Source: a virus (lineage: Duplodnaviria > Caudoviricetes). Taken from it: a DNA stretch of 59,679 nucleotides. The notes beneath the pieces were generated by a model. The model was not told the DNA's origin and ran no database searches. It worked only from the letters and a program-made list of their open reading frames with translations. This document shows, piece after piece, positions 1-59,679 of this stretch. Position 1 is the stretch's first letter. Each line of letters opens with the position of its first letter. The stretch is from positions 1 to 59,679 of the IMG/VR virus record IMGVR_UViG_3300032231_000653, one strand, 5' to 3'. The translations under genes were made by a program, and so were the position numbers.

Positions 1-238
1 AAGTGAAAATGAAAAAAATGCATTAAATGCGATAGTGGATGCTATTCCAACAATAATAACACAAGCGCCGCAAAAAATTACACAAGCGGTGTCCTTAATT
101 TTAAATAAAGAGACTCAATGGGTAGAAGAAGAGCTAAATGTTGAAGTGGTAATCGAGGTCTTAGCACCTTTTTTGTTATATTACTTCCAAATGATGTCTT
201 TGAAAGTAAAAATACCAAAAGCACAGACACAAAAATAA
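1..238 (+). CDS. Tail assembly chaperone (5'-partial; lambda gpG-like)
   Basis: Frame is open from the window start and lies upstream of the tape measure gene. It contains the slippery heptamer T TTT TTG at 169-175. Confidence 0.65.
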   Translation, partial: SENEKNALNAIVDAIPTIITQAPQKITQAVSLILNKETQWVEEELNVEVVIEVLAPFLLYYFQMMSLKVKIPKAQTQK

Positions 239-444
239 CAATAAGCGAGTACATCACATTTTTTTGTGTTAAATTCGGATGGACTGTGCATCAAGTGATT
301 GAGCACTCACGAATAGAATTAAACATGTTATTGAGTGTATTGGATAATAACAAAAAACAACAAGACACACATGATCCCACAATAGTTGATGAACTAGAAT
401 CATACAATATAAAAAAACTTAAAGAAACAAGCCCACTTAAGTAG
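169..444 (+). CDS. -1 frameshift extension of the tail assembly chaperone (gpGT-like)
   Basis: The -1 frame is open from 145 to TAG at 442-444, with its first ATG only at 325. It translates to ...ISEYITFFCVKFGWTVHQVIEHSRIELNMLL... Confidence 0.6.
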   Translation, partial: FFVILLPNDVFESKNTKSTDTKITISEYITFFCVKFGWTVHQVIEHSRIELNMLLSVLDNNKKQQDTHDPTIVDELESYNIKKLKETSPLK

Positions 445-462
445 GTACAATATGATTATAAT

Positions 463-500
463 GCCTTCCTTCAAATTTAAAATGTCGGAAGGTTTTTTTA
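463..500 (+). terminator. Possible intrinsic terminator
   Basis: CCTTCC...GGAAGG stem followed by a T7 tract; the loop is long. Confidence 0.35.
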
Positions 501-512
501 TAGGATAATTCG

Positions 513-962
513 ATGTTAAAAAGATTTATATTCACTGCATTTGTGATTTTCATGAGTGCACATAGTGCATTGTGCGCCACAAAAATAGGCAGTGTTATAT
601 ACATAAATGAAAATGTTATTCAAATAGATTGTTCTAATGTGGTAGATAACGGTGTAGGCATGGAGTTTATTGATGCAGTAACACCTGAAAATTCTGTTTT
701 TGGAAAAATGCGTTTCCGTGCAGAATATGCTACACATAATGCAGCTTGGACTGAATGGATGTCTTATGCTAAATTGAAAAAAGTAGTTTTAGCAGAAGTT
801 GTCCCAAACAAGCAGTTTAAAATAACTGGTGAATTTTGTGACATTTTAAATAATTGCCAAGGTGAAAATGCACAAACAACAGATGAGTACTTAATTTTAG
901 ATGATGCTGCACCTACAGGTGGTGTAAAAATTGTAATTACTGTAGTTATAGGTTCGCAATAA
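513..962 (+). CDS. Hypothetical exported protein (signal peptide)
   Basis: N-terminus MLKR + hydrophobic core + AHSALCA; AGGA RBS. Confidence 0.6.
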   Translation: MLKRFIFTAFVIFMSAHSALCATKIGSVIYINENVIQIDCSNVVDNGVGMEFIDAVTPENSVFGKMRFRAEYATHNAAWTEWMSYAKLKKVVLAEVVPNKQFKITGEFCDILNNCQGENAQTTDEYLILDDAAPTGGVKIVITVVIGSQ

Positions 963-963
963 A

Positions 964-3963
964 ATGGCAACACGTGATCTACTCGTAAGGATTGTTGTAG
1001 ATTTAAACAAATTTACACAAGGTATAGGCAACGCGAGTAAACATGTAAAAGACTTTACAAATCAAACAGCAGATTTTTCAAAAAAGCACACTGCTGATAT
1101 AAAAAAGGCGGGTATTGCTTTAACTGCGTTCGCAGGTACCGCTGCGTTTGCTCTGAAAAAGGCGTCTGGCGTTGCTTTAGATTATGAAGAACAGATGGCA
1201 CGTGTAGAAACCATGCTGCGCGATAATGTCAACACTGCAACTAACGAAGTCGTTGATACTATGGCTAACTTTGACGTAAAAGTTAAAAGTATGGCCACGG
1301 AATTTGGACAGTCAACTAAAACATTATCTGATGGCTTATATAATGCATTATCCGCAGGAAATGACGCAACGGAAAGTATAGAGTTACTTGAAGAAGCTGC
1401 GAAAATAGCCGCGGGCCAATTCACAGAAACAGGTACGGTTATCGAAGTACTGTTAACTACTATGGAAGCATACGGAGACGAAATAAGCGATGTCACACAC
1501 GTTTCAGATATGCTTTCAAATACTGTATTTCTAGCACGAACAGAAATGGGCGCGTTAGCGCAACAGGCAGGCAATTTCATACCCATAGGCAAACAACTTG
1601 GCATACCACTAAATGATTTACTCGCACTATTCGCACAGCTTACATTATCTTTAGGGAGTACTGAGCGGGCTACCACCACGCTCAGTGGGATAATGAACAC
1701 TTTTACAAAACCGCAGGAACAAGCTAAAAAGGCATTTGCAGAGCTTACCCAAGAAGCACTAGGATACAGCGCGGAACTATCAATAAACACAGTTAAACAA
1801 CTGGGTTTTGGAAATATTTTAAAATTAATAAGTGGTGCTAGTGTAGAGCACGCATCAGCACTATTTGGATCACAAGAAGCGTTAAAAGGTCTCGACGTTT
1901 TAATGTCAAAGAGTAACGAGACTATGCAAAAAAGCGCGCAAATATTGAATGACAGGGGTACAGCGCAAAATCACTTTAATAATGCACAAGATAAAACGTT
2001 TTTTAAAATACAACAAACAGAACAGAAAATAAAAGTCGCATTAATTGATACTTTTAGTAATTCTCTCCCAATAATTGAAGCCTTTACAATGCTACTGGGA
2101 GATATGGCGGCATGGTTTAGTAAGTTGTCTCCTGCAACAAAACGCTTCATCGCATCCATTTCCGTTGGTAGTGTGGCTGTAGCAGCAGTATCCGCAGGAT
2201 TATTAAGCATAACACTATTGTTACCTAAACTTGTAGCAGGCTTTGCTGTAGTTAAAGGTGCTGTAATCGCTTTGAATGCGCACGTGTTTCTGCTCGCGGG
2301 TAGTGTTAAAGCACTGTTGGCTGTGGGGCTTTTAAAGTGGTTGGGCGCGGTAGCCGCTGCTTTCGCCGTTGGTTGGGGTATTGGAAAATTACTTACGCAG
2401 TTCGATGCGTTAAACCGCGCCATACAAACTACTATCGAATACTGGACAAAACTAATAGGCTTAGACTTCTCAAAACCTGCTGCGGATGTCGCAGGTTTGT
2501 CAAAAAGGCTTGATGAAATTAACAAAAAGTACGGTATTCAAGCTAAAAGTGCCGAAGAGGCTCTAAAAATTATTAAAGAGCGTAATGCTGCAACTAGAGA
2601 AGCACTCGAATCTGACAAACCCATAGACAGCACTAGCCTTATAGAACGTGTTAAGAAATTAAAGGCGACAGAACAGAAAGTATTGTCTAAAGAGGAAAAG
2701 AAAAACCAGGACGAAATATTAAAGTTAAAAAGACAATTAGCTATAGAGAGCTTGGAAGTAGCGGGTAAGGAGAAAGATGCGAAATTACTCGTGCTTTTAC
2801 GGGAATTTGAAGAGCGAAAAAAAGTGCTAGGTGATGACTTGGAGCTTGAGCGTTGGTATCAAAACAGCCGTAATGCCATAGAGAAAGAGTATGCTGACAA
2901 AAAGGCAGAAAAAAGGCAAGAGCAATTAGTAGAATTGGAACAAGAGTATGTGCGCGGTTTAAATTTAGAAAAAAGCCTTATTGAAAATATAGGCTTTTCT
3001 TGGGCAGGATATTACGATTGGAAAAAACAGCGCATTGAAGATGACTTCTTAGAAACACTAGATAACACTGACAATAAAGAAGCTGCAGAGCGTGTATACC
3101 AAAACAATCTTAAAAAACTGGATATTAAGAAGCAAGAACACGCCGAAAGTGTCAAAGAAAAAGAGCTTGATGCACTCATAAAACATTTAGAAAGCCTTAC
3201 AGAAGCCAATGAAGATTACTATAAAACCATAAGCGAAATAGCACAACGCACAGGGCAAACAAGAACAGAAGTTATAAATATGCACGTTGAAAATGTGAAA
3301 CAAAACTTCAACAGTGCGCTCGAAGGCATGCACGCCGCATCGGAAGAATTTGTTAACGAAGAAGTTAATCTGTATCAAATGAGTCATGAAATTATCCAAG
3401 ATGGTTATACAAGCATGATTGATGGTATGTCAGATTTACTATCGGAATTTATTGAAGGAGCCATTAGGGGCAATGTGAGCATGCGTGATAGTTTTAATGC
3501 AATTACGCAAGATATGGCACGATCTTTTATACAGGCCGTCTCTCGGATGATTGTAAAGGCGCTTATATTAAAAGCCATCCAAGGCATGACGGGTACAGGT
3601 GCCATTCCGCTAGGCGCAGAAAAAGGAGGTCTAATACCCGCATTAGGCTATCAAAGTGGTGGTTCAGTATTGGGTGCAAGCGGCCCTGGGGATAATGTGC
3701 GTGCTAATTTAAAAGGTGGGGAGTTTGTAGTACGTAAAGAAGCTGTAAATTCCAGTACGCTTAAGCAGCTTGCACGTATTAACAAAACAGGACGTACACA
3801 AACCAACACACCTCAGGTACAAACTGGAGATATTGTCAATTTTATTGACCCTTCGTTGTTTCAGAATTATATTGCAAAAAATCCAGACGCTATAACAAAT
3901 GTTGTTTCAGCGGATGCAGCAGGTGGCGGACGCGTACGTTCAAGTTTAAGAAAAACGTTATAA
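964..3963 (+). CDS. Tail tape measure protein (TP901 family)
   Basis: 999 aa, Ala-rich helical N-core, central hydrophobic segment, coiled coil, and C-terminal GG.V.G..GPGDNV.A.L..GEFV motif. Confidence 0.9.
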   Translation: MATRDLLVRIVVDLNKFTQGIGNASKHVKDFTNQTADFSKKHTADIKKAGIALTAFAGTAAFALKKASGVALDYEEQMARVETMLRDNVNTATNEVVDTMANFDVKVKSMATEFGQSTKTLSDGLYNALSAGNDATESIELLEEAAKIAAGQFTETGTVIEVLLTTMEAYGDEISDVTHVSDMLSNTVFLARTEMGALAQQAGNFIPIGKQLGIPLNDLLALFAQLTLSLGSTERATTTLSGIMNTFTKPQEQAKKAFAELTQEALGYSAELSINTVKQLGFGNILKLISGASVEHASALFGSQEALKGLDVLMSKSNETMQKSAQILNDRGTAQNHFNNAQDKTFFKIQQTEQKIKVALIDTFSNSLPIIEAFTMLLGDMAAWFSKLSPATKRFIASISVGSVAVAAVSAGLLSITLLLPKLVAGFAVVKGAVIALNAHVFLLAGSVKALLAVGLLKWLGAVAAAFAVGWGIGKLLTQFDALNRAIQTTIEYWTKLIGLDFSKPAADVAGLSKRLDEINKKYGIQAKSAEEALKIIKERNAATREALESDKPIDSTSLIERVKKLKATEQKVLSKEEKKNQDEILKLKRQLAIESLEVAGKEKDAKLLVLLREFEERKKVLGDDLELERWYQNSRNAIEKEYADKKAEKRQEQLVELEQEYVRGLNLEKSLIENIGFSWAGYYDWKKQRIEDDFLETLDNTDNKEAAERVYQNNLKKLDIKKQEHAESVKEKELDALIKHLESLTEANEDYYKTISEIAQRTGQTRTEVINMHVENVKQNFNSALEGMHAASEEFVNEEVNLYQMSHEIIQDGYTSMIDGMSDLLSEFIEGAIRGNVSMRDSFNAITQDMARSFIQAVSRMIVKALILKAIQGMTGTGAIPLGAEKGGLIPALGYQSGGSVLGASGPGDNVRANLKGGEFVVRKEAVNSSTLKQLARINKTGRTQTNTPQVQTGDIVNFIDPSLFQNYIAKNPDAITNVVSADAAGGGRVRSSLRKTL

Positions 3964-3983
3964 GATTTTAAAGAAAGTTAGCT

Positions 3984-4574
3984 ATGGGTGCATCTGACAT
4001 TTTTATATGGGAACCTGATTTTAATGCTATAACATCAGGCATAACACATAAAACACTTGTGACTACCTTTGAGTCCGGCAAGGAACAGCGCCGCACTAAA
4101 TGGGCTAAACCTAAATATGCTGCAAATTTAACATTTTTGCGCTACTTACAGCAACGTGGTGTTATTGGTGATATTTGGGCTTTTGTAGAAGCCAGGCAAG
4201 GTAAGTACGATTATTTTTGGTTGCCTTCTTTTAAACATGATACTTTTTTAATGGCAGACTATACAGGCGGGACTACGGTTTATGTGGAACGTACAGATAG
4301 GTTTTCTGCCGTATCGGAAGCGCATGGTAACTATATTTACATTAATGATGGTACAAATCACGAAATAAAGCAAGTGAGTTCGTTGGCCAGTAGCCCTGAG
4401 CGCATCATCCTTGTTGGGGCACTCACGAACTCTTACATAGTCAATAGTGCCAAAGGGCAGAAAGTTTGGGTGCAGATTGCGTATAAGGTACGTTTAGCCG
4501 CGGATAGTTATAGTGAGGACAATACTGCTGATTTTGTTCATTCTACAGGATTAACTTTTGTTGAGGTATTTTAA
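3984..4574 (+). CDS. Distal tail protein (DUF2460-like)
   Basis: T.V..FESGKEQRR.KW and F..AR.G....F motifs; directly follows the tape measure gene. Confidence 0.75.
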   Translation: MGASDIFIWEPDFNAITSGITHKTLVTTFESGKEQRRTKWAKPKYAANLTFLRYLQQRGVIGDIWAFVEARQGKYDYFWLPSFKHDTFLMADYTGGTTVYVERTDRFSAVSEAHGNYIYINDGTNHEIKQVSSLASSPERIILVGALTNSYIVNSAKGQKVWVQIAYKVRLAADSYSEDNTADFVHSTGLTFVEVF

Positions 4575-5407
4575 TGGGACGAACTATACCGGCAGCTTTA
4601 GCATCTGTAATTTTAGATGAACAAAACGCACCATTAGAGCTATATGAAATCTATCTGGATGATCAAACTTATTATTATGTTAATGCTGAACAGGACATAG
4701 TTTTAGGTGTACAAACATATACAGCGATAGGAATAAGCCGCACGCGCATCAGTACAACAATAGATTCAAAAGTTGATGAGATTAGTGTGCAGCTTGATAA
4801 TGTTGACAAAGGCTTCACACAACTAATACAATCTAAAGAATTGCAAGGCAAACGGATCATTGTTAAAAAGGCGTTTAGAGGGTACTTAGGTAGTGCTGTA
4901 AATATTATTGTCCTTTTTGACGGGCGCATTGACATGCTTGCAATAGACCAGCAAAAAGTGCAAGCACGGATAGTAAGCTGGTTAAATGCCGTAACAAAAA
5001 AATACCCCGGAAGGATGTTTCAGGCACAATGTAATCATAAGTTTGGTGACACATGGTGTACTATAGATAAGGATGCCGTAGCCAATAAAGTGACAGGAAC
5101 TGCGGATGCTGGTACCACAACAACACTAATAGACGCAGCATTGACACAAGCAGGTGATTACTGGAAAGATGGAGTTATAAAAATAACCGGTGGGACAAAT
5201 ATAGGATTATCACGTCAAGTGCGCGTCTTTGACGCGGTAACAGATACTCTAACTTTCCGGTTAGGGTTTCCTGTAGCTATAGATGACACATCACAATACA
5301 CGCTTTATCGCGGATGTAACAAAACCCAAAATATATGTGTAAATACATATAACAATTGGCAACATTATGGTGGATACACAACAATTCCAAAAAAACCACT
5401 TGTATAA
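4574..5407 (+). CDS. Baseplate hub / minor tail protein (BR0599/DUF2163-like, Fe-S Cys motif)
   Basis: C.HKFGD..C ... GCNKT...C...YNN..HYGGY..IP C-terminal signature. Confidence 0.8.
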   Translation: MGRTIPAALASVILDEQNAPLELYEIYLDDQTYYYVNAEQDIVLGVQTYTAIGISRTRISTTIDSKVDEISVQLDNVDKGFTQLIQSKELQGKRIIVKKAFRGYLGSAVNIIVLFDGRIDMLAIDQQKVQARIVSWLNAVTKKYPGRMFQAQCNHKFGDTWCTIDKDAVANKVTGTADAGTTTTLIDAALTQAGDYWKDGVIKITGGTNIGLSRQVRVFDAVTDTLTFRLGFPVAIDDTSQYTLYRGCNKTQNICVNTYNNWQHYGGYTTIPKKPLV

Positions 5408-5879
5408 AAATAAGACTGATTTTAAAAATGCGTTTTTAGAAGAGAGCAAAACGTGGTTAAACACGCCTTTCAGGCATATGGGCAGAACAAAAAGAGGCGT
5501 TGACTGTCAAGGACTTATTATTGCAATATTTACGAATTTAAACTTTTATTTCCCAAAAAAAGCACATGTTTTGTATTCTTTTAATTGGCAATTAGGAGAT
5601 CCAAAAAAATGTGCTTTAACGCTTAAAGAATATTGTGAGCGTGTACGGGATTCTGAAAGGTGCATGAGCGATATATGCGCATTTAAAGTACAGCACACAG
5701 CAGAAAATCACGTGGGTATCTGGCTGAATAAACATGAATTTATCCATTCTTCAATCGTCGTTAACAGGTCTGTACAAATATCGGATATTCGACAGCGGTT
5801 TTGGCAGAATAATTATTTAGGAACCCATAGGTTAAAATTTATGGTGGAGGCATTTAAAACGTGGGCGGTGGCACAATAG
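5367..5879 (+). CDS. NlpC/P60 tail-associated peptidase
   Basis: W..TPFRH.GR...GVDC.GL and HVGI...FIHS catalytic motifs. Confidence 0.85.
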   Translation: MVDTQQFQKNHLYKNKTDFKNAFLEESKTWLNTPFRHMGRTKRGVDCQGLIIAIFTNLNFYFPKKAHVLYSFNWQLGDPKKCALTLKEYCERVRDSERCMSDICAFKVQHTAENHVGIWLNKHEFIHSSIVVNRSVQISDIRQRFWQNNYLGTHRLKFMVEAFKTWAVAQ

Positions 5880-8800
5880 GACAGTATGTAGGCGCGGGCG
5901 TTGGGCTTGTTGTTGGATTTTGGATGGGCGGCCCCGCAGGTGCTATGTATGGCGCTATGTTAGGATATGGTATTGGCGGTATGATAGATGCTCCACAAGT
6001 GCCTGAGCAAGAAATAGACACACGTGATTTGCAATTTAATACCTTTCAAAGGAATCTCCCTGTTCCTATAGTATACGGGAGAAGCCGAGTATATGGCAAT
6101 CTGATGTGGATAGGAAATGCACGATCAGAAGTTCATAAGGAGGGCGGTACGGGAGGCAAAGGCGGTGCGCCTGCGGGCGGCGGGTCAAAATGGGTGGAGT
6201 ATTTTGCAGATTTTGCTGTAGCTTTATCAGAAGGGCCTATCTCATCAATAATACAAGTTTTTTTAGAAGATACCGATATTACTGAAGATGAGGGCACAAA
6301 TTGGATAGGATATACAGGCACTTCTGATCAAAGTGCCAATTATTTAGTACAAAACGCCATATCTGACAACCCGCCTGTATGGGCAGATACTGCCTATGTC
6401 ATATGGTCTGGTTCTCTAGGTCAAATGAATAGGTTACCCATGGTTTCTGCCATTATTCATGCAATTGCCGGCGGTGTGCCTATAACATGGGAGCTAGGGG
6501 GCACTTGGGAGGATTATTTGGCTGCACCATATAACAGCAGTACAGCTATAAATTCATATCCAGGTGTGAATGTCGCTGGTGACGAGATTGTAATTTCGTA
6601 TTCATTTGTTGATGGTGAAATGCACTTATTCTGGTGGCGTGAAAGCACTGGGCAATGGCATGATAAAGGAAGCCCAGATTATTATAATACGTACCTAGAC
6701 GACAATCAGTCCGCATGGGTGTCTTGGGCAGACTATTGGTGGTGGCCTTGTACGCAAAGTTTAACTCCATGGGGTAATGGTTTAGTCCGCGCAGATTCGG
6801 ATTTAGATGCATTTGTATTTTTAGAAACGCCCAGCAGCAAGAAAGTAGAATGGTTGGTAGTAGGAGATATTGATTACCTGTTAGGCCCACCCTTAGAATC
6901 CGGAGCTAACGAGCGTCTTTTTGTCGGCACTTTAGGAGGTTCAATTTATTATCTGCAAGGAACGACCTACTTTTTACTTGCAACTATAGGTTCTGATCAT
7001 TATGGCGGAAATATTATACACTTTAGTGATATATCATGGCGTATAGTAGTTTTAAATAGGTCAGGCGCTACGTACAATATATATATTTCAGATTCAAAAG
7101 ACCCTACTAATTTTACAGCGCACGCTTTCCCGCAAGGTAATTTTTCAATATGCGCTTTCCAACCCGCAGGGCCTTTTTTGGGGGAATTTTGGTTCATCGC
7201 AGGTAAGACAGCAGATAGTGGTAAGTACTGGTTATATTCGTGTGATGTGGATGGTAATATCACTGAGCATGTACGTGTACTAGACACGGTGGACAGTAAC
7301 AGGCGTGTTACGGGAATTTTTGTGCGCGGCGGCAAGCTATGGTTATCTGTTAATTTCCCTACGCAAGGAGGGTATCTGGCAGGTTGGTATAATGCTGTAA
7401 CAAATACTATAACGTGGTTAAACACACCTTCTTATGAATGGACGCACGGTAAGGGTTCTTTAGTTTATGACACTAACTACTTAAGAGCAATTCAAGCGGA
7501 TGTTAGTAGTACTAACAGGGATGTGCGTTTAAGTTTTACGCAAGTAGGTTTTGAAAATTCACCAGCGGCGGCCATTTGGGATTTTTTAACAAATACACGT
7601 TATGGGATGGGTATACCTACAGACAAACTTGATCAAACGTCTTTTGAAGAAGTACATACTTATTGCACAGAAATTTTAGCGGACGGCTCAGAACGTTACA
7701 ATTTGGATATAGTTCTTGGATCACATAAATCTGCACTTGATCATCTAGTCATGATGTTACAGTCTTTTGGGGGCTTTCTAGTATGGTCAGAAGGCGTTAT
7801 CAAATTAAGAGTTGATAAGGCAGAATCCAGCATTGCAGCGATAACAGAAGACGAAATAATCACAGATACTTTTCAATACACCGTACCATCTTTAAACGAT
7901 ATTCCTAACAGAATAAAAGTAGATATTAGGGATCGTGATGATGAGTTTAGACATAATATACTTTTTGCTAACGATGAATACGACCAAGAAGCAACCGACG
8001 AGATACGTGAAATTTTAGTTCAATTACATGGCGTTTCCAGGAAAGGTCAGGCGTCACGTTTAGCACAATACTATCTTGACAATGCTATAACTAATAAAAT
8101 AATAGTGACTTTTAGAGTAAGTATAAAAAATATTGCTTTTGAAGTTGGTGATGTCATAGATGTTACTCATTCATTGCCCGGGTGGACTCAAAAACTATTT
8201 AGAATATTAGAAATTTCTGAACAAGAAGATGAAGAACTAGCTTTAGTTTGCCGAGAGTACAACACGGATATTTACCATGATGAAGGTGTGGCTACACAAG
8301 CTAATACTGATTCATATATACCATCTCTTTTTGACCCTCCAGAGCATGTTGTACATCTCGATGCTTATGAAAAACCCGATGTTCCAGAAATAAAAATATC
8401 TTTTGGACTACCAGATGATCCCCGTTGGTGGGCCGGCGCACAAATTTTTAAAAGCGTTGGTAGCAACTTAGATTATGAATTTGTAGGAGATGCTTTTGTT
8501 ATCTCAGAAGTTGGCTTACTTGAAAATGTTATAGACGAAAATTCCACAACAATATATATTAAAAGAATTTATGGTGCGTTTCCTGATAATGGAACACTTA
8601 TTATTGAAGATGAGGAACTAAATTACACGAGTTTTGTAGATGATGATGATGACACAGGCTATTTTACCAGATGCACGCGTGGGCAAAATAACTCCTTAGC
8701 AACTACGCATGCACAGGATGTTGTTATAACACTGCGAGAGGACACATTTGTTTATGGTTATGATACTATGAATGAATTATTCCAAACAATATATTTTAAA

Positions 8801-9259
8801 GCGTTATCCGTTTCTCCTAAAGGTGTGGCCGCGACTCCTGTGGATGCTGCACCGGAAGTTACAATTGTGCCAATAGGTAAATACAGAAAGTTAAATCCTG
8901 TGGATGGTTTAGAAATAAATAACCAGGGTGCTGCAACAACTTTATTGGATAATGTGGATTGCAAAATTGATTGGAAAGGGACTAACCGCTATATAGGTTA
9001 TGGGAAGATGCCTTATGGCCAGCATGCTCTTGGTTATGGCGGTGGCGGTGTTGAAACAGATTTTGTAAATTATCAATTAGAAATAAGTGTTGCAGGAGAA
9101 ACTTTACGCAGAATTAATACCACGAGCGAAACATGGACATATACAGCAGACATGCGTGCGGAAGACGGCACGGATGTAAGTGCTAATTTTACAATAAATG
9201 TCCGACAGAAATCTCCCTGGAACCTGTCTGATGATAAATTATTAATAGTTAATAGTTAA
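5861..9259 (+). CDS. Tail tip / host-specificity protein (gpJ/megatron-like) with inserted beta-rich domain
   Basis: PVPIVYGR.RV.GN..W, ALSEGPI, PAAAIWDFLTN.RYG.G and GDVI.V.H motifs; Gly-rich N-terminus. Confidence 0.85.
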   Translation: MGGGTIGQYVGAGVGLVVGFWMGGPAGAMYGAMLGYGIGGMIDAPQVPEQEIDTRDLQFNTFQRNLPVPIVYGRSRVYGNLMWIGNARSEVHKEGGTGGKGGAPAGGGSKWVEYFADFAVALSEGPISSIIQVFLEDTDITEDEGTNWIGYTGTSDQSANYLVQNAISDNPPVWADTAYVIWSGSLGQMNRLPMVSAIIHAIAGGVPITWELGGTWEDYLAAPYNSSTAINSYPGVNVAGDEIVISYSFVDGEMHLFWWRESTGQWHDKGSPDYYNTYLDDNQSAWVSWADYWWWPCTQSLTPWGNGLVRADSDLDAFVFLETPSSKKVEWLVVGDIDYLLGPPLESGANERLFVGTLGGSIYYLQGTTYFLLATIGSDHYGGNIIHFSDISWRIVVLNRSGATYNIYISDSKDPTNFTAHAFPQGNFSICAFQPAGPFLGEFWFIAGKTADSGKYWLYSCDVDGNITEHVRVLDTVDSNRRVTGIFVRGGKLWLSVNFPTQGGYLAGWYNAVTNTITWLNTPSYEWTHGKGSLVYDTNYLRAIQADVSSTNRDVRLSFTQVGFENSPAAAIWDFLTNTRYGMGIPTDKLDQTSFEEVHTYCTEILADGSERYNLDIVLGSHKSALDHLVMMLQSFGGFLVWSEGVIKLRVDKAESSIAAITEDEIITDTFQYTVPSLNDIPNRIKVDIRDRDDEFRHNILFANDEYDQEATDEIREILVQLHGVSRKGQASRLAQYYLDNAITNKIIVTFRVSIKNIAFEVGDVIDVTHSLPGWTQKLFRILEISEQEDEELALVCREYNTDIYHDEGVATQANTDSYIPSLFDPPEHVVHLDAYEKPDVPEIKISFGLPDDPRWWAGAQIFKSVGSNLDYEFVGDAFVISEVGLLENVIDENSTTIYIKRIYGAFPDNGTLIIEDEELNYTSFVDDDDDTGYFTRCTRGQNNSLATTHAQDVVITLREDTFVYGYDTMNELFQTIYFKALSVSPKGVAATPVDAAPEVTIVPIGKYRKLNPVDGLEINNQGAATTLLDNVDCKIDWKGTNRYIGYGKMPYGQHALGYGGGGVETDFVNYQLEISVAGETLRRINTTSETWTYTADMRAEDGTDVSANFTINVRQKSPWNLSDDKLLIVNS

Positions 9260-9260
9260 A

Positions 9261-9749
9261 ATGCTAAATTTAAAAAATGTTGCTAAAACGGCTGTGCTGC
9301 AACTAGAAGTAGATACACTAATTGAAAAGGGAAATGCTCATGCAGTGCGTGTTCATGAAAGAATCAAGCTGCTCAGAGAGCGCACGCTTAAAGATACACA
9401 TGCGTTAAATAAGATACAAGTTGTTGATTTAGGCGTTGTCAGAAAAAATGTCAAAATTGCAGAAGTTATGCTCACAAAAAGCCTTGAAAAATTAAGTAAA
9501 GAATATGTATCTAAAGAGCTTTTGCAACACATAGATTTGTGTTTGAAAACGTGTGCTGATTATAGACGTACAATCACACAAGGCATCAAAATGGATGTAG
9601 CACGTTTACGTCTGCTGGATAAGATATACAAGCGTAATATAAAAATTCTGAAATTGAAAAATTCCAAATACCTTAAGCGCGTATTACAGATGATACGACA
9701 AAAACAAAAACAACAATTAAGCCTGCCAAGTTTTACGTACAATTCATAA
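9261..9749 (+). CDS. Hypothetical basic protein
   Basis: 162-aa ORF abutting the tail tip gene; no motif recognised. Confidence 0.5.
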   Translation: MLNLKNVAKTAVLQLEVDTLIEKGNAHAVRVHERIKLLRERTLKDTHALNKIQVVDLGVVRKNVKIAEVMLTKSLEKLSKEYVSKELLQHIDLCLKTCADYRRTITQGIKMDVARLRLLDKIYKRNIKILKLKNSKYLKRVLQMIRQKQKQQLSLPSFTYNS

Positions 9750-9787
9750 TTCTCAATGTTTTACAAATATGTTTCGAGTTTAGCAAG

Positions 9788-9836
9788 GTGCATGTCACTG
9801 AACACATGAAGTGGCCAGCGGCATGCACACTTTTTA
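9788..9836. terminator. Hairpin terminator between convergent genes
   Basis: GTGCATGTCACTG...CAGCGGCATGCAC imperfect stem followed by TTTTT. Confidence 0.5.
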
Positions 9837-9839
9837 TAC

Positions 9840-10250
9840 TTAGACACCTCTTCTTTTAAGCTCTTCAATTAGCTCATCATTTGAAAAAGTAGCTAATGGG
9901 TTTTTCTTGCAAGCTAACTCTTCTTCAATTACTGGCCAGAGTTGGATCGCCCAATCCCTCCCAGCGTCATTGATTTTCTTTAGAATTTTCAAGTTGGAGC
10001 CGTGTATAGAAAATAAGGTTACATTATTCGTATGATTTTTTCTTGAGCCGCCTTTATCAACATCCAGATACAACCCGTCGTTAAAGGAGTTTAACCCCTC
10101 ATGGATGGTTTTAAAGTCTCCTATAAGACTGTATCCGTTGTTTTTTGTTTTGTCTAAACCCGTTATTTGTTTACTCCACCCACCATTGTAACGGGCGGCA
10201 CCTATTTCTTTCAAAATATCTATGACCATCTTCTTAGCTCCATTTTTCAA
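9840..10250 (-). CDS. Hypothetical protein
   Basis: 136-aa ORF lying downstream of a sigma54-type promoter. Confidence 0.7.
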   Translation of the reverse strand: MKNGAKKMVIDILKEIGAARYNGGWSKQITGLDKTKNNGYSLIGDFKTIHEGLNSFNDGLYLDVDKGGSRKNHTNNVTLFSIHGSNLKILKKINDAGRDWAIQLWPVIEEELACKKNPLATFSNDELIEELKRRGV

Positions 10251-10270
10251 ATTTTAAAATTAGTAATTTC

Positions 10271-10399
10271 ACAACGTATGTAAGTGTATAATGCAACCAG
10301 TATGCCAGAACGCAATGCTTTAAACAATAGGCTTTTAGCAACAACACATGAATTAAGTGTACCATAAGGTACACTTAATGAACATAAACGTACTTTGTA
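10271..10399. repeat. 129-bp inverted repeat, copy A (partner 49769-49897)
   Basis: Manual alignment with the reverse complement of 49769-49897 gives 6 mismatches and no gaps. Confidence 0.95.
10292..10307 (-). promoter_or_regulatory. Sigma54-type promoter
   Basis: TGGCATACTGGTTGCA (GG-N10-GC) on the minus strand. Confidence 0.8.
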
Positions 10400-10549
10400 T
10401 TTTTTATGGAATATAGTAAAAAAAGCATGCGGAACTGTAAGAGTACCTTATAGTACTGCCAAGCACGTTAACGTAACAAAGAACTGCTTATTTAGAAGAG
10501 TATTATCTTAAGTGTTTGTAACTACCACCATTTTATATTCAGTGAATGT

Positions 10550-10565
10550 AGGCATGCGTATTGCA
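10550..10565 (+). promoter_or_regulatory. Sigma54-type promoter
   Basis: AGGCATGCGTATTGCA (GG-N10-GC). Confidence 0.7.
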
Positions 10566-10619
10566 CTAAGCATAATTGTAATAATATGCGTAAAAGAACT
10601 CGACATGAGGGTGTATGAC

Positions 10620-10808
10620 ATGACTACAAAATTGCGTGAAGAAATAATGAATGATAAGACTTTATCTCCACAAGAGCGTGCGTATTATCTTGAAGAAGAT
10701 GGATGGGGAAACCCTATATGTGATGGAGACCCTGCGTGGTGTGGTCGTATAAACTATTGTAGACTTGTGGAAGATTGCATGGATGAAGCGTTACAAGATG
10801 AGTTTTAA
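10620..10808 (+). CDS. Hypothetical small protein
   Basis: Start re-assigned to the ATG after GAGG; Cys-containing C-terminus. Confidence 0.6.
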   Translation: MTTKLREEIMNDKTLSPQERAYYLEEDGWGNPICDGDPAWCGRINYCRLVEDCMDEALQDEF

Positions 10809-10829
10809 ACTTATAAGGAGCATAAAAGT

Positions 10830-11042
10830 ATGGAAAAATGGTATTTCACGTTCGGCTGTGGTCAAAAATTTGCATATAGTTATGTAGTTATTCATGCAGT
10901 GAACTTCGAGCACGCACGCGCATGCATGTTCAAAAACTACAATACACACTGGTGTGGTCAGTATTTGGAAGAACAATGGAATAGTCCTAGAAATTTGTGT
11001 AAAAATTACACACTTTTGAAGGAAATAAAAAGTTATGAGTAA
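10830..11042 (+). CDS. Hypothetical phage protein
   Basis: AGGAG RBS; WYFTFG.G....YV.I......AR..M.......W..QY pattern typical of small phage proteins. Confidence 0.7.
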   Translation: MEKWYFTFGCGQKFAYSYVVIHAVNFEHARACMFKNYNTHWCGQYLEEQWNSPRNLCKNYTLLKEIKSYE

Positions 11043-11101
11043 TGTTAAAGGCCACGTTATAAGCCATCTTTTACGTAAATAACATAGTAAAGGTACAGAT
11101 G

Positions 11102-11138
11102 CTAATATGTTACAATACGTAGTATTGTAACATATTAG
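11102..11138. repeat. Perfect 17-bp-arm palindrome with GTA loop
   Basis: CTAATATGTTACAATAC-GTA-GTATTGTAACATATTAG. Confidence 0.9.
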
Positions 11139-11153
11139 TTTAAGGAGCGCAAT

Positions 11154-11687
11154 ATGATAATAAAAAAAGAAGTTATAGAAGGCATTAAAGCAGTTTACGA
11201 GTTGTTTAGAAGCACAGGATATGCAGATTACTACATGGAGAAACCTATAAATGTGGCATACCGTGCAAAAAAATTGGGTTACTTAGATACACATAGATGG
11301 GTTTTACAGAATAAAAAACTTTATTTGCAAATTTTTGTGCACAAAACAAAAAAGATAAAAAAAGTGCAAGATAGCAAAAGTTTGGAAAAGTGTACACAAA
11401 AAGATGCAACGTACGAATGTGATGCGTTCCCTTTACTTAATGCTATATTTACTTTTAAAAACGAAATATTTACTTTTAGCATGCTAGAAGTAAGGTATGC
11501 CAAGGATACAGGAAAGCATCTTTTGTATATTTCAACTTTAGAAATGTTAAACGACTTTATAACGGGAGGTTTTTTGGAATCTTTTAAGGACATTTCAGGA
11601 ACTGTGTGCTACCGACGTCCTATAATAAAAGAGGTTTTAAAAACTTGGAAAAAACGTAAAAAAAGAAAGCGATATAAGAGTTACTAA
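11154..11687 (+). CDS. Hypothetical protein
   Basis: AAGGAG RBS; 177 aa. Confidence 0.65.
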   Translation: MIIKKEVIEGIKAVYELFRSTGYADYYMEKPINVAYRAKKLGYLDTHRWVLQNKKLYLQIFVHKTKKIKKVQDSKSLEKCTQKDATYECDAFPLLNAIFTFKNEIFTFSMLEVRYAKDTGKHLLYISTLEMLNDFITGGFLESFKDISGTVCYRRPIIKEVLKTWKKRKKRKRYKSY

Positions 11688-11694
11688 CATTAAG

Positions 11695-11729
11695 TTATAT
11701 GTTATGATACTACGTATCATAACATATAA
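11695..11729. repeat. Perfect 16-bp-arm palindrome related to 11102-11138
   Basis: TTATATGTTATGATAC-TAC-GTATCATAACATATAA. Confidence 0.9.
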
Positions 11730-11773
11730 GATGCACAAATGCAACTAATTGTTACAAATAACAGGAGGACATT

Positions 11774-12463
11774 ATGCATACTTTTTACATACTCATCATA
11801 TTAAGCTTATTAGTAGTTTCTATAAAATTATTAAATGATGTAAATAAAGACATGTTCACGAAATTAAAGTCTAAAGACTGGCTTCTGCGAGAACGTTGGA
11901 GCGGTGGTACTATTTTAACTAAAAAAATGCGTAAGGCACGTAAAAGTAAAAAACCTTTTGGAGTGCTTTTTATCGATGTTGATGACTTTAAAAAAGTCAA
12001 CGACATGTATGGGCATGTGTATGGTGATAAGGTATTACTTCAAGTTGCCCATGCGCTTCTGCACCATACCAGACAAACACCTATGGCATTGCTTAAGAGT
12101 GTGCATAGCGTGAAACGTAAAAGAGTTACATACTGCACATCAGTCATAGCAACATTTAAGTATGCATTTAGATGTAAACGTTGGTTGCAGAACATTTTAA
12201 ATCTGCGTTTGTGGCGTGGTGATCGTCTAGTTAGATATGGTGGGGACGAGTTTCTATGTTTGTTCGATAATGTGGATGCAAATGTATTAATACAAGTCGG
12301 CTGGCGCATTAGTAAACAGCTAAAAAACCTTGGAATTTCCGTGTCTATTGGGGGGACATTATTTAAAGTAACGGATAGTGTACATCAAGCGCGCTTGCTA
12401 AATGCTGCGGATAAGGCTATGTATGTGGCAAAAGAAAAAAGAAGTAAGGTGGTAATTTTGTAA
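11774..12463 (+). CDS. GGDEF-domain protein (putative diguanylate cyclase) with N-terminal membrane anchor
   Basis: FIDVDDFKKVND.YGH..GD.VL, RYGGDEF, VSIG and ADKAMY.AK motifs; AGGAGG RBS. Confidence 0.9.
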   Translation: MHTFYILIILSLLVVSIKLLNDVNKDMFTKLKSKDWLLRERWSGGTILTKKMRKARKSKKPFGVLFIDVDDFKKVNDMYGHVYGDKVLLQVAHALLHHTRQTPMALLKSVHSVKRKRVTYCTSVIATFKYAFRCKRWLQNILNLRLWRGDRLVRYGGDEFLCLFDNVDANVLIQVGWRISKQLKNLGISVSIGGTLFKVTDSVHQARLLNAADKAMYVAKEKRSKVVIL

Positions 12464-12585
12464 GGGTAGCGGAGCGACTACCCTTACAAGGGCTACAGGA
12501 GTAACCAAAAGCTAGACTTCTCGCACAGAAGGTTTTATAACAAGAAGTCTGCATGACACTCTGTAGTTTGTGTGTCAGGCTTATT
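12458..12585 (-). ncRNA. Candidate structured small RNA
   Basis: Minus-strand TTGCAA-N16-TACAAT promoter upstream; two stems, a possible pseudoknot and a 12-bp terminal hairpin; no ORF. Confidence 0.35.
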
Positions 12586-12689
12586 AATATTGTAACATGC
12601 TAAAATGGTGTTGCAAGTGTTATTGGAAAATTAAGTTAAAAAAAAATTATTTTTATAGCATTTTAAGCTTAATTTCTAGTTTGGAATAA

Positions 12690-12822
12690 ATATCCACAGC
12701 TTGTGGATAAGTGGGAAAAGTTGCGCGGTAGCGCAAGCTTTCCCTTAATTAATTTTAACAGTAACAACTAATAATTAATTATTATATTATTATATTATTA
12801 TTATTATATTAATATAATAATT
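12690..12822. other. Candidate replication origin (DnaA-box pair + AT-only tract)
   Basis: ATATCCACA (12690) and TGTGGATAA (12702) are inverted; an A/T-only tract of about 55 bp lies at 12769-12823; the site is upstream of the replication operon. Confidence 0.4.
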
Positions 12823-12838
12823 TGCAATAATTGTGCCA
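12823..12838 (-). promoter_or_regulatory. Sigma54-type promoter pointing into non-coding DNA
   Basis: TGGCACAATTATTGCA on the minus strand, near-consensus. Confidence 0.65.
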
Positions 12839-12883
12839 AAAAACTTGGAAGACTATTTTTATATTATTTTTTTATTTACTTAG

Positions 12884-12911
12884 TTGCTTTTTTAGTACGC
12901 TTACTTATAAT
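12884..12911 (+). promoter_or_regulatory. Sigma70-like promoter of the replication operon
   Basis: TTGCTT-N16-TATAAT. Confidence 0.6.
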
Positions 12912-12934
12912 ATTTAAAAAGCGTAGGAGCATTC

Positions 12935-14482
12935 ATGATTATAAAAATTTTTAACACAATTTGTACTGTCACAGGAATTCTGGCAGAAGAAAGAGCAGCA
13001 CTGGACGTTGTAACTTCTGGTTTTGCTAAAGGTTACTTTTTTACACCTCTTTACAAAAAACACAAGTGGGATGGTAAAGTCCACTTATTCAAAAAGAACA
13101 CATTCCCTACAGGTTTACTAGATCGCGTGTTAACTCATTGTGCTGCACAAGGGTACATGTTTGAGTTGCAAGATATGCGTGTGATCCCCCCGACAAAAAA
13201 GCTAGTTATAAATTTATTTGATGTAGAATTACGTGATTACCAAAAAGCCTGCGTAGATGTTTGTACGGACTCGTTACCGAGAGGCATAATACATTTAGCT
13301 ACGAATGCGGGCAAAACGGAAATAGGGATTGCTATTGCGCAGCGACTGAATTTAAAAACTCTGTGGTTATCTGATAGCTTGTCCATAGTGGATCAAACTA
13401 TAAAACGTTTTGAAGCACGTTTGGGTGAGCCTATCGGCAGAATCGCATCAGGCGTGTGGTCACCCCAAAAAATTACAGTTGCATCCATAGACACTTTATG
13501 GTCGCGCTTGAACTTATACAAATCAGTTATTTATTATACTTGCATGTACTGTAAACGTAAGTGTGCTGTAAAATCTCAAAAAGTTGGTTACAAATACACT
13601 TGTAAGTACTGCGATAATACTTCTAATGTGCAGAAAGTCAGTAAAGTGCGTGAGCTAAAAAGGGATGCTTTCGCACGCGCAAAACAAAATAGGACGTTAG
13701 AATATTTTAAGGGCATTGATGTTGTAATATCTGATGAATGTAGTCACGTACCAGCACGTACGTGGTATTCTGTTCTGATGAACATACACGCTTATTATCG
13801 TTTTGGTTTATCTGCGACTCCTTTTGATAAGAAAACCGCTTCAGATTTACAGTTGATTGGCGCTTTGGGGCCTGTAATTTATGAAGTTGGGAATAAACAA
13901 CTGATCTCTAAGAAAATATCGGCTCTGCCTACTTTCGACATTGTTGAGATAACACACCCTAAAAATCCTGATTTTATGGATGTTAGCTGGCAGCTTGCAG
14001 AAAGTGACGGGATTATAAATAATCATTACAGAAATAAAGTTATAGTTAATAAGGTCCGAAATGCATGCCAAAGGGGTAAGGGAGTGTTAGTGCTTTTTTG
14101 TAAAATACGCCACGGTATGTTATTGAAGGATGCATTACAAAAAGTAGACGGTTGTCGTGTGGCCATGCTTACAGGCGCATGTAATCTTGCAGAGAGGGAT
14201 GAGATAGTCCGTGCATTTCAACAGGGTGGAATAAACGTAATCTTGGCATCTACTATTTTTGATGAAGGGATCAGTATAAATGAAATAGATGTTTTGTTAC
14301 TCGCAGGTGGTGGTAAGAGTAACCAGAAGGCCATCCAACGCGTAGGGCGTGGGTTACGTATGAATGATACTGGTACTGTGCAAATTGTGGATTTTATGGA
14401 TGTATCAAACAAATATTTATTACGCCATTCGGAGCAACGGATAACGGCGTATAAATCAGCAGGGCTTATGCCTAAAAATTAA
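12935..14482 (+). CDS. SF2 (DExH, UvsW/XPB-like) helicase with inserted zinc finger
   Basis: LRDYQ, ATNAGKT, DECSH, GLSATP and QRVGRGLR motifs; CxxC...CxxC insert. Confidence 0.9.
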   Translation: MIIKIFNTICTVTGILAEERAALDVVTSGFAKGYFFTPLYKKHKWDGKVHLFKKNTFPTGLLDRVLTHCAAQGYMFELQDMRVIPPTKKLVINLFDVELRDYQKACVDVCTDSLPRGIIHLATNAGKTEIGIAIAQRLNLKTLWLSDSLSIVDQTIKRFEARLGEPIGRIASGVWSPQKITVASIDTLWSRLNLYKSVIYYTCMYCKRKCAVKSQKVGYKYTCKYCDNTSNVQKVSKVRELKRDAFARAKQNRTLEYFKGIDVVISDECSHVPARTWYSVLMNIHAYYRFGLSATPFDKKTASDLQLIGALGPVIYEVGNKQLISKKISALPTFDIVEITHPKNPDFMDVSWQLAESDGIINNHYRNKVIVNKVRNACQRGKGVLVLFCKIRHGMLLKDALQKVDGCRVAMLTGACNLAERDEIVRAFQQGGINVILASTIFDEGISINEIDVLLLAGGGKSNQKAIQRVGRGLRMNDTGTVQIVDFMDVSNKYLLRHSEQRITAYKSAGLMPKN

Positions 14483-14505
14483 CTTTACAGGAGTAACTCG
14501 GAGCT

Positions 14506-14973
14506 ATGGAACACGGAGCATATTCGGAGATAATTACACCTACCGTTATTTTAAATTTATTTTCTGCTATAAAGGCGGATTATACAGGTATTCCTTACAG
14601 TTCAATTAAAAATTCTGCAAAAAATATAAGTCTCGCCATAAAAATAATGCAAGTGGCCAAAAAGGTGAATGTACCTGTTAGTGTGTATATGGAAGCGCAG
14701 TTTGCGATTGACAATGCACGTATTGATCCCGCTTATGTACAATTGAATCACTTATTAAGCGTTAACGCGCAAGACCGCGCCACACGCCACTATCACCAAA
14801 TCTACACGGAGGATCATGCACAGCGTAACGCAGTGACTTTTACAGCCGATGATCTAAATGCGTATTGGGAGAATACCATTAGCAGCATTGGTAGCAAAAC
14901 AGGCGCATGTGTGCAGCACATACGCGCACACCTGCTTGCATCAGGGCTGTTGCGTACTACAGGTGGTGTATGA
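14506..14973 (+). CDS. Hypothetical protein (replication operon)
   Basis: GGAG RBS; ATGA overlap with the DnaB gene. Confidence 0.7.
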   Translation: MEHGAYSEIITPTVILNLFSAIKADYTGIPYSSIKNSAKNISLAIKIMQVAKKVNVPVSVYMEAQFAIDNARIDPAYVQLNHLLSVNAQDRATRHYHQIYTEDHAQRNAVTFTADDLNAYWENTISSIGSKTGACVQHIRAHLLASGLLRTTGGV

Positions 14974-16238
14974 AAAGCACTACGGAGCAACTACCCGCAG
15001 AATTTCAAATGCAGATAATTATTTGCATATTAGCATCAAAAGAATTTTTATCGGAAATAATAGATTTATTAAAAGTGGAATATTTCGATGTTTCTTACCT
15101 CCAACAAATCGCAAGTGTTATGTTAGATTTATTTACGCAAGGCCACCCTATAGATAAATTTACGGTGAAGACTTTGGCATTGGAGAAAGCGCCCGTTAAA
15201 GACCGTGACATTATAATTACTATTTTAGATCAAGCTGTTGTTTCTGATAAAAACGTGGGTTTTGTAAAAGATAAGTTTGTGGAGTTTGCTACGCATCAGG
15301 AGCTAAAGTTGGCAATAGCAAAAAGCACAGTACTATTAAATCAATGGAAGCACACAGAGATTAGAGATGTAATGGGTGCATTGTCAGCTAAATTGTCACC
15401 AAATGTGTTTCAGGACTATTTTGCAACATCTAAGAAGCGTGCTTTGGATAGGACTACAGCAGGTGAGAGCGTGTACACGAAAACACTAATTCCAGCTTTA
15501 GATAATGTAATTCAAGGGCTTTTTAGAGAGCAACTAGGTGTATGGTTAGGCCGTCCAGGTGGTGGGAAGAGTGTGGCATTAAGGCATTGCGCCAAGGCCG
15601 CAGCGCTGCTTGGACAGACGGTTCTTTACTACACGCTGGAACTGTCCAGTGCTATATCTATGGATTGCTTTGACGCATCTATCACAGGGATTACCATGCG
15701 TGATTTACGCGATAGTACGAGTGATGTAATTAAATTAATGGAGGATTATAGTGAAACATACACAGGAGATATTTTTGTTGCTCAGTACCCTGCGCGTGAG
15801 CTAAATGCTACGATAATAAAAGGGCACTGCCAGAGATTTGCGGCATTGGGGAGGGCGCCACACGTAATTGTGGTTGATTATGGCGATTTAATGTCCTCAG
15901 CCAAGGTTTATACTAGCAGATATGATGAATTGGAGGCTGTTTATGAAGAGTTGCGTGGTGTAGCACAAACTTACAAAATAGCTGTATTTACTGCTAGTCA
16001 GGCCAATCGTGCATCGCTTGCGAAGGAGGTCATTACTATGGCGGATATCGCGGATAGTTGGGGGAAATGTAAAGTTGCGGATTGGATTGTTGCGCTTTGT
16101 CAAACCCCTGCGGAGCGCGCGGATAATAGAGGTAGATTTTTTACAGCAAAAAATAGAAATGGCCCTGAGGGGGTTAGTGTGCCATTTTTTTGTGATTTTT
16201 CCAGATCATTGTTTTTGACCTTTCCAGAAGGTAGATAA
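14970..16238 (+). CDS. dnaB: Replicative DnaB-like helicase
   Basis: GRPGGGKS Walker A, TLEL, VVDYGDL, TASQANR and KNRNG motifs; start at the ATGA overlap. Confidence 0.9.
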   Translation: MKSTTEQLPAEFQMQIIICILASKEFLSEIIDLLKVEYFDVSYLQQIASVMLDLFTQGHPIDKFTVKTLALEKAPVKDRDIIITILDQAVVSDKNVGFVKDKFVEFATHQELKLAIAKSTVLLNQWKHTEIRDVMGALSAKLSPNVFQDYFATSKKRALDRTTAGESVYTKTLIPALDNVIQGLFREQLGVWLGRPGGGKSVALRHCAKAAALLGQTVLYYTLELSSAISMDCFDASITGITMRDLRDSTSDVIKLMEDYSETYTGDIFVAQYPARELNATIIKGHCQRFAALGRAPHVIVVDYGDLMSSAKVYTSRYDELEAVYEELRGVAQTYKIAVFTASQANRASLAKEVITMADIADSWGKCKVADWIVALCQTPAERADNRGRFFTAKNRNGPEGVSVPFFCDFSRSLFLTFPEGR

Positions 16239-16239
16239 A

Positions 16240-17166
16240 ATGTATGTGCAACATAAAAATACGTATAAACTCGATCTTACAAAATTTGATGTGATTGCGT
16301 ATTTACACAATAAGGGCATGCAAGCGAATCCGAGAACACATGCTGCGGATATGGATGTGGCTTTTAACTGTTTTTTTTGTGGCGATAAGGCTCCAAATAA
16401 ATACCACTTATCAGTCAATAAATATTCCACCATGTTTAATTGCTGGCTATGCAGCCGTAGTGGTAATGCATGGACATTTTTAAGGCATTTTGGGGATAGA
16501 CTTTACAATGTACGCGAATACATAAGAGACGCACAGTTTTTTGAAGAGCATGCTCATGCAAAACCCAAGAAATCTTGGTATGGAGAACTGCCGGAATTTT
16601 TTACGCCTATAGGTGAGTTAAAAGTTCTGCCTACTTACTTGGTAAAAAAGGGTTTTGATAGGCGTAAATTAGAGAAATACCGTGTAGGTTACTGTGATCT
16701 TGGTGTTATGGCTAAACGTGTTATATTTCCGATTTATTGTGGTGGTAGATTAATTAGTTTTATCGGGAAGAGCATTTGCAAGGGCGTCAAACCATATAAT
16801 CCAGAGGGTGTAAGGTTTAGCGAGCTTTTGTATAATTATGATGTTGCGAAGCTGCATGACACTTGTGTTATTGTTGAGGGCGTCACTGACGCCATCGCTA
16901 TAGGATCAAACGCTGTGGCACTTTTTGGGAAAAGTATGTCCACAGCACAGTTAAATTTAATATTAAAGGCACGTTTTAGTAAGGTTGTTGTGTGCCTGGA
17001 TGATGATGCGCATAGTGCTACTTTGCGTATAGCTGCAAAGTTAGCGCTCTTTGTTAACACATGTGTTGTGCTTTTGAAAAATGGTGATCCCTGTGATCAC
17101 AAAAATATAAATGACATTTTATACACGCAGGCCAAAGCTTACAGTGGGGATTTATGCAGTACATAA
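16240..17166 (+). CDS. DNA primase (zinc finger + TOPRIM)
   Basis: CxxC...CxxC; IVEGVTDA, LDDDA and GDP TOPRIM motifs. Confidence 0.9.
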   Translation: MYVQHKNTYKLDLTKFDVIAYLHNKGMQANPRTHAADMDVAFNCFFCGDKAPNKYHLSVNKYSTMFNCWLCSRSGNAWTFLRHFGDRLYNVREYIRDAQFFEEHAHAKPKKSWYGELPEFFTPIGELKVLPTYLVKKGFDRRKLEKYRVGYCDLGVMAKRVIFPIYCGGRLISFIGKSICKGVKPYNPEGVRFSELLYNYDVAKLHDTCVIVEGVTDAIAIGSNAVALFGKSMSTAQLNLILKARFSKVVVCLDDDAHSATLRIAAKLALFVNTCVVLLKNGDPCDHKNINDILYTQAKAYSGDLCST

Positions 17167-17256
17167 TTGGAACACGCAGTACTATTATGTTCTTTGAGGT
17201 ACTGATCAACATACTATTATGCGCGTATTTTGTACGTTTTAAAGGGATGAAGGCAT

Positions 17257-17272
17257 TGGCACATATATTGCT
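17257..17272 (+). promoter_or_regulatory. Sigma54-type promoter
   Basis: TGGCACATATATTGCT. Confidence 0.8.
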
Positions 17273-17308
17273 TTACATACGCTTACAAACAAATAACAGG
17301 AGGACGTT

Positions 17309-18118
17309 ATGAGCGAAGAATATAATTTTGTAGTAAATGAGCAACCATTAAGAATAAGTAATACATCTGGCCAGGACGTAGTTGATCCTACTAGAAAGGT
17401 GTTGGTGAGAGATGATGACATGGGTGTGTTGGGTGTTGTTGGGCGAAACTATCAGGTTATTTCCCACACTGATGTTATTGATGGTGTTGATGCAGTGCTT
17501 GATGAAAAGGGTTGGAATTTTGAGAAGATTGTGTACACGTTTGACGGGGGATCACTTATGCGTGCTTCTTATAAGTTCCCCGATATGAAATTTAATGTAA
17601 CACCTGATACCCAATTAGGGGATTATGTAGGTTTTGGCATAGACATCGTGAACGGGATTGGCGGGCGTGCTGCTGTACGGTTGGAGATACAGCTATTACG
17701 GCTAGTTTGTTTGAATGGGATGAAAGTATCTGATAAATTTTACAACATATATGGCAGGCATACGGCCTCTTTTGAACTAATTGGTTTCAGAGACAACGTT
17801 GTTTTAGCACATGAGCATGCGGCACAGCGTGTTATTCCCTTTTACAACGATCTGAGCAAAACCGAAATAACAGAGGAACGATCTGATATCTTGATAAATG
17901 GCATTGTGCAAACTGGGCATAACTATGTGCCCAAATCGTACGAGGATGCAGTCAGGAGCCAATTAAAAGATAGTGACACATTAACTCTTTGGGCGTTATA
18001 TAATGCATTTACATATGCAATTACTCGGCAAAGTTTTGAAGAGGGGAAAGTTCAGCGCTCCCGAAAGTTGCTGCAGATAGTCGATAGGTATTTCAGGGCA
18101 CGGCACGCAGCTTTATAG
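17309..18118 (+). CDS. DUF932-family protein
   Basis: LGVVG.NY.V..H, RLVC.NG and T.W.LYNA.T motifs. Confidence 0.8.
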   Translation: MSEEYNFVVNEQPLRISNTSGQDVVDPTRKVLVRDDDMGVLGVVGRNYQVISHTDVIDGVDAVLDEKGWNFEKIVYTFDGGSLMRASYKFPDMKFNVTPDTQLGDYVGFGIDIVNGIGGRAAVRLEIQLLRLVCLNGMKVSDKFYNIYGRHTASFELIGFRDNVVLAHEHAAQRVIPFYNDLSKTEITEERSDILINGIVQTGHNYVPKSYEDAVRSQLKDSDTLTLWALYNAFTYAITRQSFEEGKVQRSRKLLQIVDRYFRARHAAL

Positions 18119-18127
18119 CTCTGGTAA

Positions 18128-18160
18128 TATGGGGGACTTACGTCCCCCATACGTTTTTTT
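18128..18160 (+). terminator. Intrinsic terminator
   Basis: TATGGGGGAC-TTAC-GTCCCCCATA followed by a T tract. Confidence 0.85.
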
Positions 18161-18191
18161 AATCACTTTTAGAGGATGACATCCACCACGT

Positions 18192-18443
18192 ATGTTGTGC
18201 AGATGCGATTTACTTTACATAAAAGAAGAAGGGAAAGTTATGGATGATGTAACAGCGAGTTGGCGTGAAATAGTCGTCGATCCAGGAAATAGGTACAGGA
18301 GCACAACGATAGAAGCAACGTATAAAACCAGCGTAATAAATGGTGAATGCGCTGAGATGGCTTTTGCGCGTGCATGGCTTATAGTTCGGAAACAGCTTGA
18401 TATGCAGCGTACTGTGGCACATAAGATTTTTACAGAGACATAA
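18192..18443 (+). CDS. Hypothetical protein
   Basis: ORF; the true start may be the ATG at 18240. Confidence 0.55.
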   Translation: MLCRCDLLYIKEEGKVMDDVTASWREIVVDPGNRYRSTTIEATYKTSVINGECAEMAFARAWLIVRKQLDMQRTVAHKIFTET

Positions 18444-18444
18444 G

Positions 18445-19182
18445 ATGCACACGTATGAATGTATAACTTGGTATGACATTCCTGCTTACGTGGGGTTGTA
18501 TGAGATTAGCGAGTACGGAGCCATATGGAGTACCCGTAGGAATAAGCAATTAAGAACGTACATGAACAGACCTGATGGGTATAAGACTGTTTGCTTATCC
18601 GTCGGTGGTAAATGTAAGTGGTTTTGTATACATAGATTAGTTTTGTGCTCTTCTGAAGGCATTAAGTATAACGCAAAGAGATTACATGGTAAACAGTGTA
18701 ACCATAAGGATGGTGATAAACTGAACACTCATGTTAGTAATTTGGAGTGGGTTACTGCAAGGGAGAATGCGTTACACTCAAGGAGAGTCTTGGGTAAGTG
18801 TTGTGGTGAAAAGTCAAACTCAAATAAACTTAAAAATGCTGACGTACTTGAAATATTGGCTAAGTTGCGCGCAGGAATAGTGTCCGCAGGGACTATCGCG
18901 AAAGAGTACAATATTTCAGATGCTGCGGTGTCTTCGATAAAGCATGGGCGCACGTGGCAGAGTGTCACAGGGATATTACATAATAAAAAACGGGTACCCC
19001 GACATAAAAAAATTACAAATCTTTCTGGCAAAAGAACAACCAAGTTAACGCTGGAGCAGGTTGTAGCAATTAAATTAGAATTAGCGCGGGGATTGAGTTG
19101 TACAGTCCTGGGTCGGAAATATAATGTTAGTAGGCAGACTATCGGAGCCATTAAACGGGGTGCAACTTGGAGGCATGTGTAA
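18445..19182 (+). CDS. HNH homing endonuclease (NUMOD4-HNH, C-terminal HTH repeats)
   Basis: W.DIP.Y.GLYEIS..G, IHRLV and NHKDGDKLN..VSNLEWVT..EN..H motifs. Confidence 0.9.
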   Translation: MHTYECITWYDIPAYVGLYEISEYGAIWSTRRNKQLRTYMNRPDGYKTVCLSVGGKCKWFCIHRLVLCSSEGIKYNAKRLHGKQCNHKDGDKLNTHVSNLEWVTARENALHSRRVLGKCCGEKSNSNKLKNADVLEILAKLRAGIVSAGTIAKEYNISDAAVSSIKHGRTWQSVTGILHNKKRVPRHKKITNLSGKRTTKLTLEQVVAIKLELARGLSCTVLGRKYNVSRQTIGAIKRGATWRHV

Positions 19183-21684
19183 TTGGGTAAATTAGTTTCA
19201 TGTAAATGTGGTACGCAGTTCGATCCTACATGGGCAGCATATGATGAGTGCCCCACGTGTCGTGCGCACCATGTCGCCCGTTTTTTATCTGAGCGTCAAC
19301 GCTGTGGTAAATGTGATCTATCACGTAATTGTCTCACGAATTGCATGCGCGGCGTTGGTGCCACGCATGCAGATGTCATGATTATAGGGGAAGCGCCAGG
19401 ATACCGTGAAGACAGAAAGGGTGCGCCGTTTCTTGGTGATGCAGGTGCTTGTCTGAATGATTTAATTAAATCTGCTGGTTGGAAGAGGAGTGAAATTTTT
19501 ATCACAAACGTGTGTAAGTGCCGCCCACCTAATAACGCTACGCCTAAAGTATCACATATTAAAGCGTGCATGCCATATTTAGAAAATGAAATAAACAGCG
19601 TTAATCCCAAGCTTATCGTGGCGTTGGGTAATGTTGCCATGCGCGCTGTACTAAACACGACAGGTATAATGCGTGCACATGGAGATGTTCAATGGTCAGA
19701 TACGTACAATACTTGGGTGTTACCTTGTTTGCATCCTGCGTATCTTTTAAGAACACCTACATACACGGATATAACTAAGCAAGAGTTAAAATTAGGTGCA
19801 TACGTAGCAGTACATAATAGACTACCTCCCAAAGACGAGGTTAAATATGAGTACACAGATGGTTTGTCAGATGCTATAAAAATGCTTGAGCTTGTGGGCA
19901 AGAGTGAAAAAATATCTTTTGATATTGAGGCTTATGGATTAAATCCGTGGAAATGTAAGGGTATTTGCAGTTTTGCATTCACTATCAGCGAGCACACAGG
20001 ATTTGGGATAGATATAAGAAAATGGGATACGAGCACTTTGCTAAAGTTTAAACCATTTTTGGCGGATATTTTAAGTAAGAAGCACTTAAAAATAATACAC
20101 AATTTTGAGTATGAATATAAAATGTTGCGCAGGTTCTTTGGGATAATTATTGCGCCTAAAGTTTTTGATACGGTTGTAGCACATCATTTGTGTTATGAAG
20201 AGTATCCACATGATTTGGAAACATTGGCTACACTGCACTGTAATATGCCAAATCATAAACAGGAATTTGTGACATTAACAAATAATTACGCGGATATGGA
20301 CATTCCGACTACTGAGGAGTTACTAGGTTATAACTGCGCCGACACTGACGCAACGTACAGGCTATACAATGTGTTAGTTCCTTGGATGCGTAAAGAAGGT
20401 GTAGTCAAACTATTTGATGAGATTACTATGCCTTTGTGCCACGTTTTGGCAGAAGTAACGTACACGGGCGTGCACATAGACACTGTAAAATTGCACCAGG
20501 TTGCTGCAAAGTACGCAGACATTATCACCAATGGAAAACGTGCAATTGCGTTACTTACGGATGATTTAAAGTTTAATCCACTATCACCTAAGCAAGTGAG
20601 TGGATATTTTTACGAAAATAAAGGCTACAACTCTCTAAAGTGTTCAAAAACAACCCAGGAACCTTCGGCGGATAAAGAGTCGTTAGAACACATTGTAAGC
20701 ACTTATAATGATCCTGTGGCACGGTTAATTTTGGAGGTTAGAAAGTACGTTAAGCTAAAAAGCACTTATTTAGACGGAGGAAAAACAAGCGGCGGGCTTT
20801 TGCAGTATGTAGACGGAGAATCCAGAATACATACACAATATCTGGTGCACGGAACGACAACGGGGAGGCCATCGAGTAAGGCGCCAAATTTACAGAATCA
20901 AAGCAGATCAGACGATATTCGTGGCTTGTTTACAGCAACAGCAGGGACTTACTTGCTGGATGCTGATTACTCTCAATTAGAGTTACGTATAGCAGCGTAT
21001 TACTCAAAAGACCCACATCTACTAAGCGCGTACATACTTGGCTTAGATTTGCATTCTATAGTTGCTACTGATTGTTTAGGCGCAGACCCGCAGAATGTTG
21101 ATAAAGATTTAAGAACAGCAGCAAAAGCGATAAATTTTGGAATTATTTATGGCATGGGGCCGAAAGGATTAGCCGCGGACATTACAACTAAACGTGGGCG
21201 CATATGCACTGAAGATGAAGCGGCTCAGTATATACACGCGTATTTTGAGCGTTATGAAAAATTGCGTGATTTTGTGGAAGCAATAAAAAATACCGTGTTG
21301 GCAGGCCAGGCGCTTGTAACAATATACGGGAATAAGCGCAGATTTACTAATATCAAGCACATGTTAAAGGAGCCTCATAAGTATAGCATGGCATTAAGTG
21401 AAGCCGTACGCACGGGGCAGAACTTTCCTATACAGGGGACAGCAGGGCATACATTATCTGACGCGACCGTGCGTGTAGACGCCGCTATAAAGGCGAGTAA
21501 AATGCCAATGTCCATCGTATTAACAGTACATGACGAATTACTGTTTGAAGTGCGTGAGGACGTACCACACGCGGAAGCTACTCAATTGGTTAGAGAAAAC
21601 ATGGAGAATCCAGAAATTTTTGGAGGGCTGCTACCATTCCCTGTGGACATCGAAATAACACGCGCATGGAAACAGAAAGATTAG
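19183..21684 (+). CDS. Family A DNA polymerase with N-terminal zinc ribbon and family-4 uracil-DNA glycosylase-like domain
   Basis: IGEAPG..ED..G.PF.G.AG, KCRPP.N and HPAY (UDG); FDIE (exonuclease); DYSQLELR, R..AKAINFG..YG and VHDEL (PolA). Confidence 0.92.
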   Translation: MGKLVSCKCGTQFDPTWAAYDECPTCRAHHVARFLSERQRCGKCDLSRNCLTNCMRGVGATHADVMIIGEAPGYREDRKGAPFLGDAGACLNDLIKSAGWKRSEIFITNVCKCRPPNNATPKVSHIKACMPYLENEINSVNPKLIVALGNVAMRAVLNTTGIMRAHGDVQWSDTYNTWVLPCLHPAYLLRTPTYTDITKQELKLGAYVAVHNRLPPKDEVKYEYTDGLSDAIKMLELVGKSEKISFDIEAYGLNPWKCKGICSFAFTISEHTGFGIDIRKWDTSTLLKFKPFLADILSKKHLKIIHNFEYEYKMLRRFFGIIIAPKVFDTVVAHHLCYEEYPHDLETLATLHCNMPNHKQEFVTLTNNYADMDIPTTEELLGYNCADTDATYRLYNVLVPWMRKEGVVKLFDEITMPLCHVLAEVTYTGVHIDTVKLHQVAAKYADIITNGKRAIALLTDDLKFNPLSPKQVSGYFYENKGYNSLKCSKTTQEPSADKESLEHIVSTYNDPVARLILEVRKYVKLKSTYLDGGKTSGGLLQYVDGESRIHTQYLVHGTTTGRPSSKAPNLQNQSRSDDIRGLFTATAGTYLLDADYSQLELRIAAYYSKDPHLLSAYILGLDLHSIVATDCLGADPQNVDKDLRTAAKAINFGIIYGMGPKGLAADITTKRGRICTEDEAAQYIHAYFERYEKLRDFVEAIKNTVLAGQALVTIYGNKRRFTNIKHMLKEPHKYSMALSEAVRTGQNFPIQGTAGHTLSDATVRVDAAIKASKMPMSIVLTVHDELLFEVREDVPHAEATQLVRENMENPEIFGGLLPFPVDIEITRAWKQKD

Positions 21685-21691
21685 TTTTTAG

Positions 21692-21719
21692 TTGCAATGG
21701 GTTAAATAATTATTAACAT
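21692..21719 (+). promoter_or_regulatory. Sigma70-like promoter
   Basis: TTGCAA-N16-TAACAT. Confidence 0.5.
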
Positions 21720-21749
21720 GTATTATAGCTATTTATAGGAGGTAACATA

Positions 21750-22208
21750 GTGTCTGACATTGGAGATATAAAAGATTTAGAAAAAGAACTGGCTTTTTCT
21801 AAAGAAACGATATCGGATGATTTAATTAAACAGCCATCGACATGGTATTACTATGCGTCATTGTATGATCGATTAATGCATGAGTTGAACACGGCCCAAT
21901 TGCGCTTGGAGGTATACGCCGCCGAATTGAGCGCAAAAATTGAAACTACATATAAGGAGGAGACTAAACCGCAGCCAGATGCGAAAGGCCGTGCTAAATT
22001 TTCACAGGCGGGTTGTGATTCCAGAATCAAGTTGGGGATTCCACGGGATCCAACTTGGTTGCAGTTATCGCAAGCTATTGCTATTTTAAAATATCGTGCA
22101 AAATTGGCATATTCTGCTAAGGGTGCCCTAACACAAAAGGGGGATATGTTAAGAGCGTATGTATCTATACTTCGGCAAGAGTATGATAATTCAGCAATTC
22201 CGAAATAG
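21750..22208 (+). CDS. Helical protein, possibly UvsY-like recombination mediator
   Basis: Helical pattern and position before SSB/RecA; the function is inferred. Confidence 0.5.
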   Translation: MSDIGDIKDLEKELAFSKETISDDLIKQPSTWYYYASLYDRLMHELNTAQLRLEVYAAELSAKIETTYKEETKPQPDAKGRAKFSQAGCDSRIKLGIPRDPTWLQLSQAIAILKYRAKLAYSAKGALTQKGDMLRAYVSILRQEYDNSAIPK

Positions 22209-22222
22209 GAGGAGGTTTTTTT

Positions 22223-23107
22223 ATGAATAAAAAAAGTGTTACGCCTGAGCATGATCCTTGGGCTATTGATGAGGAGTATGAAGGTAAAGTTTTAGCAGAC
22301 ATCAGGGCTGCTCAAACATTTTTCATGTACCTTAAAGGGGGCGACAACGAAGTACGTATACTTCCGAGATCGAGTGTAGATGTGCGTACGTGGCATATGC
22401 CTTATTTCATGCATTTCGGTGTCTCTGCCGATAATTCACCGTTGTATTGTCCGCATGCCAACTGGGGGGTACAGTGCCATGTTTGCGATCAAATTGCTAT
22501 ATTACGCGAATCTGATGATGAACGCGAGCACAAGAAGGCTGATACCATCAAGCTGGTTAAACGCGAGTTCGTGAACGCGGTTGATATGAAAAGATTGGAC
22601 GCAGGTGTGCAGTTACTACAGTTACCTGTAAGCGTTTTGGAGCTTATATTGTCTTTTATTTTTAATCCTAAATGGGGCAACATACTCCACCCGCAAACGG
22701 GCCGTATAATAACAATTTCTAAATCAGGATCAGGGATGAAAACGAAGTACGGGGTACAACCTGATCCTGTGCCCACTGCATTACAGGACATGAAATGGCT
22801 AACATCAATGCAGAAGTTGCAGGAAGTAGTTCCTCGTGTGAGTTATGCCACGTCACGTGAGGTGTACACGGGCGAGCAGGAAGAAATGGGTAAAACACAC
22901 AATGGTAGCACACAGGATGACACAACTAACCAGGGACATACAGCAGATGCGGAGGACAGTTCAGAAGGTTTTAACAGGAAGTCGGACAGTGCACATCATA
23001 CTTGTCCTAAGGGCACTTTCGGTAAATTTACCGCAGCAGACCCTAAGTGTTTAACGTGTGATACAGGAATTATGAATGCATGTATAAATTCTTTGAGGCA
23101 GGTGTAA
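22223..23107 (+). CDS. Single-stranded DNA-binding protein (gp32-like)
   Basis: VRILP, H...CP......C.VC, GR.I.I.K.G.G..T.Y and an acidic tail. Confidence 0.75.
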   Translation: MNKKSVTPEHDPWAIDEEYEGKVLADIRAAQTFFMYLKGGDNEVRILPRSSVDVRTWHMPYFMHFGVSADNSPLYCPHANWGVQCHVCDQIAILRESDDEREHKKADTIKLVKREFVNAVDMKRLDAGVQLLQLPVSVLELILSFIFNPKWGNILHPQTGRIITISKSGSGMKTKYGVQPDPVPTALQDMKWLTSMQKLQEVVPRVSYATSREVYTGEQEEMGKTHNGSTQDDTTNQGHTADAEDSSEGFNRKSDSAHHTCPKGTFGKFTAADPKCLTCDTGIMNACINSLRQV

Positions 23108-24288
23108 TGAGTACACCTGCCTCAAAGGTATCTAAATTAATTACTGATATGGAAAAGCTTTTCGGGTCTGGTAGCCTTATGGCTCCTGGACTAGAAAGTA
23201 TTAAACCTGTGGATGTTGTGTCCACGGGTTCTGTCAAATTGGATATGATCACGGGGGTATATGGAATACCAAGGGGTCGCGTAGTCGAAATTTTTGGCCC
23301 GGAGGCCGGGGGTAAAACTACATTGGCGTTACATATTATTGCGGAGGCACAGAGTGCCGACTCGAAAGGTGTGTGCGCGTTTATAGATGCAGAGCACGCT
23401 TTAAGTTTTGACTATGCGAAGGCTGTGGGTTGTAACTTGGATCGTTTGCTGCTCTCACAGCCCGATTCGGGCGAACAAGCCTTGAATATATGCGAGGCGT
23501 TAGTAAAGACGGGTGACTTAGATGTAATCGTTATTGATTCTGTGGCAGCGTTGGTACCAGAAGCTGAGCTTGCGGGAGAAGTAGGTGATGTTCATGTTGC
23601 ACCGCAAGCCAGGATGATGTCGCAGGCACTTAGAAAGTTGACAGGCTGTGTAGCAAAAACTAAAACTGTAGTGATATTCATAAACCAAATTAGGGAAAAG
23701 ATAGGGATAAAATTTGGGAATAAAGAAAACACTACTGGTGGGAGAGCTTTGAAGTTTTATTCTTCCATGAGGTTAGATGTCCGAAGAATAGCTTCTGTAA
23801 AATCGGGTTCAGACATTATAGGTAATAAAGTTAGAGTTAAAGTAGCTAAGAATAAGCTGGCTTTACCTTTTAGGGAGTGTGAAACCACGATTATATTTGG
23901 AATGGGGATTAATTTAGCAGAAGAAGTAGCAGAGTTAGGCTTAGATTATGCTGTGTATGTAAAAGAGGGCAAAGGCGAGGATGCACAATTCTTTTTCTGT
24001 ACCGACAAGCAAGATAAGCATGCTATTGGTAAAAATGTAAAGGAAATCACACGTTTTTTCACATATCACACTCTTTGCTTAAAGAGTGCACGAGCACGCA
24101 TTTACAAAAATTGTAAGGATAAAATAAAAAAGACCACGACAGAAACAGACATTTATGGAGCGCTTGTTGCAAAGGGTCTCATAGTTGAGAAAGGCGGGGG
24201 TTGGTCGGTTTATGATGGTGAAAAGTTTTTAAAAAAGCAATTCACAACGTTTTTGGATGTGCACCCGCAGTTGCGGGACATGCAATGA
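23107..24288 (+). CDS. recA: RecA recombinase
   Basis: GPEAGGKTT, FIDAEHAL, SQPDSGEQAL, IDSVAAL and GGRALKFYSS.RL motifs. Confidence 0.97.
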   Translation: MSTPASKVSKLITDMEKLFGSGSLMAPGLESIKPVDVVSTGSVKLDMITGVYGIPRGRVVEIFGPEAGGKTTLALHIIAEAQSADSKGVCAFIDAEHALSFDYAKAVGCNLDRLLLSQPDSGEQALNICEALVKTGDLDVIVIDSVAALVPEAELAGEVGDVHVAPQARMMSQALRKLTGCVAKTKTVVIFINQIREKIGIKFGNKENTTGGRALKFYSSMRLDVRRIASVKSGSDIIGNKVRVKVAKNKLALPFRECETTIIFGMGINLAEEVAELGLDYAVYVKEGKGEDAQFFFCTDKQDKHAIGKNVKEITRFFTYHTLCLKSARARIYKNCKDKIKKTTTETDIYGALVAKGLIVEKGGGWSVYDGEKFLKKQFTTFLDVHPQLRDMQ

Positions 24289-24310
24289 TGGAGTGCGGGG
24301 CATTAAAATT

Positions 24311-24976
24311 ATGATTAAAGCCAGAAAATATAAGATAATATACGCAGACCCACCGTGGCCTTATCGTGATAAGTGCCATAGTGGCAAGCGTGGTGTCACT
24401 TACAAGTACCCAACTATGGATGTAGTTTCGATAAAAAACATGCGTGTGCCTTTTATTACGGAGAACAACTGTGCTTTGTTTTTGTGGTGTACGTCACCTC
24501 AATTACCTGTAGGATTAGATGTGATGAGCGCTTGGGGTTTTGAATTTAAATGCATAGCGTTCACATGGGTCAAACTGAACAAAAATCCGGTTTACGCTCA
24601 AGACATATTAGGGGAGTCGATCAGAGACAAATATTTTCCCAGTAACGTTATTACAGTGGGTGGCGAAAATACTATTGTTAAAAAATTGAATGTGTACTCT
24701 GATTTTATGGGAATGGGCAACTACACTCGTGCTAATGCAGAGTTTGTTTTGTTAGGCATGCGTGGCAAGATCAAGCGCGTTTCACGTAGTGTGCGTTCTA
24801 CGGTTATGACAAGTCTAGAGACGCATAGCAAGAAGCCCGATATTGTTCGTGAAAGGATAGTTGAACTTTTTGGTGATATACCCAGAATTGAGCTTTTTGC
24901 AAGGCAGCAAACTCAGGGGTGGGATGTCTGGGGTGATATGGTTGAGAATAGTTTAGAATTAGAGGGTGTCGTTTAA
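24311..24976 (+). CDS. MT-A70 family adenine methyltransferase
   Basis: IIYADPPW, LFLW, W.K, HSKKP and RIELFAR....GWD.WG motifs. Confidence 0.9.
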   Translation: MIKARKYKIIYADPPWPYRDKCHSGKRGVTYKYPTMDVVSIKNMRVPFITENNCALFLWCTSPQLPVGLDVMSAWGFEFKCIAFTWVKLNKNPVYAQDILGESIRDKYFPSNVITVGGENTIVKKLNVYSDFMGMGNYTRANAEFVLLGMRGKIKRVSRSVRSTVMTSLETHSKKPDIVRERIVELFGDIPRIELFARQQTQGWDVWGDMVENSLELEGVV

Positions 24977-25003
24977 TTTAAAAAAAAAAATAAGGAGCAG
25001 CAT

Positions 25004-25276
25004 ATGTCATATAAGGTGGAATTAACATACTTTAGATCAGGAGGTAAGTGCTATACAGGCGGTGAATACATTTCAGAAAAAAAGGAAATGTACGAAATTT
25101 TTGCAGAAGTGCGCACGCTTAATGCGAATAGGCAACTCCCAGGATTGACAGAAGTGCATGATCCTGCATATTTTATAACAGTTAATGTACCGGATCATGT
25201 AAATAACCATTCAGCATTGATATTCAATAAAGAAGAAGTGGTTATGCGTTGGATGAAGGAGGCGCATTTTGTTTAG
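25004..25276 (+). CDS. Hypothetical phage protein
   Basis: AAGGAG RBS; 90 aa. Confidence 0.7.
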   Translation: MSYKVELTYFRSGGKCYTGGEYISEKKEMYEIFAEVRTLNANRQLPGLTEVHDPAYFITVNVPDHVNNHSALIFNKEEVVMRWMKEAHFV

Positions 25277-26354
25277 ATTTGTGGCATTTTCAGATTTGCA
25301 TGCACACAACTGGAAAGATTTTTGTCATCTTGACGGCACAACTGGGCTGAATTCGAGATTGCTGGATGCTGTACATTGTATAGTTCAGATACGCGAATAT
25401 TGCATATCACATGATATAAGCACTGTTGTTTTTTTAGGGGATATGTTTGAAACAAAAGGTGTCGTGCCATTTTCAGTTTTTAATCCCATCTACGCTGAAT
25501 TGACGTTATTTAAAACAGTGGGGATACATTTAATTATGCTTGTAGGTAATCATGATTTGACTACCAGAGCGTGTGAGATACATGCTATGCAAGCATTCAA
25601 AACATTCGCCACTGTTGTAGACAAACCCACATTAATTAAAAACGCCGAAAAGTCTGCTTTTTTGGCAGCACCATTCACTTATGATATAAACATTTTTAAT
25701 CAGTATTTAGAGATACTACAGGCTAAAGGAGAGGCAGCGGTTGGCTACGATCTAGTTCGGTTACTTCATTGTGATTGTGCTAAAGCAAAAGTTGAAAGCG
25801 GTTTTATTGTGTATCACGATATAAAACCGGATATTTTTAAGTTTGCTGATTATTGCATTACGCTGATGGGGCATTACCATATGCATCAGTGGGTGCACAG
25901 TAAGGCTTGCTACGTGGGGTCTACACAATCTTGCCATATAGGCGAGGCAAATGTTGAGAAGGGGTTTGTGGATGTTACTGTCTCTAAAGGTGCATGTGAG
26001 ATAAAATTTGTCAAATCGGACATACCAATGATAAGGAAGGTTACATACACTCCTGGTTTAGATATAAGCCAACTTAGCGGGGATTACGTGAGTGTGATCA
26101 TCCCACAGAAGCATGAGAAAGAATTTGTTGTAGCTAAGCGCACTTTACAGTGTGCGCACACTGTCAATGTACAAGTATGTGCGACTGAGTTTAAAAAAGA
26201 TACGCGGATTGATATATCGCCGGATATGCGTATGACAGAAGCTTTGGAAAAGGTTATTGATTCATCCCTATTGGCTGAAAAAATTGGTAACTTAGACAAA
26301 CGGAAACTGAAAGAGTTAGGAAAGACGTTCTTAACAGAAGCTGTAGAGGCATAA
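25269..26354 (+). CDS. sbcD: SbcD/Mre11-like metallophosphoesterase nuclease
   Basis: SDLH, GDMF, GNHD, GHYH and YVGS motifs. Confidence 0.9.
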   Translation: MFRFVAFSDLHAHNWKDFCHLDGTTGLNSRLLDAVHCIVQIREYCISHDISTVVFLGDMFETKGVVPFSVFNPIYAELTLFKTVGIHLIMLVGNHDLTTRACEIHAMQAFKTFATVVDKPTLIKNAEKSAFLAAPFTYDINIFNQYLEILQAKGEAAVGYDLVRLLHCDCAKAKVESGFIVYHDIKPDIFKFADYCITLMGHYHMHQWVHSKACYVGSTQSCHIGEANVEKGFVDVTVSKGACEIKFVKSDIPMIRKVTYTPGLDISQLSGDYVSVIIPQKHEKEFVVAKRTLQCAHTVNVQVCATEFKKDTRIDISPDMRMTEALEKVIDSSLLAEKIGNLDKRKLKELGKTFLTEAVEA

Positions 26355-26356
26355 TT

Positions 26357-28288
26357 ATGGAATTTAAAAAATTAATTATAGATAATTTTCTTAGTTATGC
26401 GCATGCAGAAGTGGCCTTGGACACTTCAGGTTTAGTGGGTATTGTGGGTGTTGTGTCAGGAGGTTGCAGTGATTCTAACGGAGCAGGTAAGTCTGCATTA
26501 TTTGATGCTTTAGTGTGGTGTCTTTTTGGAACACCTGTCAGAAGTAAGACGCTAGATGAAGGCAATGTCGCGGCGGGTGCAATCATACGGAACGGACAGA
26601 AAAGCTGTAGTGTCACAACTTTGTTAAGTGTGGGTACACAAAAGATTGAAATTTGTAGGGAGCGTAAGGTACGCGGTGGAAGTATCCTTTCTCTTCTTAT
26701 AAATGGATCGTCTGCTTGTGAACGATCATCAGTTAGTGAAACGCAGAAAAAAATAAATCAAATATTAGGGATAGATTATAAAACGTTTTTACGCACTGTC
26801 ATGTTTGGGCAAGGGATTACTAAGAAGTTCCTTTACGCAACAAACACGGAGAAAAAGGCGTATTTTGAGCGCATTTTAGGGTTAGAAAAGCTGCAAGATG
26901 CGCGTAGGCTTGTAAAGGTGCGTGCGGATGTGTTGCGTGAAGAAATTGCAAAAATGGATAGAGAACTTTCCAGCGTAAATTTGAGTATTGAGCATACTAA
27001 TATGGATATCAATACCCTAAAAAATAGGTTGGATGAAAAGAGTATATTAGCTGATCAAGAGTTTAGTGGGATAGAGCAAGAAATTAAAAGTAAGAAACTT
27101 CAGATTGACGCGCATATTGTCGATGATGCTTGCGCTATAAGTGCGGATATCCAGTGTGTTGAAGATGCTTTACAGGGAGTCAGGAACAACAAGGTTTCTG
27201 TGTGTGTTGCGTTAGATGCGGAAATTGAGAAGTATCAGCAGGCACAGCGTGCAATAGCAAATGCTGTGTTCTCATTAGAAAAAGATTCAAATAAATATGC
27301 AAGCCAATTAGATCGCATTGTCCAAAATGATCTAATCGGTGTGGAATGTGCTGAATGTGGCAGATTAATAGATCGTGATACACAAGCTTCACACATCACA
27401 AAATTGCGTGATACGTTAGTCATGTGCCAACGCTCTATAGATAGTGAGCGTGTACGCCTTAAAGTTATTAACACAGCCTTAGACACCGCTAAGGCTAACA
27501 AGCAAGCTTTTAAAACTTCGCATGCTTCAGAGTGTACTGATTTGACAGATCGCTTGACATATTTGAAAGGATTAATATTAAAAGTTGACACGCAGATAGC
27601 TGTAAAAGCAGGGTTAGATCGGGATTTGAGCAATTTGTGTTTAAAGTTGGAAAGCGCCAAGAAGCGTGCTTTAGATAACACTTTCATGGACATGCTGAAA
27701 GATAAGGAACGTCAGATTTTAGAACTGTCTAAGCAGGTTTCTAAACTGCATTTTAAAATTGATATGAGTAATGATGATCTGAGATATTATTCTGTATTAT
27801 ATGATGTGTTTAAAGATATGCAGGCATATATGCTCGATTGTATTGTGCCATTTTTGAATAACCGCGCTCAGCATTACGCGCAGCAATTAACCAATGGGTT
27901 ATTCACCGTCACTTTTGACACACAAAAATTGGTGGCAGGCGTCTTGAAGGACAACTTTGATGTGTGTGCAACTATTAGGGATGGCGTGAAAGATTACTCG
28001 TTGATGTCCGGTGGCGAAAGGCAACGTGTAAACGTTATTGTAGCATTGTGTTTACAGGATTTGTTGGCGTCTAGGACTAACGATAATGATGTTAATTTGA
28101 GAATTTTTGATGAGCCTTTTGAGGGGATGGACGCAGGCGGTAAAGATATGCTTTTGCAATTGATGCTGGTAGAAGCACGAGATAAGACGGTGTTTTTTGT
28201 GACGCACTCTTCAGATTACCAAGGTTATTTTAAGGAGTTGGTAAGTGTGCGTAAAGAATGTGAGGTATCTCACATAACTGTGGAGTGA
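26357..28288 (+). CDS. sbcC: SbcC/Rad50-like ATPase
   Basis: NGAGKS, CxxC hook within coiled coil, MSGGE, FDEPF and VTH motifs. Confidence 0.92.
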   Translation: MEFKKLIIDNFLSYAHAEVALDTSGLVGIVGVVSGGCSDSNGAGKSALFDALVWCLFGTPVRSKTLDEGNVAAGAIIRNGQKSCSVTTLLSVGTQKIEICRERKVRGGSILSLLINGSSACERSSVSETQKKINQILGIDYKTFLRTVMFGQGITKKFLYATNTEKKAYFERILGLEKLQDARRLVKVRADVLREEIAKMDRELSSVNLSIEHTNMDINTLKNRLDEKSILADQEFSGIEQEIKSKKLQIDAHIVDDACAISADIQCVEDALQGVRNNKVSVCVALDAEIEKYQQAQRAIANAVFSLEKDSNKYASQLDRIVQNDLIGVECAECGRLIDRDTQASHITKLRDTLVMCQRSIDSERVRLKVINTALDTAKANKQAFKTSHASECTDLTDRLTYLKGLILKVDTQIAVKAGLDRDLSNLCLKLESAKKRALDNTFMDMLKDKERQILELSKQVSKLHFKIDMSNDDLRYYSVLYDVFKDMQAYMLDCIVPFLNNRAQHYAQQLTNGLFTVTFDTQKLVAGVLKDNFDVCATIRDGVKDYSLMSGGERQRVNVIVALCLQDLLASRTNDNDVNLRIFDEPFEGMDAGGKDMLLQLMLVEARDKTVFFVTHSSDYQGYFKELVSVRKECEVSHITVE

Positions 28289-28653
28289 ATAGGCATATGG
28301 CTAATGAATGTAAAGATACAGTTGTGTGTTTGCGACTAAATTTGGATGGTAATGACATCATAGAATGTTTAAAAAGCACGAATGGGTTACCACAAAATTT
28401 AGTGGATGAGTGTAAAAATGTAAGAAACGACAAGATCAATAAGACGTTTTTGGGGGTGACAATACAGCTTTTTAAAGTTGTTAAAAAGAAAGAAGAATGT
28501 GTGCACTTGTTTTTTGTGGCTGCCGACTTCGCGTCAGAGAAGCAATTTTTTAATCACATTTTTAATGTATTACGCAGTATTGGGGACTTATTATCTTTTT
28601 ATAAGAAAGATTCTAATATACTTCTTCCTAATGATTTTTTAAAAACATGTTAG
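28285..28653 (+). CDS. Hypothetical protein
   Basis: Overlapping ORF within the operon. Confidence 0.55.
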   Translation: MNRHMANECKDTVVCLRLNLDGNDIIECLKSTNGLPQNLVDECKNVRNDKINKTFLGVTIQLFKVVKKKEECVHLFFVAADFASEKQFFNHIFNVLRSIGDLLSFYKKDSNILLPNDFLKTC

Positions 28654-28663
28654 GAAACGCCAT

Positions 28664-29203
28664 ATGAACATATATATAGGTATTGACCCGGGTAAGACAG
28701 GCGCAGTAGCATTGCTCACGGACGATCCGGACAGGCTGGATGTTTGGCAGTACCCAGGAGATATTAAAAGTGCATGCACACTTTTACAAGATGGCATAAT
28801 TGGATTATCACCGAATTTAGAGGAAGCTGATAGAAATGTTTTTGCATGTCTTGAAAAAGTACATGCTATGCCTATGCAAGGGGTGTCATCTTCTTTTAAT
28901 TTTGGTGTTAGCTATGGGATGTGGCAAGGTGTTCTGGCTGTTATGGGTATCCCGTATATATTTGTGACACCACACGCATGGCAGAAGGTTACGTTTGATT
29001 CTCAATGTGTAATTTTTAAAGATGCTAAGCTTAGTGGGAGTAGTAAGATTAAGCGTAAACGAGACACAAAAGCGATGAGCCTGAGTGTGGCGCGCAGGTT
29101 GTTTCCAGATGTTGATTTACATAGAAAAGCGGATGATGGAAAGGCCGACGCATTAAACTTGGCGAGATATGCTAAAATGATGGTGAAAAAGGGTATTTTA
29201 TGA
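28664..29203 (+). CDS. RuvC-like Holliday junction resolvase
   Basis: IGIDPG..GA, EKV.AMP.QG..S.F.FG, P..W and DG.ADA motifs. Confidence 0.88.
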   Translation: MNIYIGIDPGKTGAVALLTDDPDRLDVWQYPGDIKSACTLLQDGIIGLSPNLEEADRNVFACLEKVHAMPMQGVSSSFNFGVSYGMWQGVLAVMGIPYIFVTPHAWQKVTFDSQCVIFKDAKLSGSSKIKRKRDTKAMSLSVARRLFPDVDLHRKADDGKADALNLARYAKMMVKKGIL

Positions 29204-29805
29204 AAACTTTAAAAGTGAATTGTGCATATGATGATCTCATAGATATTTGTCTGCTAATTGAAAATGTACAAAATCCGAAGATAATTAATGCATCAGAGCT
29301 TGCACAGTTAAAGAAGGAAATTGTAGAGTTAGGGTTTTTTAGGCCACAAATTATAAACGATGATAACGTGGTGCTCGGGGGCAATCAGAGATTGAAAGCC
29401 CTTAGAGAATTAGCGCGTGAGGGCTATGATTGTTCTAAGGTGCCTGTTTCTTACTACAGAGATAAAGAAAAGGAAGATTACGTTGTTGTAGCTGATAATA
29501 CCACAAATGGGCAGTGGAACCAAGACGTCAATCTAGGTGCCACACTGGAAGGATTTTTGAAAGATGTACAATTAAAAGTGCCCAATTTCGACATAGGTTT
29601 AACAGGGTTGTCACCAAGCACACTTTCAGAACTGAAGATAGATTTAGATGTGACAAAAGATAATGCACCTGCGTACAGTGAGGATGACGATGTGCTTCCA
29701 GAAGTTGAAACAAAGGATGCAGTTACGCAAAGTGGTGATTTATGGGAATTGGGACGGTCGGTATACTGTCCGAAATGTGGAAAGAGGCATTTTGTAGAAT
29801 TATGA
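29200..29805 (+). CDS. ParB-like N-terminal module of a split ParB-methyltransferase
   Basis: NPK, GF..P.I, GGNQRLKAL and ADN motifs; ends GDLWELG-RSVYCPKCGKRH. Confidence 0.8.
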   Translation: MKTLKVNCAYDDLIDICLLIENVQNPKIINASELAQLKKEIVELGFFRPQIINDDNVVLGGNQRLKALRELAREGYDCSKVPVSYYRDKEKEDYVVVADNTTNGQWNQDVNLGATLEGFLKDVQLKVPNFDIGLTGLSPSTLSELKIDLDVTKDNAPAYSEDDDVLPEVETKDAVTQSGDLWELGRSVYCPKCGKRHFVEL

Positions 29806-30674
29806 AAATTACATGCGATTGTCAACACACGTTTGAATATTCGGAAAAAGACGTATTTTCACATAAAGTTCTTTGCGGAGATTCCACAAGTACTGCTGAT
29901 GTTGAGAAACTCATGAGTGGAGAAAAGGCGGACATGGTTTTTACGTCTCCGCCATATAGCGACCGCAGAAAATATAAGATAGGTTCTTTTGATTGGGATG
30001 AACTCATGAACGGTGTCTTCACATGTACCTTTTCGGTTGTGAAGGAAACGACACACATTCTTGTAAACCTTGGGCTTGTGCATAAAAACCGGCAGGTGGA
30101 CATGTATTGGAACGCATGGCTAAAATACATGGAAGATGCTGGCTATCCTCTGTTCGGGTGGTACATTTGGGACAAAACATACGGACTTCCCGGTGAGTGG
30201 TCAGGGCGCCTTGCACCTGCATTCGAGTTTATTTTCCACTTTAATAGGAAGACCGATTCCTGCAATAAATGGATTGAGACAAAGGAAACGAGCAGGAATC
30301 GGAAGCATTCAAAATCCCCGGGAATGCGTGACGCCGATGGGACTGTAGGAAAATGGTACTCTCATGATAAAACAGGACAAGATTTTAAGGTTCCTGACTC
30401 AGTCATCAGGATCACTTCTGCAAGCACCGCAGGATGGCCGGAATTTGGATGTAAAACATGGACGCAGGAAGGCGATATTGTATATGAGCCATTCGCAGGA
30501 AGCGGGACGACTATAATTGCTTGCGACAAAACGAAACGGCAGTGTCGTGCAATGGAAATAGCGGAATCGTATATTGATATCGCTGTTGCCAGATACGTTA
30601 AATTTGCCGGAAACGTAGGTATACGGCTTAACGGTAAGAGATATGTATGGGGTAAAAATGAAAATAAATTGTGA
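29802..30674 (+). CDS. Beta-class N4C/N6A DNA methyltransferase (SPPY)
   Basis: CGDST, FTSPPY and EPFAGSGTT motifs; start at the ATGA overlap, N-terminus MKITCDCQHTF. Confidence 0.85.
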   Translation: MKITCDCQHTFEYSEKDVFSHKVLCGDSTSTADVEKLMSGEKADMVFTSPPYSDRRKYKIGSFDWDELMNGVFTCTFSVVKETTHILVNLGLVHKNRQVDMYWNAWLKYMEDAGYPLFGWYIWDKTYGLPGEWSGRLAPAFEFIFHFNRKTDSCNKWIETKETSRNRKHSKSPGMRDADGTVGKWYSHDKTGQDFKVPDSVIRITSASTAGWPEFGCKTWTQEGDIVYEPFAGSGTTIIACDKTKRQCRAMEIAESYIDIAVARYVKFAGNVGIRLNGKRYVWGKNENKL

Positions 30675-31446
30675 ATGTGGACATGAGTTTGAATATGAAG
30701 AAGGTGATATTCATTCGCATAATTTATTGTGTGGTGACGCCACAGTTCTTGATGATGTTGTAAAACTTATGGATGGAGGTAAGGCCGATATGGTTTTTAC
30801 TGATCCTCCTTACAATGTTGATTATGAAGGCTATACAGAAGATAACCTTAAAATTCAGAATGACGCTATGTCAACAGAAGAATTTTGTAAGTTTCTTAAT
30901 GATGTTTTCTCAAACTATCGAATTGTAGCAAAGGACACCACAAGCCTATATATCTGTCATCCTAGTAAATACCAGCGAGAATTTCAGAACGCCATGGAAG
31001 GCGCAGGTTTTGAAATACGCTGCCAGATTGTGTGGGCAAAAAACACCTTTGCATGGGGGTTTGGTCGCTATAAGTTTCAGCATGAGCCGATATTTTATGC
31101 GCATGTTGCTGGGGAATCCGACTCTTGGTACGGTGATAAGAGTCAGGCAACACTGTGGGAGGAGAATAAGCCAGCAGCGAGCAAGTTACATCCTACCATG
31201 AAACCCACAGGACTTGTTATCCGAGCTATAACTAATAGTTCTAAGAAAAATGACATCGTACTAGATTTATTTGGCGGTTCTGGCACGACTATCATAGCAT
31301 GCGAAGAAATGCACAGAGAAGCACGTGTTATGGAACTGGATGAGCATTACTGTGATGTTATAATCCAGCGCTATGTTAATTTATGTGGTAACAAGCATAT
31401 AAGGCGTAATAAGGAGGTTTACGTATGGCCACGTGGGTTGTACTAG
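30658..31446 (+). CDS. Beta-class N6A DNA methyltransferase (DPPY)
   Basis: CGDAT, FTDPPY, HPTMKP and DLFGGSGTT motifs; N-terminus MKINCECGHEF. Confidence 0.9.
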   Translation: MKINCECGHEFEYEEGDIHSHNLLCGDATVLDDVVKLMDGGKADMVFTDPPYNVDYEGYTEDNLKIQNDAMSTEEFCKFLNDVFSNYRIVAKDTTSLYICHPSKYQREFQNAMEGAGFEIRCQIVWAKNTFAWGFGRYKFQHEPIFYAHVAGESDSWYGDKSQATLWEENKPAASKLHPTMKPTGLVIRAITNSSKKNDIVLDLFGGSGTTIIACEEMHREARVMELDEHYCDVIIQRYVNLCGNKHIRRNKEVYVWPRGLY

Positions 31447-31642
31447 CGATATTTATACATACAGGCGGTATATAGTCGGTGCAATTATTGCAACTTGGAG
31501 TTTATGCATGTTAGACAAGAAATTACGCTTCAAAAACTGGTTTATTTTGTTATGTGGGAGATGTTTACTAAATATAACTCTATTAAAAAGGCACAAGAGA
31601 ATACTCGTGTACCTCTTTAGGTTTGGATAAATAGGAGCCTTT

Positions 31643-31843
31643 ATGCTAATAACATGTGAATGTGGGCATACTTTTAGTGTTGAAGATGCATTAGGTGTGG
31701 ATGCTAACATGCAGGATTCTACGCAGCACATATGTAAGGATAATAAGGATAACCTTGATGTGTGTCACAAAAATGAGAAGTGGTTTTACGTAGATTTTTA
31801 TGTACTTTGTGTGATAATGATAGTTATGCAGTTGCATACGTAA
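31643..31843 (+). CDS. Small protein sharing the MTase N-terminal CxCxH knuckle
   Basis: AGGAG RBS; MLITCECGHTF. Confidence 0.55.
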   Translation: MLITCECGHTFSVEDALGVDANMQDSTQHICKDNKDNLDVCHKNEKWFYVDFYVLCVIMIVMQLHT

Positions 31844-31999
31844 CACATGTCTTTGACACATCGAATATACTTAAAACGCAAGCATGTTAAGTGCAATTTG
31901 GTACTAAGGTGTACACTTGTGTCTTGGTTATGGCTGTACCCATACGCGTATACCGGCTACATGTGTTTGATTTTAAAATAGAACTAAAACGCAGGTGCA

Positions 32000-32015
32000 T
32001 GGCATAAAACGTGCA
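32000..32015 (+). promoter_or_regulatory. Sigma54-type promoter
   Basis: TGGCATAAAACGTGCA. Confidence 0.65.
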
Positions 32016-32059
32016 TTTAGTTTGTGTAATGATAAACCTTGATATAAGGAGCAAATATC

Positions 32060-32443
32060 ATGAATATGAGGCAGTTAGCCGCAAAGTACCTTGAGAATGT
32101 GGCGGAATGTGGTAAGTGTCCTATTAGTTTAGAAATGTATGAAGATGCCGTTAATCTTGCTGTGACGTATTTTGGAGCAGAGCGTGATATAAATGAGATA
32201 CGCATGATGCATGTTGATGCATATTTCAATTCAGATACTATTAGCAAGGCGGATGGTGCAGCACTAACATGTAGGCATATAAAACGCAATAAACGTGTAT
32301 TGCGTCATGCATTTCAGTTTGCTTTAGAATGCAATTTAATAAGTCAGTTACCTATACCAAAATTCGAAATGCATGACACGTGTAAAAAAACTGGTGCATT
32401 ATGTGCATGTGTTACCGCAGATGATAGCAAGGCTAATGTATGA
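32060..32443 (+). CDS. Stand-alone tyrosine-recombinase core-binding (SAM-like) domain protein
   Basis: YL......GK...S...Y......YFG ... LR..F.FA....I...P pattern; no catalytic domain. Confidence 0.65.
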   Translation: MNMRQLAAKYLENVAECGKCPISLEMYEDAVNLAVTYFGAERDINEIRMMHVDAYFNSDTISKADGAALTCRHIKRNKRVLRHAFQFALECNLISQLPIPKFEMHDTCKKTGALCACVTADDSKANV

Positions 32444-32516
32444 ACACTCGTTCATGCAGATATGTTTAAAGCTGTTTTTATTTATTAGCTTTTCGTATAG
32501 TTACGAGGTGTAGCTA

Positions 32517-32711
32517 ATGGAAAATTCCAAAAACAAGTTAAGTATCCCTTGGGTTACATGCACAAAATGCTCTACAGCTATACAGCTTGATTTTTTAAAA
32601 GATGGATTATGTGTATTTTGTGGATGCGATTTGAGCACCCACATTGGTGAAGTAGGTGTGGAGAAGGTACTTATTACTAATGATATCTTTTCACGCACAA
32701 TAGGTTTTTAG
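32517..32711 (+). CDS. Small zinc-ribbon protein
   Basis: CxxC...CxxC. Confidence 0.6.
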   Translation: MENSKNKLSIPWVTCTKCSTAIQLDFLKDGLCVFCGCDLSTHIGEVGVEKVLITNDIFSRTIGF

Positions 32712-32714
32712 GAG

Positions 32715-33098
32715 GTGTATATGGTAGATGATGAATTTAACACTGTATTAAGTGATACATTAAAAAAAGTTACGGACATGCTTGCTGTAAAAGGCGCCGA
32801 GTATGCTCATGGAGACCGTTTGTCAAATTTCAAGCAAGCAGCAAAGCTACTCAATACATCTAACAAAGCTGCTTTGGGTGGTATGTTGAGTAAGCATATA
32901 GTTAGTGTATTTAACATGTTGCAGAGTACTGAACAATTTACCTTAGATAAATGGGATGAAAAAATTATTGATGTGATTGCATACATGGTTCTGTTGCGTG
33001 CTGTAATTTCTGAAGATGTGCATAGCATCCGTGGTGCAGACGTCTCGGCAAATGACAGCGCTTTTAATGGCGTAGATATAATTAGTGACTTAATATGA
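32715..33098 (+). CDS. Helical nucleotide-modification-associated / MazG-like protein
   Basis: K..EYA..D...NFK, KH and D...Y..LL pattern. Confidence 0.55.
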   Translation: MYMVDDEFNTVLSDTLKKVTDMLAVKGAEYAHGDRLSNFKQAAKLLNTSNKAALGGMLSKHIVSVFNMLQSTEQFTLDKWDEKIIDVIAYMVLLRAVISEDVHSIRGADVSANDSAFNGVDIISDLI

Positions 33099-33219
33099 AG
33101 GTTGGAGGTTTTGGTTACTGTTTTTACTTTGGTTTAGGCCACGGACGTATCCGAGCGAAATGCAGTAACACTAGTGTGAGGCGTGCTGTACGTAGTAAGA
33201 AAGGTGTTTAAGGGGCGTT

Positions 33220-34065
33220 ATGAACAGTAGGAAAGTATGTTATACAGAAACGTACAAACGGTTTATTAATGATGTTATTAAAGTTGATATACCTACGCGC
33301 AGGGAAGAGCTAAATTTAGCCAAGCGTGCATGTACAGGAGATATTGTTGCTATAAAGAAGTTGGCACATGTCAATCAACGCTTGGTTATTAATATAGCTG
33401 TTAGATATGCGCGCATGAACGACTCCGAGTTGGTGGATATCATACAGGATGGTAACGTTGGTCTTATGAAAGCTATCTCTAAATTTGACCCTGATAAGGG
33501 TTACAGATTTAGTACGTATGCAACGTGGTGGATAATGCAAGCTATAAAGCGTGGCTTAGCGAATACTCAACGAATGATAAGATTACCTGTCCCGTTGCAT
33601 GAGCAGGGCACTAAACTCCTTAAAATAGCACGAAAATTCGAAAATTTAACTGGCAAATTTCCTACGCATAAAAAATTGGCCGAGGAAGCATGTATGGACG
33701 TAGCAGTGGTATCTGATGTGATGAATATTTTACCTAAGCAAGTTATCTCTTTGGATGAAGAGATATCGGAGGGCTTGTTTTTTTACGATTTATTGCCCAA
33801 TGCCACTACTGTGTCTGCTGAGGATGTTACGCAGCAAAATGGTATTGATGAGCGCGTTGTTGCATTTGTTGAGAAAGCGCTTTCCCAAAATGAAGCTTAT
33901 GTAATTTTAGGTATATATGGTATTGGGCGCAAGAGACCCGCAACGTTAAAGCAATTAGGTATTGAACTGGGTTTACATAAATCTCGTATAGGACAGTTAT
34001 CAAAAAGTGGCAAACAAAAATTAAGTTTACGGAAACAATTATTGAAGGAGTACATAAATGGATGA
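33220..34065 (+). CDS. RNA polymerase sigma70-family factor (RpoD/RpoS-like regions 2-4)
   Basis: N.RLV..IA..Y, D.IQ.G..GL.KA..KFDP.KG.RFSTYATWWI.Q and a region-4 HTH. Confidence 0.93.
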   Translation: MNSRKVCYTETYKRFINDVIKVDIPTRREELNLAKRACTGDIVAIKKLAHVNQRLVINIAVRYARMNDSELVDIIQDGNVGLMKAISKFDPDKGYRFSTYATWWIMQAIKRGLANTQRMIRLPVPLHEQGTKLLKIARKFENLTGKFPTHKKLAEEACMDVAVVSDVMNILPKQVISLDEEISEGLFFYDLLPNATTVSAEDVTQQNGIDERVVAFVEKALSQNEAYVILGIYGIGRKRPATLKQLGIELGLHKSRIGQLSKSGKQKLSLRKQLLKEYING

Positions 34066-34252
34066 TTGGTCGAACGAAAGTGATGAGTACGATTATGATG
34101 AAATAATAGCGGAGACGGATGCTGCATGGTGTTTGCGCATGTCTGACACTGGTGAAGGTACTTGGTTTCCAAAAAGTCAGTGTGAGATAGATGACCATAA
34201 TATGGTTGTAGAAGTACCCAACTGGCTTGCGGAAAAGAAAGAACTTATTTAG
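34058..34252 (+). CDS. Hypothetical small protein
   Basis: ET..A......W.PKSQ.......VP.WLA pattern common in phages. Confidence 0.65.
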   Translation: MDDWSNESDEYDYDEIIAETDAAWCLRMSDTGEGTWFPKSQCEIDDHNMVVEVPNWLAEKKELI

Positions 34253-34481
34253 AGGACGCAAAAAAATGGGGCAGAAAGAATATATGGAACTGTGCAGATG
34301 TCTGCTGGCACTGATTATTCCACTGTTAATATGGGCGCTTGGCCAAACGTACTTTATGGCTTAGTAAAAGATTGGTGGAAGAGCACAATGAAAAACAAGA
34401 ACTCTTGTCATGTATGCAAAAACCAGACGTGTAATGTTAGTAAATATCTTAAGAGGATTTAATTTGAAGGAGAACTTAATC

Positions 34482-34682
34482 ATGCCTGATTTTAAGGGCG
34501 AGCTAATAGACTTAATAAACAAGTGTAATAGGGAAGCTGCATCGAATACTCCTGATTTTGTCTTAGCACAATACATGCTGGGAGCTTTAGAGGCTTTTGA
34601 GAACGCCACAGAAGCACGTGACAAATGGTATGGTTGCCCAAGCAAGTGTCGGGAAAATGTGCAGGCTTTAAAGAAAGTCTGA
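34482..34682 (+). CDS. Hypothetical small protein
   Basis: AAGGAG RBS; SNTPDF.LA.Y motif. Confidence 0.65.
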   Translation: MPDFKGELIDLINKCNREAASNTPDFVLAQYMLGALEAFENATEARDKWYGCPSKCRENVQALKKV

Positions 34683-34707
34683 AGACTGAGACGCATAGCC
34701 TAGAGAT

Positions 34708-35481
34708 TTGGACGAAGGAGTAAAAAGGATTTTTACGATGAAAGATAAATATGCAAAATTTATTAAATTCTACTGTAAGGGTGTTTCACAAATTTTCCGC
34801 TGGATACCTCCGGGTAAGTTTCTCATGGGGTCTCCAACAAATGAAAAAGAACGATACGCTGATGAGACTCAGCATAAGGTTGTTTTGACACGGGGTTATT
34901 GGCTTGCAGAAACAGCGTGCACGCAAGCATTATGGAAAGCCGTAATGGGGAACAACCCAAGTGCATTTAAGGGTGCACAAAATCCCGTTGATACGGTCAG
35001 TTGGAATGATGTGATGGCATTTATCGAAAGAATGAACAGTGCACAACCAGGACTTGATTTGCGCCTCCCAACTGAGGCAGAATGGGAATATGCATGTCGT
35101 GCAGGGACGACCACACCTTTTTCCTTTGGTGAAAATATTACACCTGAGCAGGTGAATTATGATGGAAATTACACATACAGCGGCGGCAAAAAGGGGAAAT
35201 ACAGAGAAAAGACCGTAGCTGTAAAATCTTTTCCTTGTAACCAGTGGGGTCTTTATGAAATGCACGGGAATGTTTGGGAGTGGTGTGCTGATTGGTATAA
35301 GAGGAATTATCCTACTGGCCCTGTAATTAACCCTATCGGGCCTGACGACGGCGCGTACCGCGTTTTACGCGGTGGCGGTTGGATCAGCCACGGCAGGGGC
35401 GTCCGTTCTGCCTATCGTAGCTTCAACGGGCCTGACGACCGCGGCAACGGCATTGGCTTTCGCCTTGCGACGAACGCTTAA
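34708..35481 (+). CDS. FGE-sulfatase (CLec-fold) protein with DGR-type variable C-terminus
   Basis: F.MGS, RLPTEAEWEYACR, GNVWEW and RVLRGG.W......RSA.R........IGFR motifs. Confidence 0.9.
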   Translation: MDEGVKRIFTMKDKYAKFIKFYCKGVSQIFRWIPPGKFLMGSPTNEKERYADETQHKVVLTRGYWLAETACTQALWKAVMGNNPSAFKGAQNPVDTVSWNDVMAFIERMNSAQPGLDLRLPTEAEWEYACRAGTTTPFSFGENITPEQVNYDGNYTYSGGKKGKYREKTVAVKSFPCNQWGLYEMHGNVWEWCADWYKRNYPTGPVINPIGPDDGAYRVLRGGGWISHGRGVRSAYRSFNGPDDRGNGIGFRLATNA

Positions 35482-35517
35482 AATGTGCCAATAGAAAATT
35501 ATAGGAGTAATTAGGCT

Positions 35518-36207
35518 ATGAAAGTAGAAAGAAATGAAAATTTAATTAAAGAGTGTACCGAAACTTTAGCAAGTCTTTCACAACATGGAATTAAAATTCA
35601 CGTTTCGGTATTACTTGGTGAAATCCTTGGCTGGCTGGGTGACACTAGAGACTTGGCAGAGTTTGTAGGAATTGAAGGTGGAAAATATGAACTTGAAGAT
35701 TTGGGTAAAGCCGATATCAAGCCCTTTGAAATAGGCAAATATCCTGTAACTAACCAATGGTATAAAGAATTCATAGAGGATAAAGGCTACAGCAAAGAAG
35801 AATATTGGAGTACAGAGGGATGGAAATGGCGGAATAAAGAAAATATTGAATACCCTAGATGTTGGCATGAACGTAAATGGAAGTGTCCCAACGCTCCTGT
35901 CGTGACTGTTTCGTGGTATGAGGCAGATGCTTTTTGTCGATGGCTTACCAAAGCAAGAAATGATGGCTATACATACAGACTTCCTACTGAGGAAGAATGG
36001 CAAGCTGCTGCGGCAGGAAAAAAAGGCCGGGAATATGCGTGGGGAAATGAAGACCCGGACGGTAGGTGTAATGATGGCTATAAGATTGACAAAACTTCCT
36101 CTGTTGGTATTTTCCACAAAGGCTGTACACCTGAAGGTGTGGCAGATATGAGCGGGAATGTTTGGGAGTGGACTTGTTCTTCTTATGACAATAAAAAAAG
36201 ATGTTGA
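35518..36207 (+). CDS. Second FGE-sulfatase-domain protein, C-terminally truncated
   Basis: YPVTN..Y, PV..VSW.EA.AFC, RLPTE.EW and GNVWEW motifs; lacks the RGG.W...GFR end. Confidence 0.8.
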   Translation: MKVERNENLIKECTETLASLSQHGIKIHVSVLLGEILGWLGDTRDLAEFVGIEGGKYELEDLGKADIKPFEIGKYPVTNQWYKEFIEDKGYSKEEYWSTEGWKWRNKENIEYPRCWHERKWKCPNAPVVTVSWYEADAFCRWLTKARNDGYTYRLPTEEEWQAAAAGKKGREYAWGNEDPDGRCNDGYKIDKTSSVGIFHKGCTPEGVADMSGNVWEWTCSSYDNKKRC

Positions 36208-36295
36208 AAAAGCCAAAGAGGATTTTGTAAAGGCTATTTTGGAAATAAATAATTTGATTGAAGATTGAGAAGCCAAAAGCACAAGGAGGGAAGAT

Positions 36296-36847
36296 ATGCT
36301 TATACCGTTTTTATACATAATTACTGTAATGGCCATTTTGGTTGCGGCTGCATCGCTCTCTGTTGCGAATGGATGGCGTAAATTAGCTAAACAACTTAGT
36401 AGCAAAGAACTTCATGAGATGTCTACGAGCAAGGAGAAAGGGATAGACGAAATATTGGAGCAGAATGTGCTTTGGGTAGAGAGTGGAGGAAAAAAAGGGA
36501 AAAGAGCTGATTTGAGATACTGCGATTTTAGTTTCGCAGACTTGTCTGGTGTCAACTTAAGCGGTGATAACTTGGCAGGCGTTGCCTTTAATTACGCATA
36601 CCTGAGGGGTGCCAACTTGGCCGGCGCTGATTTGTCTGGTGCATGCTTTTGTGATGCAGACCTGATTGGTGCTAACTTAACTGGTGCTAACTTAACTGGT
36701 GCCTACTTGAGGGGTGCCTATCTATGTTTTGCTGATCTGACAGATGCCAACTTGAGCGGCGTAGACTTTAGAGGTGTCAATTTGGAAGACGCTAAAGGTG
36801 TAGACCAAACCATAGGGGTGTCTGAAAGGAATGTGAAAAGCTGTTAA
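36296..36847 (+). CDS. Pentapeptide-repeat protein with N-terminal hydrophobic segment
   Basis: Many A(D/N)LxG repeats. Confidence 0.85.
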   Translation: MLIPFLYIITVMAILVAAASLSVANGWRKLAKQLSSKELHEMSTSKEKGIDEILEQNVLWVESGGKKGKRADLRYCDFSFADLSGVNLSGDNLAGVAFNYAYLRGANLAGADLSGACFCDADLIGANLTGANLTGAYLRGAYLCFADLTDANLSGVDFRGVNLEDAKGVDQTIGVSERNVKSC

Positions 36848-36920
36848 AGAGAATACCACGGGGAACTTAAAATAAGGTATCTGATCCACTATAATTAAAA
36901 TAAAGGGAGTTTAAGAATAC

Positions 36921-37409
36921 ATGCAAAAAGAAATAAAGATAAAATTGACAGATTTTATAGATGATATAAAGGTCAGCGAGAAAAGAGACCCTAACAACCT
37001 TACACCAGCTTTAAAGGGGGTACGTACACGCAGAGATGCTTTTTGTTTAGTGACTTACAAATGTAAAGACTGTGGATACCCAGAGACCTTGTGGAATAAC
37101 CGTAGTGAGTCACCTCCATACAGGACTCCGTGTGTAGAATGAGCGGGAATGATGCAGTATGAGACGTGGAACTTCTATAAGGTAAAACCAAACTATATTC
37201 CAAAGGACGCACAGAGGGTTTTTGTAGATTTAACAGAAACCAAAGCACGCAAGATTGCACTATCACAAATTGCTAATAGTAAAGCAGAAAGGTCTAACAG
37301 ATATACGGAAGCAGGACAAGCTAGGCTTAAAAAGATTATAAACCAATATATGCGGTATGAGGCACTAGATATAATTACAGGAAAGGAGTATAAGGAGCTA
37401 AACAAGTAA
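36921..37409 (+). pseudogene. Zinc-ribbon protein interrupted by in-frame TGA at 37140-37142
   Basis: The two ORFs share a frame and read CKDC...CVE*AG. Confidence 0.5.
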
Positions 37410-37619
37410 GGAAAAATACCATGAGGAATTTAAAGTAAGTGGAGGATATAGGTGTACATATGTTAACGCTAGAACGTTTTTATTTGTTAGGACTATTGTT
37501 AGGCTTAATTTTAGCTGCTATTACAAAGCTATATGATATCATTATGTGTAAATTTGCGCCAAATTACAAGTCTATGCGGTAGGCTAGACACGTATACATT
37601 TCTAATGTTATAATACCTC

Positions 37620-37755
37620 TGTGACAAAATTTTATTTGTCACAGTTGATTTTAAAGGAGTTACAAGGATATTTTTCAGGAATGGCACTTTTGTCACACCC
37701 AAATCTGTGACAAAGCACATATTTTGTGACAGTCTGTCACAGTTGATTTTAAAGG
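37620..37755. repeat. Cluster of six TGTCACA/TGTGACA boxes and a 21-bp direct repeat
   Basis: Boxes at 37620, 37637, 37691, 37706, 37725 and 37735; TGTCACAGTTGATTTTAAAGG occurs twice. Confidence 0.85.
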
Positions 37756-37771
37756 GTTTAGGCACTAACGC

Positions 37772-38458
37772 ATGGCAGAAGCAGAGCACGAGAAAGATTA
37801 CGCGAGATGGTTGTTTATGCAACCAAATCCAGATAAACCACACAAACGACTATATTCCTTGCAGCAGATATCAAGTAAGCTTGAGGAACGGTTCTCACCA
37901 CAGAAATTTCCAAGACAATACATTCATAGATGGGCGCATGCGCATGCGCCTGGTGGTGCTCCAAGTTGGGTTGAAAAATTTAGAATAGTGGTAGCCAAAG
38001 GTTATGGGGAAGCATTGTCCGTGGAGGCTGCACGTGTACGTAAGGACGCAGAAGAGGCCACTATTACTTTAGATGATGCTGCTGGTAAGGGTGATTATGC
38101 ACCTTATGATGAATACATGGAGCAAACACGTTCTATGGCATTTAAGGACTATTCTGATTGTAGAGAAATTTATGATTTGGAAAAGCAGTTTATTAAAGTG
38201 ATTTTAGGAGTCAACTTAGGGGAAGTGCAGCGTCTTCTTGTAGAGCATAATGGCGAGTTGCAGAATATACCCGTGAAAACGTTTAATAAGAGGATACCGA
38301 AGTTCATCCAGCACCTTGTTGTGCGTGATGCAAATGCGCGTGCAGAGAGGCTTGATGAGTTCCGAAAAGAAGGATTGGAACAAGGTACTGGCAGTAAGGT
38401 CGATCTGACGGAATTCTCTACGGTAGAACTCATGATGATAGCACGCGCAACTAAATAA
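37772..38458 (+). CDS. Putative terminase small subunit
   Basis: HTH-like N-terminus, DL...S..EL C-terminus, immediately upstream of terL. Confidence 0.55.
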   Translation: MAEAEHEKDYARWLFMQPNPDKPHKRLYSLQQISSKLEERFSPQKFPRQYIHRWAHAHAPGGAPSWVEKFRIVVAKGYGEALSVEAARVRKDAEEATITLDDAAGKGDYAPYDEYMEQTRSMAFKDYSDCREIYDLEKQFIKVILGVNLGEVQRLLVEHNGELQNIPVKTFNKRIPKFIQHLVVRDANARAERLDEFRKEGLEQGTGSKVDLTEFSTVELMMIARATK

Positions 38459-38517
38459 TAAAGTAATAGTATAATATATATATATATATATATATTATAG
38501 CACTGTGGATAACTTGC

Positions 38518-39999
38518 ATGAATGTTTTGGAATTAGAAAAGAAGTTCGGCGATCCCCGATACGTTGACGAACATAAGCTTGCTACGTGGCATAATAATAT
38601 TTATATGCGAGATTTAGCCGCGAGGTTATTAAGCAAGCAGTCTTCTTTGCATTTCATAGAATATGTTTACCAGGAATATAAAGCAAGTTGGCATCATAAG
38701 TTAATTTGTAGCGTGTTTGATGATTGGGTCGCAGGGAAAATAAAGCGTCTTTTAGTTTTCGCCCCTCCCAGACATGGCAAAAGCCTCATAGCCTCTGAGC
38801 ATATTCCCGCGTTTATTTTTGGTAAAAATCCTAAAGCACGCGTAATAGCTGCTTCGCACTCTCAGGAATATTCGGAAAGAGAATCCAGAAAAGTACTGGA
38901 GTGCTTGAATAGTATACGTTATAAGCGTATCTTCCCTAACACAATTATTGGTGGCAAAGGCAAGCGTGTTGCTGTAAAAGGGTGGGAGACATCCTTGGGT
39001 GGCGAATACAAATGTGCAGGTGTCGGTACAGGTATAGCGGGGTTCGGGTTTAACTATGGCATAATAGATGACCCTATAAAAACACGTAGAGATGCAGAAA
39101 GTAAAACTATACGTGATGGTATCATAGATTGGTATAGGTCAACGTTCCTGCACAGGCAACATAAAGGCGCTTCCATAGCTATAATTCAAACTAGGTGGCA
39201 TCCAGAAGACTTAAGCGGTTATTTGCTTAGCATGGAAAAGGAAGATACTAATGCTGATAAATGGACTGTTATTAGTTTACCTGCCATTTTAGACTGCAAG
39301 CCTATGCAAGGCGATCCTCGGCAGCAGGGTGAAGCTTTGTGGCCAACCGAGTTTTCTTTAAAAGATTTGGAAAACAGACGTGCTAATAGTTTAGAATACG
39401 AATTTAGCGCGCTATACCAGCAACGCCCTATACCATCAGGTAGAAGTAAGATAAATCGTGAATGGTTTAATATTATTGATGAAGCACCTGCTGGCTTAAA
39501 ATGGAGTAGATTTTGGGATATTGCTGTTTCTGCCAAGAAGTCTGCTGATCATACAGCAAGTATTGCATGTGCGCGTGATCTTAAGGGCAACTATTACTTT
39601 AAGGATATGATTCGTGGTCAGTGGGAATGGCCAGATGCGCACAGGATTATTATAAATACTTCTAAAATTGAAAAATGCCCCATAGGGTTTGAATTAGGGG
39701 GGCAACAGAAGGGGTTCCTTGCAGAACTTCTAAGGGACTTAGAATTATCAGACGTTTTTGTTAAAGGGTATTCTCCGGATGCAGATAAACTTACGCGTGC
39801 ATTACCTTGGATAGCTAGGGCACAGGCAGGTAAAGTTTACCTAATCCGTGGTTTGTGGATAAACCCCTACTTGGCAGAATGTGAAGTGTTTACTGGACAT
39901 AACGACAAAAGTGACGATCAGATTGATGCTAGTTCCGGTGTGTACTTTATGGTTTCTAAAGGCGGTGTGGGTTATAGAAGTTCGGGTACAGTATATTAA
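38518..39999 (+). CDS. terL: Terminase large subunit
   Basis: APPRHGKS, IIDDP.K, QTRWH..DL.G, LYQQ.P, WD.A and DDQ.DA motifs. Confidence 0.95.
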   Translation: MNVLELEKKFGDPRYVDEHKLATWHNNIYMRDLAARLLSKQSSLHFIEYVYQEYKASWHHKLICSVFDDWVAGKIKRLLVFAPPRHGKSLIASEHIPAFIFGKNPKARVIAASHSQEYSERESRKVLECLNSIRYKRIFPNTIIGGKGKRVAVKGWETSLGGEYKCAGVGTGIAGFGFNYGIIDDPIKTRRDAESKTIRDGIIDWYRSTFLHRQHKGASIAIIQTRWHPEDLSGYLLSMEKEDTNADKWTVISLPAILDCKPMQGDPRQQGEALWPTEFSLKDLENRRANSLEYEFSALYQQRPIPSGRSKINREWFNIIDEAPAGLKWSRFWDIAVSAKKSADHTASIACARDLKGNYYFKDMIRGQWEWPDAHRIIINTSKIEKCPIGFELGGQQKGFLAELLRDLELSDVFVKGYSPDADKLTRALPWIARAQAGKVYLIRGLWINPYLAECEVFTGHNDKSDDQIDASSGVYFMVSKGGVGYRSSGTVY

Positions 40000-40027
40000 G
40001 TACGCACAGGGTTTTTACGTGATTAGC

Positions 40028-40055
40028 TTGCATAGTGGATTTTGCTAACTATAAT
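40028..40055 (+). promoter_or_regulatory. Sigma70-like promoter
   Basis: TTGCAT-N16-TATAAT. Confidence 0.6.
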
Positions 40056-40098
40056 AATCCAATAGGATATTACTTATTAACTGCATAGGATTAGATAT

Positions 40099-40314
40099 AT
40101 GGCATTTTACGATTTTAAGTGTGCTAAATGTGATGCGGTAGTCACTGTTGAAGTACGCAACATTAAAAAAGCAGGTATTCACCCGCCTGATTGCTGTAAT
40201 CAGCATATGCAGCGCGTGTGGACGCCAGTTTCTTTTGTTATAGGCGGGTACAATTCACAGAATTGTTACCGTAAAGACAGTGATGGATGGGCAGAAAAGA
40301 AGAAAGTAAGTTAA
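40099..40314 (+). CDS. FmdB-like zinc-ribbon protein
   Basis: M..YDF.C..C ... CC...M.R. Confidence 0.7.
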   Translation: MAFYDFKCAKCDAVVTVEVRNIKKAGIHPPDCCNQHMQRVWTPVSFVIGGYNSQNCYRKDSDGWAEKKKVS

Positions 40315-40477
40315 ATGAGTATTATGGATGCATGTTTTGCGTTTTGGCTGCTTATATTTTTTTTGTTGTGGGTTGCCGAGTAGGTCAGAGGATGCTATGA
40401 GTAGTATATTTAAATGGATAGCCACAGACGACGGGTGGTGCGCTTACATGTTTTTTTAAGTAATGGAGGATGCATAG

Positions 40478-41086
40478 TTGAATGATGTAAAAAATGTATT
40501 GTCTGTAAGAAGGTACAAGGCGGGTTATGAAATACGCATGGAAGATGTGCTTACGCATTTCGAAGATAAGCCACGTGATCATAGTATGGTAATTAAACGT
40601 GCATACACATCAGATGGGCAATTTTTAGGTGATCCAAAAAGGGCTTACAGGTTATGTAACAAATATGGCATTCGTAAGTTCGAGAAGGTTGATCCTACGC
40701 ATTGCATATGTTCTATAGGGTTTAATCCAGAGCAGCAGAAGTGGTATGGGTGGAGCCACAGAGCAATTTACGGGTTTGGCATAGGGAGTGAAGTTAAACG
40801 AGGCAGTTGTGGGTATAGAACACCTAGTTTATGTAAGTTAGCGCAAAGTTTTAAAGAGGGGAAAAGCGGCCCTCGTATTAGAATAGATAAAGACAAGAAA
40901 TTGGTAGCTGTCAGTTTTCCTTATTATAAAGAAATAGGGGTGCGTGAAAACGGCTCGCTAATCTTTTCAGAAGAAGTTTTTTGGGATGACGAGGTTTATT
41001 TTTACCCTGGGCGTGGTGAGTGGAAGGCTGAAACATTAGATGATGCTAAAGAGATGGCTAAAGATCTCGCAAGAGGTGTGAGTTAA
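40478..41086 (+). CDS. Hypothetical phage protein
   Basis: SIGF....QKWYGWSHRA..GFGIG conserved-looking phage motif. Confidence 0.75.
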   Translation: MNDVKNVLSVRRYKAGYEIRMEDVLTHFEDKPRDHSMVIKRAYTSDGQFLGDPKRAYRLCNKYGIRKFEKVDPTHCICSIGFNPEQQKWYGWSHRAIYGFGIGSEVKRGSCGYRTPSLCKLAQSFKEGKSGPRIRIDKDKKLVAVSFPYYKEIGVRENGSLIFSEEVFWDDEVYFYPGRGEWKAETLDDAKEMAKDLARGVS

Positions 41087-41089
41087 GAT

Positions 41090-41488
41090 ATGGATACGGT
41101 TCAGTGGGAAGTAAAAGAACATGGTAGCGGGAGTATAGTTGTGGCATTATCTGACGGTACCATGCCATATGTCAATGTAGTTTCACACGAGAATGTTTCT
41201 CAAGAACAGCGTCGTGCGTTGGCTGCATGGCTGGCACGAATGTTAAACGGGGATGTAGTACACATTACATGTTTTATGGGGCTGGTACGTACTAACGCAT
41301 GCACACTCCGGTTACCTTGTGGCACGCAGTTTACAGCAGCAGGTGGGTTTTATGATGCAGATCCCCCAAAGCACTGTTGGGTTGAAAAAAATGATGCAAA
41401 AAGCTTAGTAGCACGTGAGTGTTTGACAAAAAAGATTAATCTTATAAATGAAAGTTTGACATGCCTACATCAAGACCCCATGCCCTAA
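41090..41488 (+). CDS. Hypothetical protein
   Basis: ORF within the operon. Confidence 0.6.
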   Translation: MDTVQWEVKEHGSGSIVVALSDGTMPYVNVVSHENVSQEQRRALAAWLARMLNGDVVHITCFMGLVRTNACTLRLPCGTQFTAAGGFYDADPPKHCWVEKNDAKSLVARECLTKKINLINESLTCLHQDPMP

Positions 41489-41994
41489 CACACATCTGTA
41501 GCAAGATTATTGATTTGAACCCTAAGAGGGTTTTAGATGTAGGTATAGGGCATGGTAAATTTGGGTTTCTTACACGTGAATACACTGATGTTTGGCGTGG
41601 TACTTACTATAGTCAGCCCAATAAATTCATAACGGAAACGATTATTGATGGTATAGAAGTGCATGAAACTTACATTGGTAAGATGCAACGTGAAATTTAC
41701 GATGACATCCACATAGGTAATGCTTTAACTATACTTCCTAAGCTACGTAAATACGATCTCATCATCTGTTGCGCAGTATTAGAGCATTTTAACAAGGCTG
41801 ATGGTCATACGTTACTAACGCTTATTAAACAGAAGTGTGAGCACGCTCTCATCACCGTCCCCGTGAGTTTTGTGCCTCAAAAAGCGGTATATGGTAATAG
41901 CTATGAGATACACTTAGCGCACTGGGAGTGTTTTGAGTTAAGCAAATATGGACAGGTGCATACCTTAGGGCGTATGCGCCTTTTAGAAATTTAA
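41461..41994 (+). CDS. Class I SAM-dependent methyltransferase (glycan-cluster type)
   Basis: VLDVGIG.G, DG.E and VLEH motifs. Confidence 0.8.
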   Translation: MPTSRPHALTHICSKIIDLNPKRVLDVGIGHGKFGFLTREYTDVWRGTYYSQPNKFITETIIDGIEVHETYIGKMQREIYDDIHIGNALTILPKLRKYDLIICCAVLEHFNKADGHTLLTLIKQKCEHALITVPVSFVPQKAVYGNSYEIHLAHWECFELSKYGQVHTLGRMRLLEI

Positions 41995-42011
41995 GGAGCA
42001 AGTGTATATAC

Positions 42012-42716
42012 ATGAATATATGGATGTATTGGGAGGGTAGAAAACGCCCCCCTTGGTTAAATTTGTGTTTGGATACTGTACATAAACATTTGGGAAATAA
42101 CTCGTTGCACATAATTTCTAAGGAAGACGCACCTACATATATGCAATGGATACCTGAACAGTGGGATAACCTTCCCCCTGCCATACGGGCTGGCATTTTT
42201 AGAGTGCATGCTTTGTACATGTACGGTGGTTTGTGGTTGGATTTTGACACGATAGTCTTACAGCCATTACAGAAACTTTTTGACTTATTGGAAGAGCATA
42301 AGTACATAGGTTTTGGCCATAACCATAGATTATGTAATGGTGTTATGGCGAGCGTAAAACAAGGAACCATGATAACTAAATTCTTGAATGAGCAGAAAAA
42401 GTGCTTGGCAGGTGCAGTTAAAATTGAATGGGGCACTATTGGAGTTCAACTACAGCGTAAAATTTGCAAGGAGTATCCTGATGCTTGGCATAATCATCCT
42501 GCTGAAAAGAGTTATCCTGTATTGTATGAAGATTGGGAGGTTTTTTTACATTCGAACGTTAATCCGAGCTTGCTGGCCAGTGTATGTGCTGCGGATGTTG
42601 TACCACTTTTTAATAAATATATGTCTAATTTGCTCAGTGGCATTTCTAGGGAGCATTTACTTAAGTCGGACATGTTGCTATCACATTTATATAGAAAGGC
42701 ATTAGGCAATGCTTGA
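42012..42716 (+). CDS. DxD glycosyltransferase (GT32 / capsular polysaccharide synthesis-like)
   Basis: IW.YW, R...L..YGG.WLDFD and WG..G motifs. Confidence 0.85.
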   Translation: MNIWMYWEGRKRPPWLNLCLDTVHKHLGNNSLHIISKEDAPTYMQWIPEQWDNLPPAIRAGIFRVHALYMYGGLWLDFDTIVLQPLQKLFDLLEEHKYIGFGHNHRLCNGVMASVKQGTMITKFLNEQKKCLAGAVKIEWGTIGVQLQRKICKEYPDAWHNHPAEKSYPVLYEDWEVFLHSNVNPSLLASVCAADVVPLFNKYMSNLLSGISREHLLKSDMLLSHLYRKALGNA

Positions 42717-43356
42717 TACAGGATGTAAGCAACTTATAATTGGGCTTGGTACAGGGCGTTGTGGTACTGTTTCGTTGAGTGAGCTTTTAAACGCACAAAA
42801 ACACAGTCAGATTTCACATGAATGCCGTCCCCTTTTATCGTGGTGGGGAGGCGTGTGCGGATATAAGGGACATTTAAATGTGTTAGAAAACCGTCTGGTA
42901 AGAATCCTGTCTCGTGATGCACAGTTTGTGGGTGATGTAGCTTTTTTTTACTTGCCATATTTGAGGCATATTCAAAAACTCGTACCTACAGCCAAATTTG
43001 TAGAAATATACCGGCCTATGCGCGAAGTTGTTAAAAGTTACATGGAATGGACAAAAGGCAGAAACCACTGGATGAATCATGACGGGACTATTTGGAGACA
43101 TGATCCTGAGTGGGATGTATGCTACCCTAAATATGCGTGTGATGATAAAGAAGCTGCGGTGCGCGCGTACTATGATGAATATAATAGGGAAAGTTCCTTA
43201 TGGGGTACACAGAACCCTGAGAGTTCTTTTTCATTACCTATGGTGCACTTGAATGAGCCTTATAGGCTTGAGGCACTGTTAACTTTTTGTGGTTTTCTTA
43301 GGATGGATCATGTTTTAAAAGTGGTTAACGCGAATTCACAGATATATACTAAGTGA
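42709..43356 (+). CDS. Sulfotransferase-like protein
   Basis: IIGLGTGRCGT.SL P-loop; R....V.S motif. Confidence 0.7.
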   Translation: MLDTGCKQLIIGLGTGRCGTVSLSELLNAQKHSQISHECRPLLSWWGGVCGYKGHLNVLENRLVRILSRDAQFVGDVAFFYLPYLRHIQKLVPTAKFVEIYRPMREVVKSYMEWTKGRNHWMNHDGTIWRHDPEWDVCYPKYACDDKEAAVRAYYDEYNRESSLWGTQNPESSFSLPMVHLNEPYRLEALLTFCGFLRMDHVLKVVNANSQIYTK

Positions 43357-43368
43357 GGTTTAAATAGG

Positions 43369-44094
43369 GTGTTTTCAATAGTTATATGCACATTTAATAA
43401 TGTAGATATGCTTAAAAAGCTAATCCTGCGCCTTCTAAGCAATTGCTATGTGGGGCAAATTATTATAGTTGACAACGCGTCTACTGATGGCACGTCTACT
43501 ATGGTAGCTGGGTTACCACAAAAAGTTAGTGATAGCATTGTTTTTATGAAAAATGAAAAAAATTTAGGTATTACTATTCCCAGGAATCGTGGACTGCGCG
43601 AGGCCACAAGTTTGTATAGTATGATTTTGGATGATGATCAATTACCATCAACACACACGTTCAGAAAATATGCAGAAGCTTTGGAAGAATTTGACATTGT
43701 AGGGTACATACCAGGAAATGTAAGTCCTACGGTAGGTGCTGTGGTGGCAGAAGAAGGTGCCTTCTTTAATCATGTTGGTGAAGGTGGCATATGTATGAAG
43801 ACAATATTATGGAAAGAGTTAAACTATTTTGACGAAACATTCTCTCCTGCATATAGGGAAGGGCCGGATTTGCAGTTGCGTGCCATTAGGGATAAAAATG
43901 TGCGTATAGGGCTAATACATGATGCAGGCATAGCACACTTGGAGCACGTAACATTAAGCAGAAATGATTTAGGATTCAATGCACAAGAAGTAGGCGAAAA
44001 GAACCATGAAATTTTAATGCGTAGGTTGATAACTGGATATTATGGTGATGCATATAAGGTGGCAGGACATATTTATAAGAGGTGTATAACATGA
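43369..44094 (+). CDS. GT2 glycosyltransferase
   Basis: SIVI.T.N, IIVDN.STDGT, N.G....RN.G, LDDD and FDE.F motifs. Confidence 0.88.
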   Translation: MFSIVICTFNNVDMLKKLILRLLSNCYVGQIIIVDNASTDGTSTMVAGLPQKVSDSIVFMKNEKNLGITIPRNRGLREATSLYSMILDDDQLPSTHTFRKYAEALEEFDIVGYIPGNVSPTVGAVVAEEGAFFNHVGEGGICMKTILWKELNYFDETFSPAYREGPDLQLRAIRDKNVRIGLIHDAGIAHLEHVTLSRNDLGFNAQEVGEKNHEILMRRLITGYYGDAYKVAGHIYKRCIT

Positions 44095-44744
44095 CATTAC
44101 TACCTAGTAACCCAACGGGTACTATTTTGCTGCATGAAGAACATGCGGCGTTTGCTCAGCTTATGCAGGGTATTGAGTGCCCGCAACATACAATGTTGGA
44201 TAAGTACAGGTGCTTTATGCTGTATCAACTGGCACGGCGTTATAGGTACAGCAGTTCCGATGTGAATGTGGCAGAGGTTGGTGTATGCCGTGGAGGTACA
44301 GCTAAACTTTTATTACGTACTTTGCGGCATGCACATGGGTTACTTTTTGATACATTCGTGGGGCTTCCTAATACGGTTAAAACAGACAAAGATTATTACA
44401 AAGCAGGTGCATTCAGCGAGACATCTTTAGAAGAAGTGCGTGCGTATTTAAGTCAAGATTGTGATAACTTCACTATTACGCCAGGCGTATTTCCTGAAAC
44501 AGCCGATAACTTTTTACACAGACGGTTTAGCTTTGTACATGTTGACGTGGACATATATCAATCCGCACGCGACTGTTGTGAATTTTTTTATTCCAGGTTG
44601 ATTAGCGGAGGTACGATGCTCTTTGATGATTATGGTTTTAGGATATGTCCAGGTGTGCGTAGCGCAGTTGATGAATACTTTGTGGATAAACCTGATAAGA
44701 TTGTCTACCTCTTTGGTGGGCAGTGTTTTGTAATAAAGAGCTAA
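44082..44744 (+). CDS. TylF/MycF-family sugar O-methyltransferase
   Basis: E.GV..GG, FDTF.GLP, G.F.ET, VHVDVD.Y, FDDY and GV..AVDE motifs. Confidence 0.88.
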   Translation: MYNMTLLPSNPTGTILLHEEHAAFAQLMQGIECPQHTMLDKYRCFMLYQLARRYRYSSSDVNVAEVGVCRGGTAKLLLRTLRHAHGLLFDTFVGLPNTVKTDKDYYKAGAFSETSLEEVRAYLSQDCDNFTITPGVFPETADNFLHRRFSFVHVDVDIYQSARDCCEFFYSRLISGGTMLFDDYGFRICPGVRSAVDEYFVDKPDKIVYLFGGQCFVIKS

Positions 44745-44769
44745 AAAAATTGAAGGAGTAAAAGTTTGT

Positions 44770-45342
44770 ATGAACATTGTGATACCTGATGTGTTTAAGG
44801 TCGGTGCATTTACAATTGGTGTAAAGAAAGCCTGTGACATGAAGAACGCACAAGGCACAAAGTTAAACATGCGGTGGACACCAGATGTAAATACTTTAGA
44901 ATTGGACGATGCACTGGGGGAAGAAACAGTACATTTTGAGTTTGTACATGGTGTCTTAAAAGCAACTAACGATATTTTTAGCTTAAAAGTAAAAGAGCAT
45001 GATTTAAGGGTCATCGCGATAGGGCTGCATCAGGTGCTAGACACATTAGACTATGATGCTATTAAAGGATCAGTGTGTATAGGCCCATCCGTCTGGGCTA
45101 TACGTTTTGTAAAAGATTTAGTGCTTATCAGGCAGTGTTTTGGTGAATGCCATCCGTTGACTTCTACTTTAAAAATTGATGCATATTGCTCTAAATGTGC
45201 ACGGCGTGAGGTAATTATTCATGAGAGTTTAGAGGCCGTATTTAGTATCTATGATATTGCAATGGATCATCACATGTTATCATTGCTGGCTACTGCTACC
45301 ACACAAGCTTTCGAAACGAGTTTTATAACTTGCGGTTATTAA
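44770..45342 (+). CDS. Hypothetical protein, tandem duplicated degenerate HExxH-like domain
   Basis: Two similar halves (HFEFVHGVL / IIHESLEAV). Confidence 0.55.
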   Translation: MNIVIPDVFKVGAFTIGVKKACDMKNAQGTKLNMRWTPDVNTLELDDALGEETVHFEFVHGVLKATNDIFSLKVKEHDLRVIAIGLHQVLDTLDYDAIKGSVCIGPSVWAIRFVKDLVLIRQCFGECHPLTSTLKIDAYCSKCARREVIIHESLEAVFSIYDIAMDHHMLSLLATATTQAFETSFITCGY

Positions 45343-45344
45343 TG

Positions 45345-45372
45345 TTGCAATATGCATAATTATTATTACCAT
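45345..45372 (+). promoter_or_regulatory. Sigma70-like promoter
   Basis: TTGCAA-N16-TACCAT. Confidence 0.5.
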
Positions 45373-45424
45373 ATTAATATACTGTTATGTGTATATCTAA
45401 TCTGCAATAAAAATGGAGAATACT

Positions 45425-45636
45425 ATGAATAAGTTGCAGCGTAACAACTACAAAAACGTGTGCAGAAAAAGCAATTATTAAGACAGAAAAAAGCAAAGCT
45501 CCGTAAAAAGCGCGTATTGGAAGAGGATGCTAAGTCATTAACGCATGCTAAGCAACGTCCTACAATGCGTGACTTGTTCCATCCTAATTTTGGGAGGTTA
45601 GCTGGTTTGTTTAGTTTACGCGCTGCCAAGCATTAA
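45425..45636 (+). pseudogene. Frameshifted small basic protein
   Basis: GGAG RBS + MNKLQR; adding one base near 45443 restores KQLQKRVQKKQLLRQKKAKLRKKR...AAKH*. Confidence 0.5.
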
Positions 45637-45688
45637 AGTGCTTGTACGTGATCACATTACATTTAAGTAGCAATGTGAGGGTTAAAAA

Positions 45689-46846
45689 ATGAAAATACTG
45701 ATAGTAGGTGTGGACGGCTACTTAGGCTGGCCGCTTGCACTGACTTTGGTTGAACAGGGATATGACATTATAGGTGTGGACTGTGGATTGCGCAGAACTT
45801 TAGTAAAAAAGCAAAAATCTCACTCAGCCATTCCGATAGCAACATTAGATGATCGGCTAAACCGGCTCAAAAAGAAACACCGCAAGCGTAAGATACTTTC
45901 GGCTGTAGGTAATATTGTTGATTACTCTTTCGTGCACAACATTTTGGAAGAAGTAAAACCTGACGTTATAGTTCATTTAGGAGAGATACCTTCTGCACCC
46001 TACAGTATGATTGATGTGCATTCTGCAACATACACACAGATGAACAATATTTTTGGGACTTTAAATATTCTCTATGCTATGCATGCGGTTTGCCCTAAGG
46101 CGCATTTAATTAAGTTGGGGACTATGGGGGAATACGGCACGCCCAACATAGATATACCGGAAGGCTTTATTGATATAGAACAAAACGGCAGGACAGACAC
46201 ACTACCTTTCCCGAAACAAGCTGGTAGTTGGTATCATCAAAGTAAGGTGCATGATACTAACAACATTATGATGGCTTCTAAGATATGGGGCTTGCGTGTT
46301 ACGGACATTATGCAAGGGGTGGTTTATGGGACACGCATCGATGAGATGGGTGATGATCCCATGGCGAGTACGCGTTTGGATTTTGATCAAAGTTTCGGTA
46401 CTGTGATAAACAGATTTTGTTGCCAAGCCACCATAGGCGCACCATTATCAATTTATGGCATAGGGCAGCACAAACGGAGTTTTCTACCTTTGAAAGATTC
46501 AATGCGCTGTTTATCATTGGTTATAGAGAACCCGCCAAAAAATGGTGAGTACAGGGTATTTAACCAATTTGCTGATGTATTTAGTATCGTCGAACTTGCA
46601 GAAATAGTATGCGCCGCGGGCAAAGAATGTGGTTTGCAAGTGGTGGAGGAAAGTATAAAGAATCCAAGGGAAGAGGCTATACAGCATTACTATAACCCTG
46701 AGTGTAAGAAGCTTAAGAAGTTGGGTTATATTCCTACTGGGGATATTTTTACTGAGGTAAAAACCATGCTTATTGACTTAGCAAAGCATAAAGCTCGCAT
46801 AGATGAAAAAGCAGACGCACTAAATCCGAGTATTTCCTGGAGGTAG
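45689..46846 (+). CDS. sqdB: UDP-sulfoquinovose synthase
   Basis: G.DGYLGW, E.PSAPYSM, HL.KLGTMGEYGTPN.DI.EG, PKQ.GS.YH.SK.HD, TD..QG.VYG and R.FNQ motifs. Confidence 0.93.
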   Translation: MKILIVGVDGYLGWPLALTLVEQGYDIIGVDCGLRRTLVKKQKSHSAIPIATLDDRLNRLKKKHRKRKILSAVGNIVDYSFVHNILEEVKPDVIVHLGEIPSAPYSMIDVHSATYTQMNNIFGTLNILYAMHAVCPKAHLIKLGTMGEYGTPNIDIPEGFIDIEQNGRTDTLPFPKQAGSWYHQSKVHDTNNIMMASKIWGLRVTDIMQGVVYGTRIDEMGDDPMASTRLDFDQSFGTVINRFCCQATIGAPLSIYGIGQHKRSFLPLKDSMRCLSLVIENPPKNGEYRVFNQFADVFSIVELAEIVCAAGKECGLQVVEESIKNPREEAIQHYYNPECKKLKKLGYIPTGDIFTEVKTMLIDLAKHKARIDEKADALNPSISWR

Positions 46847-46852
46847 CTTACT

Positions 46853-47614
46853 ATGCATTTTTGGACACAGAACTTGTCGAGAGAATCTAAAGTATTGTTG
46901 CACACACGTGGTTCTCTGTCAAGTGAGAGATCTGTTGGGTTACCAATTTCTTTTAGTTGGGAAGTATACACTGGTTTAGCCTGTGGGTTTAATGTTGATG
47001 TTACCTGTGACAGAGAAATACAATTCAGATTTGGGTTGTTGTTGGTAACTTTGTACTTTTCGTTTTGCGGCATGCTACCAGCACGTATGTACCCTAAATA
47101 TGTGAGGATACGCCACTCACTTTCATTTAGTGATTGGGCAGTGCGCTTAGTTGTACCTAGATGGAATGGAGATTGGTTTTTTAATCCTGACAGTGAATAT
47201 GTTTTTTCACTTTCTGATTTTTTTCTTGGCGAAAAGAAGTGCAGCAGGCAATACTTAAATAGTAAGGTTGATGAACCGGATGATGTTGTGCAGATTTCAT
47301 TACCAGAGCGCACCTACACTGTAAAGGTGTTTAAGTTAAAAATCACGCATAAACGTAAACGTTGGTTTAACAAGGTTTTTTATGGTATTGATTTAATATT
47401 TGATAAAGATGTGCCCGTGCCTTCCAAGGTGGGAGGCCTTACGCTTCGCGATGCTAATGCTTGGAATAACTGCTACTATCCTACAGCATCTACTCAGAAT
47501 GCATTATCTTGTTTCTTAAGTGATGTATGTGAAAGACGCAAGGAGTACGGTACTGGGGTGGATATGTACGTAAACAAGAAATGTACATCTAATAAATTCA
47601 ATTATGTGCATTAA
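46853..47614 (+). CDS. Hypothetical protein
   Basis: GAGG RBS; 253 aa. Confidence 0.65.
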   Translation: MHFWTQNLSRESKVLLHTRGSLSSERSVGLPISFSWEVYTGLACGFNVDVTCDREIQFRFGLLLVTLYFSFCGMLPARMYPKYVRIRHSLSFSDWAVRLVVPRWNGDWFFNPDSEYVFSLSDFFLGEKKCSRQYLNSKVDEPDDVVQISLPERTYTVKVFKLKITHKRKRWFNKVFYGIDLIFDKDVPVPSKVGGLTLRDANAWNNCYYPTASTQNALSCFLSDVCERRKEYGTGVDMYVNKKCTSNKFNYVH

Positions 47615-47630
47615 ACAGAAAGGACATATT

Positions 47631-48137
47631 ATGGCTTTTATGGTCGAATCTAAAAAATTGATAGTGTGTAAACCAGAAATTTTAAATTATTTAGTTGGCA
47701 ATGGTGTTGACTTGGGTGCCGGTCACATAAAAGTACGTCCAGAAGCTTTAGGTATCGATTTCGGGAGTAACGGGCATTCTTGGGTAGGCGATGTTACCCA
47801 GTTGTTTTGGTTTAAAGATAGTGTTTTAGATTATGTGTTTTCAAGCCATTGTCTGGAACACGTAATTGATGATGTTGCTACTTTGAGAGAGTGGACACGG
47901 GTACTGAAAGCAAATGGTTATTTAGTGCTATATGTGCCTGATGACAACCAGTTTGATAATACCGAGATGCTTGCGAATGGTGAGCACAAGTATGTATATA
48001 CTGTTGACAGCTTGACACAAACTCTACAGAAAATTGACAATCTTAGAATCCTTTCGGTAAATGCACACACGGGGCCTGTGCCTAATAATCCTGGGCATTC
48101 TGTGTATTCTTTAATAGCTATTTGTCAAAAAGTGTAA
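47631..48137 (+). CDS. Class I SAM methyltransferase (Methyltransf_11-like)
   Basis: G.DLG.G and D.VFSSH.LEH....L.EW.RVLK..G.L.L.VP motifs. Confidence 0.85.
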   Translation: MAFMVESKKLIVCKPEILNYLVGNGVDLGAGHIKVRPEALGIDFGSNGHSWVGDVTQLFWFKDSVLDYVFSSHCLEHVIDDVATLREWTRVLKANGYLVLYVPDDNQFDNTEMLANGEHKYVYTVDSLTQTLQKIDNLRILSVNAHTGPVPNNPGHSVYSLIAICQKV

Positions 48138-48310
48138 TATGTGGAAACATTTTGAATATTTTATTATAAGTATATTTGCGATTATTTGTTCCATATTGCT
48201 ATTTCCATGATAAATTGGAATAACAAGCAAGGAATGTTTTAATAACCTAAGCGCATGGAAGGAGGTATCTTAAGTATTTTATTTTATTAACGTATTAAAA
48301 TGGTGGAAAA

Positions 48311-48637
48311 ATGAAAAAAAATTTTATGATCGGTGCCATTGTCATTTTTTGTTGTGTTTTTTCTGCCAGCCCTGTATCACGTAGTTTTTCTAATGGGATA
48401 CAGAGCGCAGGTTACACGCAGGCAAATGAAGCGCCATGTTTAACACCTGATGTAACACAGCCGCATGTACTGGCCGTGTTACAACCTTTCAAAAGTATAA
48501 GTATTATAGATCAAAATAACGAAAAGTTTTTGGTGCATGACGTGCAGAGCATAAAGCCCGTCGTAATGCCGCTAAGCCAGCGAAAAACTGTGTACGCAAA
48601 TATGTTTAAACGTGCTTATTGGCGTAGCTCCGGTTGA
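48311..48637 (+). CDS. Hypothetical exported protein
   Basis: MKK followed by a hydrophobic signal-like N-terminus. Confidence 0.5.
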   Translation: MKKNFMIGAIVIFCCVFSASPVSRSFSNGIQSAGYTQANEAPCLTPDVTQPHVLAVLQPFKSISIIDQNNEKFLVHDVQSIKPVVMPLSQRKTVYANMFKRAYWRSSG

Positions 48638-48674
48638 CTCCTATAATCCTAAAAAAATTTCGTTATCAAGTTAA

Positions 48675-48702
48675 ATAGCAGGGTACATGTGTACCCTGCT
48701 AT
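48675..48702. terminator. Hairpin between convergent genes
   Basis: ATAGCAGGGTACA-TG-TGTACCCTGCTAT. Confidence 0.7.
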
Positions 48703-48723
48703 ACTTTCTCAGGATATGCGCAT

Positions 48724-49155
48724 TTAACCTTCTTCTTCCACTTTCCATTTCAGAGGATATCCAGCATCTTTCCAGGCTTTTATGACGGCCTCTTTATCAA
48801 CCTCATAAACAAACCAGGCTTTGGTTATCTCCCCCGTTTCGGGGACAACTGTCGTCTTGATTTGCTTACTAAAAAACTTGTTGAGCCCCTTGTGGGGGCA
48901 GTTTACTGTCCTCTCGCAGCGCTGGACGAAGTGCCCAGATTTCCTTGCTGTCGCTTCGTCTATTTCGCAATAGACGGCTACCTTGGTCACCGATTCTACT
49001 TTTCGATTTAAGAGATCTGCACTTAGTTCGGGCAGATCCAGTTCTTCTCTTGCCCTATCCAGGTCTTCCAGTCCTAGAAGGGTTTTTCCCATGCTTACAG
49101 CCAGTATCAGCCCTCTTGTTTCGTCATGCACCTTGATCTCGATTTCAAATTTCAT
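48724..49155 (-). CDS. Hypothetical protein
   Basis: AAGGA RBS; 143 aa. Confidence 0.7.
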   Translation of the reverse strand: MKFEIEIKVHDETRGLILAVSMGKTLLGLEDLDRAREELDLPELSADLLNRKVESVTKVAVYCEIDEATARKSGHFVQRCERTVNCPHKGLNKFFSKQIKTTVVPETGEITKAWFVYEVDKEAVIKAWKDAGYPLKWKVEEEG

Positions 49156-49238
49156 AATTCTTTTTCCTTATAATTAATTTTTATGATTTTTTGGCTCCCG
49201 TAAGGGAGACAGGTGGTCCGCCAGGAGGCGGTTTCGGG

Positions 49239-49538
49239 TTAGTTTCTCTTGCATGTTAGTTGATACCATGATCCAGTTGAATTGTAAATTGTTTCGGTTA
49301 TCGTTTCTTTTGCTACAATTTCGTTAGTCTCCTTTTCCACGACAGCTATGGTTTTTCCACCGTAGCTTATTAAAAAATCATCATACGTAAAAGAATCCAT
49401 CTGAAGATCATCAATCACTTCAGCTAAATAATCTTCAAGGCTCCCGGTAACGAATTCCCAATCTTTATCGCCTATGCTATCCACAAAAATTCCGTTTACG
49501 TGGATTTCTCCCCTGTAAAATTTCCCTGTTCTTTCCAT
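49239..49538 (-). CDS. Hypothetical acidic protein
   Basis: AAGGAG RBS; downstream of a sigma54-type promoter. Confidence 0.7.
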   Translation of the reverse strand: MERTGKFYRGEIHVNGIFVDSIGDKDWEFVTGSLEDYLAEVIDDLQMDSFTYDDFLISYGGKTIAVVEKETNEIVAKETITETIYNSTGSWYQLTCKRN

Positions 49539-49602
49539 GATATTTTCTCCTTAAATGGTGTTTCTTTCTCTTTTTCTCTTTTTCTCTATTGCCTATGTAT
49601 AA

Positions 49603-49618
49603 TGCAATGGCCATGCCA
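49603..49618 (-). promoter_or_regulatory. Sigma54-type promoter
   Basis: TGGCATGGCCATTGCA on the minus strand. Confidence 0.8.
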
Positions 49619-49768
49619 ATACTATACATAAAATATGTGTGTAGGTAAGTGTATATAAAACAAACACTTACATAAAACGTGCCTGTATGCATAAAACAGC
49701 CTCTTGTTAAAAGCACGCATGTGGTACGGTGGCAGTACATTAATGTGCTCAGTATATACAGCACATAG

Positions 49769-49897
49769 TACAAAGTACGTTTATGTTCATTAAGTGTACT
49801 ATAAGGTACACTTAATTCATGTATTGTTACTAAAAGCCTATTGTTTAAAGCATTACGTTCTGGCATACTGGTTGCATTATACACTTACATACGTTGT
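49769..49897. repeat. 129-bp inverted repeat, copy B (partner 10271-10399)
   Basis: See copy A. Confidence 0.95.
49861..49876 (+). promoter_or_regulatory. Sigma54-type promoter
   Basis: TGGCATACTGGTTGCA. Confidence 0.8.
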
Positions 49898-49927
49898 ATT
49901 ATGTTTAGATCAATAATGAGGAAAACC

Positions 49928-50245
49928 ATGACGAAGAGAAAAGCACAGAAGATTGATAGTTTGTATACTGCGCTTAGACGGAATACATTATATCTGCTTG
50001 CAGAAGACTATCATGTAGAATTTGTGACTAAATGTTTGCAGGATGCACACGACAGAGGTGTAAAAATTTTAGACTATTTAGCGGCGGCTGAGCCGCTAAT
50101 GCGAGAGCTTAAAAATGTACGAGGGGGTGAGAAAGAGTTAAAAAAAGAGTTGAATGAACAGTTTAATGAGATAAGAGTAAAAAATTTGACTGCCTGGTAC
50201 ACGACAGGCCACCAGGCAGTGCTTGAAGCAATAAGGTTAGTTTAA
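49928..50245 (+). CDS. Hypothetical protein
   Basis: Start re-assigned to the ATG after GAGG. Confidence 0.65.
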   Translation: MTKRKAQKIDSLYTALRRNTLYLLAEDYHVEFVTKCLQDAHDRGVKILDYLAAAEPLMRELKNVRGGEKELKKELNEQFNEIRVKNLTAWYTTGHQAVLEAIRLV

Positions 50246-50264
50246 ATAAGAAGGGCGTAAAGAT

Positions 50265-50588
50265 ATGATAGAACCTAAGGTTGGCAAGCGTGTCTTTCAT
50301 TTTTTTGCTATGCATGCTGTGTTGAATGAGGATACGAAGAGGAATGTTGTGGAAATAACGGCTATTAATAAGGAAGGTCGTATACAAATTAGAGATGCGT
50401 ACCATACACTCGCAACGTGGTTTGACCCGAAGGACTTTTTTGAGACACACAAAGATGCCGCAATGTGTGCTAAACAAAAAAAGTTAGCTGGCATAAGTAC
50501 GTTGCAGCGTAAGATAGATAAGATTAGGGTAACAGTTTCTAAATTGGATGCCATTATTGAAAGAGGTTCGACAACAGAAAGCTACTAA
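50265..50588 (+). CDS. Hypothetical protein
   Basis: 107-aa ORF with a C-terminal coiled coil. Confidence 0.65.
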   Translation: MIEPKVGKRVFHFFAMHAVLNEDTKRNVVEITAINKEGRIQIRDAYHTLATWFDPKDFFETHKDAAMCAKQKKLAGISTLQRKIDKIRVTVSKLDAIIERGSTTESY

Positions 50589-50602
50589 GTGGGCTACACG
50601 TG

Positions 50603-50630
50603 TTGTAATTGGGTATTTTGTACTTATAAT
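50603..50630 (+). promoter_or_regulatory. Sigma70-like promoter
   Basis: TTGTAA-N16-TATAAT. Confidence 0.5.
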
Positions 50631-50697
50631 AAATCTAATCGAGTTTTTTTTTTTGTATGCAACGCATGTTTTACAAAAGTTTTAGCATGTTTCCACG

Positions 50698-51252
50698 ATG
50701 GAGGATATACATGATATGAACGGTAACTTACCTAAATTAGTAATCAATGCTTGTGATTACCCTATTGGACAGATAGACAATTATGTAATTTCGAAGAAGT
50801 TTTTGATACACACAGACTATGTAACATTCACGCCACGTCACGTAGATACGCTTTCAAAAAGCGGGCAGGATTTTACTGCTTCGCGGCCTTCTATAATAGA
50901 AATGACAACTTTTCTCAACACATCCATTTATAAGGACGCGTTAGCAGAAGACATCACTGCTGCTCAATTATTAAGGCGCACACCATTTCTATACGAAACA
51001 GCGTCTGAAGGGACACTATATTTGGTTAGGAAATTCGATTTTGTTTCAGGCGACCAGCAAAGTGTTTGGGTGAACGATCGGTTTTCAGCCATGTTGAGCT
51101 TCTGGCCTGCGGTGGCTAAAAATAATAAAAGTCCTATCTTTTTGAAAAATGCAGATAGCGTGTGTATAGGTTTGATTATGCCTATGTTTATGACATGTGA
51201 GGATTCTGGTTTAACAGTATGCTCTGCATGTGGTAATTTGAAAACAGCTTAG
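50698..51252 (+). CDS. Hypothetical protein
   Basis: 184-aa ORF; P........GLIMP C-terminal motif. Confidence 0.65.
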   Translation: MEDIHDMNGNLPKLVINACDYPIGQIDNYVISKKFLIHTDYVTFTPRHVDTLSKSGQDFTASRPSIIEMTTFLNTSIYKDALAEDITAAQLLRRTPFLYETASEGTLYLVRKFDFVSGDQQSVWVNDRFSAMLSFWPAVAKNNKSPIFLKNADSVCIGLIMPMFMTCEDSGLTVCSACGNLKTA

Positions 51253-51264
51253 AACAAAGAAGCA

Positions 51265-51558
51265 GTGCAGAAAATTGAGAAGACTTACTCAGCTAAATTA
51301 GGTGTAAAAATTATGAAAAAACCAGATAAAGAAAAAGATTGTATTTGCTCACCATATAAGGAAAAAAGGCAGATGAGCGGGGCCGTGTGTTCTTTTTTAG
51401 AATATGTCGGAAAACTGTGGTTAGATAAAGAGAAGTGGATAACCAGAGGCAGCGAAGCTTATAAATGCGAATGTGGACAATATTGGAGCACTTTCGGATT
51501 TGGGTCTGACCTGCTGACAATGATAGAGACAGATTATGTTAAAGAATGTTTACAATAG
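51265..51558 (+). CDS. Small Cys-rich hypothetical protein
   Basis: CxC...CxCG. Confidence 0.55.
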   Translation: MQKIEKTYSAKLGVKIMKKPDKEKDCICSPYKEKRQMSGAVCSFLEYVGKLWLDKEKWITRGSEAYKCECGQYWSTFGFGSDLLTMIETDYVKECLQ

Positions 51559-51569
51559 GAGAAAACTAG

Positions 51570-52160
51570 ATGAAAGAGGATACCAAAGAATTCAAAAAGG
51601 GCGACCAGTGTTACCATGTGCCAACTTGGAAGCACCTGGTATACGCTGAATTAGAGAAGAGCACCGTAATGGGAGCAGGCTTGCGCATGCTCCCCCTAAA
51701 TACAGGGATGGCCGAAGAAGAACACTGTTTCCGAACCATTGAAGATGCTGCAAAATACTGGTTGCCAAGAATTAATAAAAAAATGACAGACATGACAACA
51801 TCGTATTTATCAAAGGTACACCCAATTGAGTTAGCACTCGAAAAACTGCACAACCTAGCAGGGGGAAAGAACATAACAAAGAAAAAGGACATTGAAACCG
51901 CACATGTAAAAATTACATGTGACAACAGTGGCTATCGAGCCATATGGAAAGCGGAAACCAAAATAAGTTACGCAGAATACGAGTACGGGGAGTGGGACAG
52001 TGAAGAAGGAGAAGCGGGGTTTTATCTAGGGACAGCTGTTTTCCCCAAAATTCTCCCCGAAAGCGGTGCTGTCCCCGCGGTTGTCATTACAGAAGCAGAT
52101 TATAAAACGCTTTTAAAGGAGGCAGGGCGGGGACATGAAACAGATAATAAACAAGCTTAA
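51570..52160 (+). CDS. Hypothetical protein
   Basis: AGGAG RBS; 196 aa. Confidence 0.65.
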   Translation: MKEDTKEFKKGDQCYHVPTWKHLVYAELEKSTVMGAGLRMLPLNTGMAEEEHCFRTIEDAAKYWLPRINKKMTDMTTSYLSKVHPIELALEKLHNLAGGKNITKKKDIETAHVKITCDNSGYRAIWKAETKISYAEYEYGEWDSEEGEAGFYLGTAVFPKILPESGAVPAVVITEADYKTLLKEAGRGHETDNKQA

Positions 52161-53730
52161 AGAGAGCCAAGAGGATTTTGAGTGGTACCCGACCACCACA
52201 GAGATTTTGAATACCGTCAAGAAAAACTTCCTACACCATTTCAGGAAGGATGAAAGCCTCGACATATTGGATTGTGGGGCAGGAGACGGAAGGGCGCTAA
52301 CCCATCTTAAATCATGTGGCGGGAGTTTATACGCTATTGAAAAGAGTTCTGTTCTCATCAATGAAATGAGTCCAGATATTTTTATCGTGGGCACTGATTT
52401 TGAGATGTCCACGCTCATTGATAAGTGTGTCGATGTAATATTTTGCAATCCGCCTTATTCTCAATATGAAATATGGGCAAAGAAAATCATTTCGGAGGCT
52501 AACGCCGCAATGATATACCTCGTAATCCCTGACAGGTGGGTAAATTCTCTCACCATTGCAGATGCCATTAAGTCACGGAATGCTACGGCTAGGATTTTAG
52601 GGGCGTTTGATTTTTGTGATGCAGAGAGGCAAGCTAGAGCAAAAGTTAATATTCTGGCAATCCCTATTTATATGCGCGGGTATACTCACGGAAAGAAGTC
52701 CGCAGAAATCGATCCTTTTTCTTTGTGGTTTGAAAATACTTTCCAATTTTCGGCAGACAAAGCGGACGGGTTCAATCAAAAAGAAACCCTTAAAGCTGAT
52801 TTGGAAAATACCATCGTAAAAGGGGGCGGTCTTATCCCAACCTTGGTGGAACTTTATAACACTGACATGAAAAAGCTGTATAAAAACTATACGGCTGTCT
52901 CAAAACTTGACCCCTCAATCCTGAAAGAACTTAATGTCAGCGTGGATGCACTTAAGGAGGGGTTGAGGCAAAAAATAGAGGGGATGAAGCTTCTCTATTG
53001 GAAGGAGTTTTTTGACAATTTCGAGAAAATTACGGACAGGCTGACTACAAAAAGCCGTAAAAAATTAATGGGCAAATTAATGGAGCATACGTCCATCGAC
53101 TTTACAGCGGCTAATGCTTACGCCGTTACAATCTGGGCGATTAAAAACGCAAATAAATATTTCGACAGCCAGTTGATCGAAGTGGTTGAAGCGATGATAG
53201 CCCAAGCCAATATAAAACATTATAAATCTAACAAAAGGGTATACCAAGATGATGAGTGGCTATATGGGCGGAAACCTGAAGTCAGCAAATACGCCCTAGA
53301 ATTACGGATAGTACTTGCACACAAAGCAAAAATAAAGGGCAGTGGTTACGGCTATAGTTTTGACTACCTAAACGGACTCCATAAGGATAGTCATAACTTC
53401 CTTTCTGACATTACCACAGTAGCAAACAATCTGGGGTTTTGTAGTAACGATCAATCCGAAGATTTTGAATGGTGCATCGGAAAAAAGATTATGTTCCGCA
53501 TGGGTGATGCCACTCTTATGGAAGTGAAAGCCTTTAAAAACGGAAATTTCCATATAAAATTTAATTGTAAGTTTATCCAGAAATTAAACGTCGAGTTCGG
53601 AAGGCTAAAAGGCTGGTTAAAAGATGAGCAAGAAGCCAGCGAAGAGCTAAAGATACCTCTTAAGGATATAAAGAACTTTGGTTCAAACTTCAGATTTGAA
53701 GCATCAGATGCATTATTATTAATAGAATAG
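52135..53730 (+). CDS. Adenine methyltransferase with DUF4942-type C-terminus
   Basis: FEWYPT, LD.GAG.G and NPPY motifs; C-terminal K.FKNGN.HIKF. Confidence 0.85.
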   Translation: MKQIINKLKESQEDFEWYPTTTEILNTVKKNFLHHFRKDESLDILDCGAGDGRALTHLKSCGGSLYAIEKSSVLINEMSPDIFIVGTDFEMSTLIDKCVDVIFCNPPYSQYEIWAKKIISEANAAMIYLVIPDRWVNSLTIADAIKSRNATARILGAFDFCDAERQARAKVNILAIPIYMRGYTHGKKSAEIDPFSLWFENTFQFSADKADGFNQKETLKADLENTIVKGGGLIPTLVELYNTDMKKLYKNYTAVSKLDPSILKELNVSVDALKEGLRQKIEGMKLLYWKEFFDNFEKITDRLTTKSRKKLMGKLMEHTSIDFTAANAYAVTIWAIKNANKYFDSQLIEVVEAMIAQANIKHYKSNKRVYQDDEWLYGRKPEVSKYALELRIVLAHKAKIKGSGYGYSFDYLNGLHKDSHNFLSDITTVANNLGFCSNDQSEDFEWCIGKKIMFRMGDATLMEVKAFKNGNFHIKFNCKFIQKLNVEFGRLKGWLKDEQEASEELKIPLKDIKNFGSNFRFEASDALLLIE

Positions 53731-53829
53731 ACGATACTAGGTGTACTTAAATGTACTTGATGTTTCACATATGTACTCTCAAACCTATCACCTTTATGCT
53801 AACTCCTAGTGTTTTGTACGTTTTACATT

Positions 53830-53845
53830 TGGCATAGCGATTGCA
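53830..53845 (+). promoter_or_regulatory. Sigma54-type promoter
   Basis: TGGCATAGCGATTGCA. Confidence 0.8.
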
Positions 53846-53888
53846 TTATATAAGAGCAACAAACGAAAACCCACGGAGGAGTAAGACT

Positions 53889-54095
53889 ATGCAAAAGCGA
53901 AGAGATCCCATAGAGATAATATTGAGCGATCATCACTATTGGAGCCTGCTTCGAAAGTACACTGTACACGAGATAGAAGTATTTTGTGAGATTATAAACT
54001 TGAAAAGGCGTGATAAGGTAGACACAAAAACTTTGCGGGCTGCGGTTGCTGCTAAGAAAGCGGAGTTGCAAAGTTTTCATTTTACAACAATTTAA
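53889..54095 (+). CDS. Hypothetical small protein
   Basis: GGAGGAG RBS before ATG 53889. Confidence 0.65.
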   Translation: MQKRRDPIEIILSDHHYWSLLRKYTVHEIEVFCEIINLKRRDKVDTKTLRAAVAAKKAELQSFHFTTI

Positions 54096-54109
54096 CTTTT
54101 ATGTAGAGG

Positions 54110-54346
54110 GTGCATCTTTCGGGTGCATCCTCTTTGGAGGCAGAGATGAAGAATAAATATTATTTGAGGAGAAAGACACCTCATTTGCACGAGGTATATA
54201 AGATCGGGGCCACATGCGCAATCGGCAGTATTTTTAAGAGTAAAGATGGCGGTTACTACTGTACCGCAGGTGCGCATAAACTTGGTAACGTACCATCTGA
54301 TTTGATATCTGCCACCCGTATGGTGGTACAACATGCGGGCTTGTAA
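54110..54346 (+). CDS. Hypothetical small protein
   Basis: Likely start at ATG 54146 after GGAGG. Confidence 0.5.
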   Translation: MHLSGASSLEAEMKNKYYLRRKTPHLHEVYKIGATCAIGSIFKSKDGGYYCTAGAHKLGNVPSDLISATRMVVQHAGL

Positions 54347-54445
54347 GGTTTTTGTAAGGTTTTTGTAAGGTTTTTGTAAGGTTTTTGTAAGGTTTTTGTA
54401 AGGTTTTTGTAAGGTTTTTGTAAGGTTTTTGTAAGGTTTTTGTAA
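54341..54445. repeat. Tandem 11-bp repeat TTGTAAGGTTT x9 + partial
   Basis: GTAAGG recurs every 11 bp from 54343 to 54431. Confidence 0.97.
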
Positions 54446-54492
54446 TGTTAACGTATATCCATGGCATATAGGTACAGGGAGCTAAAAGGAAA

Positions 54493-54897
54493 ATGGAAGA
54501 GAAACAAGTACTCACATTGAAAGAGGCAGTGGAGCAGTATCTGGCGCATTTGGCAGAGATTGGGAAGGCGAAAGGGACAGTCGCCACCTACGGCAAAGAC
54601 TTTGAGCTTGCAGTTAAGCATTTCGGCGGACATAAGAAAATGGATGCTTTCCTCCCGCCACACATCGCCACCTTTTTTAAATCTGACCTCGTGAATAAGC
54701 TCCCGAACGGGAAAGACAGAGCCAAACCTACTATCGATAAGACAAAGCGTGCTGTTAGGATGCTGTTTGTTTGGGCCAAAGAATCCAGCATGATCAACAA
54801 ACTGCCTATTCCGAAAGACGCATTACCAAAAGTAGTGCAGAAAAAAAGTAAGGCTTTTGCCACAGTAAGTACGCAGGCAGCAGAAGAGGTTATCTGA
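54493..54897 (+). CDS. Stand-alone tyrosine-recombinase core-binding (SAM-like) domain protein, paralog of 32060
   Basis: TL.EA...YL..L...GK...T...Y ... R..F.WA....I..LPIPK; no catalytic domain. Confidence 0.7.
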   Translation: MEEKQVLTLKEAVEQYLAHLAEIGKAKGTVATYGKDFELAVKHFGGHKKMDAFLPPHIATFFKSDLVNKLPNGKDRAKPTIDKTKRAVRMLFVWAKESSMINKLPIPKDALPKVVQKKSKAFATVSTQAAEEVI

Positions 54898-54912
54898 AAA
54901 AGTGATAAGCAG

Positions 54913-54950
54913 AGCGCAGTATTTAGTGAGATTTGGAAATACTGCGCTAT
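54913..54950 (+). terminator. Hairpin / possible terminator
   Basis: AGCGCAGTATTT...AAATACTGCGCT. Confidence 0.55.
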
Positions 54951-55160
54951 ACCATTTGTTAGAGGCAGTTAATTTATTAAGCTAGTTCAAATTTTTTAGG
55001 GAGGTACATTTATGCCATCATCGGATGAACATGTTGAAATACGCTTGGAGGTTATAGGAAACCCCAAACGTGACGTACGTAAGTACGTTGGGAAAAAAGA
55101 TGGAAAGTTGAAGTTAGTAAAGAAAGAGGAATAACATTTACATTTATGGCATGCATATTG

Positions 55161-55188
55161 TTGCATACGCATGTTAAGTTTTTATAAT
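55161..55188 (+). promoter_or_regulatory. Sigma70-like promoter
   Basis: TTGCAT-N16-TATAAT. Confidence 0.6.
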
Positions 55189-55279
55189 AGTATAAAGGGT
55201 ACTACTTAAGGCAGTATTACTGCAAGAACACCCCCAAGGTTCTTTTTAGATAGTACCCTTTATACTATTATAAAAACTT
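55176..55279. repeat. Perfect 29-bp inverted repeat enclosing two small hairpins
   Basis: AAGTTTTTATAATAGTATAAAGGGTACTA at 55176-55204, with its reverse complement at 55251-55279. Confidence 0.92.
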
Positions 55280-55296
55280 GTGGGAAGCGAGGTATA

Positions 55297-55539
55297 ATGC
55301 TGGATAACGCCAAAGAGGATATAGCACAGAGAGTGCGGAGGATACATATTATTTCCACAGGCGAAAAGTGGAAAGTTAAGAAATCTTGGTGTACACGTAG
55401 CAGCAGAGTATTTTCACGTAAAACTGCTGCTGTGCGGTATGCTACAAAAGATTTACTGTCTAATTGTTGTGTTATTATTCATAAGGTAGATGGCACTGTT
55501 GAAAAAATAATTCAGAAGGAGGATGTTAATTTTAAGTAA
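55297..55539 (+). CDS. DUF2188-like protein
   Basis: H......W.VK.....R.S..F..K..A...A.........IH..DG pattern. Confidence 0.75.
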   Translation: MLDNAKEDIAQRVRRIHIISTGEKWKVKKSWCTRSSRVFSRKTAAVRYATKDLLSNCCVIIHKVDGTVEKIIQKEDVNFK

Positions 55540-55564
55540 GCTTATTAACTTCATTTAGGAGAAC

Positions 55565-55876
55565 ATGATCAAAATGACAAAAAGAGAGTTGGTCGCACGA
55601 ATTGCGGACAACACAGATTTAACAAAGAAGGATGTTGCTTGCGTACTGTCAGAATTTGCCGCAAGCATGCACAACGCAATCCAACAGCCTGGCGGTAACG
55701 TGACTTTACGTGGGTTGTTTACACTTAAGGCGTACCGTGCAAAAGCGGGGAAGCGGAGGAACCCCCAAACAGGTGCACAGGTCATGGTGCCAGAAACTGG
55801 GAAAATAAAATTTATTCCTGGTAAGCATTTAAAAGAATCCGCCGAGATTGGCGTTGGCACTAAGACTATCACATAA
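55565..55876 (+). CDS. hup: HU/IHF-family DNA-binding protein
   Basis: MTK.EL...IA, V.L.G.F and RNPQTG....VP.....F.PGK.LK motifs. Confidence 0.92.
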   Translation: MIKMTKRELVARIADNTDLTKKDVACVLSEFAASMHNAIQQPGGNVTLRGLFTLKAYRAKAGKRRNPQTGAQVMVPETGKIKFIPGKHLKESAEIGVGTKTIT

Positions 55877-55890
55877 ATAATTTAAGGAAT

Positions 55891-55958
55891 TTTGGCCAAG
55901 AAAAAGCACACTAATATCCATCTTATTGTGGCGCCCTTTTCTTGGCCAAATATTTTTT
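55891..55958 (+). terminator. Long hairpin / terminator after HU
   Basis: TTTGGCCAAGAAAA...TTTTCTTGGCCAAA followed by a T tract. Confidence 0.55.
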
Positions 55959-56033
55959 AGGTGGAATAGCACATTTGTGAAACAAAAGAGTTTTTGAGAT
56001 GGTAACAATTTAATAATTCAGGAGTAAAACGTA

Positions 56034-56645
56034 GTGTCATTTATAATTATAAGTGTGAATAAAGACGGTAAAGAATACTCAATGAAGATATCATCGCAGG
56101 ATGAGGCGGAGCGGATAAGCGTCGAGTTCCATGGAGGTACATGCATGTCACAAGATGATCAGACCGAAGAGCCTGTGGCTAAACCAACCGCGCACAAAAA
56201 GGAAGATGCAGCGATCACAAGCGGTAAGCGCACAAGAGGTGCATCTAGGAAAAAGAAGGTTACAAAATATGTTAACCCAGACCCTGTGCATGATCAGCAC
56301 TTTGAGCCTGTGCCAGATGATCAGCACCCCGACGATGAGAATAAACCCATACATGAAGCTACAGCGATGCCTAACACGCCTCACGTACATGTTTGTGATG
56401 AAAGAGATAAGCTGGCAGATACGCATATAAATGAGTGTGTTCCCGAAGTTAAAACCCCGCGTAAAAGAAAAAAAGAAACAGTCTTGTCTTATAAAGATAA
56501 GTTAGAAAAAGAAATAACTGCACTTGCTGAATTAACTGGACGAGGCGGACATGGTCTATTGATTGAACTTACAGGCAAAGACAATTTTGACAATGTATCC
56601 GAAGAGGAAGCCAAAGCCGTATATGACTTAAGGTTTGGAAATTAG
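56034..56645 (+). CDS. Hypothetical low-complexity protein
   Basis: AGGAG RBS; 203 aa. Confidence 0.65.
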   Translation: MSFIIISVNKDGKEYSMKISSQDEAERISVEFHGGTCMSQDDQTEEPVAKPTAHKKEDAAITSGKRTRGASRKKKVTKYVNPDPVHDQHFEPVPDDQHPDDENKPIHEATAMPNTPHVHVCDERDKLADTHINECVPEVKTPRKRKKETVLSYKDKLEKEITALAELTGRGGHGLLIELTGKDNFDNVSEEEAKAVYDLRFGN

Positions 56646-56841
56646 TCATGTGTAAAGAAGCCGACATCTTGAAAAAGACATTATTGATCTCGATGCCTTG
56701 ATAGAGAAATAAAACTCCATGCCCGACGGTGCGACACTGACGTTTTATTTTTGTGGTGATACGTGCCTGAGGGCTGGGGATATTTAAAGTGGCGCAAGGT
56801 GCGTACCATTGGAAATATGAAAAAGATGAAGGGGGAAACTC

Positions 56842-57063
56842 ATGATGATAGTAAACGAGCCGGAACAACTTATAACAAAGGACTCTGGACGTTCTTGTGA
56901 GTTTTATTTGTATTCCCCAAAAACAAAAAGGTGCTCGATTAAAAAAGAAGGGATATTGAAGCATGTTTCTTCAACAAAGGGTTATGTCTGTGAATCTGCT
57001 GATGGGAAGATATACATAGTCCCTCCTGGGTGTTTTAAATTTACAGACAGGAAAAAAGAATAA
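56842..57063 (+). CDS. Hypothetical small protein
   Basis: ORF with RBS. Confidence 0.55.
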   Translation: MMIVNEPEQLITKDSGRSCEFYLYSPKTKRCSIKKEGILKHVSSTKGYVCESADGKIYIVPPGCFKFTDRKKE

Positions 57064-57077
57064 GGAGGAATCAAGCT

Positions 57078-57401
57078 ATGATGAAATATTTTTGGGTAAT
57101 TGTGATCTTTGTAGTAACGGCAATAGGATTCTTAGGGAGTAAATATTATCAAGTGTATTGTGATACTGATGCGCTTATAAATAGAGCGCAAATCGCAGGA
57201 GATAGTGAAGATATGGCAGGATACCTAAAAAAAGTGAGCGAAAACCTTGCCAAGCACGGCATGGACAAAGGGCATACTGCTGTGATTTTTACTACTCCTG
57301 ACAATAGTCTGTCTCTGAATTTTAGAGCAGTATCTAAAATAATCGAGAGGCTTGATAGGCTAGGAAGTATTGACTTTATAGCGTCTGGGCTGGCCAGATA
57401 A
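57078..57401 (+). CDS. Hypothetical membrane-anchored protein
   Basis: AAGGAGG RBS; N-terminal TM segment. Confidence 0.6.
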   Translation: MMKYFWVIVIFVVTAIGFLGSKYYQVYCDTDALINRAQIAGDSEDMAGYLKKVSENLAKHGMDKGHTAVIFTTPDNSLSLNFRAVSKIIERLDRLGSIDFIASGLAR

Positions 57402-57729
57402 CTCTTGATCATATTCTTAAGGCGATGCACGTACTTTCGTGTTTTTATGTCGTATCGACTAGCGGGAATTTTAAGCATCATAGCGAGATAGGGAATGTCG
57501 GAGGTGACGTCTTTTGGACTTTTGGAAAGCCACTTAAAGAGCAGCCCGACAAGACGGTTAATTTCTTGTTTGGAATTTTTATGAAGAAATACAATGCAAA
57601 TAAGGGGGGACAAAATGCTAACAAAAACTGAATGGGCTAACATAGCCGTGTACGGTTCTATTGCTGCTCTTATGCTGTTAGTTTTGTGCATGCTTGGAAA
57701 GGTTATTATTTTCCAATAGGAGGGAAAAA

Positions 57730-58134
57730 ATGAGTAACGAGTGCTGCTTGTGGGGAGATGAGGCAGACTATGAACCTGTAGAACTTTTCAGTTCAAAACT
57801 AGTAAGGCCGAGAGCCGAGCGTAAATGCATTGAATGTGGAAAGGAAATTAAGAAAGGGGGATCGGCTATATATGACACAGGAAAGTATGGCGGCAAGTGG
57901 GAATCCTTCTATACATGCTTGCCATGCCAAGAAATAAAAGATAAGTTTTTTTGCAAAGTCGCCCCGTGGTATTCAAATATGTTTTCGGAAATTTCGTGTG
58001 AACTAGCCGATAACAAAAGCTGTATAGCCTCTTTAATTTTAGAGTTAACAGGTGCGGCAAAAGATAAATTATCCAGCGAGTTAGGGAATACCCAAAATAG
58101 CGGAGATACATATGAACGTATTAAGCGTATTTGA
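57730..58134 (+). CDS. Cys-rich hypothetical phage protein
   Basis: R.A...C.EC...I..G..........C..C pattern; AGGAGG RBS. Confidence 0.65.
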   Translation: MSNECCLWGDEADYEPVELFSSKLVRPRAERKCIECGKEIKKGGSAIYDTGKYGGKWESFYTCLPCQEIKDKFFCKVAPWYSNMFSEISCELADNKSCIASLILELTGAAKDKLSSELGNTQNSGDTYERIKRI

Positions 58135-59113
58135 TGGCATGTCTTGCGGGAGAATAGCTCTTGACAGGGCAGGAATTAAATACAGCAATTATTTTGCTTC
58201 TGAGATTGATAAATTCGCCTTAAAAATAGCAACAAAGAACTATCCTGACAATATCAATTTGGGGAATATTAAGAATGTTGATTATGCAACGCTTCCTAAA
58301 ATCGGGCTGCTTTTGGGAGGCTCCCCCTGTCAGAGCCTTGCAATAGCAAAAAGGCAAAAGGAGAGCGGGCTAAAGAAAGGAGAATCGGTTCTCTTTTGGG
58401 AATTTGTCGCAGCGCTGCGACAAATCAGGCCGAAATATTTTCTTTTTGAGAATGTAGCCAGTATGAAGAAAATAGACAAAGAGCAAATCACACAAGCTCT
58501 TGGCGTGGAGCCTATAATGATAAATTCGGCCTTAGTGTCTGCGCAACAACGAAAAAGATTTTATTGGACAAATATTCCAGGAGTTACACAGCCCGAAGAT
58601 AGAAATATTTATCTTAAAGATATCCTTGAAACCGGCTATACAGAAAGGCTAAAAAGTTACTGTGTGACAGCTACATATGCGAATACTGTCCCTGTAGATT
58701 ATTTTGATCGGAAGAATAGACAGCTTGTTTTTACTAAGCCTGTGAGGGTTGCAACTATAGGAAAGGGTGGAAGAGCACAGAGAGTTTACAGTATTGATGG
58801 TAAGAGTATAAGTATTTCTGCGAGCAATGGCGGGCTAGGTTCAAAAACAGGGTTATATGAAATAAGGCCATATGTTCGCAAACTAACACCTCTCGAATGT
58901 AAACGTCTTCAAACGCTTCCGTTTACAGGGAAAACATTTAAAGAACGTGGATACACAGAGGGTGTTAGCAATGCGCAGCGGTATAAAATGCTGGGCAAGG
59001 GCTGGACGGTCGACGTGATTGTTCATATTTTAAATGGCTTAAATGAAAGGCATCAAAAACGGAGACTAAAAGAAGGGAGAGAGCAATGTTCGGAAGAAAA
59101 AATAAGCGAATAA
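58112..59113 (+). CDS. C5-cytosine DNA methyltransferase
   Basis: FDGM..G, GGSPCQ, ENV, Q.R.R and R.LTP.EC.RLQ motifs. Confidence 0.92.
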   Translation: MNVLSVFDGMSCGRIALDRAGIKYSNYFASEIDKFALKIATKNYPDNINLGNIKNVDYATLPKIGLLLGGSPCQSLAIAKRQKESGLKKGESVLFWEFVAALRQIRPKYFLFENVASMKKIDKEQITQALGVEPIMINSALVSAQQRKRFYWTNIPGVTQPEDRNIYLKDILETGYTERLKSYCVTATYANTVPVDYFDRKNRQLVFTKPVRVATIGKGGRAQRVYSIDGKSISISASNGGLGSKTGLYEIRPYVRKLTPLECKRLQTLPFTGKTFKERGYTEGVSNAQRYKMLGKGWTVDVIVHILNGLNERHQKRRLKEGREQCSEEKISE

Positions 59114-59319
59114 AAGAATTACAGGAAATAATCGAAGACCTTAAAGACGAGAAAATGGAGGCTGACGATAAAATTGGGGAACTTAGGGCAGATAAGAATG
59201 ATTTGAGGGCAGAATACAAACAGCTAAAAAAGGAGTTTAACGAGGCGCTAAAAAAAGACATAGCGTTTATAAAGGCCATAGAAGCCTGGTGTGAGGGAGA
59301 AAGGACGGAGGTAATATGA
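59086..59319 (+). CDS. Small coiled-coil protein
   Basis: Heptad pattern; overlaps both neighbours. Confidence 0.6.
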   Translation: MFGRKNKRIKELQEIIEDLKDEKMEADDKIGELRADKNDLRAEYKQLKKEFNEALKKDIAFIKAIEAWCEGERTEVI

Positions 59320-59651
59320 AAACATCAGAACTTATTAAGGCAATGACCACAAACGGGCGACACGACAAACGTAAGGCTTTTTCGCTATACGAGATTGGGC
59401 GTGCCTCTGCATTTGAGCTTTCAAGAGCCAAATGGATAGGTATTATAAAAGGAGTATTCGATTTTGAGACTGCGAGTAGCAAATCCTGCGGCTTTTGTTT
59501 TGAAAATAGGCAATGTTGCGACACGTGCTTTCTCGACAATTCTTTAGTAGGCGGAGGCTGTGTTTATTTAGAACCCGAAAGGGCTGTAGATACATTGAAA
59601 AACATAGTGAAGCAATATAGAAAACATTTAAAAGAAAAGGGGATGAAATGA
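59316..59651 (+). CDS. Hypothetical Cys-rich protein
   Basis: GGAGG RBS; C..C.....C..C.L......C. Confidence 0.65.
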   Translation: MKTSELIKAMTTNGRHDKRKAFSLYEIGRASAFELSRAKWIGIIKGVFDFETASSKSCGFCFENRQCCDTCFLDNSLVGGGCVYLEPERAVDTLKNIVKQYRKHLKEKGMK

Positions 59652-59679
59652 CAGTAGGAGAGCTTAAAGAAGTTTTAGA

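Follow-up and report, generated by a model that had tools for sequence, protein, structure and literature searches.

The two arms of a long inverted repeat in a phage genome fragment from a sediment metagenome (59,679 nt, the whole stretch analysed and hereafter the window) are probably two copies of a predicted sigma-54-type promoter-plus-enhancer module standing before two unrelated genes, and the repeat contributes one pair to a family that counts at least eight promoter-like sites in the fragment (Table 1). A repeat search of the whole window found the arms to be 145 nt long, 91% complementary, and 39,337 nt apart and returned no other long inverted repeat. Re-alignment of the core, positions 10271-10399 against 49897-49769, upheld the inverted copies reported in the initial annotation: 123 of 129 positions are identical (E 3.5e-56), the copies differ by 4.7%, the six mismatches fall at 10313, 10339, 10345, 10364, 10367, and 10368, and the three longest uninterrupted matches measure 42, 31, and 25 nt. 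The repeated DNA extends from ~21 nt downstream of a -12 GC to ~21 nt past a palindrome and includes no coding sequence. It is extremely improbable that misassembly or chance produced the repeat. Logan k=31 contigs of the only run carrying the record do end at 30-mers shared by the repeats, but the six mismatches leave no identical stretch longer than 42 nt, so that any assembler k above 43 resolves the copies, and the flanking contigs are equally deep on both sides (9.0–10.8, Logan); the E value of the match speaks against chance.

Each repeat copy lies within a divergent control region of ~390 nt in which two outward GG-N10-GC sites were located, in agreement with the divergent pairs first described. 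The core GGCATACTGGTTGCA is common to P1 (10292-10306, minus strand) and P5 (49862-49876, plus strand), and P2 and P4 have the cores GGCATGCGTATTGCA (10551-10565, plus strand) and GGCATGGCCATTGCA (49603-49617, minus strand), respectively. Since P1 and P5 have the same sequence, the two transcription units behind them would come under common regulation, and the duplicated module amounts to a clean natural experiment in which the same predicted promoter and enhancer stand before two different genes. The non-repeated inner halves of the two cassettes are 151 nt each and not colinear, with 44 of 151 positions (29%) identical at offset 0 and the common patches GTACTGCCA and TAAGTGTTTGT at offsets -23 and -11; this bears out the patchy similarity with indels noted initially, as does BLASTP between the downstream proteins (E 3.1 and 1.0) the statement that the adjoining genes are unrelated. 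One module copy would consist of a -24/-12 promoter, its start region, and the upstream 26-bp palindrome, and the copies would precede genes that happen to face opposite ways, so that the inverted-repeat geometry would be a by-product of copying the module before oppositely pointing genes. Each divergent region would hold, beside the module copy, another promoter of this class that differs from it in sequence.

Table 1. Positions in the window of the repeat arms, predicted promoters, candidate enhancer elements, adjoining ORFs, and further members of the promoter-like family
Feature	Position	Strand	Remarks
Left repeat arm (core 10271-10399)	10271..10415		Carries promoter P1, P1 start region, and palindrome U1
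Right repeat arm (core 49769-49897)	49753..49897		Carries promoter P5 and palindrome U4
P1: TGGCATACTGGTTGCA	10292..10307	-	-24/-12 type; faces gene 9840-10229(-)
P2: AGGCATGCGTATTGCA	10550..10565	+	-24/-12 type; faces gene 10620-10808(+)
P4: TGGCATGGCCATTGCA	49603..49618	-	-24/-12 type; faces genes 49538-48724(-)
P5: same sequence as P1	49861..49876	+	-24/-12 type; faces gene 49928-50245(+)
U1: perfect palindrome TTAAGTGTACC-ATAA-GGTACACTTAA, includes GTAC-N6-GTAC	10353..10378		
U2: GTACCTTATAGTAC palindrome, non-repeated half	10443..10456		Centre 101.5 nt to GG of P2
U4: copy of U1, one arm mismatch	49790..49815		4-nt spacer reversed relative to flanks
GTAC-N7-GTAC element, non-repeated half of right cassette	49724..49738		114 nt to GG of P4
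TAAGTGT-N11-ACACTTA inverted repeat	49646..49670		Centre 41 nt to GG of P4; TAAGTGTTTGT inside, minus strand
TAAGTGTTTGT box	10509..10519	+	32 nt upstream of GG of P2
ORF, 129 aa, no known family	9840..10229	-	Downstream of P1
ORF, 62 aa, no known family	10620..10808	+	Downstream of P2; opens rightward block
ORF, 99 aa, no known family	49239..49538	-	Downstream of P4
ORF, 105 aa, no known family	49928..50245	+	Downstream of P5
Family member TGGCACAATTATTGCA	12823..12838	-	Faces AT-rich region without ORF; syntenic with G001 36-50(-)
Family member TGGCACATATATTGCT	17257..17272	+	37 nt before DUF932 gene; syntenic with G001 4543(+)
Family member TGGCATAAAACGTGCA	32000..32015	+	45 nt before ORF 32060-32443; palindrome 31901-31914; syntenic with G001 18712(+)
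Family member TGGCATAGCGATTGCA	53830..53845	+	Before ORF 53889-54095; palindrome 53743-53756

The wider family is enriched in the fragment. The pattern GGCAYNNNNNTTGCW was found 7 times against 0.76 expected, and GGCAY-N5-KTGCW, with K at the first -12 base, 8 times against 1.10 expected, counts that were each reached in 0 of 100 shuffles; enrichment disappears for the narrower pattern if one mismatch is tolerated (8 against 7.23 expected, with 8 reached in 44 of 100 shuffles). Every one of the eight sites has no or one departure from the 16-mer TGGCAY-N5-TTGCW, with GG and GC kept in all, and every one is intergenic, as are all six exact 16-mers, in a window of which 11.6% is intergenic. A same-strand start codon lies 37–65 nt downstream of seven of the eight, the eighth being the site that faces the ORF-less region. 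By position, the family heads small-gene blocks, the DNA-polymerase block, and the block containing the phage RpoD-like sigma factor, and the tail block and the terminase/sugar-modification block are without family sites. The ORF at 32060-32443 resembles an integrase N-terminal domain. Near the cassettes, sigma-70-type sites showed no enrichment (18 against 15.4 and 14 against 20.0 expected). The extension TTGCATTATA, the complement of which is TATAAT, follows four of the eight family sites, and these might conceivably represent an inward sigma-70-type -10 box, against which count a -35 partner not seen by eye and an orientation that would be senseless for the genes.

Only one relative was found, G001, a 23.2-kb sequence with a helicase 50% identical to that of the phage and a syntenic replication module (28–80% protein identity). 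Promoter-like sites occur in it at three syntenic places, before the helicase (minus strand), the DUF932 gene, and the integrase-N-terminal-like ORF; it has its own upstream palindromes, TGTAAT-N3/4-ATTACA, at 62 and 82.5 nt to GG, and there too the TAAGTGTTTGT 11-mer is 32 nt upstream of a -24 GG. Among 80 more distant helicase relatives, no motif enrichment was detected, and 76 of 81 loci had no match. The enrichment, the intergenic and gene-facing positions, and the retention at syntenic places in a relative with ~30–50% protein identity support the prediction of genuine -24/-12 promoters at these sites. CheckV rates G001 as 19% complete, an estimate that puts the genome of the lineage at roughly 120 kb.

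Invariant GG and GC dinucleotides separated by exactly 10 nt are the signature of sigma-54, whereas sigma-70-family spacing is 16–18 nt, and sigma-54 transcription does not start without an ATP-driven activator. Host sigma-54 RNA polymerase would form a closed complex on the GG-N10-GC sites, and an ATP-driven enhancer-binding activator, supplied by the host or by the missing part of the phage, would then open it. This activator would bind the GTAC-N6-GTAC or TAAGTGT palindromes on the correct helix face, and the HU-type protein encoded by the phage (PF00216, E 1e-22) may aid DNA bending. PHROGs and Pfam scans of the 78 ORFs of the fragment detected neither a sigma-54 domain nor the PF00158 activator ATPase, which makes the proposed activator hypothetical. 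Weak hints from sequence comparison point towards the Firmicutes, a sigma-54-bearing group, as host: of the nine relatives of the phage sigma factor that carry a taxon name, eight are from Firmicutes. A host search in genome contigs gave a single match, weak and uninformative.

The lack of activator and sigma-54 genes in those ORFs would also suit a different reader of the same module. That reader could be a phage-specific sigma factor or polymerase whose gene lies in the missing half of the genome, or the RpoD-like sigma factor (33220-34065) aided by a co-factor, and a phage regulator would then use the palindromes as operators. To judge from the completeness rating of G001, the record covers only a fragment, and four sites share the TTGCATTATA extension beyond the sigma-54 consensus. 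The two phages moreover have different palindromes but a conserved promoter core, the pattern that a binder encoded by the phage should produce, and it is the difference in palindromes that favours such a binder. We nevertheless regard another reader as unlikely: the 10-nt two-block layout of GG and GC is unlike sigma-70-family spacing, regions 2, 3, and 4 of the phage sigma factor are of the ordinary kind and the protein most closely resembles primary sigma factors, and the variable N5 speaks against a contiguous promoter of the T7 type. With host sigma-54 polymerase as the preferred reader, we tentatively suggest that the ~120-kb lineage might run its early/middle programme mainly through that polymerase, including the replication genes and its own RpoD-like sigma factor, with phased two-way cassettes and with an activator that might be a host enhancer-binding protein under signal control, which would make infection depend on the physiological state of the host, or a phage protein unrelated to known AAA+ activators. 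If so, early, replication, and sigma-factor blocks would all stand behind sigma-54 promoters and the activator would decide whether infection proceeds, either coupling infection to a host signal or betraying an undescribed phage activator.

Candidate binding sites for such an activator are themselves overrepresented. GTAC-N6-GTAC was observed 6 times against 0.55 expected (6 reached in 0 of 100 shuffles), and in five of the six cases its centre is 59.5–101.5 nt upstream of a -24 GG; for U1, the distances from the centre to the GG are 59.5 nt (P1) and 185.5 nt (P2). Recounting from the coordinates reproduced the 244 nt between GG dinucleotides in both cassettes (10307-10550 and 49618-49861; 245 nt from GG to GG), which the initial annotation had attributed to selection acting through a shared central enhancer. 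Of that proposal, the candidate palindromes between the divergent promoters are there; a fixed looping geometry and selection on the spacing are no more than possible. The two inner halves agree in length (151 nt) despite their non-colinearity, and the common-patch offsets (-23, -11, and +4) sum to 0, which is only suggestive. U1 and U2 share a helical phase of 0.67 relative to P1 and P2 at 10.5 bp per turn, and the nearest palindrome-to-GG distances agree within 0.24 turn (P ~0.017 with five sites, 0.054 with four, in a test picked post hoc), again only suggestive. With only two cassettes, half of each being a recent copy, we hold it doubtful that selection for one central enhancer serving both divergent promoters with fixed geometry maintains the spacing. 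The common patches may be independently copied binding motifs rather than aligned homologues, and single promoters of the family have palindromes at four different distances. The sole divergent pair of G001 is 283 nt apart, or 27.05 turns against 23.33 here, and the palindrome of that pair is not in phase with the second promoter.

The repeats had also been proposed as a substrate on which RecA could invert the ~39-kb segment or shuffle early genes. They are inverted and contain the exact runs given above, and the phage encodes RecA (PF00154, E 1e-113), SbcCD, and a Holliday-junction resolvase; since P1 and P5 are identical, exchange inside them would leave the pairing of promoter and flanking gene unchanged. 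Two isomers or shuffled early genes are very unlikely all the same. The 4.7% divergence indicates that the copies are not being homogenised and, with no more than 42 identical bases in a row, makes frequent exchange improbable. PHROGs and Pfam scans of the fragment ORFs detected no serine or tyrosine recombinase catalytic domain and no invertase, only a pair of stand-alone ORFs similar to an integrase N-terminal domain, and as recorded, nearly all genes run in one direction and GC skew is uniformly positive. The Logan k=31 contigs showed no alternative junction, but they stop at the shared 30-mers and are uninformative on this point. Inversion looks infrequent. In phage Mu (G segment/Gin) and Salmonella (Hin), short recombinase sites beside an invertase gene flank a few kilobases. 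The phage repeats likewise bound a DNA segment, but they are predicted promoter modules around 39 kb of replication and packaging genes.

Few published phages are known to use the sigma-54 route, and our literature search found YuA as the sole phage precedent and no phage with a sigma-54 promoter array. In the accessible part of its description, YuA is a siphovirus of ~60 kb with one host sigma-54-type promoter beside other promoter classes; the likeness lies in a ~60-kb siphovirus with such a promoter among other classes, and the difference in the at least eight sites, enhancer-like palindromes, and two duplicated two-way cassettes seen here. YuA was not among the best 20 matches for TerL or DNA polymerase in protein searches of the phage collection. 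The available text of a Clostridiales survey (PMC6615313) gives the sigma-54 promoter consensus as TTGGCATNNNNNTTGCT, which the GG-N10-GC core fits. Upstream palindromes, with more than one site at several promoters, are a further resemblance to those RpoN/SigL promoters; most activator sites in that text lie 100–250 bp away, whereas the phage palindromes are 60–115 nt from GG. Unlike the Clostridiales promoters, the predicted phage promoters have no adjoining activator gene and head phage gene blocks.

Divergent pairs sharing one enhancer region are familiar from bacteria, as in the sigma-54 promoters of zraP and zraSR of E. coli. The phage cassettes resemble that pair in having two outward -24/-12 promoters with candidate activator sites in between; in bacterial divergent pairs, the activator is encoded in one of the operons, whereas here small proteins of no known family are encoded on both sides.

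The sole long inverted repeat recovered by a repeat search of the window pairs two arms of 145 nt with 91% identity (table). The 129-nt core is identical at 123 of 129 positions, as the initial annotation had described, and its longest uninterrupted matches measure 42, 31, and 25 nt; the repeated element is a real duplication in an uncultured phage. Each arm carries an outward-facing TGGCATACTGGTTGCA and belongs to a divergent control region of about 390 nt, here called a cassette, in which a second, non-identical site points in the opposite direction. The GG pairs of the two sites are separated by 244 bases in both cassettes, confirming the identical spacing noted earlier. The non-repeated halves, 151 nt each, are unrelated at offset 0 (44/151 identical), and their similarity is patchy, as had been claimed: common patches lie at offsets −23, −11, +4, and +23, and the halves have 17 7-mers in common versus 2.4 expected and a shuffle maximum of 10 (n = 500). 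Protein comparison likewise found the products encoded downstream of the two cassettes to be unrelated. Judged from its sequence, the duplicated element is most likely a promoter-plus-enhancer module of the sigma-54 type, a design hardly present in the published phage literature.

Three of the six mismatches in the repeat fall at the centre of a palindrome (10364-10368 versus 49800-49804). The 4-nt palindrome spacer reads ATAA on the plus strand in both copies and is thus flipped relative to its inverted flanks, and a direct alignment of the two palindromes gives the closer match (96% over 28 nt). The flipped spacer looks like the product of template switching inside a palindrome.

The cassette sites belong to a wider GG-N10-GC family. 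The pattern GGCAY-N5-TTGCW has seven matches in the window versus 0.76 expected, and relaxing the first −12 base to G/T gives eight versus 1.10 expected; neither count was reached in any of 100 shuffles. All six exact 16-mer matches are intergenic, in a window whose intergenic share is 11.6% by our own gene list. Seven of the eight sites sit 37-65 nt ahead of a start codon that is on the same strand and has a Shine-Dalgarno sequence. Family sites head units that include polymerase and sigma factor genes (table) and are absent from both the tail block and the terminase/sugar block. With the looser GGCAT-N5-TTGCA and one mismatch, the count in the window was not above chance, so the family signal depends on near-exact sites. 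The eighth site, at 12823 on the minus strand, faces an AT-rich stretch containing no ORF of at least 50 aa. The 143-nt transcript predicted from it folds with a z score of −5.9 versus shuffles and ends in a terminator-like hairpin; no Rfam family matched at gathering score, and the transcript could be a small RNA or an origin transcript.

Enhancer-like palindromes accompany these sites. GTAC-N6-GTAC occurs six times in the window versus 0.55 expected, a count reached in 0 of 100 shuffles. Five copies lie upstream of −24 elements, with distances from centre to first G of 59.5 nt (at P1 and P5, the two TGGCATACTGGTTGCA sites), 81.5, 93.5, and 101.5 nt, and the sixth is inside the helicase gene. 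The best of them, a perfect 11+4+11 palindrome, sits in the repeated module. The half-site TAAGTGT is found 22 times in the window, 10 of them within the two cassettes, and one falls where P1 and P5 are predicted to start transcription. Distances from GG to the nearest palindrome span at most 0.24 helical turn, with P ~0.017 for five sites and ~0.054 for four in a post hoc test. The proposal that the 244-nt spacing is under selection is possible, given that the offsets of the shared patches sum to zero and that both left-cassette palindromes are in phase with both promoters. There are only two cases, however, and the spacing is absent from the relative G001, whose divergent pair is separated by 283 nt.

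G001, an IMG/VR record of 23.2 kb, was the sole close relative in IMG/VR helicase and polymerase scans (50% and 49% identical, respectively); beyond it, the scans returned two distant contigs. The gene order from helicase through methyltransferases is common to both phages, and although their intergenic DNA is not alignable, GG-N10-GC sites occur at three syntenic places in G001. One, on the minus strand, precedes the helicase and corresponds to the 12823 site; the second and third stand ~45 nt ahead of the DUF932 gene and of an ORF resembling an integrase N-terminal domain, respectively, and the third has a divergent partner. The upstream palindromes of G001 are of another sequence, TGTAAT-N3/4-ATTACA, 62 and 82.5 nt from GG, and G001 carries the 11-mer TAAGTGTTTGT at the same distance ahead of a GG (32 nt) as is seen at P2, the rightward site of the left cassette. 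Since the G001 record begins 386 nt before the helicase, the counterpart of the left cassette falls outside it. We detected no DNA match to the window in the phage collection, and the 22-nt P1 core had no exact counterpart in IMG/VR. A metagenome scan gave 80 loci with 23-41% identity (best segment); of 81 loci compared, five had a single motif match, in every case at one shared coding position, and the other 76 had none.

The inverted arms could let the intervening segment flip, as had been suggested, and the phage itself encodes RecA. Frequent flipping is argued against by the 4.7% divergence between the copies, the co-directional gene order, and our failure to find an invertase. In the sole run, k=31 contigs stop at the shared 30-mers, one ending at 10300 and the next beginning at 10370; the loose contig ends matching the other copy reflect graph collapse at k=31 and are not a sign of isomers.

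The window's sites fit the Clostridiales sigma-54 consensus, given as TTGGCATNNNNNTTGCT in PMC6615313. They fit no two-hexamer arrangement at 16-18 nt: reading TGGCA or TTGCAT as −35, or an opposite-strand TATAAT as −10, left no partner hexamer by eye, and sigma-70 consensus scans showed no enrichment. Regions 2-4 of the sigma factor that the phage itself encodes are ordinary, and among the matches listed this factor is closest to primary sigma factors (34-39%). Neither a sigma-54 domain nor a PF00158 ATPase was found in the 78 ORFs with PHROGs and Pfam, so a putative activator of the sites would need to be supplied by the host or by the part of the genome outside the record. Phage YuA is described as a precedent for phage use of sigma-54 (PMC10914365), and a T4-like phage protein reported as structurally similar to enhancer-binding proteins (bioRxiv 10.64898/2026.10.06.757011) shows that activator-like proteins can be phage-borne. 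A cyanobacterial NtcA site, TGTA-N8-TACA, fits the module palindrome, but the phage's cellular-type genes resemble those of many non-cyanobacterial phyla, and NtcA would leave both the GG-N10-GC family and the strong Shine-Dalgarno sites without an explanation, so this reading was rejected. The best TerL match is a Methanomicrobiales virus (36%); against an archaeal host, the bacterial RecA, DnaB, DnaG-type primase, NlpC/P60, and sigma-70-family factor favour a bacterial one. Among the best 120 sigma-factor matches listed, eight of nine taxon-named rows are Firmicutes, a weak sequence-based hint that the host may belong there. The tail protein gave one weak match to genome contigs, 28% over 86 residues in a Chitinophagales MAG, which is uninformative about the host.

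The window is the whole of a virus record of 59,679 nt, present in one sediment-metagenome run, and its gene layout was derived from PHROGs and Pfam scans of 78 ORFs. These scans recognised no portal or capsid gene in the window, and G001, at 23.2 kb, has an estimated completeness of 19%; the window therefore probably covers only some half of a larger genome. Among the matches listed, identity to the nearest phages is at most 36% (TerL) and 31% (polymerase). No tRNA genes were found in the window. Among the phage's own genes are those for an HU-type DNA-bending protein and a full RecA. Auxiliary genes at 40478-41086, 11774-12463, 34708-36207, and 36296-36847 comprise a Tad6-type Thoeris inhibitor (PF25188, E 7e-45), a GGDEF-domain protein, two FGE-sulfatase-type proteins, and a pentapeptide-repeat protein.

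Positions of the repeat, predicted control sites, genes, and other elements in the window
Feature	Coordinates	Strand	Remarks
Inverted repeat, left arm	10271-10415		
Inverted repeat, right arm	49753-49897		
TGGCATACTGGTTGCA site P1	10292-10307	−	left cassette
Second site P2	10550-10565	+	left cassette
Second site P4	49603-49618	−	right cassette
TGGCATACTGGTTGCA site P5	49861-49876	+	right cassette
Best palindrome	10353-10378		
Region of eighth site	12670-12838	−	
Unit headed by family site	9840-10229	−	
Unit headed by family site	from 10620		
Unit headed by family site	from 17309		DUF932, HNH, polymerase
Unit headed by family site	from 32060		includes sigma factor
Unit headed by family site	49538-48724	−	
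Unit headed by family site	from 49928		
Unit headed by family site	from 53889		
Siphovirus-type tail genes	513-9749		tape measure, J-like protein, NlpC/P60
Replication/recombination block	12935-31446		UvsW-like helicase, DnaB, primase, family-A polymerase, gp32-like protein, RecA, SbcCD, resolvase, several methyltransferases
RecA	23080-24288		
RpoD-like sigma factor, truncated	33220-34065		regions 2-4 only (Pfam)
TerL	38518-39999		
Sugar-modification block	ends 48637		
Right-end region			small genes, HU-type protein, methyltransferases
HU-type protein	55565-55876		
11-nt repeat array	54341-54449		
Paralogous ORFs	32060-32443; 54493-54897		
Intergenic region before probable small terminase gene	37410-37771		362 nt
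Inverted repeat	55176-55279		
Palindrome	48672-48695		

Two paralogous stand-alone ORFs of ~130 aa are 28% identical (E 2e-19), and a match of one of them to PHROG 1 (integrase) is confined to the N-terminal part. A sigma-54-type site immediately precedes both the 32060-32443 ORF and its G001 homologue (18670-19122), and these integrase-N-terminal-like ORFs are candidate DNA-binding regulators. The 11-nt unit TTGTAAGGTTT is repeated ten times head to tail between a 66-aa ORF and the 54493-54897 paralogue, whose product resembles an integrase N-terminal domain; these repeats may be iterons or an array to which a protein binds. The intergenic region ahead of the probable small terminase gene has repeated TGTGACA/TGTCACA motifs (~6 by eye) and two copies of GTCACAGTTGATTTTAAAGG, and may be a packaging site or late control region. 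Just ahead of ORF 55297-55539 (DUF2188) is an inverted repeat of 34 nt whose arms are 94% complementary and 36 nt apart. Flanked by the convergent genes 48311-48637(+) and 48724-49155(−), the palindrome CAGGGTAC-ATGT-GTACCCTG is a probable bidirectional terminator.

Follow-up and report, generated by a model that had tools for sequence, protein, structure and literature searches.

Background

The splitting of phage genes by homing endonucleases and the fusion of ParB domains to methyltransferases are each already known. One-piece ParB-N6/N4 methyltransferase fusions (PF02195 + PF01555) are enriched in phages (PMC12704722, in whose main text the word "split" does not occur). "Fractured genes", found mainly in phages (Dassa et al. 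2009, PMC2677866), place on one strand a host N-part with an adaptor, control elements, an endonuclease, and a second adaptor with the C-part; the adaptors are split-intein halves, the endonucleases described there are GIY-YIG or Vsr-like, the host enzymes are of eight types, and some loci are split without an endonuclease. "Genes in pieces" arise through free-standing endonucleases: Aeh1 nrdA/mobE, T4 39 and 60/mobA, and phage 25 gene 43 (PMC2988022, which presents the reassembly of split polypeptides as an open structure-function question). In the CD4/CD8α-Lck zinc clasp, a hairpin with two tip cysteines and a partner's CxC form one tetrahedral Zn site (PMC12198760, whose intermolecular zinc sites also include the Rad50 zinc hook). 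No split ParB-methyltransferase, and no split zinc ribbon at a homing site, is described in the titles and abstract openings of the papers that searches of open-access full text brought up.

The locus considered here lies in a viral DNA of 59,679 nucleotides (the whole stretch that was analysed, referred to as the window). We think it likely that it encodes a naturally split phage ParB-methyltransferase, an instance of genes in pieces, whose parts are rejoined through a shared zinc ribbon. In the one-piece enzyme a ParB/Srx domain leads through a flexible, acidic linker into a β-hairpin (GDxWxLG/HRLxCGD) that opens the methyltransferase fold. In the lineage of the window a zinc ribbon of about 36 residues occupies the turn of this hairpin, and the gene is broken in the loop between the ribbon's knuckles, the ParB piece keeping the first strand and knuckle 1 (CPKCGKRH), each methyltransferase (MTase) piece keeping knuckle 2 (CxCxH) and the second strand. 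In most relatives the break is filled by a free-standing HNH homing-endonuclease cassette that brings its own promoter and ribosome-binding site; the window phage and a few more lack it and keep the break, with stop and start codons overlapping. Coupled translation would then be followed by docking of the ParB tail on the MTase head with strand pairing, the knuckles closing on one Zn (CxxC + CxC, the arrangement of the CD4-Lck zinc clasp) and leaving the ParB domain non-covalently tethered to the enzyme.

The locus shares with the one-piece fusions (phrog_498) its domains and their order, the acidic linker, the GDxWxLG and HRLxCGD strands and the catalytic motifs, and differs from them in its separate ORFs, its ribbon of about 36 residues, and its one ParB before two MTases; MTase 2 shows 60-69% identity to many of the fused enzymes. 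Its family has the same layout as the fractured genes, and in the window, too, the gene of a conserved enzyme lies in two parts on a single strand; relative to the loci of PMC2677866 the differences are that 1) a zinc ribbon of 16 + 20 residues takes the place of the split-intein halves (Pfam scans found no intein family), so that rejoining would be non-covalent; 2) the endonuclease is of the HNH type; and 3) the host enzyme, a methyltransferase, falls outside the eight types. With the genes in pieces of PMC2988022 it has in common an HNH-type free-standing endonuclease within a coding region and two polypeptides needing reassembly; it differs in that the break falls in a recognisable mini-domain, that the split outlives the endonuclease, and that the downstream piece is duplicated. 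The ligand pattern (CPKC + CxC) is that of the Lck clasp as given in PMC12198760; the locus has no homology to that clasp or to the Rad50 hook, its knuckles flank a strand pairing that leads into an enzyme fold, each half carries an additional His, and its zinc ion is a putative one.

Layout of the locus

All the pieces lie on the + strand. The ParB-like ORF (29200..29805; 201 aa) comprises a ParB/Srx-type N-domain (residues ~1-110) and a tail (174-201), joined by a linker that is acidic and flexible (~111-173), and stops after GDLWELG and a CPKCG knuckle, its C-terminus reading GDLWELGRSVYCPKCGKRHFVEL. The tail, or "plug" (29719..29802), consists of a strand, AVTQSGDLWELG, and the first hairpin of the ribbon, RSVYCPKCGKRHFVEL. 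MTase 1 (29802..30674; 290 aa, SPPY) begins MKITCDCQHTFEYSEKDVFSHKVLCGDST, with the head MKITCDCQHTFEY; its ATG overlaps the ParB TGA (29803-29805) as ATGA (29802..29805), which places it in the -1 frame and makes translational coupling of ParB and MTase 1 probable. MTase 2 (30658..31446; 262 aa) begins MKINCECGHEFEYEEGDIHSHNLLCGDAT, with the head MKINCECGHEFEY and the motifs DPPY, HPTMKP and FGGSGTT, and the two MTase genes overlap by 17 nt. An orphan ORF of 66 aa follows (31643..31843). The heads of all three downstream ORFs read M-x-I-x-C-x-C-x-H. (A technical note: in-frame ATGs also lie further upstream, at 29742 for MTase 1 and 30643 for MTase 2; the starts at 29802 and 30658 are taken from the heads of relatives.) Promoter-like sites in 28500-32600 are not in excess (10, against a shuffle mean of 13.4); terminator-like sites number 6 against a shuffle mean of 2.1, and none is positioned so that it would divide the four ORFs from one another. 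No close DNA relative of 28000-33000 turned up among phage records by megablast.

The MTase assignments are straightforward: PF01555 matches MTase 1 at 3.4e-20 (73.4 bits) and MTase 2 at 2.5e-30 (106.5 bits; gathering cut-off 26.7), and the closest solved chains are CcrM, DpnA, MboIIA and an N4-cytosine MTase. PF02195 (ParBc) is not found in the window's ParB piece at E≤0.1. That piece matches phrog_620 ("ParB-like"; 4.8e-19); a profile of 14 ParB relatives matches solved ParB/Spo0J/Noc N-domains (12 chains, 2.1e-8 to 7.7e-4), and PF02195 is among the precomputed assignments of two relatives (P0005 and P0006). A G-x-x-R motif (LGGNQRLKAL), which we take to correspond to the ParB "Box II", is present, with G61 invariant and R64 nearly so in the 14 ParB pieces. 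The ParB piece matches positions 29-200 of phrog_498 (4.7e-28), MTase 1 positions 197-437 and MTase 2 positions 195-431 (4e-88): one protein family in two pieces. An earlier note on this DNA had proposed a cut ParB-MTase junction followed by two MTases and a 66-aa ORF, and the ORFs, heads and PF01555 matches bear it out.

The break in related phages

How unusual is the break? The earlier note's premise that such fusions normally run continuously through GDxWxLGxHRLxCGD holds for 67 MTase ORFs in 64 of 80 related viral loci; in those ORFs GDxWxLG and HxLxCGD are 1-4 residues apart, against a Cys/His ribbon of about 36 residues here. Unbroken tandem MTase loci (L008, L018 and L020, for example) have a ParB domain for each enzyme.

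The search for other genomes with the same split was productive when done by head pattern: scans returned 36 stretches, of which 26 proved to be genuine heads of MTases, from 24 distinct loci, the other 10 being chance, non-MTase matches (L094, L098, L099, L100, L103, L109, L113, L118, L119, L122). None of the 24 head-bearing loci is fused. Fourteen have the layout ParB, HNH, MTase; three have HNH and MTase, with ParB off the contig; four have ParB directly followed by MTase; and three lie at a contig edge. A tail-pattern scan added L125, likewise split and HNH-free. (Narrower searches gave less: 18 pattern matches with 0 confirmed in a locus search with the ParB piece alone, 3 relatives in a word-based search with the same piece, 0 matches in viral contigs to the exact head pattern MK-I-[TN]-C, and, with a two-sequence alignment of MTase 1, the contig of L004 only.) The break is thus occupied by a free-standing HNH gene in 17 of the 21 loci with readable upstream context, the window and its closest relative, L004, being without one. 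The intervening ORFs are HNH endonucleases by PF01844 (down to 4.5e-11) and PF14279 (down to 4.4e-12), preceded by a TTGACA-17 nt-TATAAT promoter and GGAGG; the promoter gap is 12-48 nt, the HNH gene ~500-660 nt, and the ParB stop codon falls within the inserted cassette sequence. At the HNH-free junctions stop and start form ATGA in the window, L004 and L115, overlap as TAATG in L117, and are 4 nt apart in L116. The window contains no remnant of the cassette promoter (0 matches at ≤3 mismatches), and tblastn finds no HNH sequence near the locus in the window or L004, the only weak match, at 2791-3024, lying in a tail tape-measure ORF.

Might the break be only apparent, the product of a -1 frameshift at ATGA, of RNA or protein splicing, of sequencing error or of a pseudogene? 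MTase 1 does lie in the -1 frame, with a one-base overlap with the ParB stop, and HNH genes are frequently carried by introns. PMC2988022 likewise describes them as often intron-borne. Nevertheless, this explanation is scarcely credible. No slippery heptamer can be read before the ParB stop, the frame offset varies among the HNH-free loci, and no frameshift could cross the promoter gap and HNH gene of the relatives. Rfam (E≤0.1) on L004, L088, L089, L091 and L092 gave one unrelated weak match and no intron, and the ORFs are packed, abutting or overlapping; a group I intron around HNH was rejected on these grounds. Inteins are far larger than 16-20 residues, and flanks of 16 + 20 aa are much too short to be one. 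Assembly error, which the earlier note had named as a hazard, is not the cause: L004 is an independent contig with the identical break and ATGA overlap, contigs of run X1 (possibly the source sample) show 0 differences to the window across the junction, and the same break is found in the 24 related loci.

Conservation on both sides

The cysteines and histidines flanking the break are strikingly constant. C190, C193 and H197 are invariant in all 14 ParB pieces, although the window's piece is only 21-39% identical to the other 13; C5, C7 and H9 of the MTases are invariant in 20 of 20 relatives, and MTase heads are on average 62% identical, against 33% over the remaining MTase sequence. The tail evolves with the MTases, not with the ParB body: between the window and L004 identity is 28% in the ParB N-domain, 30% in the linker, 74% in the tail, 71% in MTase 1 and 79-80% in MTase 2. 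The same comparison counts 13 synonymous and 9 non-synonymous differences over the 34 tail codons, 24 and 10 in the head of MTase 1, and 20 and 13 in that of MTase 2, which shows purifying selection on tail and heads even without HNH. Co-conversion, or constraint on a homing-endonuclease target site, could partly account for conservation near the break.

The second lineage, L046-48, is instructive. All three of its ParB pieces end ...CxxCG-17 aa-CxCG and a stop, with both knuckles in cis, and each is followed by SPPY and DPPY MTases that start GKLxLKSxHRxLCGD. One ParB piece preceding two MTases recurs in two lineages, in L004 and in L046-48.

The most serious rival holds that the proteins are independent, ParB acting alone and the MTases as orphans, with the knuckles either self-contained metal or nucleic-acid binders or simply an HNH recognition and co-conversion tract. 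Stand-alone MTases of the family (P0097, P0029, P0100) do start right at HRLxCGD without the ParB strand; since they exist, folding of the catalytic core probably needs no ParB, and the core may also act without it. In those 17 readable loci the HNH cassette occupies precisely this site, homing endonucleases target conserved sequence and co-convert its flanks (PMC2988022), and with its invariant His each half could make up a separate site. We nonetheless regard this account as unlikely: the Cys/His residues are kept in HNH-free loci despite many synonymous changes, stop and start overlap or lie ≤4 nt apart at five HNH-free junctions (window, L004, L115, L116, L117), the tail keeps company with the MTases, and L046-48 carry the same type of ribbon in one chain.

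A predicted complex

Further evidence against independence comes from structure prediction, the check that the earlier note had suggested. Modelled with Zn, ParB and MTase 2 gave 0.87 every time in 3 runs, and the best of 3 controls 0.03. In a calibration that carried no riding ligand or user alignments, this mark was attained by 58 out of 80 solved complexes and by 2 out of 110 mismatched pairs. Contact agreement among the runs is at least 69%, and partner pLDDT at least 69. The output, which consists of contacts only, pairs ParB 166-201 with MTase 2 1-26, 33-39 and 208-258; the tightest pairs join MTase 2 20-25 to ParB 178-184, the GDLWELG strand lies on the HNLLC strand, and the knuckles touch. 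The chief predicted contact is strand-to-strand (GDLWELG/HNLLC) and not solely the zinc site. The model's confidence may come from within-chain contacts learned on many fused relatives; a sequence search found no solved ParB-MTase structure.

The separate pieces are predicted to be unevenly ordered. In MTase 2 folded alone, much of the protein exceeds pLDDT 90 and the head (1-20) is poorly ordered at 51-55; in the ParB piece the N-domain exceeds 90, against less than 50 for the linker. Hairpins are predicted at ParB 187-190/195-198 and MTase 2 2-4/10-12, and the two knuckles have the ligand pattern of a zinc ribbon, CPKC + CxC(x)H. Models and comparison support the assignment of the two half-knuckles to a single ribbon, and the prediction has the ParB tail docking on an MTase head.

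The additional invariant His of each half (ParB H197, MTase H9) is left unexplained by a simple four-Cys site.

The earlier note's zinc ribbon in trans thus finds support at the level of models and comparison, from which we infer the binding and the zinc. Its appeal to an intact ribbon at the head of the DNA polymerase fares less well: the ribbon exists (LVSCKCGTQF...ECPTC at 19195, in an ORF with UDG, exonuclease and PolA), with its knuckles in reverse order, and adds little.

Two methyltransferases and an orphan ORF

The familiar motifs of these enzymes are (D/S)PPY (catalytic), FxGSG (AdoMet) and, preceding the latter, HPxxxP. MTase 1, which we take by the SPPY convention to be of the N4-cytosine type, retains SPPY and FAGSGTT and has suffered an in-frame deletion of 12 residues, LLSGHPAAYPVA, that its 71%-identical relative in L004 retains. 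The deletion, approximately between G211 and W212 (nt 30434/30435), takes out the conserved HPxxxP segment, whose H178, P179 and P183 hardly vary across 20 relatives; run X1 contigs agree with the window here as well. Because this motif is lost, the window's MTase 1 is probably crippled or inactive, much as the earlier note suspected on missing an HPAxFP-type segment; MTase 2 (DPPY, N6-adenine type) is probably the remaining working partner.

The 66-aa ORF starts MLITCECGHTF, with AGGAG 7 nt 5' of its ATG. Its first 16-17 residues are a head copy (MLITCECGHTFSVED) keeping C5, C7, H9 and F11; the remainder is unrelated, and the SHxLxCGD strand is absent. It has no Pfam or PHROG family match, a homologue search over proteins of 36-116 aa gave a single candidate, the ORF itself, and L004 lacks it. 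A third-MTase remnant 3' of it was looked for, and only the 16-residue head matches were found. L112 and L123 carry truncated MTase stubs with the head kept, and these look like decay; the 66-aa ORF is probably a recombination remnant, a leftover head.

Could the whole arrangement be a purpose-built plug and socket, as the earlier note had it, with a ParB adaptor choosing between two active modules and the 66-aa ORF as competitive decoy? The window has three heads to one tail, the heads are far better conserved than what follows them, and the 66-aa ORF combines its knuckle residues with a good AGGAG. This must be judged very improbable all the same. The would-be decoy shares just 16 residues with the MTase heads and is without the strand that makes the best model contacts; it is without relatives, and the stubs that keep heads elsewhere resemble decay. 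The motif lost from MTase 1 leaves perhaps only one working module. The break itself is the usual site of an HNH cassette, which places the locus in the class of genes in pieces, or fractured genes, instead.

What survives of the adaptor proposal, on models and comparison, is the sharing of ParB, in an arrangement that recurs. Under the split-gene reading that we favour, a single ParB piece probably serves both MTases, because the heads are alike and only one tail is found in 59.7 kb (~55% of the genome by the CheckV estimate), though a second ParB piece may lie in the remainder; a role of the ParB domain in methylation would be part of the same picture.

Implications

A more ambitious version of the split-gene reading, which we offer tentatively as the less probable one, gives the split ribbon the part that a split intein plays elsewhere, without the covalent bond, so that HNH can be hosted in the opening β-hairpin while the enzyme is spared, and makes the head a universal socket for exchangeable or stacked MTases sharing ParB. 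The HNH cassette may then have spread together with the ribbon; recombination would swap or stack MTase cores, and the intermolecular CxxC + CxC zinc site would share out the ParB domain.

The break lies within a tiny module, both halves of which are kept by phages that have diverged widely, and this offers an assembly device concrete enough to test. Should the zinc-dependent pairing prove real, its ribbon of about 36 residues would be a natural zinc-dependent heterodimerisation pair, of use in protein engineering. For the phages themselves, it would explain how a single ParB domain serves several methylases, and would add to introns and inteins a third way for an endonuclease to reside in a gene harmlessly.

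Layout of the locus and its setting

When the ORFs were re-read, the locus proved to be as the earlier note had described it: a cut ParB reading frame, two methyltransferases (MTases) and a 66-aa ORF, all on the + strand. The ParB piece (201 aa, 29200-29805) ends in a "tail" that carries the GDLWELG strand and a CPKCG knuckle (C-terminus ...GDLWELGRSVYCPKCGKRHFVEL), and its TGA overlaps the ATG of MTase 1 at 29802 (290 aa, PF01555, SPPY; head MKITCDCQHTFEY). MTase 2 (262 aa, DPPY) starts at 30658 with the head MKINCECGHEFEY; both "heads" bring in a CxCxH knuckle. The 66-aa ORF starts at 31643 with MLITCECGHTF. By convention we take the SPPY enzyme to be of the N4-cytosine and the DPPY enzyme of the N6-adenine type. 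The ParB piece covers positions 29-200 of the profile phrog_498, MTase 1 positions 197-437 and MTase 2 positions 195-431; the three proteins are, by these matches, successive parts of one phage family.

The window is estimated to be about 55% complete, and encodes tail, terminase, RecA, SbcCD-like, resolvase, polymerase and sigma-factor genes. Immediately before the ParB piece, and overlapping it at an ATGA, comes a gene for a Holliday-junction resolvase (phrog_1770, 1e-29; 28664-29203). Elsewhere are a phage-encoded RecA (23080-24288; PF00154, 1.2e-113), a sigma-70-like factor with regions 2 and 3 (33220-34065), and an SbcD-like phosphoesterase with a 643-aa SbcC/Rad50-like ATPase (25269-28288); the central VECAECG (CxxC) of the latter could be a Rad50-type zinc hook, a second intermolecular zinc site in the same phage. 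The 833-aa DNA polymerase (19183-21684, TTG start) combines family-4-like UDG, 3'-5' exonuclease and PolA domains, and its N-terminus holds a CxC...CPxC ribbon (VSCKCGTQF...ECPTC). That ribbon, cited in the earlier note as an intact one with the two knuckle types, exists; its knuckle order is reversed, and it proves nothing about such pairing.

Reality and age of the break

Is the cut an assembly error? L004, the closest relative, is an independent contig in which both the arrangement and the ATGA overlap recur (MTase 2 80% and MTase 1 71% identical to the window). Contigs of the public sequencing run X1, which may be the window's own sample, differ from the window neither across the junction nor across a deletion in MTase 1. 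Three collections were scanned for the head at DNA level (CxCxH, 11 residues, HxLxCGD), which yielded 36 stretches: 10 chance matches and 26 true heads spread over 24 distinct loci (L097 duplicates L088, L120 duplicates L092, and L093 is L004's contig), with no fused gene at any of the 24. Of the five stretches that matched the corresponding tail pattern, three were known before and one sits at a locus edge; the fifth belongs to L125, which is also split. The cut is no assembly error; it is real, and it is old. The ParB pieces have diverged widely (the window's shares 21-39% identity with the other 13; pairwise values range from 17% to 80%), and C190, C193 and H197 of ParB are nevertheless invariant (14/14), as are C5, C7 and H9 of the MTases (20/20).

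The common arrangement in the wider family is the fused one. Among 80 viral loci encoding MTase 2 relatives, 67 MTase ORFs (64 loci) are fused to ParB through an unbroken GDxWxLGxHRLxCGD; four ORFs (four loci) have an unbroken junction and a truncated or short N-terminus, four (four loci) have some other junction, and at four loci no ORF was picked. Separate ORFs have either a GKLxLKS head (six ORFs at the three loci L046-48) or a CxCxH head (two ORFs, L004). The remaining ORF (L028, 1-1050, ending at a contig edge) is unique among the fused ParB-MTases seen in having a Cys ribbon at the junction, a CxxC...CxxC insertion (GDLWLLGAREVCQHCGEDSNGGKCDSCGKEYTPERLHRLLCGD), and may resemble the unbroken ancestor. 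A second sample comprised the 120 best MTase 2 relatives in a large protein collection, of which a motif script placed 62, the other 58 having variant motifs: 47 are fusions with standard spacing, in four further fusions the junction is unclear, and 11 begin with a short N-terminus, with CxCGH heads on P0008 (the window's own), P0009, P0010, P0011 and P0013, and CKCC heads on P0069 and P0116. Relatives of MTase 1 are fused without insertion in 82 of 150 representatives; 14 others were marked as fusions whose gap is longer or unresolved (some of these being artefacts of a later motif being picked), and none of the 14 gaps contains Cys. Cys heads also occur on a few stand-alone MTase 1 relatives (P0139, P0200, P0231). 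Variants of the break were noted as well: the ParB pieces P0005 and P0006 (182-183 aa, on short contigs) end CTCPTCGHRH, and in P0139, P0200, P0231, P0069 and P0116 a start of the type CTCQHCGH, CSCGH, CRKCG or CKCCG directly precedes HRxxCGD.

An HNH cassette in the break

The ParB piece and the MTase are separated at 14 loci by a free-standing ORF (167-219 aa); at three more, where the contig does not reach ParB, the ORF closely precedes the MTase. The three intervening ORFs that were scanned are all HNH endonucleases (PF01844, PF14279). The ORF is preceded by a near-perfect promoter-like TTGACA, 17 nt, TATAAT (with TG one base before it) and then GGAGG, although agreement with the consensus does not by itself establish a promoter. 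Matches to this cassette start lie at 7358-7410 in L088, 3360-3410 in L089 and 1578-1605 in L091, and the same start is found in L095, L096, L102, L104, L105, L107, L110 and L111. The ParB stop falls inside the -35 hexamer (L088, L089, L107, L110, L111) or just before the -10 hexamer (L091, L095, L096, L102, L104, L105), that is, within inserted sequence, so that the last one to five ParB residues (S, E, FNVR, IDVR) are encoded by the cassette. A group I intron around the HNH gene was considered and rejected: no intron RNA was found in the relatives' loci searched.

Four loci, the window and L125 are split without an HNH gene; at the five such junctions that were read, the stop codon either overlaps the start codon or is separated from it by 4 nt. 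L115 has no HNH gene, while the relatives nearest to it by ParB (51-57% identical) have one: the presence of the gene is patchy, as expected of a homing element. The HNH-bearing relatives have the layout of the "fractured genes" outlined by Dassa et al. 2009 (PMC2677866), with the difference that the pieces there, as outlined, end in split-intein halves, and here in 16 and 20 zinc-ribbon residues. The layout likewise matches "genes-in-pieces" cases as sketched in a review (PMC2988022).

Do the pieces fit together?

Codon differences between the window and L004 (synonymous/non-synonymous: tail 13/9, MTase 1 head 24/10, MTase 2 head 20/13) show that selection maintains the encoded tail and heads, even where HNH is absent. 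Comparing the ParB pieces (window 29200-29805, L004 2552-3115), the N-domain is 28%, the linker 30% and the tail 74% identical; the MTases are 71% (MTase 1) and 79-80% (MTase 2) identical. The tail goes with the MTases rather than with the ParB body, a pattern suggestive of a recombination breakpoint within the linker and of exchange of the ParB domain itself.

Predicted by itself, the ParB piece combines an N-domain of high confidence with a terminal hairpin of moderate confidence, joined by about 70 residues of disordered linker; MTase 2 is confident over most of its length (above 90 in many blocks), and its head is uncertain (residues 1-20, pLDDT 51-55). A complex modelled from the ParB and MTase 2 alignments with Zn scored 0.87 in all three runs, against 0.03 for the highest-scoring control out of three; 58 of 80 solved complexes and 2 of 110 mismatched pairs attained that mark, in a calibration that held no riding ligand and no user alignments. 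The runs share at least 69% of their contacts, with partner pLDDT at least 69. The predicted interface joins ParB 166-201 to MTase 2 residues 1-26, 33-39 and 208-258, its tightest pairs lying between MTase 2 20-25 (the HNLLC strand) and ParB 178-184 (the GDLWELG strand). Docking of the kind anticipated in the earlier note is therefore predicted, with the emphasis shifted: the main predicted contact is strand to strand, and residues of both knuckles also touch. On this prediction the strands would pair and the knuckles would form one shared site, so bringing the pieces back together. A sequence search brought up no solved ParB-MTase structure. The contacts may have been learned from fused relatives, so that the model's pass speaks for a fit of the kind found in the one-piece enzyme and is no demonstration of binding.

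An invariant His directly follows each knuckle (ParB H197, 29785-29790; MTase H9, 30682-30684); in the ParB and MTase alignments the motifs CGK[RK]H and CxCGH are found at all loci split between the knuckles, and both His are missing from the ribbons of L046-48, where the two knuckles stand in cis. No simple four-ligand site accounts for the six conserved ligands.

One ParB piece, two methyltransferases

At all three of the loci L046-48 the ParB piece (201-aa class) ends ...GDLWLL.AYWEC(E/D)(D/A)CGK.YDYDEGK.MVDAGKEC.CG, a ribbon of the CxxCG ... CxCG type with both knuckles in one chain. Next come an SPPY and then a DPPY MTase, each with GKLxLKSxHRxLCGD at its start. This grouping of a single ParB piece with an SPPY and then a DPPY MTase is found with two different break points, which supports the sharing of the ParB piece; the cis ribbon, for its part, supports assigning the window's two half-knuckles to one site. 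At loci with two unbroken genes (e.g., L008, L018, L020) each MTase has its own ParB domain. The caution that MTase 1 might be degenerate was well placed: 12 residues are gone from it, among them the HPxxxP segment, which hardly varies across the family, and possibly only one working module is left.

The 66-aa ORF had been proposed as a competitive decoy. Such a role is possible and unsupported: no relative among proteins of 36-116 aa and no Pfam or PHROG family was found for the ORF, L004 lacks it, its likeness to the heads ends after the first 16-17 residues, and it is without the strand that dominates the predicted interface. We read it as a remnant. MTase stubs of about 166-169 aa (stop to stop) that retain a head beside a ParB and/or HNH gene (L112, 4060-4569; L123, reverse strand, about 140-640 after turning) look to be decayed modules similar in kind.

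What does ParB contribute? Stand-alone relatives that start at HRLxCGD exist without the ParB strand; the core therefore need not have it, and ParB may modulate the enzyme without enabling it. Anti-defence roles are suggested for the ParB domain of these fusions in one account (PMC12704722). In the open-access titles and abstract openings listed, no account came up of a split ParB-methyltransferase of this kind. The trans-ribbon interpretation is supported in part, and the whole is better framed as a genes-in-pieces enzyme: by all these comparisons, the locus is a split ParB-methyltransferase of that type, cut in the loop of a zinc ribbon, and that loop is where an HNH homing endonuclease usually resides.
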